Shown: positions 1-64,000 of the stretch, piece by piece
How positions within the stretch are numbered: position 1 is the first letter of the stretch
Layout: every line of letters starts with the position of its first letter
Source: Pavona decussata
Lineage: Eukaryota
DNA length: 64,000 nt
Assembly: GCA_977016875.1 (NCBI GenBank)
Contig: CDRNST010000273.1
Span: forward strand, 3,038,001 to 3,102,000
Reading direction: 5' to 3'
The notes under the pieces: generated by a model
Seen by the model: only the letters and a program-made list of their open reading frames with translations
Told to the model about the DNA's origin: nothing
Database searches by the model: none
Made by a program: the position numbers and the translations under genes

Positions 1-730
1 AAAGAAATAATGTAAGAATTATATTTTTCAGCTTCTGGCCACATAAATTTCAGAATTTTCGAAGTAGACTTGCCAGGATATAAGTGAGCACAGAAACCTG
101 GTCCTAGAGTTCCTCACAGCAAGAAACCCGAAGGTGGCAACAGACCAGTGAAGAATGACAATGAAGGTATGAAAATTAACTGTAATTTCTATGGTTACAA
201 ACATGAAAGAAACAGAGAGAAATGTCCTGCATGGGGAAAAACATGTGACAAGTGCAAGGGTCGAAATCATTTTAAGTCCAAATGCAAGAACATACATGTA
301 GTGTTGCAGTCCCAAGATGGTAATGATGATTATAATGACGGGTGGCTCATGGCTGTAAGCCATAAGGAAGATAGTATTAATGCTACTTTAACCATGAATG
401 ACCATGACGTCAGATTTCAACTCTATAGTACAGCCGATGTCAACATCATTTGTCAGAAACATGCAAGGAAACACCAGGTGTCTCCAACAACAGTACGTCT
501 GAATATGTGGAACAAAACTAACCTGAAGCCTCTGGGGGAAGCAGTACTAAGGGTTGCGAACCCCCATACTAGTGTAGAGTCCGAAGTAAAGTTTATTGTG
601 GTGCCAAACGGTTTTACTAACCTGCTAGCCCTCAAGACCATTCAGGAACTTGGTTTCATAACCATAAATGAGGAATGCCTCATTTCTCAGATCAATGCCC
701 CTCAACTTGGTGATCTAGGAGAAGCCACTC
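1..730 (+). mobile_element. Ty3/Gypsy LTR retrotransposon gag-protease remnant (truncated)
   Basis: ORF 148..951 has a gag CCHC knuckle (CPAWGKTCDKCKGRNHFKSKC) and a degenerate aspartic protease motif (VRFQLYSTADVNII, cf. FQLDSGA). Homology ends near LGDLGEATL. No RT or integrase follows. Confidence 0.85.
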
Positions 731-988
731 TGTTTAGTCTAGAATTTAATGAACAAACTTGGATGTCATTTTCTTTTGTCTTATTTTGTTGGACAATTCG
801 TGTTTTGTTACATAAGGTCATCGACACTTGGTCACATGATTACAGTGAGTTTGCCTTTTCGCAGGCACGCACAGATCATAGCGTATCTTGTTTTTTAAAG
901 TGTTTTTTCTGTCCGATATCCAGCACAGAATGTAAGATGTGGCTTAACTAGGGAATACCCCGCAACTCCAAAAGTAATCCTGAAAAGT

Positions 989-1180
989 GTGGCTACGTGG
1001 CTACGTAGATCATATACAAAGTGGTCAATTTTCAAAAGAGTGGCTACGTGGCTACGCAGATACAAAGTGGTCAATTTAATAGTGGCTAGTGGCTACGCAG
1101 ATACAAAGTGGTCAATTTAATAGTGGCTACGTAGCTACGCAGATACAAAGTGGTCAATTTTCAAAAATGGCTACATGGTA
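989..1180 (+). repeat. Tandem array of ~40-50 bp units (GTGGCTACGTGGCTACGCAGATACAAAGTGGTCAATTT), ~4.5 copies
   Basis: Units visible directly at ~989, 1040, 1082, 1122 and 1168. Confidence 0.9.
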
Positions 1181-1674
1181 ACCGTGGTAAAAGTCAAAAA
1201 CTACAGGTACATGTACATGTATGACTATGCCTCGTTCTTTTGCGTGAGACCACACGATTACGGTTATTTCACGAAAATTACGAACCATCGTTTGAAAACG
1301 CTCGGGAAGGGAGGCCAACTAAAATGGAGTTTGAATTATGTCCAGTCAACTATATCACGATGAAGCGGCGGTTAAAGCACCTGACATTTTGCTGACAACT
1401 TGTAAAGCACAATAAAACTTCGACAGCATAAACACAATTTCAGTTTGTAATATTCAGCCTTTATTAACAAAACAGCAAATGACTTCAAACCCTCATGCTG
1501 GCCTTCAATTTTGTAAGACAGTCAAAGTCATTTCAAAGCCACTGGTGTAAGTTATTAACTGTGGGGAGCCTCGGGGGAATAGCATGGAGTAAGACGTGCC
1601 GTGCTGAGCTCCGCAAAAGTTTTGATTTTAACTCAAACTGTCTAAAATTTTGTTGCCTTTGATTACTATGCTTC

Positions 1675-2490
1675 ATGTCAGGAAGTCGTCTTCGATCTGG
1701 AAAAATCTTAGCGCCTGAAGGAAGCAGTAAGCAGCAAAACCTCTCGGAGAAGAAAGCTGTAAACATTAGCGAGTCGAACATGGCCAGTGCCAAAGTACTC
1801 GAAGAACTGAAATCGATGAGACTTGACCTCACAGGTCAAATAACCAAACTTAGTGATGATTTAAAGGACTTCCAAAGAAACACAAACGAAAGGCTGCAAA
1901 AAATTGAAAGCGTCATGTTCAAAGTTGACGAAATAGATGGTTTGAAGACCAAGCAACAGCAACTAGAAGCCGATGTCGACAACATGAAGGAATCCTTGAA
2001 CTTTGTGAGCTTCAATGCCGAAGAGGTAGATAATCTTCGTAGAAGAAATGACGATCTTAAAAAAAGGTTGGAACATCTAGAACGGTATTCTAGAGAATTT
2101 AATATTCGAGTGCTTGGTGTTAACGAGGATGAAGGCGAAGACTGTATGTCGATAATTTTGGATTTCATCACCTCTCTTGGCTTCGAAGATGTAGCAGCCG
2201 AGGTAGAGAACGCCCACCGCACCGGGAAGAAACGAGACGATAAGCCAAGGCCTATTATCGCGAAGCTTTACAGCAGGCCTTTTAAAAGAAAATTATTACA
2301 AGCAGCAAAGAGTGCAGATGGAAAGGAAATACTACAAGGGGTAAGAATTGTAGAAGACTTTACACCTAGTGACTTTGATGCCCGCAAGAAAGCATTGCCA
2401 ACTATGAGAAAGGCGTATGAAGATGGTAAAAAGGTGCGTTTCACTAAGGGAAAACTTTATATTGACGGAAGAGAGGTTCCTGTCGCTTAG
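1675..2490 (+). CDS. LINE ORF1 protein (coiled coil + RRM/CTD, L1 ORF1p-like)
   Basis: Intact 271 aa ORF with heptad coiled coil followed by LERYSREFNIRVLGV, AHRTG, PRPIIAKL and KLYIDG, typical of L1-type ORF1. Confidence 0.92.
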   Translation: MSGSRLRSGKILAPEGSSKQQNLSEKKAVNISESNMASAKVLEELKSMRLDLTGQITKLSDDLKDFQRNTNERLQKIESVMFKVDEIDGLKTKQQQLEADVDNMKESLNFVSFNAEEVDNLRRRNDDLKKRLEHLERYSREFNIRVLGVNEDEGEDCMSIILDFITSLGFEDVAAEVENAHRTGKKRDDKPRPIIAKLYSRPFKRKLLQAAKSADGKEILQGVRIVEDFTPSDFDARKKALPTMRKAYEDGKKVRFTKGKLYIDGREVPVA

Positions 2491-2872
2491 TTTGGTTTCC
2501 GCTTTGCTAACTTTGTATTTTGTATTTTGTAAAATGGCAGTGTGATGAGACCTTTTTTATTCCACATTTGCGAGCACAGCGCAAAAATCATCTGCGCGAT
2601 GTCTTCATGTCCGCTGGGATTACTTGTGCAGTGTCGCACAAGAGCGAATTTTGAGCAATACTTCTTCCAAATCAGTTTGCTTATGTACGCTTTATTTTTA
2701 TTAGCAATTCTTTACAAGTCATATATTTTGTTTTCCTCAAACGTTTCTTGTGTTAGTATTAATTATTTACATCGTTCGATTATTTTAATTGTGTGGCTAT
2801 CAGTAATTAACCGGTATATAAAGATCCATCTTCTACTAAATTTAGACTATTTCACATGTCTTATCATCACAA

Positions 2873-5800
2873 ATGGTGAGAGGTAAATTCATTTCTTTAA
2901 ATACGAGAGGCATAGGCAACTATCGTAAACGACGAACTATATTTACTTGGCTCAGAAAACAAAAACCCGATGTTGTTTTCCTTCAAGAAACACATTCTAC
3001 CCAAGGGAATGAAGTTTCTTGGCAAAGAGAATGGGGTGCGACGCTGATCTGCTCTCATGGGGCTAATAATGCAAGAGGTGTCGCAATTTTAATCAGGAAT
3101 AATTTTGATTGTGTCATTAAGGAATCGGTTATTGATGCAAATGGTAGATTTATAATATTAAAAGTACTCCTGAGCGGAGAACCCGCTCTTTTAGTTAATA
3201 TATACGGCCCTAATCGAGACAAGGAATTGGTTGCCTTTTACCACACAGTCCTGCAAACCATTGTAAATAAAAACCTTGATGATATCGAGAACATTATCAT
3301 GGGAGGAGATTTTAATTGTCCTTTAAATCCAGTTATTGACAAAAGAGGTGGCAATCAAATCCCAAGGAAATCTGTGATTAACACAATTGAGCTGCTACAG
3401 TCCGAGCTGGATTTGCATGACATTTGGCGAGTAAAGAATCCAACAAAATGAAGCTATACCTGGAGTCAATCAAATCCTTTAATATTTTCAAGGTTGGACT
3501 ATTGGCTTATTTCAAATTTTTTATCTGATAATATTTGCCATGTTGATATGATTTCAGCCATAAAAACTGATCACTCCGCAATAGTGATAGAATTGCAGGA
3601 TGTTGAAGATCGGGTAAAAGGTCCTGGATTTTGGAAATTAAATTGCTCCCTTCTGAATGATAAAGAATACGTTAATGAATTAAATCTTCTCTTACCAACT
3701 TGGTTACGGCAAGGAAATCGAGAGTTAAGTGATCCGCGGTCTGTATGGGACTGGGTTAAATATAATGTTAAGAAATACTCTAGATTGTATTCGATGAACA
3801 AATGTAAACAACGACATTTAGAGGAACAACATTTAAACAGACAATTTCAAGAGGCTACAGCAGCATATCAAAACTGCCCCAGTCAAGAAAACTTATCAGT
3901 TTTAAATGTCTTGAAAGAAAAAATGGAACATCTGTATGAAAAAAAGGTGGAAGGTATAATAATCAGATCGCGCGCACGATGGCATGAACATGGGGAAAAG
4001 AATTCAAAATACTTTTTAAATTTAGAAAAACGAAATCACGTTAGGAAGCATATTCGGAAGCTTCGCCTGAGTGGAGTCATCTCAACAGACCCTTTCGAGA
4101 TATTAGATGCGGAGCGCGCTTTTTATGAAAATCTTTATAAATCTAGACGAGATGGTTCCGAAGGAAATAAGCCTAATTTTCACCTTGAAGACTTACCTAT
4201 ACCAACACTCTCTAATGATTCTTCTTATCTTGGTGAAGGATTAATAAGCAAAGAGGAATGTAAAAAAGTTTTAGATTCCCTTCCGTTAAACAAGGTACCC
4301 GGAAATGATGGTCTACCAGTAGAATTTTATAAGACCTTTTGGGATCTTGTAGGCGATCCCTCAGTTGAAAGTTTTAATGAATCTTTTGTTAAAGGAACAA
4401 TGAGCCCGTCACAAAGACAGGCGATTATTACACTTATCGAGAAAAAAGACCAAGATCGCTGTGATCTAAAAAACTGGAGGCCAATTTCCCTATTGAACGT
4501 TGATGCGAAGATAGCTTCAAAAGTTATCGCTGAAAGAATGAAGCGTCTTTTACCTGGGTTAATTCATAATAATCAATCAGGATATATCCCAGGCAGAAAT
4601 ATTAGCGAAAATATACGTTCAATTTTGGATATAATGGAATATACGAAAGTTAAGAAACTACCCGGTCTTTTATTATTTATTGACTTCGAAAAAGCTTTTG
4701 ACAGTCTAGAATGGGATTTTCTTGAAAAATGCTTAGAAAAATTCAATTTTGGACCAGATTTTAGAAGATGGGTGAAAATTTTCTACAACGATGTTCAAAG
4801 TTGCGTTATAAACAACGGCCTATGCTCTCGCTATTTCAATATAGCACGTGGAGTGAGGCAGGGGGACCCCCTTTCTCCCTACCTTTTTGTCACCGCAGTT
4901 GAAATACTGGCGATTGCTATAAGGAATCAAGAAAATATTAAAGGATTAACTATAGACGGTTTAGAAACTAAATTACTGCAATTTGCCGATGACACAACTG
5001 CTGTCCTATCAGACTTGGATTCAGCCCGAGCCCTGTTTGGATTACTTGAACGTTTTGAGAAAGCCTCTGGACTTAAACTTAATGTAGCTAAAACAGAAGC
5101 AATGTGGATTGGGTCACTTCAAAATTGTGAGAATGAACCACTAGGGGTTAAGTGGAAAACATGTGTCAAATTTTTAGGAATATATATTACATATGATGTA
5201 CAAATATTAGTAGAGAAAAATTTTAAGCAGAGGTTGAAAAAAATTAAGAACACAATAAATCTATGGAAGTCAAGAGGATTATCAATTCACGGCAAAGTAA
5301 ATATTATTAAAACACTTTTATTCCCAACAATGATCTATCCTAGTTCGGTATTATGTACTCCTTTCGAAGTCATAAAAGAATTCAACAGTTTGGTTTTTCG
5401 ATTTTTGTGGAACGGTAACGACAAGGTTATTAGACTCTCAACTTATGCACCTTATGACCAAGGTGGCCTCAAAATGCTAGATTATGAAAGTATGGTTAAA
5501 GCTTTAAGGCTAAGCTGGTTAAAACGAATAGTTGACCCAGATTACTCTGGATTTTGGAAGTCATATCTTGATCATCTTTTGGTATACGAAGGGGGGTTAT
5601 TTTTAATTCAGTGCAACTATGATATCAACCGATTAACAATCTCAGCGACCTTTTATCGAGAACTTTTGGAGTGGTGGTCTAAATTAAGAGAAGTCGAGGA
5701 CCCCGAAAATACATATAAGTATATTTTATGGAACAACAGAGATATAAAGATTGACGGCAAGAGTGTCTTTTATAAACATTTTTTTGATAACAATATCATA

Positions 5801-6580
5801 TATACAAATCATCTGCTTTATGATATGACAAATATTGAATCTTTCAATGTTGTCAAAGTTACTGGATTAAAGAACTCTAACTTTTTAGTATGGACCGGTC
5901 TAAGGCAATCAGTTCCATTGAGACTGCGCTTTCACATGCCCGACGTAGAAAATATCTTTGATTTAGAAAATTTTAAGTGCCGTGACTATTATCACTATCT
6001 TATAAAGCAAAAATACGAAAAACCAAATAAATGGGCTAAGTTGAGAGTGGAATTCGATCTAGAGGATAAGCAACTTTCGGAGGCATTTGTGATGCCACTG
6101 AGAGCCGCAAATGAACCTTATCTACGTTCCTTTCAATATAAAGTATTAAATTCAATTCTATACACAAATGAATTACTTTGTAAGATAGGCTATGCTTCTA
6201 ACCCCAACTGCTCCTTCTGTCATCACACTATAGAGACGATATCTCATATTTTCTTTGATTGTTCTTTCTCGACCTCCTTTTGGAATGAAGTTTGTGACAA
6301 AATTTTAAATAAACTAAACAGTTGCGTAGGCCTCTCTTTAAAATATTGTGAGATTATTTTAGGGTTCTTAGAGGAGGAGATGGATCTGCGAAACTATATA
6401 CTTATTTTAGGAAAAACGTATCTGTGGACTTGCCGGTGTAAAGAAACGAAACCATCTTTTAGCCACTTTAAGAGAATTTTATTAAATAAATATCAAACTG
6501 AAAGGCACATTTCTCTTAAATCGAATAAGACCAATTCGTTTAGGAAAAAATGGAGAATGTTTGAGGAAACGATTCTTTAA
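2873..6580 (+). pseudogene. LINE ORF2 (APE endonuclease + reverse transcriptase + C-terminal Cys domain) with one in-frame stop
   Basis: APE motifs (SLNTRG, FLQETH, MGGDFN, SRLDY, TDHSA). RT motifs (WRPISLLN, DFEKAFD, GVRQGDPLSP, QFADD). C-terminal CSFC...HIFFDC. ORFs 2873..3451 and 3494..6580 share a frame and are separated only by TGA at 3449-3451. Confidence 0.95.
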
Positions 6581-6794
6581 AGATCAAGTCCACAGTTATG
6601 TTAAATTACGTACTATATGTAAACTGTAACTGTGTAACTGTGGAAATAACAGGAAAAATGAAATGTAAGAAGTTGCCTGGCACTAATTTCGGTGTTGTAA
6701 AACTATTATTAACTATTGTTAGTTGTTGTTACTATTAACTATTGTATATTTGTATTGTATGTATGGCAATGAAATGGATTGTATTGTCAATAAA

Positions 6795-6836
<42 letters not shown>

Positions 6837-6851
6837 ATTAACTGTGACAAC

Positions 6852-7073
6852 GGTATCCGGTCGCTTCGCTACACGGTCGTTTTGCTACACTGTTTAGTAT
6901 GAAATTGTGATTATTTCTTATTCTTAAAGCCAGTTCGGGTAAAAAATTATTTTAGCTCTTTCTCGTTTTAACAGTGTTTGCATGAGAAGCAAATTGAGTT
7001 TACATATTAGAGAATATGTCAATTTTTAAATGTAGCGAATCGACTGAACTGCAGTGCAGCGAAACGACCGGTA
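6852..7073. mobile_element. Small non-autonomous TIR element (MITE)
   Basis: Imperfect inverted ends CCGGTCGCTTCGCTACAC ... GTGCAGCGAAACGACCGG. No clear TSD. Confidence 0.55.
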
Positions 7074-7226
7074 AGGGCTACGTCAACACTAACACAAGCA
7101 TCATTCTCTTGTTCTCACGGTTTCCACTCTGCACACTTTTCATACACTGGTGTAGTGTGCAACTGGACTTTTCATCTCTTATTCAAATTTCTGTTGACAG
7201 TTATGCATGAATGTCCCTTAAACTAT

Positions 7227-8155
7227 TTAAAATTTATAAATCTTCTTCACATCGTCCAGGAAAACCTTCCACAGATCCTCGTCGCGGTGCACGTACCTCC
7301 ACTTGAATTCTGCTAAATAAGAATAATGTTCCTTTTTCCGACCATGCGTTGTCAGTTTGGCTTTCACTTGCCGCCAGTGGCCTTCGATCTTGTTCGTGTT
7401 AAAGCCTTCCTCGTTGACAAATTCAAGCGAATGATTAACTGTCTTGTGAAGATACCCATCCTTCTGAAGGCTTACGTATGCCTTCCAGCCGTCCGACACA
7501 ATGGTTGTACCTGGCGCGATCCACTCCTTTATCAACGTTAATAGTGTCTTCACTTCGATCCTCAACTGTTACGATGAAGGATTTGCATGAATCTCCCTTG
7601 ATACCCCCGAAAACCCACTGGTCCTCCACCACATGCCCTCTGTGGTACTTTCTTTCTTGCTTTCGTCTATTTGGACTAGTTTTCCAGGACCGCCAATTTT
7701 CTCCCGCCTTTGGAAGAGTGAGACTTCACAAACCTCTCTGCAGAACATGTCCCAGTCCACCGCTGCATTTGTTCCAAGACCCAGTTGTTTCCTTATTTTG
7801 CCACTGATCGAGATCCTGGCACCACCAGTTCCCTCTCTGATACTTCTCTCACACCGGTGCCGTTTGCATTTATCTGTTTCCTGCATTCCCAGACATAACC
7901 ATCCGATTGATTGCCACGTGCTACCCATTTCATATCTGATCTGCAAATACCACAGATTCTGCTCAATGCAATGAGGCCCTCTTCTTTTAGCCAAGACAAC
8001 GTATAATCTTTCTCCCATAGATAGCTCAGGAGAAGGTCATCGTATCCAGTAAACCGCCCTTCAGCGTAGCTACGCAGGATGCCTTGTTCCTTGAGATCTG
8101 CAGTTGAGCAGCCAACCTGCACTCCATTTACACGCTGTCGTTTCACTGTATACAT
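7227..8155 (-). pseudogene. Merlin / IS1595 (ISXO2-like) DDE transposase, frameshifted
   Basis: Motifs spread over overlapping frames: N-terminal zinc ribbon (CGIC...WEC), KIGGPGKLVQIDESK, WVFGGI, IAPGTTIVSDGWKAY, HKTVNHS, NTNKIEGHW, YLAEFKWR. Confidence 0.92.
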
Positions 8156-8877
8156 CTTTCCCTTAACGTCTTATTTCATATCTGTACCTCGCAAGGACAA
8201 ATCTTGACTAAAGTAAAGTTTAATGTTACATGTGAAATGTCCATTCAACTAGCAAACATCGGTTTCTTTTGTCTTAGGTAATTACAAAGCAATGTCTTTT
8301 GTAACAGTGCTTAAGTGACAAATTTCACAACCTGCACATCAAAGATAAAAAAAATGAGGCCTAAAAGTGAATTGGCCCTCCAACATTTACTTATACACCA
8401 CCTTAAGGGGATGTGAGGACTCTTGTGAATTAACTGTTGTGAATGTTATACCAATCTACAGAAAAAGGCAGTGTTATTATTTATTTCACGTATTTTGTAC
8501 ACAACCATAGCCTATATTGTTTCATTGATCAGTTTATTAATTATACTAGAACAATAGAGTTTGTCCCTCACTCGTTGTTTATTCAATTCACTCGAGCGCA
8601 GCTCAGTTTTTTGTGATCTCCCAGCACCTGGGCCTTGCTTGAGAAGCGAATGATTTTTTCACCTGATCCCTTCTAAATTCTTTTTGCATGCACCAGTATG
8701 GGATTTTAGTCTACGCATATGCAACGTCTTGACCACCTTACTTCTATGAGTTTTTATTTTAGCACCAAATTTCACAAGTCCCCCGAATTTATTTGAAAGA
8801 CAGTAGGCTAAGTATCACTTTTAAAAACTCAATCAACTACAAAACAAAAAGATTAAAAACCGTGCCGCTTTCATTTA

Positions 8878-10735
8878 TGCAACGCAAGCAAGATTCACAC
8901 TATTCATTTCAACCACGTTCACGACTCGCAAAGCTTCGGAAACAACCAGACAGCACTTGGGCTCTCCTGCAAAGGCGATTTATTTCACTTCCTGATCCAT
9001 TCCAGCAACTTTTCCCGGAAGATGTTTGGAATTTCATCCGCAATAAGTCGCATTCCTTGAGCACCAATCCCAGATACGTATCAACCAGTCTCATCGCTAC
9101 GACTGCCTTCATCGCAGGATTGGCAAGTATGCTGATCACTTCCACACTATCTTTGTTGGCCCACCAACAACCGGAAAATCACAAGCCATCAAAGAATGCG
9201 CACTCTCCCCAATGACAGCAGTGCTGAGCGAGATGGATTCCGCTTCACCAGTCATTCAAAAGCGCACATCGTCCGGACTAAAAAAAAAAGCTGACAACAA
9301 CAAGTGCTACCTACTGTCCGGAGAAATTTATGACGTCCTATACAAGCTGCTCAAGTCAGACGAAGAAAATGCCACAAGAGACGTGCAAGATCTCTGCCAG
9401 TTGTTTTCGGGAGAAGAAGCTTCCTACCGGTACATTACTGAAAGAGCACGCGAGATTTCTGTACACTGGGAGCGACACAAGTTCCGTTTGCAGCTCGTGT
9501 CTTGACTCTCTTGGACCAAGCACATGGTTTGATAGACCGATTTCTGATAACATTTCCAAAATGCCTAAGACCAACCCCACAGCAGAGATTGCCCACCTGC
9601 ATACTTCGCGATCTTCATACAAACTGTTCAAACAAGCCAATGAAGCAGTCGACACCCTCAACAAAGAGTTCATCATAGAAGTCAATGAAGCCATTACAGA
9701 AGGCCAAACACCGCCCAAAACAAAAAAGTTTGACATCATCCTGAGAGAAGCAGCTGCCCTTCACGTCATCAATCATGTCGCTTCCGAGCTCCTCCAGCAA
9801 AGGCAACCCACACAGCCACCAGAAGAAATTGAAAAGTCAACATTGCTCCGAGCAATTGACTACGTTGGTTGGGCAGAATCACAAAAAGACATCTTTGTTG
9901 AGGTTAGCACTCCATAGACATCGATCATAGAAGAGTTAATGAGACCACACATCGCATACGGAAGTGCAAGTAAGCTAGGTTAATAAATCTCTAAAGTTAA
10001 TTTTTATTCAAATGGGGAGTGTGAGAGTAGTAATTTTAAGCCGCACCTTCAGGGCCCAATATTCTTAAATCTCACGTGACTAGAAAATTGTTCCGCAATC
10101 GTAATAAATTTGTAAACCAAATTGCGGCCGGTAGGACCTGCAACGACAAGCAAAACTTGCCTCTCAAACTCTCGTACTATTAACCATAGAAAATGAGTCG
10201 GCTCGTTTAGAGTATACTCTGCCACATTTACAGTACCTAAACCCGAACTAAACAAGTAATCCAATTTATGTTAAACACCTGATCGATCAAGAATGTTTTA
10301 ATTGTTTTCACAGTTCCTGAATAAATTTGTATCACCAACGATGGACGAGGTGAAAGGCCAACCCACTTCAATGGCAATGAAGACCGCATGTCTTCTTTTT
10401 GGTGGACCGCTGTTGACCTACAAAGCCTTCAAGCAGTCAGGACCGCGCGGTCTACGGGAAATCGCGAGCACCAAGTTCAGCGATGCTATCCAAGCACTCG
10501 AACCACCTGGCCTTGGTAAGGTACGCACAGTGCGAGTTCGTTATGTTTCCAATCCTGTCACGGTCTTCATCAAGGAAGACCCAGAGAAAATTCAGTGGCC
10601 GTCGGATTTTTGCAGTCAAACTGAGTATGGATCGCGCTTTACTGCCAACAAGTGAACAAAAGTATAACCACTGCAATCAAGTGTGCACTGGTTGATGCTG
10701 ACTTCCTGCCGCAAGAAATGTTTCCCGATATTTAA
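8878..10735 (+). pseudogene. DUF3987/YfjI-like P-loop NTPase (putative helicase), two exons, frameshifted
   Basis: Walker A GPPTTGKS at 9158-9181, then TSSGL, Walker-B-like YLLSGEIYD and LCQLFSGE, as in DUF3987-type AAA+ proteins. Plausible intron 9903-10313 (GT...TTCACAG). Confidence 0.6.
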
Positions 10736-11583
10736 CAATCAAACATCCAGAACTTATAATGACAATGATGGTTTGACTATTTATCCCTTCACGTCGTGGA
10801 AAATTCGTTTTTCTATGAGTATCTCGTTGTTGTAAATATGTTTATACAAGTGGAAATTGAAGCTTACAAACGTCAATTTAACGCGTCGAATTATTGTGCG
10901 GACACAACATCGTGGAAAATTCTATGAAATCAGACAACGAATTAGAAAAAGGACCTGTTTTACTTGGATTCTGTGAGCCACGAATGCTTCAAGCTGTGCT
11001 TCGAGTGGAATGGATCCAACCAGTGGATTCGATCATGGTATATGGATTGTGGAAGAGACCAACTTGATCCAGGTTTGGAGATAAGTTTAGTTAATGCTGG
11101 AATCAACCTGCCAGTTTATGGTAGCCAAGATATTCCCCTGGATATTGGTATCACAGCCTCTACACTTCCTTTTACAGTTAACCTACCTCCAACACAAAGA
11201 GCATTTGAAGGATACTCACTTTGTAGGGACCTTATCCAAATACACAGATCGTTTTCACTGAAGTTGCCTGCCAACGAAAAATAAGTGAGAGACAAAGGCT
11301 TGCTTCTTCCTGGAATAAAGTTGCCAATTACATTGAGGCTGAGACGCAGCAACTGCACACTTGTCTTTACTCAAATTGCGACCCTGTATCAGTTGGTAAG
11401 ATGCTAGTTAGCTTGAATCATGCTTGGAAATTCTTTAAGGCCACGCATGCCAAGTACCTGCCGGGCATGCAGGAAAGGAAGCGCCTGTAACAAGTTGAGC
11501 AAAGGTTTAAGTCACTCCAAGAGTCAATGAATGATTTGATCGAAGAATGCGAAAAACAGATGAAGACAGACCAAGCCACCCCA

Positions 11584-12110
11584 TAGACTGCGAGCAGTCC
11601 TACATTTTTCCTCAGATCACGCGAGCAAAAGCGCCGGCAAAATTATGCAAATTACAAAAGTGAACGAGGAGGGATTGGAGAGAAGAGGAAAAAGGAGGAC
11701 TGCGGAGGTTCCTTTGTTCTTTGAAATCCCATTCCTGTGGGAAAAGATGTGTTTGCCATGCTGCCGACCGGGTTTGGCAAAAGTTTAATTTATCAGAGCT
11801 ATGCGTTTGCGAGGAACGTACTCAATGGTTGTCCTCCTATCATCCTTGTAATAATTCCTCTAAGGAGCATTGTGCAAGAGCAGTTAAAAAATAACGAGTT
11901 TGAGTTGAAAGCTGCAGAGCTAACTCTGCAAGACAATTTGTAAAAGGACGTCCCTGATGGAAATACTGGAGTACTCTACGCTTCCGCAGAAAATGTGTTA
12001 ACCCAAAAGTTCCTATCTGTCGTGCGAGATCCAAGCAGTGAATTCCAACGGTGGTTGAGGCTAATAGTCGTGGATGAGTTGCATACGGTGTTTACTTGGT
12101 GAGTATCATT
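11584..12110 (+). mobile_element. Academ(H) 5' terminus followed by RecQ helicase N-terminal fragment
   Basis: Begins TAGACTGCGAGCAGTC (Academ elements start with TAG). RecQ motif I GKDVFAMLPTGFGKSLIYQ at 11737 onward, and IVVDELH near 12063. Confidence 0.7.
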
Positions 12111-12139
12111 TCAGTACTATCACTACAGCATGCTTGTTC

Positions 12140-12741
12140 TTAATTTCTGGGATGCCATTTCCGAAGATGATGGTGGTCGCCTCATTCGTTGCTGGAAATT
12201 TTTTCTCATGTACCTGAAACATCAACAAGGTTCATCTACAAAGTATTCACTACAGGCTTTATATTTGATGTTCCAAGTCCATGCATTGTTAAGCCCTTAG
12301 GCCTCCCACCGCTTGGTTCGGAACAGAGGTGTAAGAACTAAGCCTGGAAGTTCCAATATTCCCTTGGATTTGCTCCTGGAATTCTATAACAAGATAATAA
12401 AGGAGGCTGTGAAAAAGCTTGGTCCAAGTGCGAGTCAGAAGTCATTAGACAGAATATGTCACTCACTGGGGATGACTACAGCAATGATGAAACTTTATGA
12501 CTCAAATCTGTCAGTTTTCTGGAGATCAGGAAAACACATTCAGAAATCCACAAGGAGTGACACTGAAAAACTTGTCCATGAATTAGTTAAAAACAAAGCA
12601 TTCACGCCCACACCAGGGAGGAAGTATACATTTTATGCAAAGATGAAGCCCAGTATCCTTTGTGGCATTGACTTGAGGAAAATGTCTTCCTGGATAAATG
12701 AACACAAGAAGCACATGATCCTATATAGACGTACACACTGA
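12140..12741 (+). pseudogene. AcademH transposase C-terminal fragment (DUF6589-like)
   Basis: FWDAISEDDGGRLIRCWKFFL...KYSLQAL...LLSP*ASHRLVRNR...NIPLDLLLEFYNKIIK, the pattern of AcademH/DUF6589 transposases. Confidence 0.75.
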
Positions 12742-13891
12742 TCTACAGTATGCAGCGCATGGGCATTGGTTTGTTCCAGGAAATGTGTCAGTACAACACC
12801 CACACCCCCCCCCCCCCCCCCCAAGATCTGATGTTGAACATGTAAATATATTGGCGGCCTAGATGGTCAATTACTTGACAATAGAGATTTGAGACATTTG
12901 TGAGTGCTCATTATATTTCACTGATTCAACAGTGCCTAAACTTTCCACCAACCCAGTTCCTGCAGTTAGAAAGTCTCCTTAGTTTTGTTAATGTTGAATT
13001 ATAAGGGATTAAGTTACCAATCCACTAATTAGGGGCTCAGCATTAGAAAGAGACAATGATGATAAATGATAAATGTAAATACTGCAATAATAATTATTAT
13101 GCACCCTATGTATCAGTATTATGGTGCAAATTAAAATTTTAAAATATGTGCCGAGGCATTAGGTCTTGAAGTAGAAATTGTAATGAAAAGTAATCACAAC
13201 TTTCTTGTAATCTGAAAAAGAAAAAAAAAAAGAAGTTATAAGTAAGGGAAGTTAAAAGTGCCCCAAGAGCTAAATTCTACATAAGTATACATGTACAATA
13301 CTGTGTTGAATTTCTACGTAGGTTAAAACTAAAACTGTTGAAAGAGTCAATGGCAACAAAGTAAATATTGTTAGCACAGTTCTGTCGTGCGAGTAGCGCG
13401 TGCATTCCTTTTTGCCATAAGGCTTAGGGCCAGTGACAGTGAGCATGTGCTCAAACGAAAACGCGTGTGTTCAGAAGCAAGGATTTGTTTTTAAAGTGTA
13501 TCTACCATTTTGACGTTTTTATCACCGGACAAACACAGAAGTTGTCTTAGTGATCAGTTATTGTCCTTCTGTAGTTACACCGTGCTTATAGGTTTATTTT
13601 CCTTTTATGTTGTAGTTTTTGAAACCGTATACCAAACACCATACATCAAACGTCCATTCAACGCAACGAAAGTTATACCAACTTGTACGTGTTTCTTATC
13701 TGTGTATTAAAGACATCGTAAATTTTGTCTGTGCACCTACAAATATGGTTATCAATCAGCCAAGTTACTTGTGCCACTTACATCACAAAGGAGCTTCCAG
13801 TGTCATTGGTGGTGTCCATCGAGAAATCAATACCCTTAAGGTTGTGGCTGTCTAGCATACTAAAAAGTGCAGAATCATCCCTTATCTGTCC

Positions 13892-16330
13892 TTAGTCGGA
13901 GGCAATGGTATCTTCAAGGGAATCTTCCTCAAAGGGCATTGACCCAATGTCAACATCACCAAACACTTCACCGATCACTTTCAAGACTTGTTTTGCATGG
14001 TGGTGCCGCCATATTTCAACAGACCGAAGTACATTCTCCGCCGTGAAAAGATTCTGACAGCTTTCTACAACCTGATTGATATGAAAGGTGTTGAACTCAA
14101 GCAGAACATTAGGACATGTTACCATTTTGTTAACTTGAACTTGCCCCCTCATCTCTTGCATAAATTCCAGAAGTTTTTTTCCTTAAGTTTTGTTTATCTT
14201 AGGCAGTGACAGTTCTAACAACTGTTGTATCATGTGATTCTTGGTTGTTGCTCATTGATAGTTTTGGTAAACTGACTCTAATTTCACAGGGACTCCAAAA
14301 CTCACCACAGTTGTCATCTCCACAGTTTCACTGATCAACATAGATATCACAGCAATCATGTTGATTCACATTTGAAATTCCTCTTTTGCAACCAAAGTGA
14401 GCCATCAACCACCTTCTATGGCACTGGTCAATCTGAATATAATGTTTCATGTCGCTGTCACAATGAGCACTTAAAAAACCATTGTATAACAGCACACATG
14501 TACTTGGTAAGCCATCTCGCCCAGCTCTTCCACATTCTTGCACATAAAGTTCGACTGATTTAGAGGGCCCAAAGTGAATTACCCTTCTCACACTTCTGCA
14601 ATTGACTGCCATACCAAAAGCAACAGTACATATTAAAATTCTCACATGACCATCTTCTATCGCCATGGACATCAAAATGTGGTCCTTGACTGAAACAGGA
14701 GTGCCAGCATGGTACATCTCAACGATTCTGTTCATTGGGGAAACATCTGTGTGGTACATATGTCTTCCAAGATACAACTCAAACATGCAATACAAAACGA
14801 GTTTGGCAGTATATTAAAGTCCTGGGTGTTTTTGTATCTCATTCCTTTACTTTAAAGCTCAAGCAGTTTAAGGCCTGGGTCAAGGGCTTTTAAGAGGAAA
14901 AATGGTTTATTCTAGATAACTTTAACAAATTCAATGGCACCGAACTGAAATTTGGAAGATAAAAAGATCTCATCATTCTGAAAATTTCTAAGCATTATAA
15001 GTAGTGCTATAGATCACGTGACATGTCACGTGATCATTTTTGTGAAAAAAGCAAAGATTTGACAGGTAGGCGACGGTTTTAAGAGATAACATCAAACAAA
15101 AACGCGTTTCTAATAAAGATTAAATATCTCCATCGCTTCACGTTTGGAATGATCGTCCATTGTTCTCCAGAAAAAAATTATCAGGGCAAAGGTCATTTTT
15201 TAGTCCACAATTCAACCTTTGATCATTAATTTCTCTAATTTAAAAACTTAAGGACAGTCATTCCAAACGTAGAAAGTTAAATATTTAAAATCTGCTTCGG
15301 AAACACTAATTCAGTTATCTTTAAAAGGAAAATTCGCCGCCATATCGCCGATTTACGAAATTCTCATTTTTTGGTCACGTGATGTGTCACGTGATCAAAA
15401 TTATACGTTAAGGCAAAAGAAAACATTAAGTTTAATATTCAGGGAAAATTTCATCCTGTTCTAGGCAGACAAACCGAAGATATAGGGGATCATTCATAAT
15501 TTCTTAACACCCTTCAAACCCAGGCCTTAAACTGCTTGAGAGATCAGTGACGAAAATGCTGACTCAATGTCTTCAATTTTGTCCAGGTAAGATGTAACTC
15601 TGCTCGATCACTTTCATTTCACCCTCTGACAAATGGAGTGTTTGCACATTATTCTGCTTTGTTGTTTTTGTCGCTGTTACTGTAAGAACAAGCAGCTGAC
15701 ACTCTTTGGGAAACAGTGCCCGCAATTCCCCTAAACAACCGTGCCATTTTCTAAAGGGAACTTTCTTGGCCCCAGGTAATCCCCTGCGAAAAATATGAGA
15801 AACAAACACCAAACAAAATTTGGGTCCTTCAGTCTTGTATAATCTACGAAATACTATTGTATACATTTAACGTTTCTAGCTGTCTGGTGAAATAAGAGAA
15901 AACCTTAGTGGAATCTAGGGAGGAATATTAACAATCTTTGCATTGTCTTAGCCTAGGAGACCTTTTTTTGACTGATCAGCTTTACAGACGACTTTCAAAG
16001 CTGGTGAGCGCGAGGTAAAGTTGACTCAAATAATCAGTAAATTTCTGTCTGTTATTAACCCCAACATCTGTCATTACCAATCAAAGAATTGGAACCTACC
16101 ACTGCGTTATACAATGGGCCTCATCGATTGCTACCCCAATGAGCATTTTGGTGAAGTTTTGGCATTTAAAGATGCCCCTCCAAACGTCAGTTGACAACAA
16201 GCACTCGGGCGAACTGAGCACAACAAGGTAAATCCCATTTAAAACCTGTTGAATGGTTTCTGGGTCTTCTACAGTGATCTGTCCTTTATAGATCCCTTCT
16301 CTCTGGTGTGACGTCCATGTGAAGCAGTTG
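13892..16330 (-). pseudogene. Transposon-borne RecQ-like helicase (AcademH accessory gene), spliced and disrupted
   Basis: SSPECLL, VAIDEAHCITQW, VLTVTAT, PRTLIYCQTR, MYHAGT, CTVAFGMAVN, YVQECGRAGRDG and a Cys-rich tail. Convergent with the DUF6589 fragment and interrupted by a 655-bp element. Confidence 0.85.
14872..15526. mobile_element. 655-bp non-autonomous Kolobok-type element (probable KolobokP solo LDR)
   Basis: TTAA on both sides (14868-14871, 15527-15530). Termini GGCCTGGGT...ACCCAGGCC. Internal palindromes GATCACGTGACATGTCACGTGATC (15012-15035) and a variant at 15369-15400. Confidence 0.75.
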
Positions 16331-16392
16331 TCACAGCAGCAGATAAACTTCTGAGTAAAGAGAGAGGAAAAGGAAACCATCCTTCTGGTGTT

Positions 16393-17248
16393 GTGATTAA
16401 GGGCTTTGGCCCGTTCACAGAAGAAGGCTTAACGACTCTTCAAAAATTTTTTGAAATTCCTGAAATGATGCGTAAGATAGCTGCAGAAGCTAGATGGCTT
16501 TCTGGACTCAATTGCACACCAAGAGAACTCACAGTTCTTCAATCAGTCCTCTGGAATCAACCAACAACAAGCTTAGTTCTGAGGTTTGATCCCAAATCTA
16601 TTGATGTCATTTCTTTTTTCTGATCTCGCTGAAGAAAGGTACATTGACGGCTTTGCCATTGACGTGTGTATTGGCAAATACATTGAGGAAAGCACCACAC
16701 AGGGAAGAGAGGACACATTACACTTGCCAACAGAATTTTTTCACTGGATGCAGGTTAATGACAATGCTTTCAAGCTAGCACAGTTGAAAGCAAGAGCTTC
16801 ATGCATGGTAAGGTTTAATAACGTGCAGCAAATACTTGTACCAGTCTTTATGGTGAACCACTGGGGACTTATCTATGTCAACCTTGCTAGTCAGCTTTTA
16901 TATTTTGATGATGGGCTGACTTCTGAGGTGCCATCAGCTGCCCTTCCATGTGTCAAAGAAGCACTGAGTCTCCTTCTTGAATTATACCCTTATCACCCAT
17001 CTTTCAAAGCAGAATTTTTGCGCTCTACTCAAAATCTCAAGCGGGTTGGAATGCCATTACAAGTGCCTATAGATAATAAGATGATTGGAGTGGGTAGCTG
17101 TGGAATAGGGGTTATCATGGCCGCCAGAGACTTCGTCAGAAATGGCCCTGCAACTGTCAATAATATCAAATGGAGATATTGCAACATGGATAAGCACAGG
17201 AAAGGCCCCATACTGCAGATCCTCAGATGGGGTGGACATCATACATAA
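16393..17248 (+). pseudogene. Ulp1/SENP-like (peptidase C48) cysteine protease, 5'-truncated, one frameshift
   Basis: ILVPVFMVNHWGLIYV, YFDDG and GSCGIGV give a His-Asp-Cys triad in C48 order. Confidence 0.8.
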
Positions 17249-17337
17249 AGGCTCCAGAGTTGCTGGTTGGAACTCCATTCTGCCCATAACATCTTGTGCT
17301 CTCAGATTCCTTGAGTCTTGCAGTTGATTTGCCGTCA

Positions 17338-17575
17338 CATTAACCAAGCTTGTACTCTCAGGGGTAGCAAATACCCGAAGGTTACACTTAACTTCCCTTC
17401 GCATTAACCGAGCCTGTACTCTCAAGGGTAGCAGATACCCGAGGGTTACACTTAATTTCCCTTCGCATTAACCAAGCCTGTACTCTCAGGGATAGCAGAT
17501 ACCTGAGGGTTACACTTAAGTTCCCTTCGCATTAACCAAGCCTGTACTCTCAGGGGTAGCAGATACCCAAGGGTT
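17338..17575 (+). repeat. 64-bp minisatellite, ~3.7 copies, with decayed copies downstream
   Basis: CATTAACC starts at 17338, 17402, 17466 and 17530 (period exactly 64). Degenerate remnants near 17697 and 17764. Confidence 0.92.
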
Positions 17576-18294
17576 GATAATGAATAATTTTCCAGAAGAA
17601 ACACCTTAACAAGAAAGGCCAAAGGAGAGAGACCCAACAAAGAGCAGTCTCTTTTATCGTACAAGATTACTGACTGTAGCACATAACTTGCCATCACATT
17701 AACCAAGCCTGTGTTTCCTTTAATAGTAGACACATGTACCTGAGGTTTATAGTTAATTTTGTTATCAAGCCTGTGGATGATAGATGATACCTGACGATTT
17801 CAGTTAATTTATCATTGAATTGATTTATAAATCCCATGCTCTCATAGGCAACATGTAAAATCTTCGCAGCCAAATGTCAAGTTGGGCTTGGGTAAGTCGC
17901 TTTTTAGAAATTAGTGCATGTATGTCTGCAGCAACTTGTGAGGTGTTTCCTTTACATTTTAGTATGGTGAAGATAAGCAGCACAAACATGTATTGGTAAA
18001 CATGATGCAAGCTAAGTAAATGAGTAGAGTCAGGGAACAACATAAACTTAATTGGCCACTCCCCATTAGGATCTTTTTAGGGCCAATTAAAGAAATATAA
18101 TCTAAATGTACCGGTACATGTAAGCAGTTGTTTGAGTTCAAATAAGCGACTGTGCACCACCCGTAACCCCCTTCCAGTGAAACCACTGGAACACTTGGTG
18201 GCCTGTATTCAATTGTAGCCACTAGTCACATGTGAACGTATAGTAGGCAATTTTTGAAATCCTTTCTCAGGCCTTTTTATTAAGTTATTTATAT

Positions 18295-18382
18295 TAAATA
18301 TTTCACTATTTCAAAATGATTTGGCCTTACAGAATAAATAAATATTTCACTATTTCAAAATGATTTGGCCTTACAGAATAAA
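18295..18382 (+). repeat. Exact 44-bp tandem duplication
   Basis: TAAATATTTCACTATTTCAAAATGATTTGGCCTTACAGAATAAA occurs twice in a row. Confidence 0.9.
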
Positions 18383-19258
18383 CGTCACTCTGAGGATAAC
18401 AACTATGCTACCAGAAATGTGTTTTATCATTAAATTATATGAAATTTGTGGCAAAGCATGTTAAAATTAACATTAAAATATATTATACTGTATCTTTTGA
18501 GTTTAAATGTATCAATATTAACAATTTTACAGTAAACAACACATTTTTTTTTCCAATGCAGACCAGTGTTTACTCGGTTAGTCAATAGCAATCAATACAA
18601 CACGAAAAACACTGGTAATATTGGCACTGCAATAAGTATAGATTAAAAAAAATACAGTTATGACTAATTGTACTATTGGCTGGTCAATTGCTATTGATTT
18701 TCATCAAGTGATTCAAGTCCTTTAAACGATAAGCCCTCTCTTATTAAAGTAATTTGTCTGTATGTTGGCAAAAAATAGCAAATAAATAAAAGTCAAAACT
18801 TTCTTCATATGCCAGAGTTTGACAATAATATACGAAAGAAACAAATTATGCCATATACCGGTAATCATTTTGTGCTGGCAATGAACTTTTTAAAAATGCC
18901 GATGATTACTTTGGAGGCTCCACTTTTTTTTTTACTTGTAATATGTTTGAAGGGTGCAGAGCAACTGGAGTTGGAAATTGAATTATTGTTGAAAATTAGA
19001 AGTTAATTACAAAGATTGCACCTTACTCGAGACTGAAACTGTGTTGAGACAAGCACAGATTCCAATTATTGACTGCTATCAATTTTTCCAACAACAGTAA
19101 TGATGCAGAGTATTTTTCTGATTGCACTTTGGTGTTTAATGTTTGTTACTTTTTGCATTAATTGGGTTTTGGGTCTCCATCTGCATTTCTATCTAGTAAA
19201 CTCTGCCTTACAAACGGATCTGATGCATAAAAAGGTGTTTGTAATTTTTTTCTCGTTC

Positions 19259-20526
19259 CTACAGTTCCACTCGGCTAACGTATAAACAAATACACATTTT
19301 TTCCAATATGACAGTATTGTAGAGATTGGGCCACCAAATCAGATCTAACTCGGGGGTAGCTCTACCTTCCCCGTACCCGACCACTAAATTGCTTCTACAG
19401 GTAATTCTGCCTTTCAATGTTTTTCCATGGGCTCTGTTTTCTGCAACAGCAAGTGCTTCTCTGGGATCCATTTCACTTGGGTAGTCAATACCTTTTGTGT
19501 CTCCATTCCATTGCACTTGTTCTTAAAAAGTAACAGTGTTTTGTTTTTCCAGGGCAACTTTAAGTTTATTCAAGTCGAAGAGGCAGTATGTCACTTTTCT
19601 TGCTGAAGAGCACAAAATAGGTGCTCACCAATGATGTTGGTTTCTGATAGCATTAGGCTGTGGGTCGTCCAGATTTCTGGCAATTGCTGGAAAAACTTTG
19701 ACGGAACCATATTGAATTCCAAAGTCTGCCAATTTCCTGTGAAAGCACATGGCATATTTTAAAATTAATGTTTTGCAAAACTGAAAATCCGATGGGATTC
19801 TTAAATTTTGAGTCGTCTGTTTTCTTGATGAAAGGAAACATTTAAATGTAATGGACCAAACGGGAGGTGGGTGGCTGTGCTGAGAAGTATGCACCATTAA
19901 TACCACTTAAAAATGACCGCGTGGGAGACTATGGCATTTCTGCCCAGACCCAGATAAATTTGACAATGCAATTTCTTGATGGCAACATTTTTTTTTATTT
20001 GATTATAAAAAATATTAAATGGGCTGCACTTTTCCATCAGAACAAAAACGGGAATCGTTTTTATAACCATTCACTACTGAAGACCAGACATCTTTGTCCC
20101 CTTCGCGAGTGTGCGTTAAAATTGTCTCCCGCGCTCGTGCCTCCGCTCCACTACTATCCGTTTTTTAAAGCACTTGCGCGCGTATTTGTCATTTACCTTG
20201 GTGATGCTCTGGACTGAAAAAGGATAGATCGTACTCGACTTGTCCGTTGCTAGAGTGAACTTACTTTTATTTCTTTGGTGATGAACTCGAACATTTATGC
20301 ATTTGGTGACACCAGCCAACCATGCTTTGTATTCAGCTTGTACCGCGGGAGATCTTATTGCTTGAGGAACTGTCAGCTGAACTTCTTCATCATTCTGTAA
20401 AAACATTGCCCGTTTTGGGTGTTGTTTGTTAACGTGGTGTTGCTCAAAGTGCTTTAAAAGTGCATGGAAAGTTCTTAACTTTTTAGAACACTCCTCACAA
20501 CGAAGGTACACGCATGTATCAGCCAT
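19259..20526 (-). pseudogene. Two-exon gene for an unknown protein with an N-terminal C2H2 zinc finger (probable TE cargo)
   Basis: MADTCVYLRCEECSKKLRTFHALLKHFEQHH. GTAAGT donor at 20264 and TTTCACAG acceptor near 19737. The second exon carries frameshifts and stops and ends ...GEGRATPELDLIWWPNLY...VSRVEL*. Confidence 0.55.
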
Positions 20527-21295
20527 GTTAAAAGTGGACCGATGGTTGATGGTGTTGAATGGCGAACACTTGCTGTGTTTCTATTGTTATTCTAACCAAT
20601 AAAATGAAAGCATTTTCTCTTAGCTCGGCTGAGAAACAATGGACCCTTGTTATGTTTTCAATGTGCCATGTAGAAAAACAGTTCGTCGTCATTTTCCCTA
20701 ACTTGTGATGGAATTTGGAAGAAGACGCAAATTAAGACGGAAGGAATTTACCAAAGAGCAACTTGCACACTTTAAGAAGCTTTGGAAAGAGCAAAGCAAG
20801 AGGAGGAAAAAGAAAGAATGGTCTAGCAAAAAGTCCAGCAGAAGAACCAGCAGAAGAGTTAAAGGTGGAGGAAATCACGACAGCACAACCCAGTCCACTA
20901 ACAATTGCACGCCACAGCAATGAGAAGAAAAGAAAACTAGAGGAAAAAAAACACCTCATTCGATCTTCATGAAGCTACAAGGTGTCAAACCATGGCATAG
21001 AGTTACTTATGCAAATTAGCCGAGGGAACATTCAATTTGCCCTCAGCTAATTTGCATAACAGGTTTTGAGCCTTTCAAAGCTTGTCATGTGGCTCAAAAT
21101 AGTTATTTGGCGCAAACGTCTCGTTTGTCTTTCCTTTCTTTGCTGTGAAAAACTATTCAGCAAAACAGTTTACAAACAGTCCCTCTCTTGTCTGGAGCTG
21201 CAGCAGTACAGCAACAAACGAGTGCATTTCGTAAATATGCTCATCTGCCGTCGATCTCAAAAAAGTTTTTGCTGTGCGTGGCCAGTTTAGCATTG

Positions 21296-24200
21296 ATGGA
21301 AGAGAAAAGCAATGAAAGTGGCGACTACCATTCAAAGTTGTGGAGTGCTGGAGGTGTCATGTGTATGGTTGGCGGCGTTATATTAAGTTCGGTGGACAAA
21401 GAATGTCACCAAACCCCAACAAGTGAATTTTTTTGCAACGAAGGAGGCTGATTTACTCGTAAATCGAGAGTGGAAAAACAGACTGGCTTTGATAGGACTA
21501 CACGTATAACGGAATGGAGGGCAAAGAGGAAACTGGAGTTAACTACCGAACAACCAGATGAAAACGAACCTAGAACAAAGAGAGAAACGCGCACAACTCA
21601 GGTAAGAGTGTTTTTTAGACACACTAAATAAAATTATTACGAAGATGTTATCCATCAACACGCACTAGCAAACACAGAAACCCTTTCCTTTTCTGTCTGC
21701 ATGGTTACTTTTCCAAACAATTCGCTTTTTTCTTGCCAAATTCTTATCATATAACATTGTTTTTGGTGATTCAGGCTCTGTTTGCAACTTAAATTATTTG
21801 TTGTCTTTAAAAAGCCCCTTTGGGGAAATGTGCATTTATTGAACGAATTTTATGTTGAAAACTGGCACACTTTTCTAATCCTTACTGACCTTACTCACAA
21901 CTGGAGAGAGCTGATTAAATTCGTGTTTACAGGCTCCCATAACGTTAATCATAAAAACTGAATTCTCGTTAGACCAAAGAGCTAAAGGAGGAGTTAATAC
22001 CATATGGATCCAGAATAATAGACCTGGATGAAATCAGGTATGGGCTGCAAAGATGTCAACATTGTAAATCAGGTGAGACCAAGTACTCTTTCAAGACGGT
22101 TGTTCAAGGTGTATAGTATTTTAATTCAACTAAAACAATCAAAGAAAATGCTGCAATTTTTTCTGGAACTTATACACCCGTCAATGTTTATCAGGCGGAA
22201 GAGGGGTGAGGGCATTGGGTGGCAATTTTACTGATCTTACTGTCCCAGGGGGATGGATAACTCGAGTTTTTTTTTCTTGACCCATAGTGGGGCAGTGTTG
22301 TCCTTGGGTGGGGATTTCTTGTTTATCTGACTACAAACATTCTCCCTGGGGTAGGGAATTTGACAATTATTTTCTTGACAATGTCAAATCCGAACCCTAT
22401 GCCCTGTTCCCTTCCCCCCTCCCCCCTCCCCCCTTATCCGGGTAAAAAATTGATAGGTGTGTTATATGAAAATAACATAAGACTAGGAGCCCAAACTGGC
22501 ATTAAAAAATTACTACAAATTTGTTAATCAATGTTTGCACATCATTCATTTTCTCTTCGCAAAAGCAATAATAAATAACAAATAAATGTAATAATGTACA
22601 ATTTAGTAAACAGTTCTACCATAAAAATTACATGAAATGGACATTATTTTAAATGAAATTCAGGTTCGAATGATTTCGAAATATTTTCATTGATTTTTAT
22701 TTTCCACTATTCCAGTTTGCTGTAATCATGACTATAAATCGAAGGAAAATAAAAATTCATGATTTGAAATCTTATTTACCTGATATTCAGCTTTACCTAC
22801 AATAGCTAGATAAGCCATGTATCTGTATGTCTTTTTCCATGTGAAAACCACACTCAGATTAATTTTTTTTACCACAAAAACAAACCCAAATGTTTTGTCA
22901 TCTGATTTGTCACGTTTCTGTGGTAAAACATAAATGGACTTGAAATTAACCCAATAGTACTTCTGTTCATGACACTCAATTTTTCATTTAATTTTCAGCA
23001 CAATTGTCATAAATATGCAATAAAACTGAAAAAAAGAGATAGAGATGTGGCTTAGCCTCTGTGTTCTCTACCACATGTACGCTGTGCCCATGTTCAGTCC
23101 TTATCTAGAAGTTTAGACCAAACTATAAACCTGAGTATTGCCAGAAAATTACTGAATTTGTCAATTTCATTTTCAGCAAATTTGTCATTATGCTAAAAGA
23201 TCACAGAAAAAATATTTGGACTGGCATCAGTGTTTACAGTACAGTAAAATGTACAGTATGTCAAGACCTCCCGTGAACACAAAAGTGGTGCACGTGGTCC
23301 CCCGGCACATGACATTAACTCGAGGGCTGTTCTTGGATGCCTTCACACAGGAATTGGGGAAACCCACTTAAATAATTTCTTAGGTACATTGAATACTACC
23401 TGCTTAAACCAGTAACATTAAGAATAGAGAAAGAGAAATCGGTCATGCAGTTGAATCAGTAGCCAAACAAAGTTGTGAGAAAGTTATGAATGATGAAAGA
23501 AATGCTGCAATCAAATCTGGTACAAAGGAGGATCAGCAAGGGGATATTAGCATGTCATGCTCTTACGACATGGCCTGGCAAAAACGAGGTAAAGGCCACA
23601 ACTCATCAACTGGCCAAGCTGCAGTCATGGGTTTAACTGGCAAAGTAATAAATAGACTACACAACAAGAACAAAAACATGCAGGCGTTGTGCAAATGCTC
23701 AGAAATCTGGAAAAACTGCAAAGAAGCATGACTGCCGAATGAATCACTTTGCTTCTTGTAAGGCAATGGAGCCAGTGGCAGCTGTAGATCTTTTCACACG
23801 AGGCCAAAAATCAAATGTTAAACTATCTGTCTACACAGGTGATGATGATTCAACTACAGCTGCCTACATTAGACAAAAAGTACCATATGCAGTAGAAAAA
23901 TGGACAGAAATCATTCATGCAAAAAGATCTCTTACCACAAGACTTAACAATTTGGCCCAAAGAGGAAAGTTCACAAATTCATCTGTTCTCTCTCAAAAAG
24001 TAATGAACTATTTAGTAAAATGTTTCAGCTACAGTGTGTCTCAAAACAAGGGAAATCCATTATCTCTCCAAAAAACATTGCAAAACATTGTGCCACATGC
24101 TTTCAGCGATCACACAAATTGTGATGATTCGTGGTGTAGAGCCTAACAAGACCCTCAAAACTACAAACACTCCGACCTTCCTTATGGGAAGCATCTATTT

Positions 24201-24630
24201 GGAGATGAGCTTCGTAAAGCTGTTCGAACAATTTTCGTTGAATACTGCACTGACATAGTCATACCAAAACTTGCACCTGGGGCAAATTCTCAACGAAATG
24301 AGGCCCTGAACATTGTTGTTGGATCCAAAACCCAAAAATTAGGTACTATGGCAACAGCGAGAGCAACGATTTTAGGGTGGCCTGGGGAATCTCTCAAGTA
24401 GACCTTGGACATCATTATATCAGCAACACACTGGAAAGCCCCAACATTCAAGTTGGGGAATACTGTTTCTATCACATTAAAAAAAAAAAAGATCACAAAG
24501 CCACTCAAGACAAGTTGAGAAAAAAGTCTTTATTTTCAACGGCCACGAGCCCAGTTGCACAAACAGAAATTAAAAATTGGTGGCAATAAAGAAGCTAAAG
24601 AAGGCGAAACTCATGAAAGTAACATTGGAC
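21296..24630 (+). mobile_element. Kolobok (KolobokP/E-type, 'Mutator-like transposase domain') transposase pseudogene, 3'-truncated
   Basis: GSRIIDL..C..C, HDINSRAVLG, SYDMAWQKRGKGHNS, SCKAME, YTGDDDS, IIHAKR, NSQRNEALN. Collinear with the element at 37850-41304. Cut at the TTAA at 24631. Confidence 0.85.
22170..22464. mobile_element. Intronic MITE with degenerate TIRs
   Basis: TTATACACCCGTCAATG ... ATTGATAGGTGTGTTA with a G-run/C-run-rich interior. Confidence 0.5.
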
Positions 24631-24770
24631 TTAAAGGGTCCCTCCCAACCAGTGTGCTTTGCGGGCGATTGTTGTTGTTTTTATCCGGGACATTGGTAAG
24701 AATAATAGCGAGTGAGGTGACATCTCATCGCGCCATAATTTCATCGCGTCCAATGATACGTGGGATATGT

Positions 24771-25043
24771 GGGAGCAGGGATGGCGCAGTGGTGAGAGCA
24801 CTCGCCTCCCACCAATGTAGCCCGGGTTCGATTCCCGGACTCGGCGTCATGTGGGTTGAGTTTGTTGTTGGTTCTCGTCCCTGCTCCGAGGGTTTTTCTC
24901 CGGGTTCTCCGGTTTTCCTCCCTCCACAAAAACCAACATTTCCAAATTCCAATTCGACCTGGAAACAGTGGAGAGAAGAGCAACCCCGTGGATTCCACTG
25001 AAATTCCCATTTATTTATTTATTTTATTTTATTTTTTATTTTT
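24771..25043 (+). mobile_element. tRNA-derived SINE with V-domain-like core
   Basis: A box TGGCGCAGTGG, B box GGTTCGATTCC, core TGTGGGTTGAGTTTG...CTCCGGGTTCTCCGGTTTTCCTCCC, and a (TTTA)n tail. Confidence 0.88.
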
Positions 25044-26409
25044 ACCTGATAAACTCTAGCTTGAGAATTGAAGTATGTTCTCAATTTAAGGAAGACCAGT
25101 TAATAGGTATGGTTCGATTATTCGAGAGAAACCTGATGACGAGATGCCACAACAAGATGATCTGGCTGTTAGCGTTGAAACCCGCATGGTAAGTAGAAAC
25201 TCGTTTTTTTCTTCCTCATGTGAAAACCCACTTCTATGACGAAAATATTGTGACTATAGTTCCATTTTATAGAGAAAAAAAAGCCTTAATCCTTGTAGGT
25301 GACAGTAACTGCATTTTAACTGTGTATGCATGACGTATTGGTGTTGGTTGCTTGTTCTCCTGGAATGTTTCACTATTCAAGACTTTCGAAAGCAAATACT
25401 TAATTCGTATATCTCCTTCACATGCATGTGACTTGGTCTCTGAAATTTGTAGGCCTTTATTTTTAGAGCTGTTTATGAATGCTTGTTTGCATGCAGACAT
25501 GTCACTGAAAGAATACTTGCAGAAGTAAGTCTGGAAGGACAAGAGGTTGTGTTTGCCGTGACAATGGTTTGCCCTGTTCTGCGAACTGTGATTGTGGTCC
25601 AGAAGGAAAACCTTGTTTGAACAGAAAAGAGATCTCTTCCAATGCTCCAGCAGCTGTTGCTCGACTTCTTAGCAATGCTTTTGACAGACATCAAGCTGCA
25701 GCATCCAAGTCTAGAAAGAAATTGGGGTAAGAAATGCTGCCGAAACAATGTTCATGATTGCTATGAATAACAATGTTTCTCAACCTCAAATTTCTTCGCG
25801 AATTGCCAACAGTGGATAAATTTCGCTGCAACTGGTCCCAAGGTTGTAATTCTTCCATTGTGTTTAATCATTGCTTCAATCGTAAGCAGTGCATGTACGC
25901 AGTATGTATTATGCTTTCCTCAGTAGTAGAAGTAACACTATAAAACTATGAAATACTTACTATTTTTTCAAGTGTATTGTTTTGTTTACTTTTTGAAGAG
26001 TCTTTTTTCTTCCGTCGTGTATTTGATTTTGGTTTGTTTTGTTTTTCTCTCATACCGAGAACGTATAATACTGCTTCTGTATTCAAAATGGAAAGGTATA
26101 TTTTTGGCCTATCAAAGTTTGTAGGGTGTTTTGGTACCACCAAAGGTAACACTTGGGGTCTTCAACTGGTAAATGAATCTTCACACTGAAACTCAGTTCG
26201 CTCAGTATGCTACATGTACTGTATGTTGAATCTTGAAGCAGGTGGCATGATCAAAAATGGGTTTTTCAATTGTAGAGTTTCTTGCTTTGCTTGCAAAACC
26301 TCGGCCACAAAATACCGGTTGCTGATTCCCTTCAATAGTTTAGACCCCACAATCATCCCCTCACTCGGAAAAGATAAACATTAATTTGTTTTGATTATTT
26401 TTAAAGGCC

Positions 26410-26906
26410 TTCATCAGAACGATCACCCCAGAGGAAAAGGATCTTGCTTGTTTGCTTCTTGAGTTGCTTAGCAATGGACGAGGCAGTTTGGATTATGCAA
26501 AGAATTTGATTGCGGTAGATACAGGTCACCCCAACCCTGAAGGTGCACCCGAGAGTGAACCACCAGAGTGGTGTGTCTGTGGGGTATGCAGACTTATGCC
26601 AACACCAGAAGAAAAGAAATGTTGTGGAAAACGCACATGTGTGTCCTCTTATGAACTGTTTCAGAACATTTGTATGACAGGGGAGTGTTAACAATTGCAA
26701 TACGTCCAAGATGTGACATAAGGGTAGAGGAACCCGGTTACGCATCTAATAGCTTTTGAAAAGCTGCATACCGCCAGTTTGTTTCGTGGCGTTTTGGTAA
26801 ACTGGGTCGGGGAAACAGAAAATTTTGCCCAGCTTGCACAGTTAGGATTGTAAGGGAAGCATAGTCAGCTTTAGATGGACAGTATTTAGGATTTAGAAGA
26901 TCGTAG
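26410..26906 (+). pseudogene. Kolobok accessory KolX protein (P2X7 C-terminal Cys-rich / nanor-like domain)
   Basis: WCVCGVCRLMPTPEEKKCC...F*KAAYRQFVSWRFGKLGRGNRKILPACTVRIVR...GQYLGF. Confidence 0.85.
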
Positions 26907-26911
26907 TATTG

Positions 26912-27150
26912 TTTAAGGACAGTGCCTACTAATACAGAAGTATTTTTGTGCGGTTTATGACTATGCGGGAAAAGCAGATTTTACCAAAAAAATTGGGGGT
27001 AACCACGCTTAAGGAACTAGAATTCAAAACAGTAGTAAAATACAAAGCAATGTATGGAGTTAAGTTTTTTTATATTGAAGCTTTATTATCCCTTAAAAAT
27101 GCATGGTTACCAGCAATTTTCTTTTTGGATACCAAGAGCACTAGCTAAGT
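26912..27150 (+). mobile_element. 5' part of a TTAA-GG-ended non-autonomous DNA element
   Basis: TTAAGGACAGTGCCTACTAAT start directly after the KolX stop. The matching end is not found. Confidence 0.45.
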
Positions 27151-27904
27151 TGTGCTACAATGTATATATGTACTACTGACTATAAGGTAAAGTGTACCTT
27201 TCATTTGCTACATTGCTTGCTACAACAGGAGACAAGAAAAGGCTAGTCACTGCTGCCATTTCAGCTTTTGCTGGTGTTGAATGGATAGGAGATCTCCTTT
27301 TTGAAACGCGGTATTGAAAATAGCTGATATACCCAAGACTCCGCACTCGAAATAATCACCAACAATACTATTATCATTGTAAATAAATCAAACAAAGGAA
27401 AAGCAACGCTAACTCTACTTTCAACGCAAAACAAACTACTTACTGTTCGCTGCAGTTCTGTTCTTCTTGACCTTTGCTCCATCATCCATCCTCACGCTTT
27501 CTTGTTCAAATTGCTTACGTTGGACCAAACTATGTAAAAGAAACTCCGCAAATTCGCTATCGGTGTTCCCTGAAAACCAAGATCAATCTTCTCCTGGATC
27601 CAGAGATGGAAAGTGATCTCTCGCAACAGAATCGTCGTGTTTTTTTCATTCCTTGGCGGCCTACCACGTTTTGACGAAGATCGCGACATTTGGCCCGACG
27701 TATGACCACAACAGCCTGGCCGCTTCTTCTTGATGTCATACCCTCCAACAAATTTCCGCAAACTGACAACAGGAATCTCAAATCGTGGCAGTGGTGTATT
27801 TTTCTGCTGTAAAGTTTTTTTATTGTGGACTGAAAATGCTGTGTTCGGCTCCAGACTGCAATAACAGATCCAAAAGAGAACAGAAAAGAAAGAGTTGTCT
27901 CTTT

Positions 27905-28075
27905 TCATGATTTGCCAGTAAGTGGCTCGACCAGTTACGTCATGACAAAAGATTCGAGCTGCCAAAGGATCTTGCAAATGTGTATGTGCGTAATGAGCAT
28001 TTTACAGAAGACTGGTTTAAAAATTCTTACAAATTTGAGCTGATTGGTGGAACCTCTCTAGCAGATCTCTCAAAA
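27905..28075 (+). pseudogene. THAP-domain fragment
   Basis: ASKWLDQLRHD...NVYVRNEHFTEDWF, a degenerate W...VCSxHF THAP signature. Confidence 0.55.
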
Positions 28076-28118
28076 AAGAAAAGTGGAAGTCCACTATCGC
28101 GATTCTAACACAGCTCAG

Positions 28119-30985
28119 TAAAAGTGCACTTAGCCCCCAATTTTTTTTCGCTAAAAAAAATTTGCATATTATGTGGAGTGAATAGCTGAAAAAATTTTTT
28201 GATTTGCTTGAATTATTGTTCTTCTGCCGCTGGTCGAAATACAGAAAATTCAATAAAAATGGGGCCATATTGGTTCACGTCCGCGTTTTAGGGGCATGGG
28301 ACTAGCAGTGTATAACGTCAAAACAAGAACACCCTGTAGTTCAGTTTCGGCATTTTCCCTTTGTTTACATGTGAGTTGAATGGAAAGTCCTTCAAAATCC
28401 CTTGCAAACTTAAAGAAAATGCCTACTAGGTGCGCCGCTGCTGGTTGTGGCAACGTTAGAAATCCTAAAGAGGGCATATCGATGCATTTTATACCACATT
28501 AGGGTGATGAACGTCCAGAACCGAAAAGAAGAAGGAAGAAACGGATCAACTTTAAGAAGCAGAAACTTGTGAAGTGGTAACCATTGAAGAGGTCAGTGTT
28601 ATGCTCAGTGCATTTCAAACCTGAAGACTTCAGGCGACAGTTTTGGAATGTGGATGGTGGCCAAGAGAGCGACATAATGAATTGATTGCTTAAAAAAGAC
28701 GACTTCGGCATCCGTGTCTTCCCAGCTATCCACGCTGTAAGTGGATCGAATGCAAACCAAAAGCCCTTGACAGATTGAGGGAAGAGGAAGGTGTGATTTA
28801 TCACCAGTTATTTTTGAGTTGCGTTGTATAGTTGATATAATTCATACTCTTCTATCCTATTGATCCTGTTGAATATTTGTTTCGTTTCGGTTCTCAAAGA
28901 GGCAATGTCAAGTTTTGATAATAGTGCGCAACATCCCTCCTGATTGGGAATCAAAACCAAAAGTTGCGAAAGTGCAACCAGTAGTTGAGGCTGGTTGTAG
29001 TGATAGACAAAAGGAGTGTGCTGAGCCAGTATGTAGTTTCTCTTATCAACCACATGAGAGTGTCTTCAATACGGAAGAGGAAGAAGAGATAGAATGTGCC
29101 GGCTGTACTGCCCGCCAAACACAGAACGGGATCTTGAAGAACAAGATAGTATCTCTGCATGGACAGCTCGGCAAAAGGAAGGCAGAAAACCAGAAGTATC
29201 AAAAGAAAGCTATAAGCACGCACTGTGTGGTAATAATAAAATGTTGAAGTGATTCGACTTTTTACCAAAGCTGTTAATAGAAATGAGGTGAATTGATAAA
29301 ACATATTTTCTTCCTTACTGCATCAACAATTTTTTGTATTTCCCTCTCTTTGGACATTTGGTGGAACACTTTATGTTCCATATTATCTCACCTTCCTTTT
29401 ATATATAACAAGATGTAAACTTTTCATTTTCGGTGATATAAGACCATGAAATGTTGTACAAAAGGTTGGATTTAGGGATTACTTGGCCAATGCGTGAAGC
29501 TTGATACCTTTGTTTACCAGTGTAAACAGACAAGACATGTATCCTTACACACAACTGTTTCATCCCAGGATTTTGCATTTCCCAAGTACTAAATCTGTTT
29601 GAAAATTCTCATGGCTTACCTCCTTCAAGCACACGCACAGTAAATACAAATTGGTGCAGGTAAGCATGTTTTCCTGGAATCCATCAACTCAGGCTTATGT
29701 GTTTACTTATTTTTTAAGTTAAAGCCCATGAAGCAAAAACCAGTAAGGACACGACCCCAGCTGAGGACCATGAGGCCATGGAAAGATATGACAGCGAGTC
29801 TGATGCTGAGGGAGGACAAGAGCAGATAGAGGAGGAAGAGGACGAGGAGGATGGATCAGGCTCACACTATCAAACATAAACAGAGAGACGGAAACGACCG
29901 AAACAGAAACAGATGACTATGATGCTTGTAAATCTAAACGTTAAGTGCAAGTTTTACCTTAGGGTGTGATCGACTGACCCTTTTCCTGAGGGGATCATAC
30001 GCAAGGATGTTTTATTTTCAATTCACTACTTTTTACTGTGTCTTTTTTGCAGAATTAGCTTTTTCCAACCATCTACCTGTACTGGCAGAAGTACCAAAGT
30101 AGCATGCTCGCCAAGTTTAAGTCTGCCCAGGGTGGCATTACTATTACAGGAGATAGGCACCATGAAAGTATGGGGCATAGTGCAAAATTTGGGACCTACA
30201 CAATCTTCTGCTGCAGCATCCCTATGATAGTACATTTTGCCTTGGTTCAGGTTGGTTGGTTTTGTAAATTTTCCCTTCACTCAGGGATTTCACAAACAGT
30301 TCGGGAAATACAGCTACCCCATATCATGTGCCTTAGGAAGGACCCCTTGTAAAATGTGAAGGCTGTTACAGTGTCAGCCCTACTGTACAGTGTGCACAAA
30401 TGGATGCATGTATTCTTTGCACTGACTCAGTGAAGTGTGATAGATTATCCCATGGCCATTTCCACATCACATCAGACTGAGTTCTCTTTTGTATATTTCT
30501 GTCTTTTATTATTGTTAGAGGAGCCAAGAAGGAAGCAGTACTGGAATGGAGTTCATGGCCTTCAAACAGTGCATGGAGTATTTGATTGGTTGTGGACTTC
30601 TAATCACCACCTTTATTTCAGACAGGCATGTCTCCATACCCAGTCATGTAGAAAGTACTCAACCACATTGTCCACTACTTTGATGTCTGGCATCTGACTT
30701 ACATACCCATTATTGCTTTGTATTTTTCATCCTTTTGTTAATGTCATGTGAATGTTACTGAGGAATCAATATCAATAAAAGTTCTTACCAGATTTCATTT
30801 TCATTTAGGAACTCTAGTCTATGAAAAACTGTACAAGGTGGTGACGGATAACACCTTGGTAAAAGGGATCAAGCAAGCTTCGCCCCTGGCATAGACAAGC
30901 TGTTTGGAGGGCTTCCATTCAGTCCTCAACTATTTTGCTCCTAAAATGATCGCTTATTCCTATGTTGGAATGTATTGCAAGTCAT
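28119..30985 (+). mobile_element. Kolobok transposon with THAP-DDE transposase pseudogene (spliced, internally deleted)
   Basis: THAP from ATG 28419 (MPTRCAAAGC...LCSVHF). Core motifs GDRHHESMGHSAKFGTY, MEFMAF, FISDRH, FDVWH and TSCLEGFHSVLNYFAPK. Confidence 0.85.
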
Positions 30986-31689
30986 TTTAGTTTAAGTGAA
31001 ACAATTTTATGTTTTGCCATATGTTAGTCCGGCACTTCACAACCTTCCTCTCGCTTGACCCATCTTAGCAGTATTTTTATCGTAATTATATTTGTAGACA
31101 CTCGTTTATAATTGTAGATATAGTTTTTACTCTTTTAGTCTTATTTATGTATATATTTATAATTCTTTGTCTTTAATGATATGTATTTTTGTTACCTACA
31201 CAATTTTAATTTGAGGGCCACTAGTTATTCAGTTGAAGTACTGTCTGGCGTTACCGTCTTTATATAAAGTTGATTTAGTTTAAATTTAATTTTATTGCAG
31301 GGGAAAGTTTTTTTATCAATGTTTACAGAACTTTCTAACGCCCTGTTTATATGTCGCATTAGAGACAAATTTAATGCAAACAAATTCAATTCCAGCAGTT
31401 TTCTTCGACAGTAAAGTGATGTATAAAACGAACTAGATTGTTCCTACTAAATGATATTCATTGAGACGTTTTCTTTGTGTGCCCCAGACGGACATAACTT
31501 CTGAAAGGCGTGTCACTTTTATACGTCGCTTTCCAGTCGCATCAAAGTAAATGCATACATTATTTTTCGATGACATAAATCATTCCACCGGCTAATTTTG
31601 AGCCCACACTCACTGTTTTCACGTGCATAGCATGCACACGGGGAGAACAGTTCCCGCGAAAATAGAAAACATGGTGACTGCTGCAGCCC

Positions 31690-31971
31690 TTTTTCAAAAA
31701 ACCTTGAATCAGACCTGTTGGTCATGCGAGGCTAAAGTGAAATACAGTTGTATTTCGTGTGACAGACCTGTATGTGTTCGTTTCAAATGTTCTGTGGCTG
31801 AACGGGATGAAGAGGTGGAAGGATGGGAGCCGGGAAAGGCTACCAGGTGGATGGCGAGAACTTGGGAGGAGGTGAAGCCAGAAGTTATAACTAGGTGTTT
31901 AAAGCACGTGGGGATGTATCCTGATGAAGTAGAAGCCATTGAGATTGACGATCCTTTTGCTGGTGAGGAGG
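31690..31971 (+). pseudogene. Cys-rich finger fused to a pogo/Tigger DDE_1 C-terminal fragment
   Basis: CWSC...CISCDRPVC...C followed by WMARTWEEVKPEVITRCLKHVGM, a typical Tigger/pogo tail. Confidence 0.5.
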
Positions 31972-34280
31972 AGCGACGTCCTCTCCGGTACTTAGGAGGA
32001 GCAACCTTCCCCAGTACCTATGGCAATACAAGAGCTGTACTGGCGTGGCATATTTTAACAGCCATCCTTGCACGACAATCATAGACCTCCTCTAAAAGGG
32101 CCGGTTGAGTTGGAGCTGGTCAAACCTATTACCATTGAGGATGTGACCAGAACATTCAAAGGGATGTCTGACGGGGCCCCTGGGGCCGAATCGCCAATCC
32201 CTTAGTGACTTGAAACGGCTAAGGCGGAGTGAAGTGGCGGCCCACTTTAATGTGTGGCTGCTGGCAGGTTATCCGCCTTCACCTTTCCCCCGCGGGGAGA
32301 CTGTCCTGATCGTCAGACAGCAGGGCACCACGTCACCTGAGAAACAACACCCGATTAAAATATCAGATACCATCTTGCATTGCTTCCATAAGATCCTCGC
32401 TTCCCGGTTAGAGGCAACTCTTCTGTGGAACACACGCCAAAAGGCGTTTATGAAAGGGGATGCAGACAATCATACGCCAACATCAGAGGACACTCCGACT
32501 GCTCAACATCGCCTTTCTTGACATTAAGAAGGCCTTTGACTCTGTGAGCTACGGGAGTCTCTTGCTCGTTGCTGGGAGGATGGGTGTACCACCCCCTTTG
32601 TTAGGCTATCTGGGCAAGCTCTACAGGGACGCCTGGACATGCCTATGCATTGGCCCTGATGGCAGTGAGCCTATCAGGGTGTTGTGGGGGGTGAGACGGG
32701 GCGATCCTCTCTGTCCACTGCCTCAACGCTACTATCGACTGGGCTCTGGACTGCCTTGATCCTGAGCTTCGAGTAATGGTTGGGGAGGCGAGAGTAAATG
32801 CCGGAGCATTCGCAGACGACATCACCTGCTCGACGACCTTGCTGCTGAGTTTCGGCTCAGTGGCTTGGAAGTTAGTGCGGGGCTGAATGGAAAGTCAGCC
32901 AGTCTGCGGATTGACATTGATGGCAAGAGGAAGATGTGGATTGTCAACCCACATCCCCATCTGCAGGTTTTCGGGCAACCAATTCCTGCAATAGGTGTCG
33001 CTGATACTCAGCGATATCTGCGGGTTCCTCTCTCTCCAATGAGAATGAGGGCGGACATCGCTGGCAAGCTTAACGAGGGGTTTGGGAACATATCCCGAAC
33101 CCCCCTTAAGCCCCAGCAGCGTCTGTTTGTCCTCACCAACAATCTCATTCCAGCCTTATACCACCAGTTGGTATTGACCTCGACTAGTAAGAAGTACTTG
33201 AATTGGCTAGACATGTCCGTTAGTGCGGCTGTACGATCCTGGTTAAAGTTGCCGAGTGATATTCCCAAGGCCTTCTTCCATGCTAAGATCTTTGATGGTG
33301 GTCTTGGTATCGTCCTTCTCGACCGTCGGGTCCCATTGATGAAGATCAAGTGCATTGACCGTCTCTGCGACAATTGACCCAGTGATTAGGGAGATGCTGT
33401 CAACGGACGGTGCCGAGTCCTTGCTGCCTAAGCAAAGGGAGCCCAGTCGTTACAGGGGGATGCAGATCACTAGCGGAGAAAGCCTTCTGGTTGCCCTCGT
33501 GGCTGATCTGCACTCCTCTGTTGACGGCAGGGGCTTGCGCAAAAGCGACCTTGTCCCAAACTAACATCAGGGGGTTGCTGATGCCACACAACTGCTGAGC
33601 GGCGCCAACTACATTGGCGCGGTGAAGGTGAGAGGCAACCTTTTTCCCACAGCAGTTCGTGCTGCCAGGGGTCGCACAGGTATAAGCGTCCTATGTGGCA
33701 CTTGCCTGCGAACTGGATCACTTGGGCACATCCTACAAGTTTGTCCGAGAACTCTCGGCTCGAGAGTCTCCAGACACGATAGGATTGTCTCCCAGACTGT
33801 GGGTAAAGCCGGGTGGTCTTGTATCAGAGAGCCTGCCATTCCAACTACGGCAGGCCTGCGTAGACCGGGCCTAATCTTCAATCATCCATCTAGGTCCACC
33901 CTCGTGCTGGATGTGAAGATTATTGCGGACAATGCAGTACTTCATGAGGTGCACGAGCGTAAAGTCCAGAATTATGATGTCCCGGACATCAGAAGCTGGG
34001 TTGCGCGTAACATCTCTGACAATACGGTTCTGTTTTCCAGTGTGACGCTCGGTTGGAGGGGGCTGATGGCCCATGCATCAGCCGAGACCTTGTGCTCGCG
34101 ACTGGGTCTAGGGCGGCACCTCTTAACTCTCCTCTCAGCTGTCACCTGCAAGAGGAGCCTGTGGATTTGGCAACATTTCCACAGAAGCAATTTCTCGCTC
34201 CGTGGATGACGGGGACACACGTGTCCTTATTTCCCGTTGTGCCTCTTCGTCAGAAACAGGGTTAAGCTTCCCTTTAAAAA
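31972..34280 (+). mobile_element. R2-clade non-LTR retrotransposon, 5'-truncated and frameshifted (RT + CCHC + restriction-like endonuclease)
   Basis: AFLDIKKAFDSVS, GVRRGDPL, AFADD, LKPQQRL, DGGLGI, SVDGRGL, CGTC..GSLGHILQVC, RHDRIV, EPAIPT..LRRPGLI, VLDVKI. Confidence 0.9.
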
Positions 34281-34689
34281 GGCAAGACATTTCATGTGAC
34301 ATTTCATTTCAGTTGTTCTGCTACGCATTGTAATCATCTGAATGAAAAATTAGAAGTTTTTAATCTCTGTGGATGCATGAACTATACCTTCGCAAACCCC
34401 TTTTACCACAGGCAATAACTAAATATTATCTATAATACTATACTATACAACAATATTAACAACTCATTTACATATCCAAACTTTTATGCTAAAAAGCTCT
34501 CGTAAACGACCAACCTCTATTGTTTTAGGGCATGGTCGCTTATGAGAGCCCATTCTTGTAAGCGACCAGCTCTGGTTATGATCACTTTTTTTGAATTCCT
34601 GAGGTGGTTGCTCCAAACACCAAGTGAAACAGATGCAAAAGCAACGGAACTAAACAAGCTTAAAGACTAGAATCGATGACAGCTATCCA

Positions 34690-35720
34690 GACAGCAAGTT
34701 TTATGTCAAAGGTTTCAAGTTGTATTGACAAGATACAATGTAGAACCAATTTCGGAGGTCGTCTCATAATTTTGCAAGGTCTGACCTTCTCACAAAACAC
34801 GTTAAAAATGCCAAAACAACTGGTTCAGAATCAATTACCATCAAGGTCAGGCCCAAAAGGATCTCACCTAGATTGATCTTGGCTGGTCTATACAGACCAC
34901 CAAAAATAACAAAAGAAATCTGGCATCCAAACTAGAATGACTTATGGAATCGATTAGCAAGCTTTCTGATTATTACACACTACTTGGAGACTTATATTGT
35001 AACCTTCTGAAACCCGACAGAGCCCAAATTGGGAAGACATTTATCAAACCTGTTTTGATTGCCTTCCTTACAACCTACTACTTGAAAAACTTTCAGCATA
35101 CGTTGTTAGCCTAGAGTTACAAATAAACTATTTGAAGAACAGAATACAATGTGTTAGGGTCAGCAACACTAGCTCATGCACTGGGAAGCTAACGTCAGGT
35201 GTCCCACAAGGATGTGTACTTGGCCCGCACCTATTCACCATTTTCATAAATGATCTGTACTAAAACATCAAGAAAGCTAAAATATTGGCTAATGCAGATG
35301 ATAAACAACTTCATTTCAGTAACGCGAACGTTAGAAATGTACAGAGGACCCTAAATTCTAAACTAGCTGTGGTTTTGAGTTGGATCATGGACAGTGGCCT
35401 TCTTCTAAATGCTAAGAAGTGTGAATTTTTAATCTACAGAAGAACTAATCCCCAAAAAAACCAAACAGAGGAAGATAAAATTAATTTCTCGGTCGATGGA
35501 ACATCTATAGAGCCTTTAACCACCTGCAAACTAGAGCAACCCCAGAGCTCGACTGGGGGAGCACATAGATGAGCAGCTGAATTTCAACAACCATGTAGCT
35601 TCAATATGCGAGAAGATCAGTGAGCAGGTCGCAGTCATAAGTCGCTTCAGAAAGTTATAAAGCATCCAAACCAAACTCATGCTATATAAGGCTTATAATC
35701 TTCCTCATTTCACTTATCGT
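34690..35720 (+). mobile_element. CR1/L2-clade LINE remnants (APE + RT), heavily degraded
   Basis: LAGLYRPP, LGDLYCNLL, GVPQGCVLGPHLFTIFINDL, NADDKQL, LLLNAKKCEFL, IDEQLNFNNHV. Confidence 0.85.
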
Positions 35721-35959
35721 TAAACAGTGTGGATGCACTGCACAGAGGAGATGGGCGAAGTGCTCACTACAGTTGAAGAGAACAGAGAAGGTGAACTTGA
35801 CTCGGATGAAGACCAGTGCACTAGCAACTTGAGGAGACTACTTGAGCTATCTTCCCCAGGCTCCCTACTACACCAAATTGTCAGCATCTTACAAATGCAC
35901 GTCCTTGAAAAGGAAAAACAGATAGCGAGGAAACGGCAATTCCATGAACTCAGGTGAGA

Positions 35960-36175
35960 CAGCATAGAGGAAAGAACAGTTGCAGCGCAACTTCTTTCTG
36001 GGATTCGATTCCAAATAACAAGGTTATAACTTTTAGTTATGTGTCAGGGAAAGTTTCTGTGAAAGCAACAGGTGAGAAGCTGACAACAGTCAACGCTGAT
36101 AGGGACCTCTTCGGGAGGCTTCCCATCGCTGCAAATGCTCGACAGATTAACCTAAAGGAAGTTTTAGGTACGAAC
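35960..36175 (+). pseudogene. Academ transposase fragment
   Basis: SFWDSIPNNKVITF...VNADRDLFGRL...RQINLKEVL resembles a conserved block of Academ transposases. Confidence 0.6.
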
Positions 36176-37849
36176 TTTCCCCACCAGTGGTCCTTGAAGG
36201 GAATTTTTTGATCAAGTGTTTGCAAAGTTGCAGATGTTGACAACAGCTCTGGGTTTTGCCTATTGTTTGAGGGGCCACCTACTCAACTGCTTCCAGTGAA
36301 CAATGCCCAAATAGCCTTTCCTGGGCTTACAAAATGTGTTGAGTGGATGCGAGCCACAGTACAAATGTTAAGAATTTTTATTTGTTTTATTTACATTCGC
36401 ATGGACATTTTGGACGATTTTTTTCTTCTTTTTTTTTGTCTTTGTTATTTGGAGAAAATTTTGTCTATTCAAAATGGCCCAAGATGAGCCAAAAAATAAC
36501 GACAATACGCAAAAATTTATTAAGATTTAAGACCAGTAAAAAAATTTCCGAGAGAAACATAAGGCTGCACCGCTACTCGAATGGGTATCCATTGACACCT
36601 GTCATTCATTGATATCCATTTATATCCATGTGGAACTTTATTCAAGAAAAAAAAAAAGGAAAGAAAAAGAACAGCACTTCGATCTCCATGTGTTGGCATT
36701 AAGAATGGTGGGTAAATCGCGTCATTTTAAATGTTGAAGCGGAACAAATCTATTCAGTCAACATTTGCAAGACAGAACAGAATGCAAATTAGTGTGCATC
36801 CTGTAAAAAGTAAAAATGCGCAGAAACGATGTGCAGGCAACTACCGAGTGCCCATATTGAACAATTCACAAGACCTGGATAAAAAGAACCTTTTTCTTTT
36901 GTCCGCGACTTCAGTGCATTAGCAAACTTCCTAGGTATTCATTTATTGTTCCTTATTGGAATGACACTGACAATTAGTCCTGACGTGGCAATTAATGAAA
37001 AACTGAAATACGATCTCAGTTAAGTGTCGTTATTTTATGGTTGTTTGTACAAAAAATCTTTCTTTTTTATTGCGCTTTTCAATAACATACGAACTCTGAA
37101 GTTCAAAACCCAACTAAGGGCTGCGTTTTTCACTGCCGTCAATCACCGTAAATGTGGCAACAGCCAACAAACCTTAAAAAACAGAAACAAACAAAATGGA
37201 TCGAAATCTATCAATCACAACTGACAGACATGACCTTTTGACCTGGCTGAAATGAACTTCTGTTTCCTAAGAGGTGTGCTTAGATGATGAGGTTTGAATT
37301 TGAGAGTTCGCATGTCATTGAAAAACTGCAATAAGATTCAAATGTGCTCATTTTTGATATTCATAATGTTTACATACACTTTTCCTTTAAAAATACCCAA
37401 CTGACGGTTTTCAGTGCATTAGCTATTTGATTGTTTTAAGGTGGATGGTACTTCTTTTCCGCGCATGGGGAGTTTGGTCACGAGCGTTTTACTTCATTAT
37501 GCGCAAGATTTAAAGTGCGGCAAAACTAAAACAAAGATGGCCGCGGTCGGCTTACTCGTGTTTTGTCCTGTTTGAAGAGAAATTCTGCTTTATCTGCCGT
37601 TTTATCAAGTAGAAGCGTGTTATATAGTTTTACATCTGTAAACCAAATTTTTCTGAAGCTCAATCTTGCGTTTTGAATTCAAAATTCCCTTCTGTGTTGC
37701 AATCGATCTTTACCGCAGATCGCAAGGAAACAATTTTGCGAAGAAACTTTAACACCTCTGACAGCAGAAAAACAAACCTCAATTTGCCTCGCTGTAGTTA
37801 TTTGGCGGGAGTCTTCGGCCTCTGCATCTTCTTCCATCTGCTCCTAGTA

Positions 37850-40800
37850 ATGGTAGTAAGAGCGACGACCCTGAATTGAGCGACGACAAAAAATGGAAAA
37901 CTACACGTCACAACACAAAAGTTGCTTTAGGTCCAAAAGACAGGCCATCAAACTGCAAAATCTGGCCGGAGCAAGAGAAATCAGAGCTCAAAACAACGAA
38001 GAGCAACCTGAAGAAAACGTCTTCGAACCACCAAGGAAAATAGGTACGTTGTTGTAGTGTCGAACATTTTATTACAACGAATTGTTGCAAATTAGCTTGA
38101 TTTAGCAGCCCATTCTAGTTTGTTCGTTCTGTTTTTCATTTCTGGAGAATTCAATACCCGCAAGCAATTGGTTGACTGTAATCATTTCAATATAATTACA
38201 GCAAACTGAAAACGAAGTGGATATCTGTGGAACAAGACTGATAGATCTTCAAGTTCTTCAAAATGACCTGAAATTGTGTTCAAGCTGTCAGGCAGGTGGG
38301 TCCTTTTTGTGAAATTGGTGACTTTTTTTATTCCCGGTTATAAACAACAAAAAACAAAGGAAGTGGCTCACATTCAAATATTATTTTATTGATACATCAT
38401 ATAATACAGAATAAAGCTGCAAGGCTTTCCTTGTTGTATTTTAAAACTCACAGAAAACTGTTGGCAATTGAACTGATTGAGTCATGTGTAAAATATAAAA
38501 TACAATCAAACTCAATCTGATTGATTAGGTTCAGCTGTGTTTGACTTTCATACTCACTCAAACTCACAGAAAGTTAACTTATTCCAACCCAGTCCATGGA
38601 ATAAGTTCGATTGGGATTCATTACTTAACACTTGATTGCCAACACCTCTTCTACACTGTATCTAAAAGGCTTTTTCTCTAATAAGCAACCATTGGAGCTC
38701 AGATGTTTGAACAACAACACACCATAATTTTGTAAATAACAACAAAAGCAATACTTCAGATATACGTATGGTTGACACATCACTGAAATATCATAAGGCA
38801 ACCTAACTTACTCTCAATGTCCAAAAGTATTTCCTGTGCTGTACTGTACTTGTGAAAACATAACCCTCCAGCACTTTTTTTAGTTAGCTGTATGGTATTA
38901 AAATGCGAATGTCATGGCTTGAAATAAGACTCCCCACCCCTGGCTATTCTCAAGGGATAGGGGGCCTTTACAGTAATTTCTTCAAACATGAACAAATTCA
39001 GTGTATAATTTATATATGGACCAAGTTACATGTTCTTCACTGTAGTTAATTTTTTGGCCCATAGGTTCACTATCCCTTGTTAACATCACAGAGGAAAAAC
39101 AAAATGGACTTAGCAGTATCTTTAGCGTTAAATGCAGCTCTTGTGGCCATTAAAATCAAGTGAAATCGTCTGGAGAGCACAGGGCTGGAAGCCGCGGTCC
39201 ACTTGTAAGTGACATCAATACTAGGGCAGCATTGGAATCCCTGCACGCTGGCATCGCAAATACACACCTAAATATCTTGCTTTCAACAATGAACATGCCA
39301 ACAATGAATCAGAGCATATTTAAACGAAGAGAAAGGGAAATTGGAAAGATTGTCGAGAATGTTGCAAGGGAAAGGTGCCAACTTAACTTGAACTTGGAAA
39401 AGGCTATGGCTCAACAATCTTCGAGTTCTGCTGATAGTGACGAGCTTGTTGGGATTGCTTTATTTCATACGATATGGGATGGCAAAAAAGGGGAAGGGGG
39501 CAAAACTCTTCACTCTAGACTATACAATCTTAAGGACCGCTTCAAGGGATCAAATTGTTCCATTCTCAGTCAATAGGTGATCAACTGTTTAACTAAGTGC
39601 TTTAAAAATTGCATAAGCCAGAATGCAGGGGATTCTAGGTCACTGAAGCAAGGGCTAAAATGTATCATCCCACATGCATTTGGCGAGCATTCTGCTTGTG
39701 ATGGTTCATAGTGCGGCTACAAACAAAATGGTGCAAAATACAAGAACAGATTTACCAAATGGTAGAGATCTGTATGGAGAATCTCTGAAAAATGCCCTAA
39801 CTGATTTATTTGATCAATATTCCACTGACATTGTGAGCAGTAAACTTACTCCATGCGCGAATTCCCAGCAAAACGAAAGCCTGAACAGCACCACAGGAGC
39901 CAAAAACCCTTTTAATGGTGGTAGCGAGAGCAGTGACTTCCGAGTAGCATGTGGAGTGGCACAAACTAACCTTGGTTACAGCTACACTGGGAAGACACTG
40001 GAAGGTCTTCACATTGAACCTGGTCTTCACTACGACAAACATGTCAAAGCAATGAACAAGAAGGCAAATTATGACAAAGAAAGAAAAAAAACAAAAGAAT
40101 TCAAGAGCAGGTGCAACCACATATCAAGGCAAAAAACATCACAAACACTTCGAAAGGAAGCAAGTGAAGGAGTGACCTATGGATCTTCAATTGGACTAAA
40201 CTTGGATGTGTCAAGTGACAAAACAGCTATTTCTCAAGCTGCATTTGATCTGCCTAAAATATCAGCGAACGAATTAAAAGACTATGAAGGAATTGTACCA
40301 CCCTACACACCAAGACCGAGAAAAGATGTGCTACTGTATGATTCCAAAACAAGCTACCACTTTATTGTGTTCGATACCAAAACCACATGCACGGGAAAGC
40401 AGGCTGAACTCTGTCAACTATCTGCAGTAACAGAAGATGGTAAACATGAATTTTCAAGCTTCATTCTCCCACAGGGAAACATCACTTTTGGGGCCTACCT
40501 TGTCAATGGCCTTACACTAAAAAACATCAAAGGAAGCAGAACATTATGTAAAGAAAACAATCCAGTTCAAAGTGTCACCATGGAGGGAGCATTTCGTGAA
40601 TTCATAACTTTCCTACAAAAAGAGAAAGCTACTCAGGGGAACGTTTCTGTTCTAGTTCTAATTGGCCATAATTCTGCATCCTTCAACGTTCCGATACTAC
40701 TGCGAAGAAGTGAAACAGCCTCAAAGATCGCCTAGGCGAAATGAATGTTTACTTCGCAGACAGTCAACATCTGATGAAAAGTGATATCAAAGGCAATCAC

Positions 40801-41304
40801 AAAGCACTTGCACTCGATGGAGGTGGATTCTGCAAGGCGAATCAGGGGAGCCTGCACACCCACCTTTTCAAGGAACAGTCCAACGCTCATGATGCCTTGG
40901 AGGACGTAAGGGCGCTGAGAAGAATCATCTTTGACTCGCCACTGAACTTGAGTAAACAATCCATTGTTGAAAATTCAGGTGTCACAAACCTTTCGCACGC
41001 GGTTGAAAACATGAAATATCTTCATGGACGCCACGAGCTTTTCTTCACTTTCAGTGACAAACTGTTTAATTCAAGCGACGACAACGGTCCGATTAAAAGA
41101 TCTATGGCTCAAAACATCACTGGCAGTGGACTCTCGTATGATGACCTTTGTAAACTGTACTCAACTTTTGGCAGTAGAGGAGTAGTCTCCATTCTCTCCA
41201 ATCCACCTTCAACTTCATCTTCCAAGAGACTGCAAGTCACACGCACAAAGAGAATCCTTGCCGCAATCATTAAGCACTTCGACGAAAAGAACCACAAAGA
41301 ATAG
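37850..41304 (+). mobile_element. KolobokP-type transposase fused to a PML-like DEDDh exonuclease; pseudogene with internal deletion
   Basis: GTRLIDL..C..C, DINTRAAL, SYDMGWQKRG, NSQQNESLN. Exonuclease motifs VFDTKTT, LIGHN..FNVP and HDALEDV. C-terminal KRSMAQNITGSGLSYDDL. Confidence 0.85.
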
Positions 41305-43039
41305 CAACTGATCCTCACCGTTGACTGTCGAGAATCACATAGATCGACATGAGTACAATCAGCTGGATTCTACGAGTCGAGACACATGCTGTGCAAGCAA
41401 AAGTCCCTTTCACTCTTTTGCCTGGTGTTTGTTCGCAAAAAATGCAATTAATCAAGCCAATCATCTCGAAAAAATCCTTACAAGTGGTCCTAAACGTGCT
41501 GATGAACAGTAAAAACCGCAATTGCTGACTCAATCCACGAAAGTGAAGTCAATCCGGCGACAACACGGCAATGGCCACTGAAGGAGTTTGCGTTGTGCCC
41601 CTCTTCTTCAACCCCTATCCACAATCCTCCCCCCAGCCCACGGAACACCGAATACTCCTATCTCCGTGATTTTCCTGTCCTGATCCGGGGTATATTTTTT
41701 TGGCTGCAGGGGATTTGGTCTATTTATGTTGTGCAAAATGAGACATGATTTATGCTATTTTTAACTTTCAATCACAGGCCAGTTAGAACTACCATCACTT
41801 AAGGACAGGGCACTTAAGGCACACTGTAGCTGGACACTGGCTATTAGGTCATTTTCAACAAAGGCAGATGCCAAGAGCACCATTAAAGTATTTGCTAACA
41901 GAATTTAAAAAGTGCATAAATGCCTGAGAGAAATGTTGAGGAAATGTGTATATTACTGATAGCCATTGTTGAGCATCTGAAATCTTCACAGATCAAACAG
42001 CACAGCTAAGAAAACATCTGTTACACAGAAATTGCATCTGTTTTTCCACCTTGGAAAAGACTCTGGTTTACAACATTAAACACTCAATCAACTTTGTGTG
42101 TTGATTGATCTGACAAAAAAACTGAAAACGTCACGTGGTATTGAACATGCAATTGATCCTGGAAGAAAAGTTCTGGAGGCTGTAAGTATTACAATTTTCA
42201 TGAACAAGGCTACAAAGTCCCAGAATTTAATATGAGAGGTTTGAAATAGAGTCAATCTTGCTCACTACCTAGAACAAGCATCTTCTGGAGACTTAAAAAT
42301 GGGCCAACTACTCCAATGGGCTGTAATGTTCAGAAAGTTATCTGAAATGATACCCAACAGTTGAACGTAGATCAGCCATTGTGGCAAGTCTGGTTGCATG
42401 TCCCCCAGGGGTAGGGGATAGGGATAAATGAAATGACTACTCAGGCAAAGCCTTTTGGGGGTAAAAATGAATTTTTCATGAAATCCTTATGGTTGCTATA
42501 AGGGATCTTTAGATTTGAGTATCGGTGCAACTTTTCGAAATTTCTATCTACCCATGACGGATGACTAAAACTTTTTTTTTCCTTCCTCTACATGGACTTC
42601 CTGGAATGATGAATTCACCTATCTCCGTGATTTTCAAGGTTCAAAACCTCCCTTCCCACCTGGATTTCACATATATTTACGAAGGTGTTACATTTTCAAT
42701 CATGAAATTCGCAAGATTAGGCAGCAAAGAGTTCCATTATCTAGGATTGGTATGTATTGGTATGTATAAACCACAAAAGGTTTTTTGCTTTCAGAAACAT
42801 TTGTATAATTCTCAGCAAAATGGCCCAAAAAATTTTGTTTTTGTTCAAAACTGGAATTTTCTATGAATTTTCAAAGTGGCGGAAAGTCGAGATTTGAAAA
42901 CCCATTACCGAGCTGCAGAAATTACCGAAAGGTGTAGGGTGTAGTTTGTGACGTAAAACCTGGACTTTCATAGCTCAGCTTCGTGTAATGTGACATTGAT
43001 CAAAGTTTGTGAGCGCCGAAATTATGCCTGAAAGATTTT

Positions 43040-43212
43040 TCTGTACTGACAAAAATACCAGCAAAAGATGCTAGATAAGGTGAAGGGCATAAAAGATGGC
43101 ATTACAATTGCGGAGGACGGCCGACATGACAGCATGGGGCACTGTGCAAAATTAGGGGCCTACACCATACTTTGCTGTACAGTACCCATGATTTTACATC
43201 TCTCGAATTCAA
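43040..43212 (+). pseudogene. Kolobok transposase fragment
   Basis: GITIAEDGRHDSMGHCAKLGAYTI, homologous to 30104-30250. Confidence 0.75.
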
Positions 43213-44681
43213 GTAAAATAATACTGAACAACTTTATCGATAATGAACTTTGAACTTCTTATTAACCTCTCTACACTTCAAATAATACAGCGAACAGCCG
43301 CAGGTGTGCTTGTCATTAAAAAATAAAGGAATTTCAAGGCTCTGTTCTCCTTTGTTATTATAATTATTATCATTATTCTTATTGTTGTTATTATTATTAT
43401 TGTTGTACAATTGAATTGAATTAGTGCTTTTCAAAGCTCCATAACCCAGTTACCAACAATGATCTCATTGATAGTGCCATATTAACCAGGTGAAGGTGGA
43501 GGTGAAGTCCAGTCCTCCATTTTATGTTGTTTTATTTGTGTGTGTGTGTTATAAGAGAAAAGCGCAATTTATAAAGACAAAAGTGTTATCTTACCACTCT
43601 CACTAAGTACTACACAAGGATAATACTTCTTGTCCTGGTACATTGCACATGTTGTGTCATCCTTAAAATTTATCTCTCCTTCGGTGACAGTCGTCTTTAA
43701 ATGTCTTTAATAAATTGGACCAGGAAATATTCTAAATCAATAAGATACATGTAGACAGAATAAGTTACAAATATGTGATTCCGTGCATAAATTACAAATA
43801 CAGTTACTTTGCCTTTTGTCTTCCCTGATTCATTTCAATGATGTTTTTGTACTGCACCAATAAAAGTGTACATAACATGAATTTTTTTAATTAGCTTATT
43901 TGAAAGACCTTTAAAAATGATGAAGAAATATGGCATTTATTTTATCGTGGTGGTCCTCTTTGACTGGTTGGTCCGGTCTGACCGAAACTTCACGTTCCAT
44001 TTTCAAGCATGCTCGTGTCCAGTTCAAGCTCTACACAGAGAAAAAAATTTAAATTTTAGTTGAAACATAAACGGAAAGGTTCAGTCCAGTTGAAAATTTT
44101 CCTATCACAGAAATCAAAGCTTGATTTCTTTACACAGGAAAAATATCCTAAATCCCGTTCATGCAGGTAATAAAGTTCACAGCAGAAAAAAGCAACGCTA
44201 TTGAAAGGGAAGTATGACTGATGTATGTGTGAGGCACAATTAATGGCTTTTAAAGAGGGAAGCTTTTAAAGCAAAAAAAAAAAGCCTGTCCGCCATGTAT
44301 AGGAAGATGCACCATTTTTAATCTTGATAATATTACAAAAATCAAAGCTTCTTTTGAAACATTTAACAAACTGTTCTAGTTTGGCCCATCAGTAAGAAGC
44401 GACACGCCTATACTGATCATGAAAGTGAAATCAGTATACGTATACATGCATGTTAAAGTAAGGAACCTGTTAAGCTCTTACTTTGTTCTGCATACTTGAC
44501 AGATGGTACTGCCTTTCTTTTGTTCCCACCTTGGCTCATATTGTGCCTAAAAGAATAAGTTTTCCCAAGCGTGAAAGCGACGTTGATACTGTAGAAAACC
44601 ATGCACCAAAGAACTTAACAATTGAGCGGTTATTTGCATGAATTGCCCGCCAAAAAGCTTGTGAGCCGACTGGGAAGAATC

Positions 44682-47600
44682 ATGGCAGACAAATGTAACA
44701 ACGATGTGTCAACTGCAAAAAGAAAGCAAAAATTACGGGGCCCCTACAATCAACACCTATCGCAACCAGAAGAAAAGATTCCACATTCAACACTGCAGAA
44801 ATGGCCAAAGACGACAAGTGTCAACAACACCTTGCCTGCCAAATGCTCCTCTGAATCCACACCGCAAACGAGGACGTGTTTTATTTTCAACTGTAAGTTT
44901 GCCTAGCAACTGCATGACGTCTGGCAAATTTCTTGATCAGACTTCTTCAAGCACGGCTACTCGTACGGGTTTTGTACGAACGACTCGAGGAATATTACGA
45001 GGCACATGGCACGGAGGATAGTGACAAACCCGAACTTGAACGAGAAATTGATCATTAACGGTGAGAAGAAGATGAAGAAACTTTTAATTCCAGCAAGACC
45101 AGAGCATTTGTAAACAAAACTGAAAATGATTTAGATGCTGACGAAGAATATTTGGATGCTTTATGTGGGGAACAAAATCCAGTTGACAACAAACAGGTTA
45201 ATAGGGATGATGATCGAGCTATTTTGGCAAATGGTCCTCTGTACAACGGAGCTCCAATTACTGTGGGAGTTAGCATTTTCCTGATCATTACCTCTGCCGT
45301 TCGCCACAGTTTGACTGGAGTAGCCAACTCTTGTCAGTTTGCACTGTGCCCTGCCAAATCAGTGTGCCTCTTCGATGGAACTTGTAAACAAGTTTTTTAT
45401 GAAACTAAAGAATCCTATCCAGTTTCACTTTTACTGTACTTTTTGTATGGAGTATCAAGGCCTGTGTATTGATGAAAATGGCTTGTGCAAGAATAAGGGT
45501 TGTTTAAGGAATCTAAAAGAAAAAGGAAATTCTTCGTATTTCATTATCATGCCGTTAATATGCCAACTCAAAGACCTGATTCAAAGTAAGTTAAGTTTAT
45601 AATGCTTTGATTTATTCTGTCTACCATAGTAATAATCCCATATTACGCAAGGGCTGCTTGCAGCCTGTAGTATAATATCCAAGTATAACAGTGTTACCAA
45701 CTTTTATTCGCTCCTAACAGCGGCTTTACAGAAAATAAAACAAAACAACAAAATCAATAGGCTGGCAGCAATCCTCCATAGCCCATATACGGTGAGCGGT
45801 CCCTCTGTTTGGCGCCATTTTTAATGAGTGGATCTGCAAGATGAAAAAGACAAACAAACAACAGCAAAATGAGTCCAACTTGAGGTAAGAGGGAGGGAAA
45901 CTGTTACGCCATCTACTTTATCTTCATATAATCCATATTATACTACAGGCTGCAAGCAGCCCTTGCATAATCTGTGATTATACTTAAGAGTAGTCGCCTC
46001 CATATAACAGTGTCTGTTTAAAGGCTATGCTTTGACTCATTTTGGAGATCCTAGGACAGCTCAACCCGGGTTGCATCATAGCTTGGGTGATAATAGAACT
46101 TGTTAGATGTCAAAGGGCCTGACCAATCTGCCGGAATCAAAATTTGAGGTAAAGATGTACCTGCTTCAACTGCAGCAGTGGCTGCTGCACCCCGTGATGG
46201 GTGGGCTTTGAATATAGAAGTATCAGGATGGACTGCTGTATAGGAGGCATTTTGGAAGAGATGGGTATTTCAAGGGTACTTCAAACGGGAAAAAGAGAAA
46301 AGAAATCCATGTGAGCTTTCAAATTAACACTGATGGTATAGCTATTTTCCGTTCCTCAAAGTACAGCGTATGGCCAGTTTATCTTGTTGTAAATGAGCTT
46401 CCACCAAAGAGCAGGTAATGATCTTTTGGTCCCTTTAATGTTTTACAATGTCAGTATTTTCCTCACAGTACATCATGTTACTGTTAAATCCTCCATCCAT
46501 TTTTCATGTAATTTGCATTCTTATTAAAGTAAATGAAAGATGCCAATGCTGCCATAACATAAAGTGTGTTGAGTTAAAACCTTGATATTAGGTAATCGTT
46601 GTTGCTACCTGTAGAATTGCTGCATATTGTGAAAGTCTGAACTAAATGAAAAAAAGGCTTCCTGCTTGTGAAAATCATGAGTGGGTTAAAAGGTGGAAAA
46701 CTGCTACTGCAAAAATTGTTTCTGTTCTGTATCTTCATGTACATGTAGTTAAATTACTAAGTTTTGTTATCAAATAAAAATGTTTCCTGTTTTTCCTTCT
46801 TTCATTCACTTGGCCTATGTCATCCATTTCACAGCAATAATTTTAATTTCATTTAATTCAATATTTATCCAGGGGCATCTAATTTAGCAGAGCTAGTTTA
46901 AATGGACCCCTGACAATAATATATTGTATGTATTGGAATTGCTATCAGTATTGTATTTATAACTGCTGTACAGACTCTTAACAACAATCTTCTGTTGATT
47001 TCAGGTTTGCTAGATCCAATAGAATTCTTCTTAGACTGTGGTTTGGTTATAAGAAAACTGATTTCTTAACATTCCTACAACCCTTAAGCAAAGAATTTCA
47101 GGACGTTAACCTCAAAGGTACACATAACACATGGTACTAATATCAACCTATGAAAGTCATGTTTCCTTTCTAATGACTATCACTAATTGTATCTTAAATG
47201 TATAGAGCCTTTTACATAATACATAGGCCTTGCTGTTAGGCTTGCGAAAAATAATAGTTTCAAAAAAACAAGTCTTTGACCTAGACTAGGCCATGTCTCA
47301 TAATGTCTTATTTTATTAGCGATTGTAACTGGTAATTTTTTCCCGCTGATCCTTAAATAATAATTCAGTAGCAATCCATGGTATTTAATTGCTTTTCCAG
47401 GAATGGAAACAATGAAGGAATATCAACAATGAAGGTGAAGAAATCACAGTAAGGGGAATTTTGTTAAGTGCCACCATGGATGCTCCGGCCAAGTGCTTGA
47501 TACAGAATTTTGTCCAGTTTAATGGTTTTAACGGTTGACCTTACTGTATGCAGTGGGGAACAAGTGTAAAAACAAGTGCTAAAGGTCATACTCATGCATA

Positions 47601-48940
47601 TCCGTTTAAGAGAGAGAATCCTTGTTATGAAACAGCCCGGACTCATAAAACCACTCTGAAGCATGCATAATGCATACGATGCTGTGTTTGGAGTTAAAGG
47701 GTATTCGTGGTTCATGTTCATTCCAGGATTTGATATAAAGGGACTACATGCACTGTGTTCTTCAAGGAGCAACAAAAATGTTCATGACGTTGTGGTTTGA
47801 CAAGACACATGCAAGTGAAGACTGGAGTATATCAAAAATAGAAGAAGTTCACAGGCGTTTGCTTCATATAAATCCACCTAATTGTATATCAAGAGCACCA
47901 ACAAGCATCGCAAATGACTTTGCTCACTGGAAAGCTTCAGAGTTCTGGTCATTTCTTTTTTTTTATGGTATTCCTTGTCTCTGGAATATTTTACCTGATG
48001 TGTACTTTCAGCATTTCATGTTGCTTGTGGAAGCAATCTGGTTGTTAGACCAGAGTTCCATTTCCCCTCAGTGCTTACAGAAAGTAGGTAAGTTGTTGCG
48101 ACACTTCTGTTTGAGAATTGAACCCTTGTATGGAAGTCGATACGAAACCTTTAATGTTCATTGTCTCCTTAACCTCCAGGATTGAGCGAGGAACATAGGT
48201 CCCTTGTGGTCCTGCTCTTGCTTCTGGTTTGAGGGCTACAATGGCAGCTTGAGATCATTATTTCATGGAACCCAGAAGAGGGAACAACAAATTGTACTTT
48301 CTGTATGCATACAACAGAAAATTCCAGAGCTTACACCTCTGCTTCAATTAGGTTCATCCAGTAAAAACTTTTATGAGCACATGACTCAGGGAAGGTATCT
48401 GTTAAAGTGCAATCGTGAGGAGATATGTCACAGTATATTGGCTCTGGGTGTTATGGCATCTGCTGTATTAAGTGCACCACTAACTGGTTTTATTGAAAAC
48501 AAAATAGGTAGTACAGTGTATATCTGAGGCTTTCATGTTTAAGCGGATTCAGATAAAAGGAGATGTTATTCACAGCAAAAGCTACTTAAATGTTTCTCGA
48601 ACAGTTACACTGTTATAGCAGACAATGTTGGATTTGTAGAGGTTAAGTGGTATCTCAAAGTATATGTGCAATGTCCAAATGTTTTGTTTTGTACAGATGC
48701 TTGCACCTGCAAGTTTCCACATTACTAGGGAGTTGCTGATTGCTGTATAATTCCAGCTACAGATATTATAATGTCTTTTACAAACTGTGACATTGGACAC
48801 ATAATTCCTGTCAGAAGAGAGAAATGCGGTAACTTGATCTTTTCGGTTACAAGTATCCAAGGTCTTTGTGTATTGGTGGATTGCAGCCACAGTGAATGCA
48901 AGTTTGTCTGTAAATTACCCAATAGATAGGAGAAGGACTG
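44682..48940 (+). mobile_element. EnSpm/CACTA (Transposase_21-type) transposase pseudogene, multi-exon
   Basis: YCTFC, FQINTDGIAIFRSSKYSVWPVYLVVNELPP, MDAPAKCLIQNFVQFNG, DYMHCVLQG, PPNCISRAP, HWKASEF, FNVHCLL, GPLWSCSCFWFEGYNG, with GT-AG introns. Confidence 0.9.
45632..45981. mobile_element. ~350-bp MITE in an EnSpm intron
   Basis: ~47-bp TIR. ATTACGCAAGGGCTGCTTGCAGCCTGTAGTATAATAT (45642-45678) matches the reverse complement of 45935-45971. Confidence 0.85.
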
Positions 48941-49189
48941 ATTGCTTGCATTCAGTCACATTCCACTACAGCCATAGTTTGGGCATTCTACAAGATTTGC
49001 AAGTTGCATTAGTATTTTTGAATTTCAAGTTCAACCAAAAGCAATTCACTTTAACTCTTTCACTCCCACTATGGGAATGCATTATGTTTCCTATCATTTG
49101 GCTCTGTGGTTGAAATCCTGTGGTGTGACCATTCAATCGAAACCTATTTCACAGTATCTGAAATAAATAAAATAAATAAATGAAATAAA

Positions 49190-49338
49190 AGAAAGTGACA
49201 CAGGCATACTCGGAAAAAAGAAATCCGAGTGCTCCATGAACCTAGTTTAATGGCCTTAGCTCCCACGAGTCTCCTGTAGCTCAGTGGTAGAGAACTAGTA
49301 ATCAGAAGGTCTTAGGTTCGACTCCTGATAGGAGCACT
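49190..49338 (+). repeat. tRNA-derived repeat fragment (pseudo-tRNA head)
   Basis: TAGCTCAGTGGTAGAG and GGTTCGACTCC boxes, with the anticodon arm partly deleted. Confidence 0.6.
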
Positions 49339-49770
49339 AAGTACTTTCACATTATGCTTTTTATATGAAATCTAGACCCTTGTCACTTTTAGCTTGCCTT
49401 CTTTTATTTCTGTGGATACACTTTTACACTATTATTCTGATATCTCAGTCAATGCGGTGAACAATAACATAAGTAACAAATTTAACTAAAAAAGTGAAAT
49501 TCAGTCAACCTTTAATTTCCATAAGAAGAGTAGAAAGTTGTGATTCCTGGAACACTGACCTGTAAATTTGTTGCGTAGCATTTTAAACTGCAAACTGTCA
49601 TTTGTTCAGTTCAGTGGGGAGCATTACCGGGTTTATTATATCAGATAATTATCATATCAATTATCAAAGTAGCCGTTAATGACTTGATTGGTCACTTGCA
49701 GACTTCTCTTCTTTTTGAAAAAAGTCATAGGCATACTGATTATGTTTGATTTTTTGGCTTGCCTATCTCG

Positions 49771-50056
49771 GGGGAGCAGGGAGCAGGGTTGGCGTAGTGA
49801 TAAGAGCACTCACCCTCCACCAATGTGGCCCGGGATTGATTTCCAGACTCCATACCATATGTGGGTTAAGTTTGTTACCTCTCTACTTTGCTCAGAGAGG
49901 TTTTTCTCCGGGTACTCCAGATTTCTCCTCTCATCAAAAACAACCAGTTGATTTGATTTCCTCTACGTCAATTTGATTTGCAGTCTCCCTATGCAATTAT
50001 TAAAGCACTTGTGCTCGGCTAAATAACCTTGAGACTTAAATGAAGTGATTATTATA

Positions 50057-50091
<35 letters not shown>

Positions 50092-50098
50092 CATCATT
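49771..50098 (+). mobile_element. tRNA-derived SINE (same head/core family as 24771, older, different tail ending in (ATTATC)n)
   Basis: GGGAGCAGGG..GGCGTAGTGATAAGAGCACTC...TGTGGGTTAAGTTTG...CTCCGGGTACTCC, then a microsatellite tail. Confidence 0.85.
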
Positions 50099-50189
50099 AG
50101 TATGGCAATTCATTCATCTCTCCATTGTGTGGAGGTACAGTAAACCTAGATACATCAGTACGTTTAACCATGACTTCGAAATTTAAATT

Positions 50190-51563
50190 AACAATTGATT
50201 CATGCGTCAGCGTGCTTCATCGAGATATGAAGCACGCGGGAAGTTTGGAGAGCACGAAAGATGCGTAAGATTTGCTCGAGGCGTAGCCGAGAGCAACTCT
50301 AGCTTCTTGAGTGCTCTGCAAACTTCCCAAGTGCTTCATATCTCGATGAATGCACAGCTGACGCATGAATCAATTGTTTTATAACATTTTCAACGCGGTA
50401 GTTTTTAAACCCGTTGATCAGTCTAGGTTGGCCAGAGGTTTCCCAAGCATTCAGCCAATGTGCAAAATGGTAATAAACAACCCCATGTTCGGTAAAAATA
50501 CACATCTTACAGGGTAAAAAAGGCAACACCCCTTTGGTCTACAGTAGTTAAAGTTTCTAATTATGGAATAAACTACACTGGTTGCCAATTAAAATTTTTC
50601 CAAAAAACAAACTTGAAAATTTGATCCTCGCGTTACATGGGAGAATTCTTTCCGCTTGCGAGGACATGTCGGTTTGTTTACGCAAGATTTACACAGTTGT
50701 CACGTCTCAAGAATGAAAATAGAAAGGAAACAGACAACTGAAGCTTCCCTAAATGAAAAATTTATTCAATTAAGTCTTTGTTGAAAGAAGCAAAGGCGTA
50801 CAATTTTTACTCCGAGACGATGAACGCGCAAGTGATTTGAAGGAACTGCAAGTCCATTTTGAAGTGAATTTATCGAACCGTGTGCACGGTTTTCAAAAAT
50901 TTCGCAAGAAAACTGTTAGGAATACGAAGAAGCTTTCAATTAGAATAGTATTTAAGTACAAATTCACAATCAAACCTGTAATTTCTTGTGAATTGAATTC
51001 CCACAAGTACTCGAACGTTACCAAGAAAGTTCGTGGCGTATAATCAGTAAATAATGATCTGAAATGTCCGCTTGCTGATCGTCGGCTGGATAAAACAACA
51101 ATATCTCCTTGAAGCACAATTTCTTCGCCGTTAATTATCGGATTTCCGCTTTTGAAACTATCGAGTATTCCTTAGCAGTCTTTCTTTAAGTTTATCGTTT
51201 CGAAAAGGTGTCTTTTCCCTCTGAGAAAGCGAAATTGGCGCCTGAAAATTAATAGTTTTGCGAGAGACGATGTCACGGGCCTTGTTCTCTTTTTTCCTTT
51301 TCTTTAGGTTTTTTTCGGGAGTTAAAAACTCCAATCCCAAAGAAAAAGTGGGAAGAGCTTCTTCATCAGCTGGTTCCCTTGCTGTCATCTGTAGTTAAAC
51401 GTTTTGCTGAAGATTTCTCCCGTTTTTGAATGCAAAATGGAGAAAGTCGCTCACCGAGTTCTCGAGGCATTTGTTTGCTGACGTCATCAGCGTGCACAAT
51501 AGGAATATGAAGCACGCTCGCGCAATTGAATTTGATTGCACGAATTTACTAGCTATGTTATAA
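50190..51563. mobile_element. Non-autonomous element headed by a 189-bp hairpin (possibly Crypton-related)
   Basis: Long imperfect palindrome at 50190-50378. TTATAACAT (near 50379) is inverted to ATGTTATAA (near 51555). No recombinase ORF seen, so the family call is tentative. Confidence 0.45.
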
Positions 51564-51595
51564 TAAATGTTGAAATGTTCATTATTTGACATTAA

Positions 51596-51846
51596 TTTCA
51601 GAGCGCCAAACTCGCTGTGTGCACTAAGTTGAACACTGCAAATAGTTTCCAAAAAAAGTCTTGAGATCGTTCAAAATCCCAAGTCTGTGCATCCTAGCAA
51701 GGCCCAATGAGAGCTGATGCCCACCTAGACTGTACTAGACCATAGATACTACTTCACATTGATTTCAGAGTGCCAAACTAACTGTGTGCACTAAGTTGAA
51801 CGCTGCAACTTAAAAAATTTGGGGATCGTTCCAAATCCTAAGTCTG
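51596..51846 (+). repeat. Two diverged direct repeats of ~85 bp
   Basis: ATTTCAGAG(C/T)GCCAAACT..CTGTGTGCACTAAGTTGAAC...GATCGTTC..AATCC.AAGTCTGT at ~51595 and ~51762. Confidence 0.75.
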
Positions 51847-53574
51847 TTAATAAATTATTATTGCTTATGTGCCTCTTCATACGAAAGGAAATACTAATAA
51901 GGTATTATTATCATTAAGGTTAAAATTATACTTTCAGTATACTTAAGTTAAGACAAACGTTATGAGCTTTCTCGAAGTATACCCAAGTATACTTCGATTT
52001 TTGAAGTATAAATGTAGTACATTAGTCAAATATACTTCATTTATATTTTTTATCTTCAAGTATAAATGAAGTATACTTCAAATAGGCCAACATTATGACA
52101 TATGCATAATGTGATTTTATCTCGAGGCCCGTCATAGTTAAGTATTTAGGTGTGACGTTGCACAGGGCACGGAGCGTTGTCAATCATAGAACTTAGCCAA
52201 TCAAATGAGGTCAGATCTAATAACACCAAGGTAATAGGCAAGATCAGTATATCTCGTGGTCCTTCATGCCTTCATTCCCATTGTGTTAACATCTGAACAC
52301 AGATTTCCGGTACTGTAGAAGAATTAATTTTTGAGGCAAGTTTAACATTTTTCTTTTTCTTCGTTTTTCTTTTCTACTTTTGGTTCTTTCTTACCGTTTG
52401 ACCTCAGTTGCGAAGGTTTTTCGGACAATAGTTGGGACATGACTAACTCCACCCCCCCCCCCCTCCCGTGCATTGATTCTAGGGCATTCCTTTATTAAGC
52501 GATTAAAGCAGTTAGTCCAGAATAATTCCAATGACTTTGATCTTGACTTCCAAATGTCCTTGCCTGTGCTAACACGTTGGTATGGAGTTGAGGGTGGAAC
52601 CGAAAAGACATTAAAGTTTGACACACATTTCCTTCATCCCTTTCGCCCTGATATCGTCATTCTCCAACTAAGCAGTAATGACCTCATTACTCTTTCGCCA
52701 TTACATGTTGGTTCAGCCCTTGATGAGTTTGTCCATTTCCTACACGAACCATGCGGGGTGAAGTTGGTGTGCGTGTGCCAGACTATTCGCCGATTCTCAG
52801 CTGAGGCTTTTAACACAAAGGTCAGCATGTTGACACGATACCTAAGGGTTGTGTTAGATCCTACACTATATGCCATTTTTGGGGGCCATAGAGGGTTTTG
52901 GCAGGCGAAAGACATTTTTTATACACCTGATCCGGGTGATCTGGTGATGTAACTCGGGGGACTGGAGAGAGAAATTTTAATGCCGTATCCCACAACTGCG
53001 TGCGGCCTTCAGTGTTGCTTTCGAATTTTAACATGGCGGCCTGTAGCCTTGTGAGGTCGGTCTCATTTGAACGTTAACTCACCTGGCACGATACACATGA
53101 CATGTAGAATGCATGAAGAATAATCCTTTATGTTTAACTAATGCAATTACTGAAGGAAATTGGGAGGTAAAGCCATGAAAGCTTCGAGTCATTGGAGAAT
53201 GACATCTGATGCGATAAGTGATTGAGGACGGATTGAACTGTAAGCATGAATCAGAAAGATTTATTTGAATAATTTGGTTTCCAATACTACCTTAAACTGT
53301 GTTAATTTACTTTTGTGTCACTATCAAAGTTGATATTTGCTAAAGAATGTCTTGATCGATTCTGGTATCTGTTAAATGTTCTTATAAATAGCTTGCCATG
53401 TTCGAATTCTGAACTCGATGAAGACGCGGGTGTCACAGTTTTGGCGAGCTTTTGAGACGCCGGCCGGTCGGCAGTGTTGCCGTGACTCAGGACTTTAAAT
53501 TTATGTTGCTTGTTGGTTTGTTTGTCTTTTTTATGTTTTTTTTTTTTTTTTTTTGGCAATTCAACCCCGGTCAG

Positions 53575-56390
53575 GTCGTTTTGTTTTGTACTCTGGCATT
53601 TAAATGTCTTTTCGAGCGAAGGAAAACTATTGCAATTCGGAGTCGGCCCTAGTACGCTTGCACTGCCCTCATAAAAGCTGCGACAAGTTTTACATGAACA
53701 AGAAAAATTTAAATGAACACTTCCACTTGAATCCATCGCATAGACCAGACTCTTTGGTGACGACTCGAGTTTGTATTACTGCTAAGGAATGTGCAGAAAA
53801 ATTCCTTGACGATGAAAAAAACCCATACTCTAGGAACGTTTGTGTGTAAACTTCTTACGGATGAAGAACTTCAACTGTATGCACTGCCAAGGATTGCCAA
53901 AATTGTGACACCCGTGGACTATTTATTACAAGAAACTACAGGTACACTTAACGATGTACACAAAAAGCTGGTCAAGTTTAAAAATGACTTTAAAAATGAC
54001 TTTAACTCTCTCTTTTGTCAAGGATCACCGGCTGAAACAAGCCCAAGAGAAAAACTGGCGGAAATAGTGCAAAGTAATCTACCTCATTCGTGTGATTGGA
54101 TTATTGAATTGGGCAATGGTACTTTGTTTAAAGATGCTATCATGCCTAAAGTGTTCCAAAGAGAGTATCATGCTTTTGAAGAATTTTCTTGTGGTATGGC
54201 TGGGGCTTTTGGAATTGGGCAAAAAGATGTGCAAGACACCCTCAGGAACAAATGGGGCAAAAAAAAAACTGGAAACAGTGATTGGAATAAATCCAATTTT
54301 GAGCAAATATAAAATTTTTGGCAAACTCAATGACCACACGCAAGAGCTTTTGGATGGACTATATTAATGGACTACACTGATGGGTTCCCGTGGCTCAAAT
54401 GGTCTCGCCACTTCACAGGGGAGACAAGTGTCAGAGTTAAACTTGTTGAGCCATACAATTTAATGAGCACAGTCTTAACAGTTGCCCTTTGGCTAGGTAA
54501 TGATGACTATGACACTGTAAGAAAGTGTGCTGAACCAGTTTTTGAAAAACTGAAAGATCTCAAGTCAATAAAACATCCCATCAGTGGAAAAGACATTACA
54601 ATCGTAAGGCGCAGCTGTGGGGATGGGAAGGAGAGAAGATCATCAACTGGTAATTCATCTGCCAAGTCCTCCTATCCCATCCCTGAATCCCCAGAACATC
54701 AGAGCCAGCTTGGAGACATGAAATTTGTATGCCCACAACCAGTGTGGACAGTTGTAGAAACTGAGGTGCTGGAAGAACAATTCCATGAGACACTTAATGG
54801 AAAGGCTCCAACTAAGCAAAAGCGAAGAGAATTCGCAAAACAAAACCTGGGTAACATGGGAAGAAAAATATATGTGGAACACCCCTTGCTGATTTCTACC
54901 CAGGTACAGCCCACCTTGGGTTTCGATCAGTAGAAACCTTGTGTTTAAGGATAGCTAGAATTGCATCAGGTTTGTATCTTATCCTATTTTGAATTAACAC
55001 TAGAATGTGACAATTCACAAGACATAATGCACATTAGCCCTATCAATTTTAAAGAAAAGTAGAGAAAGTTAAATGTAGACCATTTGTTGAACCCCCTCCC
55101 CCCTAATCACTGAAGAATTTGACCATCAAAGGTAGGACACCAGAGTGTGGATCAAGTGTTTACATGTACTTGAAATGGAAGTAGTTAAGGACAGAATGAA
55201 GAAATTATTTTGAGCTCATCTCACCACTTTCTTTTATTTTTCTGTGCCCCTGAAAAAGGATTTTTATCAAATACTCTTCAATATAAGAAAAATTTACTGT
55301 ACTAGATTTGACCCCACCCTCCAGCCTCCACTTCCTCAGCTCAGGCACAACACTGATGGGTATATGATGGTACACTCTTTGATTGAAAAAGAGGATAAAC
55401 AGCAAACATAAAAAATTTGTTGATCGCAAAGCAATGAAAACCACCTTAACACCTCATCTAGGCTGCAGATGAGAAATGGTTGTCGTGAGGGTATGCACTC
55501 ATCAAGACAAGCATTTCCAGTAAAAAAAAAATTGCAAAAGGGTGTACCAAAACAAACACTCCACTTACAATAAGCTTAATGGTGGTAATCATTTTCATTT
55601 GCCACAAAATATGCAAGTGTACAGGCAAATCAAACGAAATCCTTAAAATTTTTTGGTAGCTAAACCATGCATTACAAATTATTAGATAATTAGTACAATT
55701 CAAATATTACAGCTGTTTTGGGGAGTGACCAGTCATTCTTGCATGCACTTAAGAAAGGCTTTGCCAAGTCAGTAAACATAGAAGAAAGAACTATCAAGTT
55801 TGACGAAGTTGGTGTGCTTGCATTTCCTGAAAGAATGCCCGCCATTTTAAGCCAAGCAGGGTTTCAAGGAACTTTACTTGACATTCTCACCACATTCTGC
55901 AGTGGGCTTGACAAAGTGTTTAAAGGTCTCCTTCAAACATCCCAGGAGTTAACTGGTGATAAGTATGGAGCTCATGCTCGTGTTCTCCTTGGTTTTCAAG
56001 CAGTTCAAATCTTTGGAAGTAACTGCATTATGAAAACAAATGCATTATGAAAACAAATTGTGACATATGTTCCGTACTATATTGACAAGGCCATTGCTGA
56101 TGGAAAGATGGTTGGTCTTCCCATTACTTTGGCAAACTTCAGTGATGCCACCATGGAAACAGCACATAAACACAACAAAAGGAAATCCTTGCTTTTTTCT
56201 TGGGGAAGAGCCAGCCCAATATCAAGATGTCAGTACCAAGACCAGGTGATCGAGCAGCAGTTTCAAAATGAAGTCTTCAAAATAACCAACCGAGAGAGCA
56301 CGCCACAAAAATCGTCTTGAAGGAAACCTGAAAAAAGCGGAAAGCAATTGTTGAGAAAGAAAGCGGAGTTAAACGAGTGGTAATTAAAGC
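53575..56390 (+). pseudogene. RAG1/Transib-fold DDE transposase with N-terminal C2H2 finger (spliced, frameshifted)
   Basis: CPHKSC..HFHLNPSH finger. DYTDG (RAG1 D600-like), VALWLGNDDYDTV, CGDGK (D708-like), PGTAHLG (DALH-like), NFSDATMETAHK (E962-like). Intron ~54970-55712. Confidence 0.75.
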
Positions 56391-57139
56391 TATATAATTA
56401 TTTATGAATTATATAATGCAAATTATATAAACAGCTACCTTTTGCAGGTAGCTGAAATTACTTAAAGTCTTGGAATTTTAGTGTGTATATAGGAAATTAA
56501 ATGACAACAAGCTGGAACAATTTTTTTATGGTTAGCAAAAATGTGAAGGGAAGGAAGAAACCAGTCAAAATATGGTTGTGATAATCAAGCAAATATTTTT
56601 CAATGCCAAAATCTAATAATGGGAACTCTTGAATATAACTTAACAAAGTTTGTAAGTACATCGATGCCTAATCAACAAGAATTTATAGCTTCCAAGGTTG
56701 GTAACTCAGATCTATTTTAAATTCAATTGTATTGGTTTTAATCCTGTAAAGCACTTGTTCTTTGCTGACCACAAACTGGAAGACAGCATGCAAATGCCAA
56801 ACACAAGCAAAACTCCTTCTGATGATCAAAAAAGCAGAGAAGATGATGGAGCAAGTGATGATGAAAATGACTTGGTAAGCAAAATTTAAACTGAATCCAG
56901 TATTAAGTAATAAAATATGTGTATAAAAATGGACAAAGTTTTGGTTTTATAGGCACTTGGGCTTAATTCTGCTTTAAAAAGGCTAGATCTAAATTAATTG
57001 GTTTAAATTGACAATGAAATATGCTGTAATTATAATTTGTTACCGTTCAATCCAGGAAGGGCAAAAACTATGACCTCGGGTAAAAAATTCGAAAAATCAT
57101 GAGTCAGTCAGTTAAGTTAAAACCACTTACTGCTTTCAG

Positions 57140-58042
57140 GAAGAGGCGACTGCAGAAGACTGTCTTGGGCAGGCTCACGTCCCAGCAGTTCAGATTGTTC
57201 CTCAAGGATCAGAAGCAGATGTCCACTTATTAGCTGACGACCTTTTCAAGTTTGCACAGGATAACTTCCACAACACCGTGATTACGCAAGTGACTCAAGA
57301 ATCTGCTTCAAAGTTTAGAGAAAATAGCTTTCCACCCTCAAATCTCAGTTTTCATTTGCAGTCTCTTGAAACAAATTTCGTTTCCTGGAAACGTACGGAT
57401 GCGAGAGTCAGCAAAGAAGTGTTCAAATGTAAAATCTTACCAGGTGCTGTAAGCCGTTGTTTTAGCATTCAATCGACAAAAAGTGAAGCAAGTCAAAGCA
57501 ATAGAATGATCATACCATTTTCTGATATTCTTGGATTGGATGTCAAAGAGGACTCGATCGTAATGGATGTTGGTGTACTACCGAAGATGGAGCAAAGGGT
57601 CTCATCGAGCAAAACAGTCGACGAGTCTTGTCATACATCGAAGGGCAAGTGGAAGGAGGAAACTGTCAGTGATCAAGCTAATTGTGAACCACCTTACCAA
57701 ATATGTGTTAAAAAACAGCGTTTCAACGACCCAAGCACCATTCAGCTGAACAAAATCTTCGCAGAAATTTCATCTTTGAAGCTAGCAACCGAAAATGGCC
57801 TTCAAGATTCTTATCCAAGAACACCGCCTTGTGCGGAGACCAATCCTGAAGAAAAATATCCCATTGTTAAAGATTCAACACTTGTTAGAGCCGGGCAGCT
57901 GGCCTGTTTACGTCTTTTCCAGTGCCTTCCATCACAGGATCAAACAGAATTCGTAATAACGATGTATTCATCGATGGAAGAGCGATTCAATAGCCTTTTA
58001 AGGAAAAGGATTGGATTAACTGTTCAGCCACCTTGCCAATGA
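57140..58042 (+). CDS. Unknown 254+ aa ORF inside the TIR element (last exon of the transposase or a second gene)
   Basis: Open frame 57278..58042 preceded by a TTTCAG acceptor near 57139 and a small acidic exon at ~56780-56873. MIIPFSDILGLDV is reminiscent of PH-like folds. Confidence 0.5.
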   Translation, partial: EEATAEDCLGQAHVPAVQIVPQGSEADVHLLADDLFKFAQDNFHNTVITQVTQESASKFRENSFPPSNLSFHLQSLETNFVSWKRTDARVSKEVFKCKILPGAVSRCFSIQSTKSEASQSNRMIIPFSDILGLDVKEDSIVMDVGVLPKMEQRVSSSKTVDESCHTSKGKWKEETVSDQANCEPPYQICVKKQRFNDPSTIQLNKIFAEISSLKLATENGLQDSYPRTPPCAETNPEEKYPIVKDSTLVRAGQLACLRLFQCLPSQDQTEFVITMYSSMEERFNSLLRKRIGLTVQPPCQ

Positions 58043-58942
58043 ACTGCGTTACACTCAATTTTTTAAAATCTTCAGCTCCATTACTTAAGCAAAGCGGATT
58101 ATTCCTCAATCCTTCTACATATCCTGTGTATCGTGCGACAGCGAGTTGAGTAGACTTTCAAATGAAACTGAGTGAAACTGACCGCGTTACTCCGCCATTT
58201 TAAAATTCGAAAGGAACACTTAAGGCCGCGCAGTTGTGGGATACGGCATTAAAATTTCTCTCCCCAGTCCCCCGAGTTACGTCACCAGATCACCTGGATG
58301 GCATTCATTTGAACTCTAGGATCCAGCATAAGCTATATCGTAGTCTCAGAGGGGCAGTCCTGCGATCTTTGCGCCTTTTGCCAAGTTCTCCCTCCTCGGA
58401 AAGAGTTTGTCAAGTTTGCTTTATTCTGATACAGATCTTTACATGTTTTGCCAGCTCTTAGTTGTGCCCTATGCCGAGTCTGATGTTTTACTGCTACGTT
58501 TACCTATTATTTGTGTCAGCCTTATATATTTGCTGTAAGCCACTGCCCCTTTTTGGGCACGGCTACGTTTGATTCAGCTACACAGGTGTTTGATTGAACG
58601 ACTCTTTATACAGTCGTTACTACACATAGCACATATGTACTCCTTTCTGGCTGCACACGTATAATTATTTTACTGGCTCCGGCTCAATGTTAGGTACTGG
58701 CAGTTACCGCATGAGTGTACAATCCTTTCTGACCGCTCAGTTTTTGGCTGTGTCCTTTGAGCTCGGTATTCTGCCTTTGCTTAAGGCACTATAGTACTTC
58801 TGGCGCTAAATAACCCGGTTATTTTTTTAGTTCATTTCCGTCACTATGAAGAGCATTATTTCCAGTGCTGTCCCCATGCAGATCACGTTAATTTTTGTTA
58901 CCGTAATCTAGTTTCTGATCAAAGAAATTTTATTGATAAGCC

Positions 58943-59710
58943 ATGCCACCCAAGAAGCGTGCACATTCCGATCAGTCCAACATGCAAAGGAGAAAGAAAC
59001 GCAAGCGAGTCTCTGACCTTTCTGAAGTTTCTCCAGCCGTAGCTGTTGCCGCTCAAAACCAGAGCAACCACCACAACCAGAACTTGATCTCAGTTGATCT
59101 GCGAGCTCTATCCACCTCCATCATGACGACCATTCCCCAGACGATACAACAAGCATTCGGATCCGGGGGAACCCACTGCTTGGTTCAAGACCCCAGAGCA
59201 TCTTCAATTTCTCCAGTTAAAAGTGATCGGGAGCATTCAGCCAGTGAGGCCATTCAAGGGGATATTACAGCTATCACACAAGGTACTCAGCCTCAGAGTC
59301 CCACTCGGCAGCCATTTTCGCGCATGGCCATAGCTCTCGGCTTTAGAGTTAACCCAAAACTCAAAGCAAAAATTTGGGGTAACGAATATGTTGATTATGG
59401 CAGGTTGCTTCATTGTCCCCAAATACCAATCGTTATTCCCTGTCCCTAACTTCCTCAAGGACGTCATCTACTCAGCCCCAGTTGACACTAGAACCTAGCC
59501 AGCCACCTAAGAAGATTGATAACCTCAGTGAGTGGTTGTCAGCTTTTAATACTTTTGTTGCCATTTATGTAGAGAAATTTCCTATTGAGGCTCCTAAGTT
59601 GATGAAATACTGTGAGGTCGTGAGCGACATTGCATCCAAACCAGGTGACTGGTCATTTTACGACGAACAGTTTTGATACATAAGACAGTCAGCTCCCGAC
59701 CAATACCCCT
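58943..59710 (+). pseudogene. DIRS/Ngaro gag-like ORF (frameshifted, interrupted)
   Basis: KLKAKIWGNEYVDYGRLL...EWLSAFNTFVAIY...LMKYCEVV...WSFYDEQF*YIRQ..QYP. Confidence 0.85.
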
Positions 59711-59956
59711 CACGGCGCTTTCAGAGCATCAGATCCGGACATTAGCTTGGGGAACCGCAAAATCTCGACAACTTATTAAATTTCAAGTTAATACTTCACT
59801 GGCGGTGTTTGCGTGCCTTGGCCTATTCCCCTGTACTCTATAAATAAGCTGTGTGGTTCTTAGTGTTGAAAGAAATGTATGCGCAATGAGCATTTTTAGA
59901 ATATTCAGGTAACAGAGTAGTCACGTAGCTGTAAAGGCGGCTGTCAAATGTAAAGC

Positions 59957-60422
59957 GCTAGTTTATTTTTGACCTTTACGTCTCCTTCACGGGAGTTATG
60001 GCGGGCGTCGCATGTTACGAAATAAAGGAAGTTTCTTTCACGATTTCGTGTCTTTGGAAGTTTTCCTTTTGCAGTCATTACTATTTATGATTAGTTAAAC
60101 CTTTAATAAAGTAATTTAGCTAACGCTGTATCAGAGAGATTTTCACTGAACACCGGAATTATAGTGCTTTTAATATTTTGGTATTCCTTGCTAGTTTATT
60201 TTTGACCTTTACGTCTCCTTCACGGGAGATATGGCAGGCGTCGCATGTTACGAAATAAAGGAAGTATCTTTCACAATTTTGCGTCTTTGGAAATTTTCCT
60301 TTCGTAGTAATTACTATTTATGATTAGTTAAACCTTTAATAAAGTGATTTAGCTAACGTTGTTTCAGAGAGATTTTCGCTGAACACCGTGATTAGTGCTT
60401 TTAATATTTTGGTATTCTTCGC
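59957..60422 (+). repeat. 233-bp tandem duplication in the 5' non-coding region of the Chapaev/RAG1-like element
   Basis: GCTAGTTTATTTTTGACCTTTACGTCTCCTTCACGGGAG starts at 59957 and 60190. The copies are slightly diverged. Confidence 0.92.
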
Positions 60423-60432
60423 TGTCGCAGCC

Positions 60433-63400
60433 ATGTCAGACGAACATACTAAGCACTTAATGGAATTCTGTCGTATCTGCGGGGAAAAACTAAGTAAATG
60501 TAAAAGTTCCAAAGCTGAAACCAGCTATCTTTGTTCCTCGAATGTCCAATTTATGCAAGATAATTTTGGCATAACCGTGGAAAAGGACATCAGCGATGTT
60601 CATCCTCCTCGTTTTTGCAAGAAGTGCCATCTCTCGCTTTCTCACGGCCTCGTGTTTTGGGAACCACATCAAGAGGAAGAATGCAAAACTTGCAATCTTG
60701 CAACTGTGGTAAAAAAGGGAGGGAGACCGTCAAAACTTGACTTCTGCAAATTGGTGGAAAATGTGCCTTTGAATCGAGTGGAAGCTTTCGGGGAAAAGTT
60801 TAACTTTGCCGGAGAGGTTCCAAGAGAATACTTCTGACCGGTTTGTTTGGATATTTTAGACCAACCTGTAGAAACTGACAGCCAGCATTACTTTTGCTCT
60901 GACTGCATCACGAGGGTGGTAACAACCTCTTCTTGTTTGACCTGCCCCTTATGTAAAGTGGACTCGTTAAGTTCCATAAGAGTTCTCACTCGTATGGTGC
61001 TAAATTTTATAAAATATCTCCCGGTAACTTGCAAGACATGTGGCAAAAACGCGAGATATGAGGACTGTGGTGATCATGAATGCGCAACTGATAACCCCAA
61101 ACCCAGAGCACCTACAGCAGGTGTTGTACAGGCTGAACCTGTCCCCGAGATTCTTCCCGCGAAAACTGTACAGGGAAACGCACTCCCGAGGCAGAACCAC
61201 TTGGAACTTTGTTTGTGAAAGCAAAGTTAGGGTCTTCCACTGACTTGAAAACTGTAACTGTGAAAACTGGTGGAAAGGTAAGACTATGCATGAAAACTCT
61301 TCACAATCAATAGTAGTGTTTTCCCTAGACTCAAAATCTTGTACAAGTCCTCAGACGTGTTTATTTATTCTTTATAGTCATTTGACTTGAAACATATGCC
61401 TCGTGCTCACAAGAAATCCTCAGATGTAACAGGGCGTCACCTTCTTAGAAGAACCAGACACCTTGAGAATGTTGGTGCGTCCATAAGCCAAGGCCAGATG
61501 GATGTCCATGTCATGCACAGCTTGGGACTAAAAGAAAAGCGGGATCGTGAGGCTATCCTCCGTGAAGCACTGGGGAAAGAGCTGGTTCTTGAGCTTCCCG
61601 AGGGCCAGACTCTAGCTATGAAGGTAGACTTAAGTATGTCATGGCATGGACTAAATAAACTCCGTCGGTAAGTCGGTGTCGGTTTAACCCAACAATGCCG
61701 AATTTACAATTCACGTTATGTATATTATCTTTTGCATCTATGTTTAGATGATTCAAACAATGGGGTATCAAGATGGACAGTGAAAAACAAAACAGCGAGT
61801 ACAGAAGTCTACTCAACTACAGGAGGAGGACCTTCAAGAGGAGATGCTACCATTGGAACAAGAGGAGGGGCAACAAAGTGGTAACTCTGATAAAACCAAC
61901 ACCTACAGCCTATGTGGTGGACCTGAAAGGCAAAGTGGTCTCCTACATCGACAAATGTGACAAGTGAGAACTGACAAACTCGTGGATTTTTCTTTCAGTA
62001 TCTTGTTTTGCTTTAGTTGGATATTTCATTTTTCTCTTTTTTGTTTTGGTTTGTTTCCTTTGATAGAGCTAAGATCCTGACGTGGCATGCAGGTTGCATA
62101 CCACACAACATGGTGTACGTAAAACTTGGTGGAGATCATGGGCAGGGCTCTATGAAAATGGAGTTCCAAATTGCCAATGTTCCTAAACCAAACTCGCCCC
62201 AGAACACAGTTGTGTTTTCAATTTTTGAGGGTAAAGATAGATGTACAAGGAGCGATCTTGCTACCATCCTCCAAGGGTGCAGGGAACAAATTAAAGATCT
62301 TCACAGTTCAACCTGGAGGTAGGTTATTTCTTTTTGTATGGGACAAATAATGTTTGATTTTTATTACATTTTTCTATGTCAGCATGTTATTGTTTGGTGT
62401 CATTCCTGCAGGGAGAAGGCATTTGTCTGTTTTCTTTATGGTGACTACAAGTTTCTATGTAAAGTCATGGGAATTTCCGGAGCATCAGGTAAGTGCTTCA
62501 ACATTAGCTATAAATAGAACATCACAGGGACATTTGATAAAGCATATAACACTTAAAACTAAATGTTGGTCACATGCTTTGTTCCTGGTCGACATCCTTG
62601 CCTTTGGTGCACCATACTGGCCAGTGAGATGCTATTGGATAAGGATAAGAGATCACCTAATTTCCTGCGTTCCCTTGAGCATCTAACCCAACAATTTGCA
62701 GAGTTCCAGGAAAGGGGGCAGGGTGACATTAAAAAAGCTAAAAACTTTTTCAATATTATTCAGAGTCCCATGTTGGACATCCAGTTTGACCAGGTACTGA
62801 CAATGAATAATTTCATCAAAACAATGTTGTAACACTAGCTAATCTCCATACAACACTGGCAAGATGGACAACAAATCTTATTTTCTGTTATCATTTTATT
62901 TTTCAGATTTGCACACCAGGACTTAACATAAGCCTGGGCTTATTCCTCAAGTTCTATGAACTTCTTGATGACTGTGCTAAGCTTGCCGAGAAGATCACCT
63001 TCAAAATGACAGAGGACACCTCAGCACTTGGGGATTCCGAGCTAGAAACACTGGTTAAGAACCTCCATCAAGTAAGGCAACACAAGGCTGCAGCAGCAGT
63101 TTATCTTGAAGAAGCTCAGCAGGCTGAGGAATATGCCTGCTATGTGGCCAACTGGGGGGTGCAAGCTGACCAGCCCGACTGCAATCCTGTTGTACAGCAA
63201 CTGCTTCAACATGCACATACACTAAAGCAGAAAGCTCATCAAGAAGTAAGCTAACCATGAGTACCGTTTACTGTTATATACCCTGGATCACACTCCCATA
63301 CACTCACTTGCCTATGACCTAGCAAAAGCATATACTGACAATATTCAAAGTTATTCAACACTTTCTGTTTGTACAGTCGACTCCCGATAACTCGAACCTT

Positions 63401-64000
63401 CAAGGGAAATTGAAAAAGGCTTGAGTTATCGGCAGTTCGAGTTGTCGAGGGTAAAATTATATAGGAAAATGACCTAAAGGGAAAGGAAAATTATCTCGAG
63501 TTAGCACGAGGTTTGGGTTAGCGACAGTTCAAGTTATCGGGAGTCGACTGTACTGTAGAAAAAAGGTGCCTAACAGCTCAAGGCTGAAAACAAGTTCTTG
63601 CGACAAATTGGGAAAATACATCAAGCACTGGAGGATTTCCTTCAAACAATTAATGTCAAGCGCCAAGCATATCATAGGCATAGTTTAGTTGGCAATCATA
63701 TTAGCATATGGCTTCAGGTATTGTAGTGTTTGTAGATGACTTCAATAATACAAAGCTGTTTTAACTTCACATACATGTCATAAAAACGACTTGAATGACA
63801 AAAAATTGGGCACTATTGAGTGGTTGATTAAAGAACAACTGTATAAATGTTTTGTTCATTCTTTTAACCAGAGAACAACACGAGAATGAGTGGAACAATA
63901 CCAAATGTCACCAACGAGTTCTGTCCATCTTTGGCCAGTGAGGCAGTCAAAGTTCAAGACAAGTTCCAAACACTGTTGACATAGTTTTCCACCTGCCATT
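60433..64000 (+). pseudogene. RAG1-like/Chapaev transposase: Chapa (RAG1 N-terminal-like) domain + RING + zinc finger + DDE core, at least 9 exons, inactivated
   Basis: HTKHLMEFCRICG..DVHPPRFCKKC..WEPH..CKTC. RING *PVC..QHYFCSDC..CPLC. CKTC..HEC. LAMKVDLSMSW, VKLGGDHGQGSMK, PNSPQNT, FLYGDYKFLCKVMGISGASGRHPCLWC, PGLNISLG, QAYH..SLVGNH. GT donors at 61278, 61668, ~61964, 62319, 62489, 62794, 63247 and 63718. Confidence 0.88.
63374..63550. mobile_element. 177-bp Tc1/mariner-pogo type MITE in an intron
   Basis: TA|CAGTCGACTCCCGATAACTCGAAC ... GTTCAAGTTATCGGGAGTCGACTG|TA. Confidence 0.92.

Follow-up and report, generated by a model that had tools for sequence, protein, structure and literature searches.

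Co-oriented transposons in a domain of at least 106 kb in Pavona decussata: a possible unistrand piRNA source

In the flamenco locus of Drosophila, transposons that invade the genome leave antisense copies in a one-way transcript, which thereby acts as a heritable memory of them. A 64-kb stretch of the Pavona decussata genome (contig CDRNST010000273.1, positions 3,038,001 to 3,102,000, hereafter the window) raises the question whether a locus of this kind may be found there too. An initial annotation, made by eye, had placed 16 of 17 transposon remnants on the + strand.

We gauged this bias by tests that handle both strands identically, namely counts of stop-to-stop ORFs and of Pfam domains. 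Among ORFs of at least 150 aa, 21 were on the + strand and 5 on the - strand of the window, while composition-preserving shuffles led us to expect 0.2 and 0.5, respectively, with no advantage for the + strand. At a threshold of at least 100 aa the ratio was 48:27 with shadow ORFs included. When every ORF that is merely the opposite-strand shadow of a longer one was dropped, it was 46:15, and 10:0 for ORFs of at least 200 aa. The strand bias is real and not an artefact of reading; the strand-symmetric counts exclude the by-eye preference for + strand fragments that the initial annotation had considered as a cause.

A Pfam search with every ORF of at least 80 aa, carried out on each strand separately, gave the same picture: transposon domains were found in about 12 + ORFs and in 2 - ORFs. 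The + set consists of three Mutator-like matches, two RVT_1 matches, L1 endonuclease/zf-RVT, P2RX7_C, DUF6589, DUF1280, RING/RAG1_imp_bd, PML_C and Exu_RNase_H_like. The - set is limited to the Merlin domain DDE_Tnp_IS1595, which bears out that Merlin is the sole clear - strand transposase, and the Helicase_C domain of a RecQ/WRN-like ORF. Where tested, + ORFs without a Pfam family also proved to be genuine transposon coding remnants (88-948, 45065-45469 and 47739-48182). The first of these had no match in Pfam or PDB searches. The other two occur at the same loci and in the same order, in open frames of up to 998 aa, and are therefore two pieces of one protein family. Several of the earlier family names (Gypsy, pogo, R2, CR1, Academ, EnSpm, DIRS, Kolobok and THAP) were not confirmed by Pfam or PDB searches, and the ORFs likely meant by Kolobok match the Mutator-like model. 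A PDB search with 57116-58039 likewise gave no match and did not confirm RAG1 kinship of the nested transposon.

Most of the window is sequence with further copies in the genome, and these copies set the boundaries of the elements listed in Table 1. On this basis about 14 independent elements lie on the + strand and 2 on the - strand (two-sided binomial p about 0.004). The latter are Merlin and the C2H2-like ORF, the second - strand coding remnant; two other - ORFs sit within + elements. The one-way orientation thus stands, while the count of 16 of 17 and its p of 3e-4 have to be replaced by these figures. We found no segmental duplications within the window that would make the insertions non-independent, so the element count is not inflated. 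Merging neighboring same-strand ORFs (gaps 1500-3000) abolished the significance.

Table 1. Elements in the 64-kb window, with the basis of each assignment and related copies in the genome (C numbers denote contigs).
Positions	Strand	Feature	Basis	Copies and remarks
83-948	+	Retrotransposon polyprotein fragment (earlier called Gypsy)	287-aa ORF 88-948	151 protein-level matches, many 25-36% identical within 1000-1400-aa open frames; DNA copies at 91-95%
1567-6830	+	L1-type LINE, full-length, very young	ORF1 1663-2487, ORF2 3452-6577; RVT_1, Exo_endo_phos, zf-RVT; human L1 ORF2p match E=1.7e-81	100% identical copy on C291; several at 96-99%
7230-8036	-	Merlin/IS1595-type transposase remnant	DDE_Tnp_IS1595 E=6.8e-18 (7230-7568); N-terminal ORF 7572-8036 resembles IS1595 zinc-ribbon/HTH clusters	Copy number low
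8763-11487	+	Low-copy run of seven ORFs of at least 80 aa (perhaps the earlier AcademH)	ORF lengths alone; weak AAA match only (E=0.06)	Two weak relatives
12122-16279		Two-gene DNA transposon	DUF6589 ORF 12301-12738 (+); RecQ/WRN-like helicase ORF 14331-14813 (-), Helicase_C, WRN/BLM/RecQ match E=1e-16	Collinear copy on C486, 87-94%; interrupted by 683-bp high-copy repeat 14858-15540 (>25 copies at 97-98%)
16270-17245	+	Transposon fragment	221-aa ORF; weak Ulp1-protease-like match, Peptidase_C48 E=0.058	Copy on C90 at 94%
20119-20580	-	C2H2-like zinc-finger ORF, 154 aa, low-copy family	Weak zf-C2H2_4	12 genome matches, 29-85%, mostly stop-bearing
22197-24634	+	Mutator-like DNA transposon remnant	ORFs 23408-23728, 23652-24143; Pfam Mutator E=1.2e-45, model matched by two ORFs	Copy on C89 at 91%
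24629-27713	+	Repeat with Cys-rich ORFs	ORFs 25509-25727, 26395-26688; the P2RX7_C match among the + ORFs of this half is probably 26395-26688, judging by its Cys motif	Copies on C120, C233, C519 at 92-94%
31973-34299	+	GC-rich repeat family	ORFs of 203 and 214 aa	78-86% identical copies, several of them on C144; 11 matches at the protein level (60-86%)
35003-35741	+	Reverse-transcriptase fragment, non-LTR or other retroelement	RVT_1 E=1.2e-6 (35003-35260) and E=0.003 (35264-35569)	Copy at 84%
37436-41600	+	Mutator-like DNA transposon, second ORF DEDDh-exonuclease-like	Mutator E=6.4e-17 (39154-39573), Exu_RNase_H_like (39659-40732), PML_C (40714-41301); genomic copies	Copies on C101 and C382 (82-94%) without internal 38697-40917
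44619-48524	+	Degraded transposon copy, 800-1000-aa protein without Pfam family	ORFs 45065-45469, 47739-48182	
49270-49336	+	SINE tRNA-like head	Rfam tRNA, 30.6 bits	Related copies at -3.8 kb and -8.6 kb (direct) and -129 kb (inverted)
50186-51566		MITE-like non-coding repeat, 1.38 kb, without coding sense	Terminal inverted repeats of about 190 bp; inverted self-match 50190-50378	>40 copies at 94-99%
52084-59707 (52084-52931 + 58297-59707)	+	Older element, split by the nested insertion 52932-58297	ORFs 52443-52949, 58940-59446	Halves adjoin each other on C166 (89-91%)
52932-58297	+	Nested DNA transposon (earlier called RAG1/Transib-like)	ORFs up to 308 aa; DUF1280 match; one - ORF, 53305-53775	Copy on C49 at 93-95%
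59711-64000 (runs past window end)	+	DNA transposon with RING and RAG1-N-terminal-like ORFs	RING fingers, RAG1_imp_bd E=4.8e-5 (60343-60834)	Copy on C47 at 90-95%

The elements belong to many unrelated families (LINE, LTR-type, Mutator-like, RAG1-like and unnamed) and are of mixed age, as the initial annotation had said. Identity to the nearest copy is 100% for the L1, 98-99%, 93-95% or 87-91% for other insertions, and goes down to 78-86%. Given this spread from 100% to about 78%, one orientation has been kept repeatedly over time.

The co-orientation extends upstream of the window. In the flank from -40 to -8 kb, a stretch that had not been chosen in the initial annotation, ORFs of at least 150 aa are distributed 15:2 (+:-), and the blocks from -42 kb to the window start 5:1. 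Left of -42 kb the bias is weak (13:8 blocks). Upstream ORFs of at least 200 aa stand at 36:10, and many of the co-oriented ORFs beyond -42 kb belong to a single virus-like element. Significant Pfam matches were confined to transposon and virus types, both among window ORFs of at least 80 aa and among ORFs of at least 150 aa in the upstream 200 kb; over the whole 264 kb, neither strand carried a host-type domain in ORFs of at least 150 aa. A transposon-only domain of at least 106 kb emerges, which starts about 42 kb to the left of the window and continues past its right end; the window makes up its right-hand part. The earlier statement that host exons are absent is uncontradicted for ORFs of at least 80 aa, exons below 80 aa being beyond the reach of the search. 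The proposed check for strand bias in the flanks was borne out on the upstream side for about 42 kb and not much further.

Why should elements of so many unrelated families, whether old or recent, have been retained with their coding sense almost exclusively on the + strand? Our leading explanation, which we advance tentatively and would put somewhat below an even chance, is a long-lived unit transcribed from the - strand, in which sense insertions would be removed or antisense ones favored. Most plausibly, this unit would be a unistrand piRNA source locus. Its promoter would lie to the right of the window, its precursor transcript would contain the transposons in antisense orientation, and from this precursor PIWI proteins would load 1U piRNAs directed against active transposon copies. 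A piRNA cluster is defined by such a precursor, here from the - strand, and by strand-specific small RNAs of 24-31 nt with a 1U bias. The genome does contain genes with a Piwi domain (PF02171, common to AGO and PIWI) on three contigs: C169, with a tandem array of at least four, C233 and C182. These genes, the co-orientation over families and ages, its extension over about 42 kb upstream and the unistrand clusters of sea anemones are all compatible with the piRNA-cluster reading. The L1 has identical copies elsewhere and thus is not obviously silenced, which counts against it.

It is also quite possible, though less likely than not, that the window is an untranscribed transposon graveyard, its shared orientation an accident picked out from many screened windows. 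A p of 0.004 predicts such a window by chance about 39 times among the roughly 9400 64-kb windows of the 602-Mb genome, and about 3 times among the roughly 700 that were screened. This speaks for an accident and counts against the piRNA reading, as do the weak bias beyond -42 kb, where one virus-like element accounts for many of the co-oriented ORFs, and, more weakly, the RNA data. Of the sampled words from 26-36 kb, a share of 0.00-0.02 occurs in 13 probable RNA runs of the species. For 41.6-47.6 kb, four probable RNA runs from four studies yielded no contigs except on a 70-bp repeat, bearing in mind that precursors, introns and rare RNAs easily go missing from assembled contigs, which also lack strand information. 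The loss of significance upon merging adjacent ORFs also favors chance. However, the unselected 42 kb upstream are biased in the same direction, and the longest ORFs are one-sided both in the window and upstream of it, which speaks against an accident. Should the bias come from chance or from intronic selection, we would be dealing with an ordinary transposon graveyard.

The identical orientation, with no piRNA role, would also result if the domain sat in one giant intron or a set of introns belonging to a host gene or long non-coding RNA on the - strand, because sense transposons bring polyadenylation and splice signals and would be purged. In mammals, an antisense bias of LINE and LTR elements in introns is established and provides a precedent: there, co-orientation relative to a transcription unit results from selection against sense insertions. 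Over most of the domain the CpG observed/expected ratio is low (about 0.5-0.65), as in germline-methylated transcribed invertebrate DNA, a value that is patchy and stands without a genome baseline. However, intronic biases are usually moderate, nearer 60-80% than the roughly 88% found here, and least marked for DNA transposons, the predominant class at this locus. An intron also needs flanking exons, and the domain search of ORFs found none in the window or the 200 kb upstream. No splice joints were present among RNA contigs of the four runs on 41.6-47.6 kb. Finally, an intron or intron set of at least 100 kb would be exceptional in a 602-Mb invertebrate genome. We therefore consider this explanation doubtful.

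A mechanistic bias unrelated to transcription, whether by a constant replication-fork direction that would bias endonuclease-dependent insertion or by selection against head-on transposon promoters, seems very improbable: the domain of about 100 kb is replicon-sized and L1 insertion in human cells shows a mild fork-related preference, but the measured effects are small and would not affect LINEs, LTR elements and cut-and-paste DNA transposons in the same way.

If we return to the unistrand piRNA source, the nearest known loci by host are the clusters of other cnidarians, which belong to the same broad group. In Nematostella, 402 of 457 piRNA clusters are unistranded (PMC5731801), and in Anemonia viridis 61-68% (PMC5793845). 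Since one-strand sources are the majority type in cnidarians, a locus of such a kind is expected to exist. Those clusters, however, were defined via one-strand small-RNA density above background under proTRAC or piClust criteria and the present locus via transposon orientation, and a co-oriented transposon-trap architecture is not described for cnidarian clusters in these reports or in that on reef corals (PMC5731801, PMC5793845, PMC13343488). In reef corals, the transposon density of piRNA clusters is even reported as lower than expected (PMC13343488), which counts against the piRNA reading.

The architecture itself is closer to that of Drosophila flamenco and flamenco-like clusters (PMC10643416, PMC11400887), which are large gene-free loci with nested fragments of mixed age, mostly in one orientation, and with recent insertions (here the L1) alongside older relics. 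The window is likewise transposon-dense and, as far as Pfam matches of ORFs of at least 80 aa can tell, free of host genes, and its orientation majority is strong at the level of elements, long ORFs and Pfam-positive ORFs. It differs in content. Gypsy-type endogenous retroviruses dominate flamenco, whereas the window holds a single LTR-type polyprotein fragment beside the L1, the reverse-transcriptase fragment and mainly DNA transposons (Mutator-like, Merlin, RAG1-like, DUF6589 and unnamed). Moreover, promoter, precursor and strand-specific piRNAs have been demonstrated for flamenco, whereas the present locus, in another phylum, is known from sequence alone. It seems unlikely, though worth stating, that a non-bilaterian animal possesses flamenco-style traps of at least 100 kb that are read from one strand, retain all transposon classes, DNA transposons and retroelements alike, in antisense and turn them into piRNAs. 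A verified trap would mean that the flamenco architecture is not insect-specific and is able to keep DNA transposons in check in addition to retroviruses, and would offer a sequence-only route to such loci in genomes without small-RNA data. If flamenco-style traps do exist in a non-bilaterian, the design would predate the cnidarian-bilaterian split.

The window (G000:C273:3038001-3102000) is part of a 6.1-Mb contig in an assembly of 602 Mb, has a G+C content of 39% and contains no runs of N. The initial annotation had placed nearly all of its transposons on the plus strand, with the caveat that reading by eye might favor plus-strand fragments. Stop-to-stop ORFs, tallied by an identical procedure on both strands, display a clear plus-strand excess: 21 versus 5 ORFs of at least 150 aa, 48 versus 27 of at least 100 aa and 81 versus 67 of at least 80 aa. 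After removal of opposite-strand shadow ORFs, the ratio (plus to minus) was 46:15 at 100 aa or more and 10:0 at 200 aa or more. Shuffled sequences with preserved local composition are expected to yield only 0.2 (plus) and 0.5 (minus) ORFs of at least 150 aa, so the long ORFs of the window are coding remnants; since the shuffles had no plus excess, the asymmetry is not due to base composition.

All ORFs of at least 80 aa were also scanned against Pfam, in four batches with the strands kept apart. Plus-strand ORFs matched Mutator-like transposases (3 ORFs), RVT_1 (2 ORFs), Exo_endo_phos and zf-RVT (both from an L1), P2RX7_C, DUF6589, DUF1280, RING/RAG1_imp_bd, PML_C and Exu_RNase_H_like. On the minus strand, the only matches were DDE_Tnp_IS1595 and Helicase_C. 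As both of these strand-symmetric tests show the plus excess, the worry about reading by eye is answered: the strand bias is a property of the sequence.

Element boundaries and ages were taken from genomic copies found by DNA searches of the genome, in which copy counts are lower bounds (about 40 scored candidates each). This gave about 14 independent elements on the plus strand versus 2 on the minus strand, with two additional minus-strand ORFs located within plus-strand elements. The bias thus holds in substance, and its significance weakens from the 16 of 17 first reported (3e-4) to about 14:2 (two-sided binomial, p = 0.004). An attempt to count elements by merging ORFs into blocks was replaced by these copy-based boundaries: its p value swung from 0.0002 to non-significant, because merging inevitably shrinks the count on the majority strand. 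The earlier binomial had assumed independent insertions, and this assumption is borne out, since a self-comparison of 264 kb (the window and 200 kb upstream) revealed no segmental duplications.

The identity of the elements to their nearest copies ranges from 100% down to about 78%, from which it follows that one orientation has been retained repeatedly over a long time. The explanation that we rank first, tentatively, is a long-lived transcription unit on the minus strand, most plausibly a unistrand piRNA source. Co-orientation by chance under heavy screening is also possible and takes second place: a 14:2 ratio would be expected in about 39 of the approximately 9400 genome windows of this size, or in about 3 among the approximately 700 screened.

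The bias extends beyond the window. In the 200 kb of upstream flank examined (negative coordinates), the plus excess is kept to about -42 kb: blocks in this stretch number 5 plus versus 1 minus, and 15 plus- and 2 minus-strand ORFs of at least 150 aa lie between -40 and -8 kb. Left of this point it is weak (blocks 13:8), and many of the co-oriented ORFs there fall in single large elements (Polinton-type, BEL/Pao and Penelope-like). Window and biased flank together thus make up a strongly co-oriented domain of at least 106 kb.

Features of the window and its upstream flank (window coordinates unless prefixed; L008, L009 and L010 are pieces of the flank)
Feature	Position	Strand	Remarks
Retrotransposon-type polyprotein ORF	88-948	+	Large family; open copies of 1000-1400 aa elsewhere in genome
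L1-type LINE	1567-6830	+	ORF2 vs human L1 ORF2p, E=1.7e-81
Merlin	7230-8036	-	Transposase remnant
Two-gene element	12122-16279	DUF6589 ORF +, RecQ/WRN-like helicase ORF -	Split by 683-bp high-copy repeat
683-bp repeat	14858-15540		Young, non-coding, abundant; >25 copies at 97-98%
C2H2-like ORF	20119-20580	-	Second minus-strand coding remnant; low-copy family
Mutator-like transposon	22197-24634	+	Pfam
RT fragment	35003-35741	+	RVT_1
Mutator-like transposon	37436-41600	+	Deletion-derivative copies elsewhere
Transposon with one 800-1000-aa protein	44619-48524	+	Pieces: ORFs 45065-45469, 47739-48182
SINE head, tRNA-like	49270-49336	+	Sole Rfam match in the window
1.38-kb repeat	50186-51566		Young, abundant, non-coding; TIRs of ~190 bp; >40 copies at 94-99%
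Older element	52084-59707	+	Interrupted by nested transposon 52932-58297
Transposon with RING and RAG1-N-terminal-like ORFs	59711 to window end	+	Pfam, genomic copy
Polinton/Maverick-type element, virus-like	L009:3375-7343; L009:8114 to L010:2909; L010:2892-9853	+; -; +	~20 kb, 100-120 kb upstream
Penelope-like retroelement	L008:5827-8650; -124365 to -121158		759-aa ORF with RVT_1 and GIY-YIG

Several elements could be characterized further. The L1-type LINE has a full-length, 100% identical copy on another contig (C291) and several others at 96-99%; its family was active very recently. The DUF6589 and RecQ/WRN-like helicase ORFs are kept together in a copy on contig C486, and the two-gene element looks like a DNA transposon with a RecQ-type helicase. 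In the longer Mutator-like transposon, the second and third ORFs (39659-41301) encode Exuperantia-RNase-H-like and PML C-terminal (DEDDh exonuclease-type) domains. Its copies on C101 and C382, in which the coding core of 2.2 kb is missing, resemble non-autonomous derivatives. For the 800-1000-aa transposon protein, which matches no Pfam family, the genome contains dozens of open copies; its family may be a superfamily absent from profile libraries. ARAGORN predicted no tRNA genes in the window. PDB sequence searches with ORFs 57116-58039 and 88-948 found nothing, so that kinship to RAG1 and to Gypsy, respectively, has no support from that route. Of the names originally proposed, Gypsy, pogo, R2, CR1, Academ, EnSpm, DIRS, Kolobok and THAP were not confirmed by the Pfam and PDB searches.

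Two regions were inspected as possible minus-strand coding stretches. A run of minus ORFs at 25-29 kb gave low-complexity translations without matches, and the conserved Cys-rich ORFs of this region sit on the plus strand. At 17-21 kb, where minus ORFs outnumber plus ORFs, no ORF other than the C2H2-like one looks coding.

In the flank, the Polinton/Maverick-type element encodes a poxvirus-A32-type packaging ATPase, a phage T7 tail fibre-like protein, a phospholipase-A2-like domain and, within a 1323-aa ORF, an endonuclease VII; Pox_VLTF3, HNH and YqaJ matches lie nearby. An inverted repeat of 859 bp (99.65% identity) flanks the Penelope-like element and includes another GIY-YIG ORF, encoded on the other strand.

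A transposon-filled intron of a minus-strand gene ranks third, and we regard it as unlikely. No host-type domains were found among ORFs of at least 150 aa on either strand in the 200 kb upstream, and no splice joints were seen on 41601-47600 in four RNA runs from four studies. Contigs of these runs could not be placed on 41601-47600 except at a 70-bp patch, from which they run on into unlike sequence. A run search with words from 26-36 kb found four DNA-like runs, all from one study, and 13 probable RNA runs of Pavona decussata contained 0.00-0.02 of the sampled words. The RNA runs were compared as assembled contigs, and the scarcity of RNA contigs at the locus is weak negative evidence on its transcription, since such contigs carry no strand and drop rare RNAs.

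Polyadenylation hexamers (AATAAA and ATTAAA) proved uninformative as a test of the transcript strand. They number 123 on the minus versus 101 on the plus strand, the opposite of what a protected minus-strand transcript predicts, and are commoner there because of the plus-strand coding bias (AATAAA includes a stop codon). CpG observed/expected ratios and base skews, profiled over these 264 kb alone, are patchy, track individual elements and mark no clean domain boundary. A replication-linked or other mechanistic bias comes fourth and seems improbable.

As regards the most plausible form of the first-ranked reading, a unistrand piRNA source on the minus strand, genes with a Piwi domain, which AGO and PIWI proteins have in common, are present in the genome. 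At least four form a tandem array on one strand (G000:C169:1564823-1796393), the bulk of each Piwi domain being encoded by one large exon, and one more copy is on the opposite strand; C233 (at about 4.76 Mb) and C182 (at about 0.10 Mb) carry further Piwi-domain genes. A limited literature search found no description of co-oriented transposon traps from cnidarians. Conservation of flamenco-like clusters across Drosophila has been described (PMC10643416). Coral clusters defined by small RNAs are reported to have a TE density below expectation (PMC13343488). Among cnidarian piRNA clusters, 61-68% are unistranded in Anemonia viridis (PMC5793845), as are 402 of 457 in Nematostella (PMC5731801).

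Follow-up and report, generated by a model that had tools for sequence, protein, structure and literature searches.

A decayed transposon of the coral Pavona decussata with a RAG1-fold transposase, CC termini, and 2-bp target-site duplications: a probable new lineage of the CMCT clade

A 64,000-nucleotide stretch of the genome of the coral Pavona decussata (GenBank assembly GCA_977016875.1, contig CDRNST010000273.1, positions 3,038,001 to 3,102,000; hereafter the window) contains, at 52932-58297, an element that raises a question of placement: to which group does a transposon belong whose transposase recalls RAG1 and Transib, and whose ends and target-site duplication (TSD) are unlike theirs? 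An earlier note, made from the sequence alone, had described a complete transposon with a RAG1/Transib-like transposase, non-CAC ends, and a 2-bp TSD, and had proposed a RAG-superfamily branch with different end recognition and target stagger. The analysis reported here makes it highly probable that 52932-58297 is a decayed, once autonomous cut-and-paste copy carrying a spliced DDE transposase gene of RAG1/Transib-type architecture, and that its family is a distinct lineage of the CACTA/Mirage/Chapaev/Transib (CMCT) clade.

The limits of the 5,366-bp element can be drawn to the nucleotide. Inverted arms at 52930-53000 and 58229-58299 (71 nt, 96% complementary), extended by a further pair at 53002-53039 and 58192-58229 (38 nt, 92%), form terminal inverted repeats (TIRs) of ~108 nt that begin CC(G/A)GGTGATC, beyond which weaker inverted similarity reaches ~53143 on the left and ~58079 on the right. 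The 5' TIR (52932-53039, forward strand) starts CCGGGTGATCTGGTGA, a terminus shared by the TIR matches in the 602-Mb genome, of which there are at least 40, and the 3' TIR (58192-58297, reverse strand) ends ...TCACCAGATCACCTGG; the two ends read CCGGGTGATC (left) and CCAGGTGATC (right, reverse-complemented). The element is flanked by the dinucleotide AT at 52930-52931 and again at 58298-58299 (no strand assigned to either copy). The host sequence around the insertion is itself a repeat, and its nine insertion-free paralogues read ...ACACCCG-AT-GGCGTTCATTT, with AT present only once; the element boundaries and the 2-bp duplication are therefore exact, and the host TPDGIHLN frame is restored. 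The ~110-bp TIRs and the AT duplication of the earlier note are thus borne out, whereas its "complete transposon" is accurate for the ends and not for the coding region, which is broken by frameshifts and a deletion.

The transposase gene, all on the forward strand, was traced from open reading frames, motif coordinates, and alignments with homologues. Exon 1 (53604-54968) is decayed and spread over three frames; ~134 bp found in other copies are replaced by 10 bp at 54354-54365, and 1 bp has been lost near 54863. Its N terminus holds a single C2H2 zinc finger (53661-53741) followed by a helical pre-catalytic region, after which come the first catalytic aspartate, in DYTDG (motif at 54370, codon at 54379-54381), the second, in SCGDGKERR (motif at 54613, codon at 54622-54624), a loop reading SSYPIPES...PEHQSQLGDM (54667-54720) that, in alignments with homologues, replaces the C(2)C zinc motif, and the conserved histidine of the "LH" motif, in GTAH (motif at 54903, codon at 54912-54914). 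A GT donor stands directly after 54968, and a phase 1 GT...AG intron is predicted at 54969-55712, where the flanking frames run on into one another in alignments with P0016, P0014, and P0017, homologues that have no interruption. Exon 2 (55713-56378) encodes the C-terminal half of the core and is broken near 56030-56060, where the window copy carries a small duplication; TYVPYYIDKA (56063-56092) occupies the site of the RAG1 H(4)H motif, and the catalytic glutamate (56156-56158) lies in NFSDATMETAHK (motif at 56135). All four motifs quoted in the earlier note are accordingly present. In two metatranscriptome runs, contigs include the predicted intron and contain no GT-AG joints; their one strong joint, from 56326 to 57131, does not follow the canonical pattern and has the look of a DNA copy with an internal deletion.

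In P0016 numbering, D222 and D303 are each kept in 29 of 30 sequences, H400 in all 21 aligned, and E566 in 14 of 16. The two aspartates fall at the end of strand beta-1 and just after strand beta-4 of the P0016 model; the glutamate stretch of that model has a pLDDT below 50, so that the glutamate is assigned by conservation and collinearity rather than geometry. C(2)C and H(3-4)H zinc motifs have been reported as common to the named CMCT lineages (PMC12730594). Family alignment A2 contains neither a conserved cysteine pair nor a conserved histidine pair at the zinc positions, which read S-x-Y-P-I-P/E-E and Y-x-G/P-x-Y-I-D-K-A; judged by its aligned sequences, the family is one without the clade's shared zinc motifs that has retained the LH histidine.

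The fold was assessed on an AlphaFold model (pLDDT 74) of P0016, a natural uninterrupted homologue ~42-44% identical to the protein pieces of the window; the exons were searched separately rather than as a spliced protein or consensus reading frame. In Foldseek searches of the PDB the top 49 matches were all to RAG1, BbRAGL, or HzTransib (E 2.6e-10 to 3.6e-4), followed by Hermes at E 0.07, and VIA-align gave Z 12.8 over 403 residues for RAG1 (model residues 110-617 against RAG1 460-1006) and Z 11.7 for HzTransib, with the next fold at Z 5.0. The structure search advocated in the earlier note thus gave RAG1, BbRAGL, and HzTransib as its only convincing matches. These three are nevertheless the sole clade members among the solved structures returned, so that the result does not discriminate within the clade. 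By ESM features RAG1 clusters and a DUF1280 cluster score alike (0.94 each), and in the structural search of the ESM Atlas, where clusters of cnidarian "hypothetical proteins" lie close to the transposase, Transposase_21 (CACTA) reached TM 0.46, DUF1280 (Chapaev) 0.40, and RAG1 0.38, the Transposase_21 models aligning at TM 0.45-0.46 over ~390-400 residues. As predicted CACTA and Chapaev models match about as well as RAG1, the safe placement is the wider CMCT clade: the match to the RAG1 core drawn earlier holds at the level of fold, without being specific to RAG1/Transib. ISL2EU elements also combine a 2-bp TSD with a transposase, in their case IS5/PIF-like; this candidate was rejected, as no IS5/PIF-type transposase appeared among the significant structural matches, which were to RAG1 and Transib.

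Across 37 family members, the Pfam models RAG1 (PF12940), DUF1258, and Transposase_21 gave no match at E up to 1, and no member reached the Pfam cut-off for these or for DUF1280, which was found below threshold in five members (best E 1.7e-3); the best DUF1280 score, 18.8 bits at E 1.4e-3, lies under the cut-off of 25 bits. The other Pfam matches, in the open reading frame pieces as in the 37 members, were to DUF4764 or zf-C2H2 at the N terminus. Searches of PDB sequences by phmmer and by profile returned nothing relevant, neither RAG1 nor Transib. A true Chapaev element adjoins the element within the window (DUF1280, 40.5 bits); Chapaev paralogues are too few in the genome for a profile. Comparison of the family alignment by hhalign with a single Chapaev reading frame of the genome gave a non-significant probability of 0.3. 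The family's N-terminal DNA-binding region is also carried by long coral proteins, in which it may have been domesticated.

The ends and the stagger hold beyond the window copy. Tabulation of TSD length over many insertions, as the earlier note had urged, gave 2 bp in 11 of the 13 other complete elements (GA, AA, AG, CT, CA, TT, AA, CT, CT, AT, and TG); one has a 3-bp TSD (ACT), and the remaining one, whose end is degenerate, lacks a TSD. The 2-bp TSD is without target sequence preference, comprising nine different dinucleotides (ten with those of the sister family described below), TA not among them. The ends alone survive in about 13 derivatives that are short (~0.75 kb and ~1.2 kb) and non-autonomous. 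A sister family with ~50% amino-acid identity to the window family is represented by copies C248, C213, and C339; it starts CCTGCTGAT, has a 14-bp TIR, CCTGCTGATTTCTA, with termini CCTGCTG...CAGCAGG, and shows 2-bp TSDs (TT and CA) in two copies. The non-CAC ends and 2-bp TSD of the earlier note therefore apply to both families, which share 5'-CC..GG-3' termini (CC(A/G)GG...CCTGG in the window family) and the end motif CCNGNTGAT. The sister copies are 98.4-99.3% identical to one another, and this near-identity, together with their long open frames, suggests recent mobility. The distant homologue P0017 (locus L044) showed neither surrounding TIRs nor local enrichment of the end motif.

Downstream of the transposase exons lies a further conserved frame of ~300 codons (57141-58042, forward strand), which lacks its own start codon, follows a ttt-cag acceptor, and is most likely a terminal exon of the same protein or of an alternatively spliced partner; a possible downstream exon or second product recalls TnpA/TnpD of EnSpm/CACTA. 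It is 27-28% identical to the matching frame that follows the transposase in four sister copies, has 36 database homologues, and keeps its acceptor in three families. The model of this exon (pLDDT 60) has a beta-rich core followed by helices, and the core is possibly PH-like: the best structural match, a weak one, is the PH-like domain of RDR2 (Z 6.3), with other weak PH-like matches to FACT subunits (Z 5.0-5.2), and ESM feature scores are 0.85-0.86. Pfam gave no match and Foldseek no significant one, and structural searches gave no sign of a RAG2-like propeller.

Where, then, does the family belong? A sister relationship to Transib and RAG1, nearer to them than to CACTA, Mirage, and Chapaev, would accord with the sole convincing matches among solved structures, with the proximity of RAG1 clusters by ESM features, and with a core architecture and fold shared with HzTransib and RAG1/BbRAGL (ProtoRAG) over ~400-460 aligned residues (RAG1 460-1006), including the order D, D, E and the motifs D-G, D-x-K/R-x-R-R...G...S-x-Y, the "LH" histidine, and E-x-x-H/N-K. 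Such a relationship is nevertheless unlikely, given that the solved structures returned include no other clade members to compete, that predicted Transposase_21 and DUF1280 models equal or exceed RAG1 in TM, and that the sole Pfam signal among clade models is the sub-threshold one to DUF1280, the Chapaev family (PMC3985635). TSD and ends are likewise unlike those of Transib and RAG (2 bp against 5 bp; CC..GG against CAC..GTG, with no heptamer/nonamer-like organisation), and the family further departs from RAG1 and Transib in its four absent zinc ligands, its N-terminal C2H2 finger, its lack of a RAG2-like partner, and the absence of any detectable sequence-level match. Mirage, the CMC group best known in Repbase for 2-bp TSDs, was first suggested by the TSD of this element, which also resides in an animal genome. 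This identity was rejected and is very improbable: Mirage transposases correspond to DUF1258 (PMC3985635), which matched none of the 37 members with E values of up to 1 allowed, the termini differ from CA...TG, and the zinc motifs reported for Mirage (PMC12730594) are absent from the family. Chapaev and Chapaev3 are, like this family, animal transposons of the clade, and supply its only (sub-threshold) clade Pfam signal; they differ in their 3-4 bp TSDs (TWA in Chapaev3), invariable CAC..GTG termini, and C(2)C, LH, and H(4)H motifs (PMC4079192; PMC4411706), of which the family keeps the LH histidine only, and in an N terminus with a Chapa domain, with or without a RING finger (PMC4411706), in place of a C2H2 finger. 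EnSpm/CACTA elements resemble the family in the fold of their predicted models and in short TSDs (2-3 bp), and differ in their CACTA ends, zinc motifs, and Transposase_21 sequence, which the family does not match. Compared by description, the fungal EnSpm-like ESTA and CNEST, recently described lineages of the clade, also have 2-bp TSDs (PMC12730594; PMC12810828), although theirs are always TA (reported for CNEST in PMC12810828), whereas those of the present family vary; the ends of CNEST begin CACGG rather than CC, and ESTA is reported with the cysteine and histidine motifs (PMC12730594) that the family lacks.

The 2-bp TSD is not new to the clade: clade TSDs are reported as 2-5 bp (PMC12730594), and a CACTA element with a 2-bp TSD has been described (PMC6004678). 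Clade termini are given as 5'-CA..TG-3' "in most cases" (PMC12730594); the family has the DDE transposase of shared fold and a TSD within the 2-5 bp range, and has neither CA..TG termini nor the zinc motifs. It is possible, though on balance doubtful, that Repbase or Dfam already lists the family (for example among the EnSpm/CACTA, Mirage, or "DNA unknown" entries from a cnidarian genome), in which case only its description would be new. Besides these known 2-bp TSDs, this would fit with the size of cnidarian repeat libraries, with the cnidarian "hypothetical protein" clusters already in the ESM Atlas, and with the assignment of Mirage and Chapaev to EnSpm in Repbase on weak similarity (PMC4455052); against it, no clade Pfam model is matched at threshold, database homologues are all unnamed or "hypothetical protein", and no lineage of the clade without C(2)C and H(3-4)H motifs, or with CC ends, was found described in the literature consulted. 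The family is hence probably a new lineage, a new variant within the CMCT clade, set apart by Pfam models and published descriptions. The fuller portrait is offered tentatively, as a serious candidate: an unnamed, mostly cnidarian lineage of RAG1 fold that dispenses with the zinc module, has CCNGNTGAT rather than CA/CAC ends, integrates at a 2-bp stagger, and bears one more conserved domain at its C terminus, perhaps of PH-like type.

If RAG1, Transib, and hAT enzymes are a guide, the transposase of this probable new lineage would bind the TIRs with its C2H2 finger and the helical region at its N terminus and nick at the CC ends, the element being freed via hairpins on the flanking DNA. Each 3'-OH end would then be joined to a target strand, the two points of joining lying 2 bp apart, and gap repair would leave the 2-bp duplication.

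RAG1, Transib, and their CMC relatives provide the model of the path from transposase to V(D)J recombinase, and a zinc module between the second aspartate and the glutamate, together with a CA/CAC end, is treated as near-constant in the clade. A lineage with the fold and catalytic triad and without the zinc module or CA/CAC end would, if the present reading is true, reveal which elements of the RAG1 core cutting and joining can do without, and in what way end recognition and target stagger (5, 3-4, and 2 bp) can shift. It would also provide an extra branch with which to root RAG/Transib phylogenies, and annotators of repeats in coral genomes would gain a family that current protein models miss.

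The element, a decayed DNA transposon, is bounded at window 52932-58297 by terminal inverted repeats (TIRs) of about 108 nt, the arms of which comprise a 71-nt pair (96% complementary) followed by a 38-nt pair (92%); inverted similarity is weaker beyond about 108 nt and reaches about 210 nt. The left end begins CCGGGTGATC and the right end, reverse-complemented, CCAGGTGATC, each flanked by AT. The insertion site is a host repeat with a GDSL/SGNH-like ORF, nine insertion-free paralogues of which read ...ACACCCG-AT-GGCGTTCATTT with AT present only once, so that both boundaries are fixed to the base and the 2-bp target-site duplication (TSD) is real. The target repeat (window 52473-52931 and 58298 to ~58460; ORF GDSL/SGNH-hydrolase-like) has at least 10 genomic copies at 91-94% identity.

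Comparison with the 602-Mb genome (1,180 contigs; the window corresponds to C273:3038001-3102000) yielded at least 40 matches to the TIR, among them one other full-length copy, on contig C49 and 93-95% identical, and non-autonomous derivatives in two size classes (~1.2 kb and ~0.75 kb). The earlier note had proposed a 2-bp duplication and non-CAC ends, and both are borne out: TSDs in 13 further complete elements are 2 bp long and varied in sequence in 11 cases, with 3 bp in one and none in another that has a degenerate end, and the element starts with CC. The anatomy is that of a cut-and-paste transposon with exact 2-bp duplications, the derivatives of which keep only the ends. Parts of the element also occur in public runs labelled 'coral metagenome', which, together with the one named relative described below, makes a coral the probable host.

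A sister family at about 50% amino-acid identity is represented by three copies (C248:604000-613999, C213:1238000-1247999, and C339:1830500-1840499; loci L076-L078 of genome G000), which are 98.4-99.3% identical over 4.96 kb and look recently mobile; the C248 copy retains open frames of 488, 246, and 304 aa. The family's ends carry a 14-bp TIR, CCTGCTGATTTCTA, with TSDs TT and CA. As this family agrees in both stagger and motif, the 2-bp stagger and the CCNGNTGAT end motif characterise the whole lineage rather than a single copy.

Several lesions mark the coding region of the window copy as decayed. Exon 1 is broken across three frames, 10 bp at 54354-54365 stand in for about 134 bp found in other copies, one base is lost near 54863, and a small duplication lies near 56030-56060. 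The gene model draws on three comparisons, with the copy on C49, with the sister family, and with database homologues that are uninterrupted, and the exons served as separate search queries rather than as one spliced protein or consensus. Exon 1 (53604-54968) encodes a C2H2 finger and a helical region, as well as the first two catalytic residues, both Asp, and the 'LH' His; a putative GT-AG intron separates it from exon 2 (55713 to ~56378), which encodes the catalytic Glu, and a terminal exon of about 300 aa (57141-58042) follows downstream. RNA contigs provided no splice support for this model. Contigs of two host runs join 56326 to 57131, with 804 bp missing and one extra G; this joint is not GT-AG, the contigs are about fivefold deeper than the 5' half, and the joint seems to mark a class of copies with an internal deletion, not a splicing event.

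The terminal frame lacks its own start codon, is preceded by a ttY-cag acceptor conserved in three families, and is 27-28% identical to the frame 3' of the transposase in sister copies. Its 36 database homologues are all unnamed; the contigs of some match in length those with transposase homologues, so that the two probably share contigs. The predicted structure is weak (pLDDT 60); its best matches are PH-like (RDR2, Z 6.3; the FACT subunits Pob3 and SSRP1, 5.0-5.2), ESM gives weak leads to PH-like families, and the model shows no resemblance to the RAG2 propeller.

Sequence methods are nearly blind for the transposase. Pfam returned only sub-threshold DUF1280 matches besides N-terminal zf-C2H2 and DUF4764 matches (the latter, over the zinc finger and next block, near or just over cut-off), PDB sequence and profile searches gave no match, and HMMER, run exhaustively over 1.84 billion representatives, recovered no more than 234 proteins (E up to 0.001), most of them fragments. 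Where source names were available, the hits were unnamed or 'hypothetical protein', the only named relative coming from the coral Desmophyllum pertusum; that the family already has a Repbase or Dfam entry is a real, if lesser, possibility. Several long database proteins, P0143 (840 aa), P0107, and P0156 / P0220 (2,712 aa, Desmophyllum pertusum KAJ7371936.1), carry a transposase-like N-terminal zinc finger and the block following it; P0143, the one read, shares a further pre-catalytic helical block with no catalytic core after it. The DNA-binding half of the transposase may have been domesticated in such proteins.

A structure was predicted from a 37-sequence alignment for P0016, a natural homologue of 659 aa that shares 42-44% identity with the window pieces (pLDDT 74, pTM 0.57), and Foldseek against the PDB returned 49 hits at E up to 0.001, all RAG1, BbRAGL, or HzTransib (best 2.6e-10), the first hit outside these being Hermes (E 0.07). 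VIA-align gave Z 12.8 for RAG1, with 403 residues aligned between model 110-617 and RAG1 460-1006, and Z 11.7 for HzTransib, compared with about 5 for Hermes and the P element. The model has an RNase H-like DDE core with the architecture of RAG1, in which the first Asp ends beta-1 and the second lies just after beta-4. D222, D303, H400, and E566 are kept across the family; E566, in a low-confidence loop, is the putative catalytic Glu by conservation and collinearity. Given the fold match and these residues, the block-by-block RAG1 alignment offered earlier is plausible.

RAG1, Transib, and hAT transposases nick element ends, form hairpins on the flanks, and carry out strand transfer. By analogy, the element's transposase would nick at the element ends and hairpin the flanking DNA, and strand transfer would join target phosphates 2 bp apart.

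The fold match is not very specific to RAG1/Transib. In the set of solved structures returned, the clade is represented by RAG1, BbRAGL, and Transib alone. Among ESM Atlas models, the nearest named clusters were Transposase_21 (TM 0.45-0.46), DUF1280 (0.40), and RAG1 (0.38), with unnamed cnidarian and basidiomycete clusters at 0.45-0.48; by ESM features, unnamed cnidarian clusters scored 0.95 and RAG1 and DUF1280 clusters 0.94. Chapaev corresponds to DUF1280 and Mirage to DUF1258 (PMC3985635, Majorek et al.). The proposed RAG-superfamily branch is supported for the fold and the wider clade but not as a placement specific to RAG1/Transib, since Transposase_21 and DUF1280 models match at least equally; assignment to the CACTA/Mirage/Chapaev/Transib clade, named 'CMCT' in PMC12730594, is safe.

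Elements of this clade are reported to have in common the C(2)C and H(3-4)H motifs, ends that are mostly CA..TG, and TSDs of 2-5 bp (PMC12730594). The element's family instead has S-x-Y-P-I-P/E-E at the C(2)C position and Y-x-G/P-x-Y-I-D-K-A at the H(4)H position, and the family alignment contains no conserved Cys or His pair anywhere in the core, in agreement with loss of the zinc motifs. Its CC ends differ from the invariable CAC..GTG of Chapaev, which also has C(2)C, LH, and H(4)H motifs (PMC4079192), and its 2-bp TSD of any sequence differs from the 5 bp of Transib and RAG elements, which have RSS-like termini (PMC4411706), the 3-4 bp of Chapaev (PMC4079192), and the TA of ESTA and CNEST, the latter with CACGG ends (PMC12730594, PMC12810828). 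A C2H2 finger occupies the N terminus, in contrast to the Chapa domain of Chapaev, which a RING finger may accompany (PMC4411706). A 2-bp TSD is not new by itself, as a CACTA element has one (PMC6004678); the combination of features is new and sets the family apart from the named lineages as described.

A neighbouring element at 59711-64000 (ORFs 60388-60837, 60847-61218, and 62017-62322), with RAG1_imp_bd (Chapa-like), RING, and DUF1280 pieces, encodes a Chapaev-type transposase of known kind, with the Chapa and RING architecture described in PMC4411706. It provides a useful internal contrast to the element, which is best described as a new lineage inside a known transposon clade.
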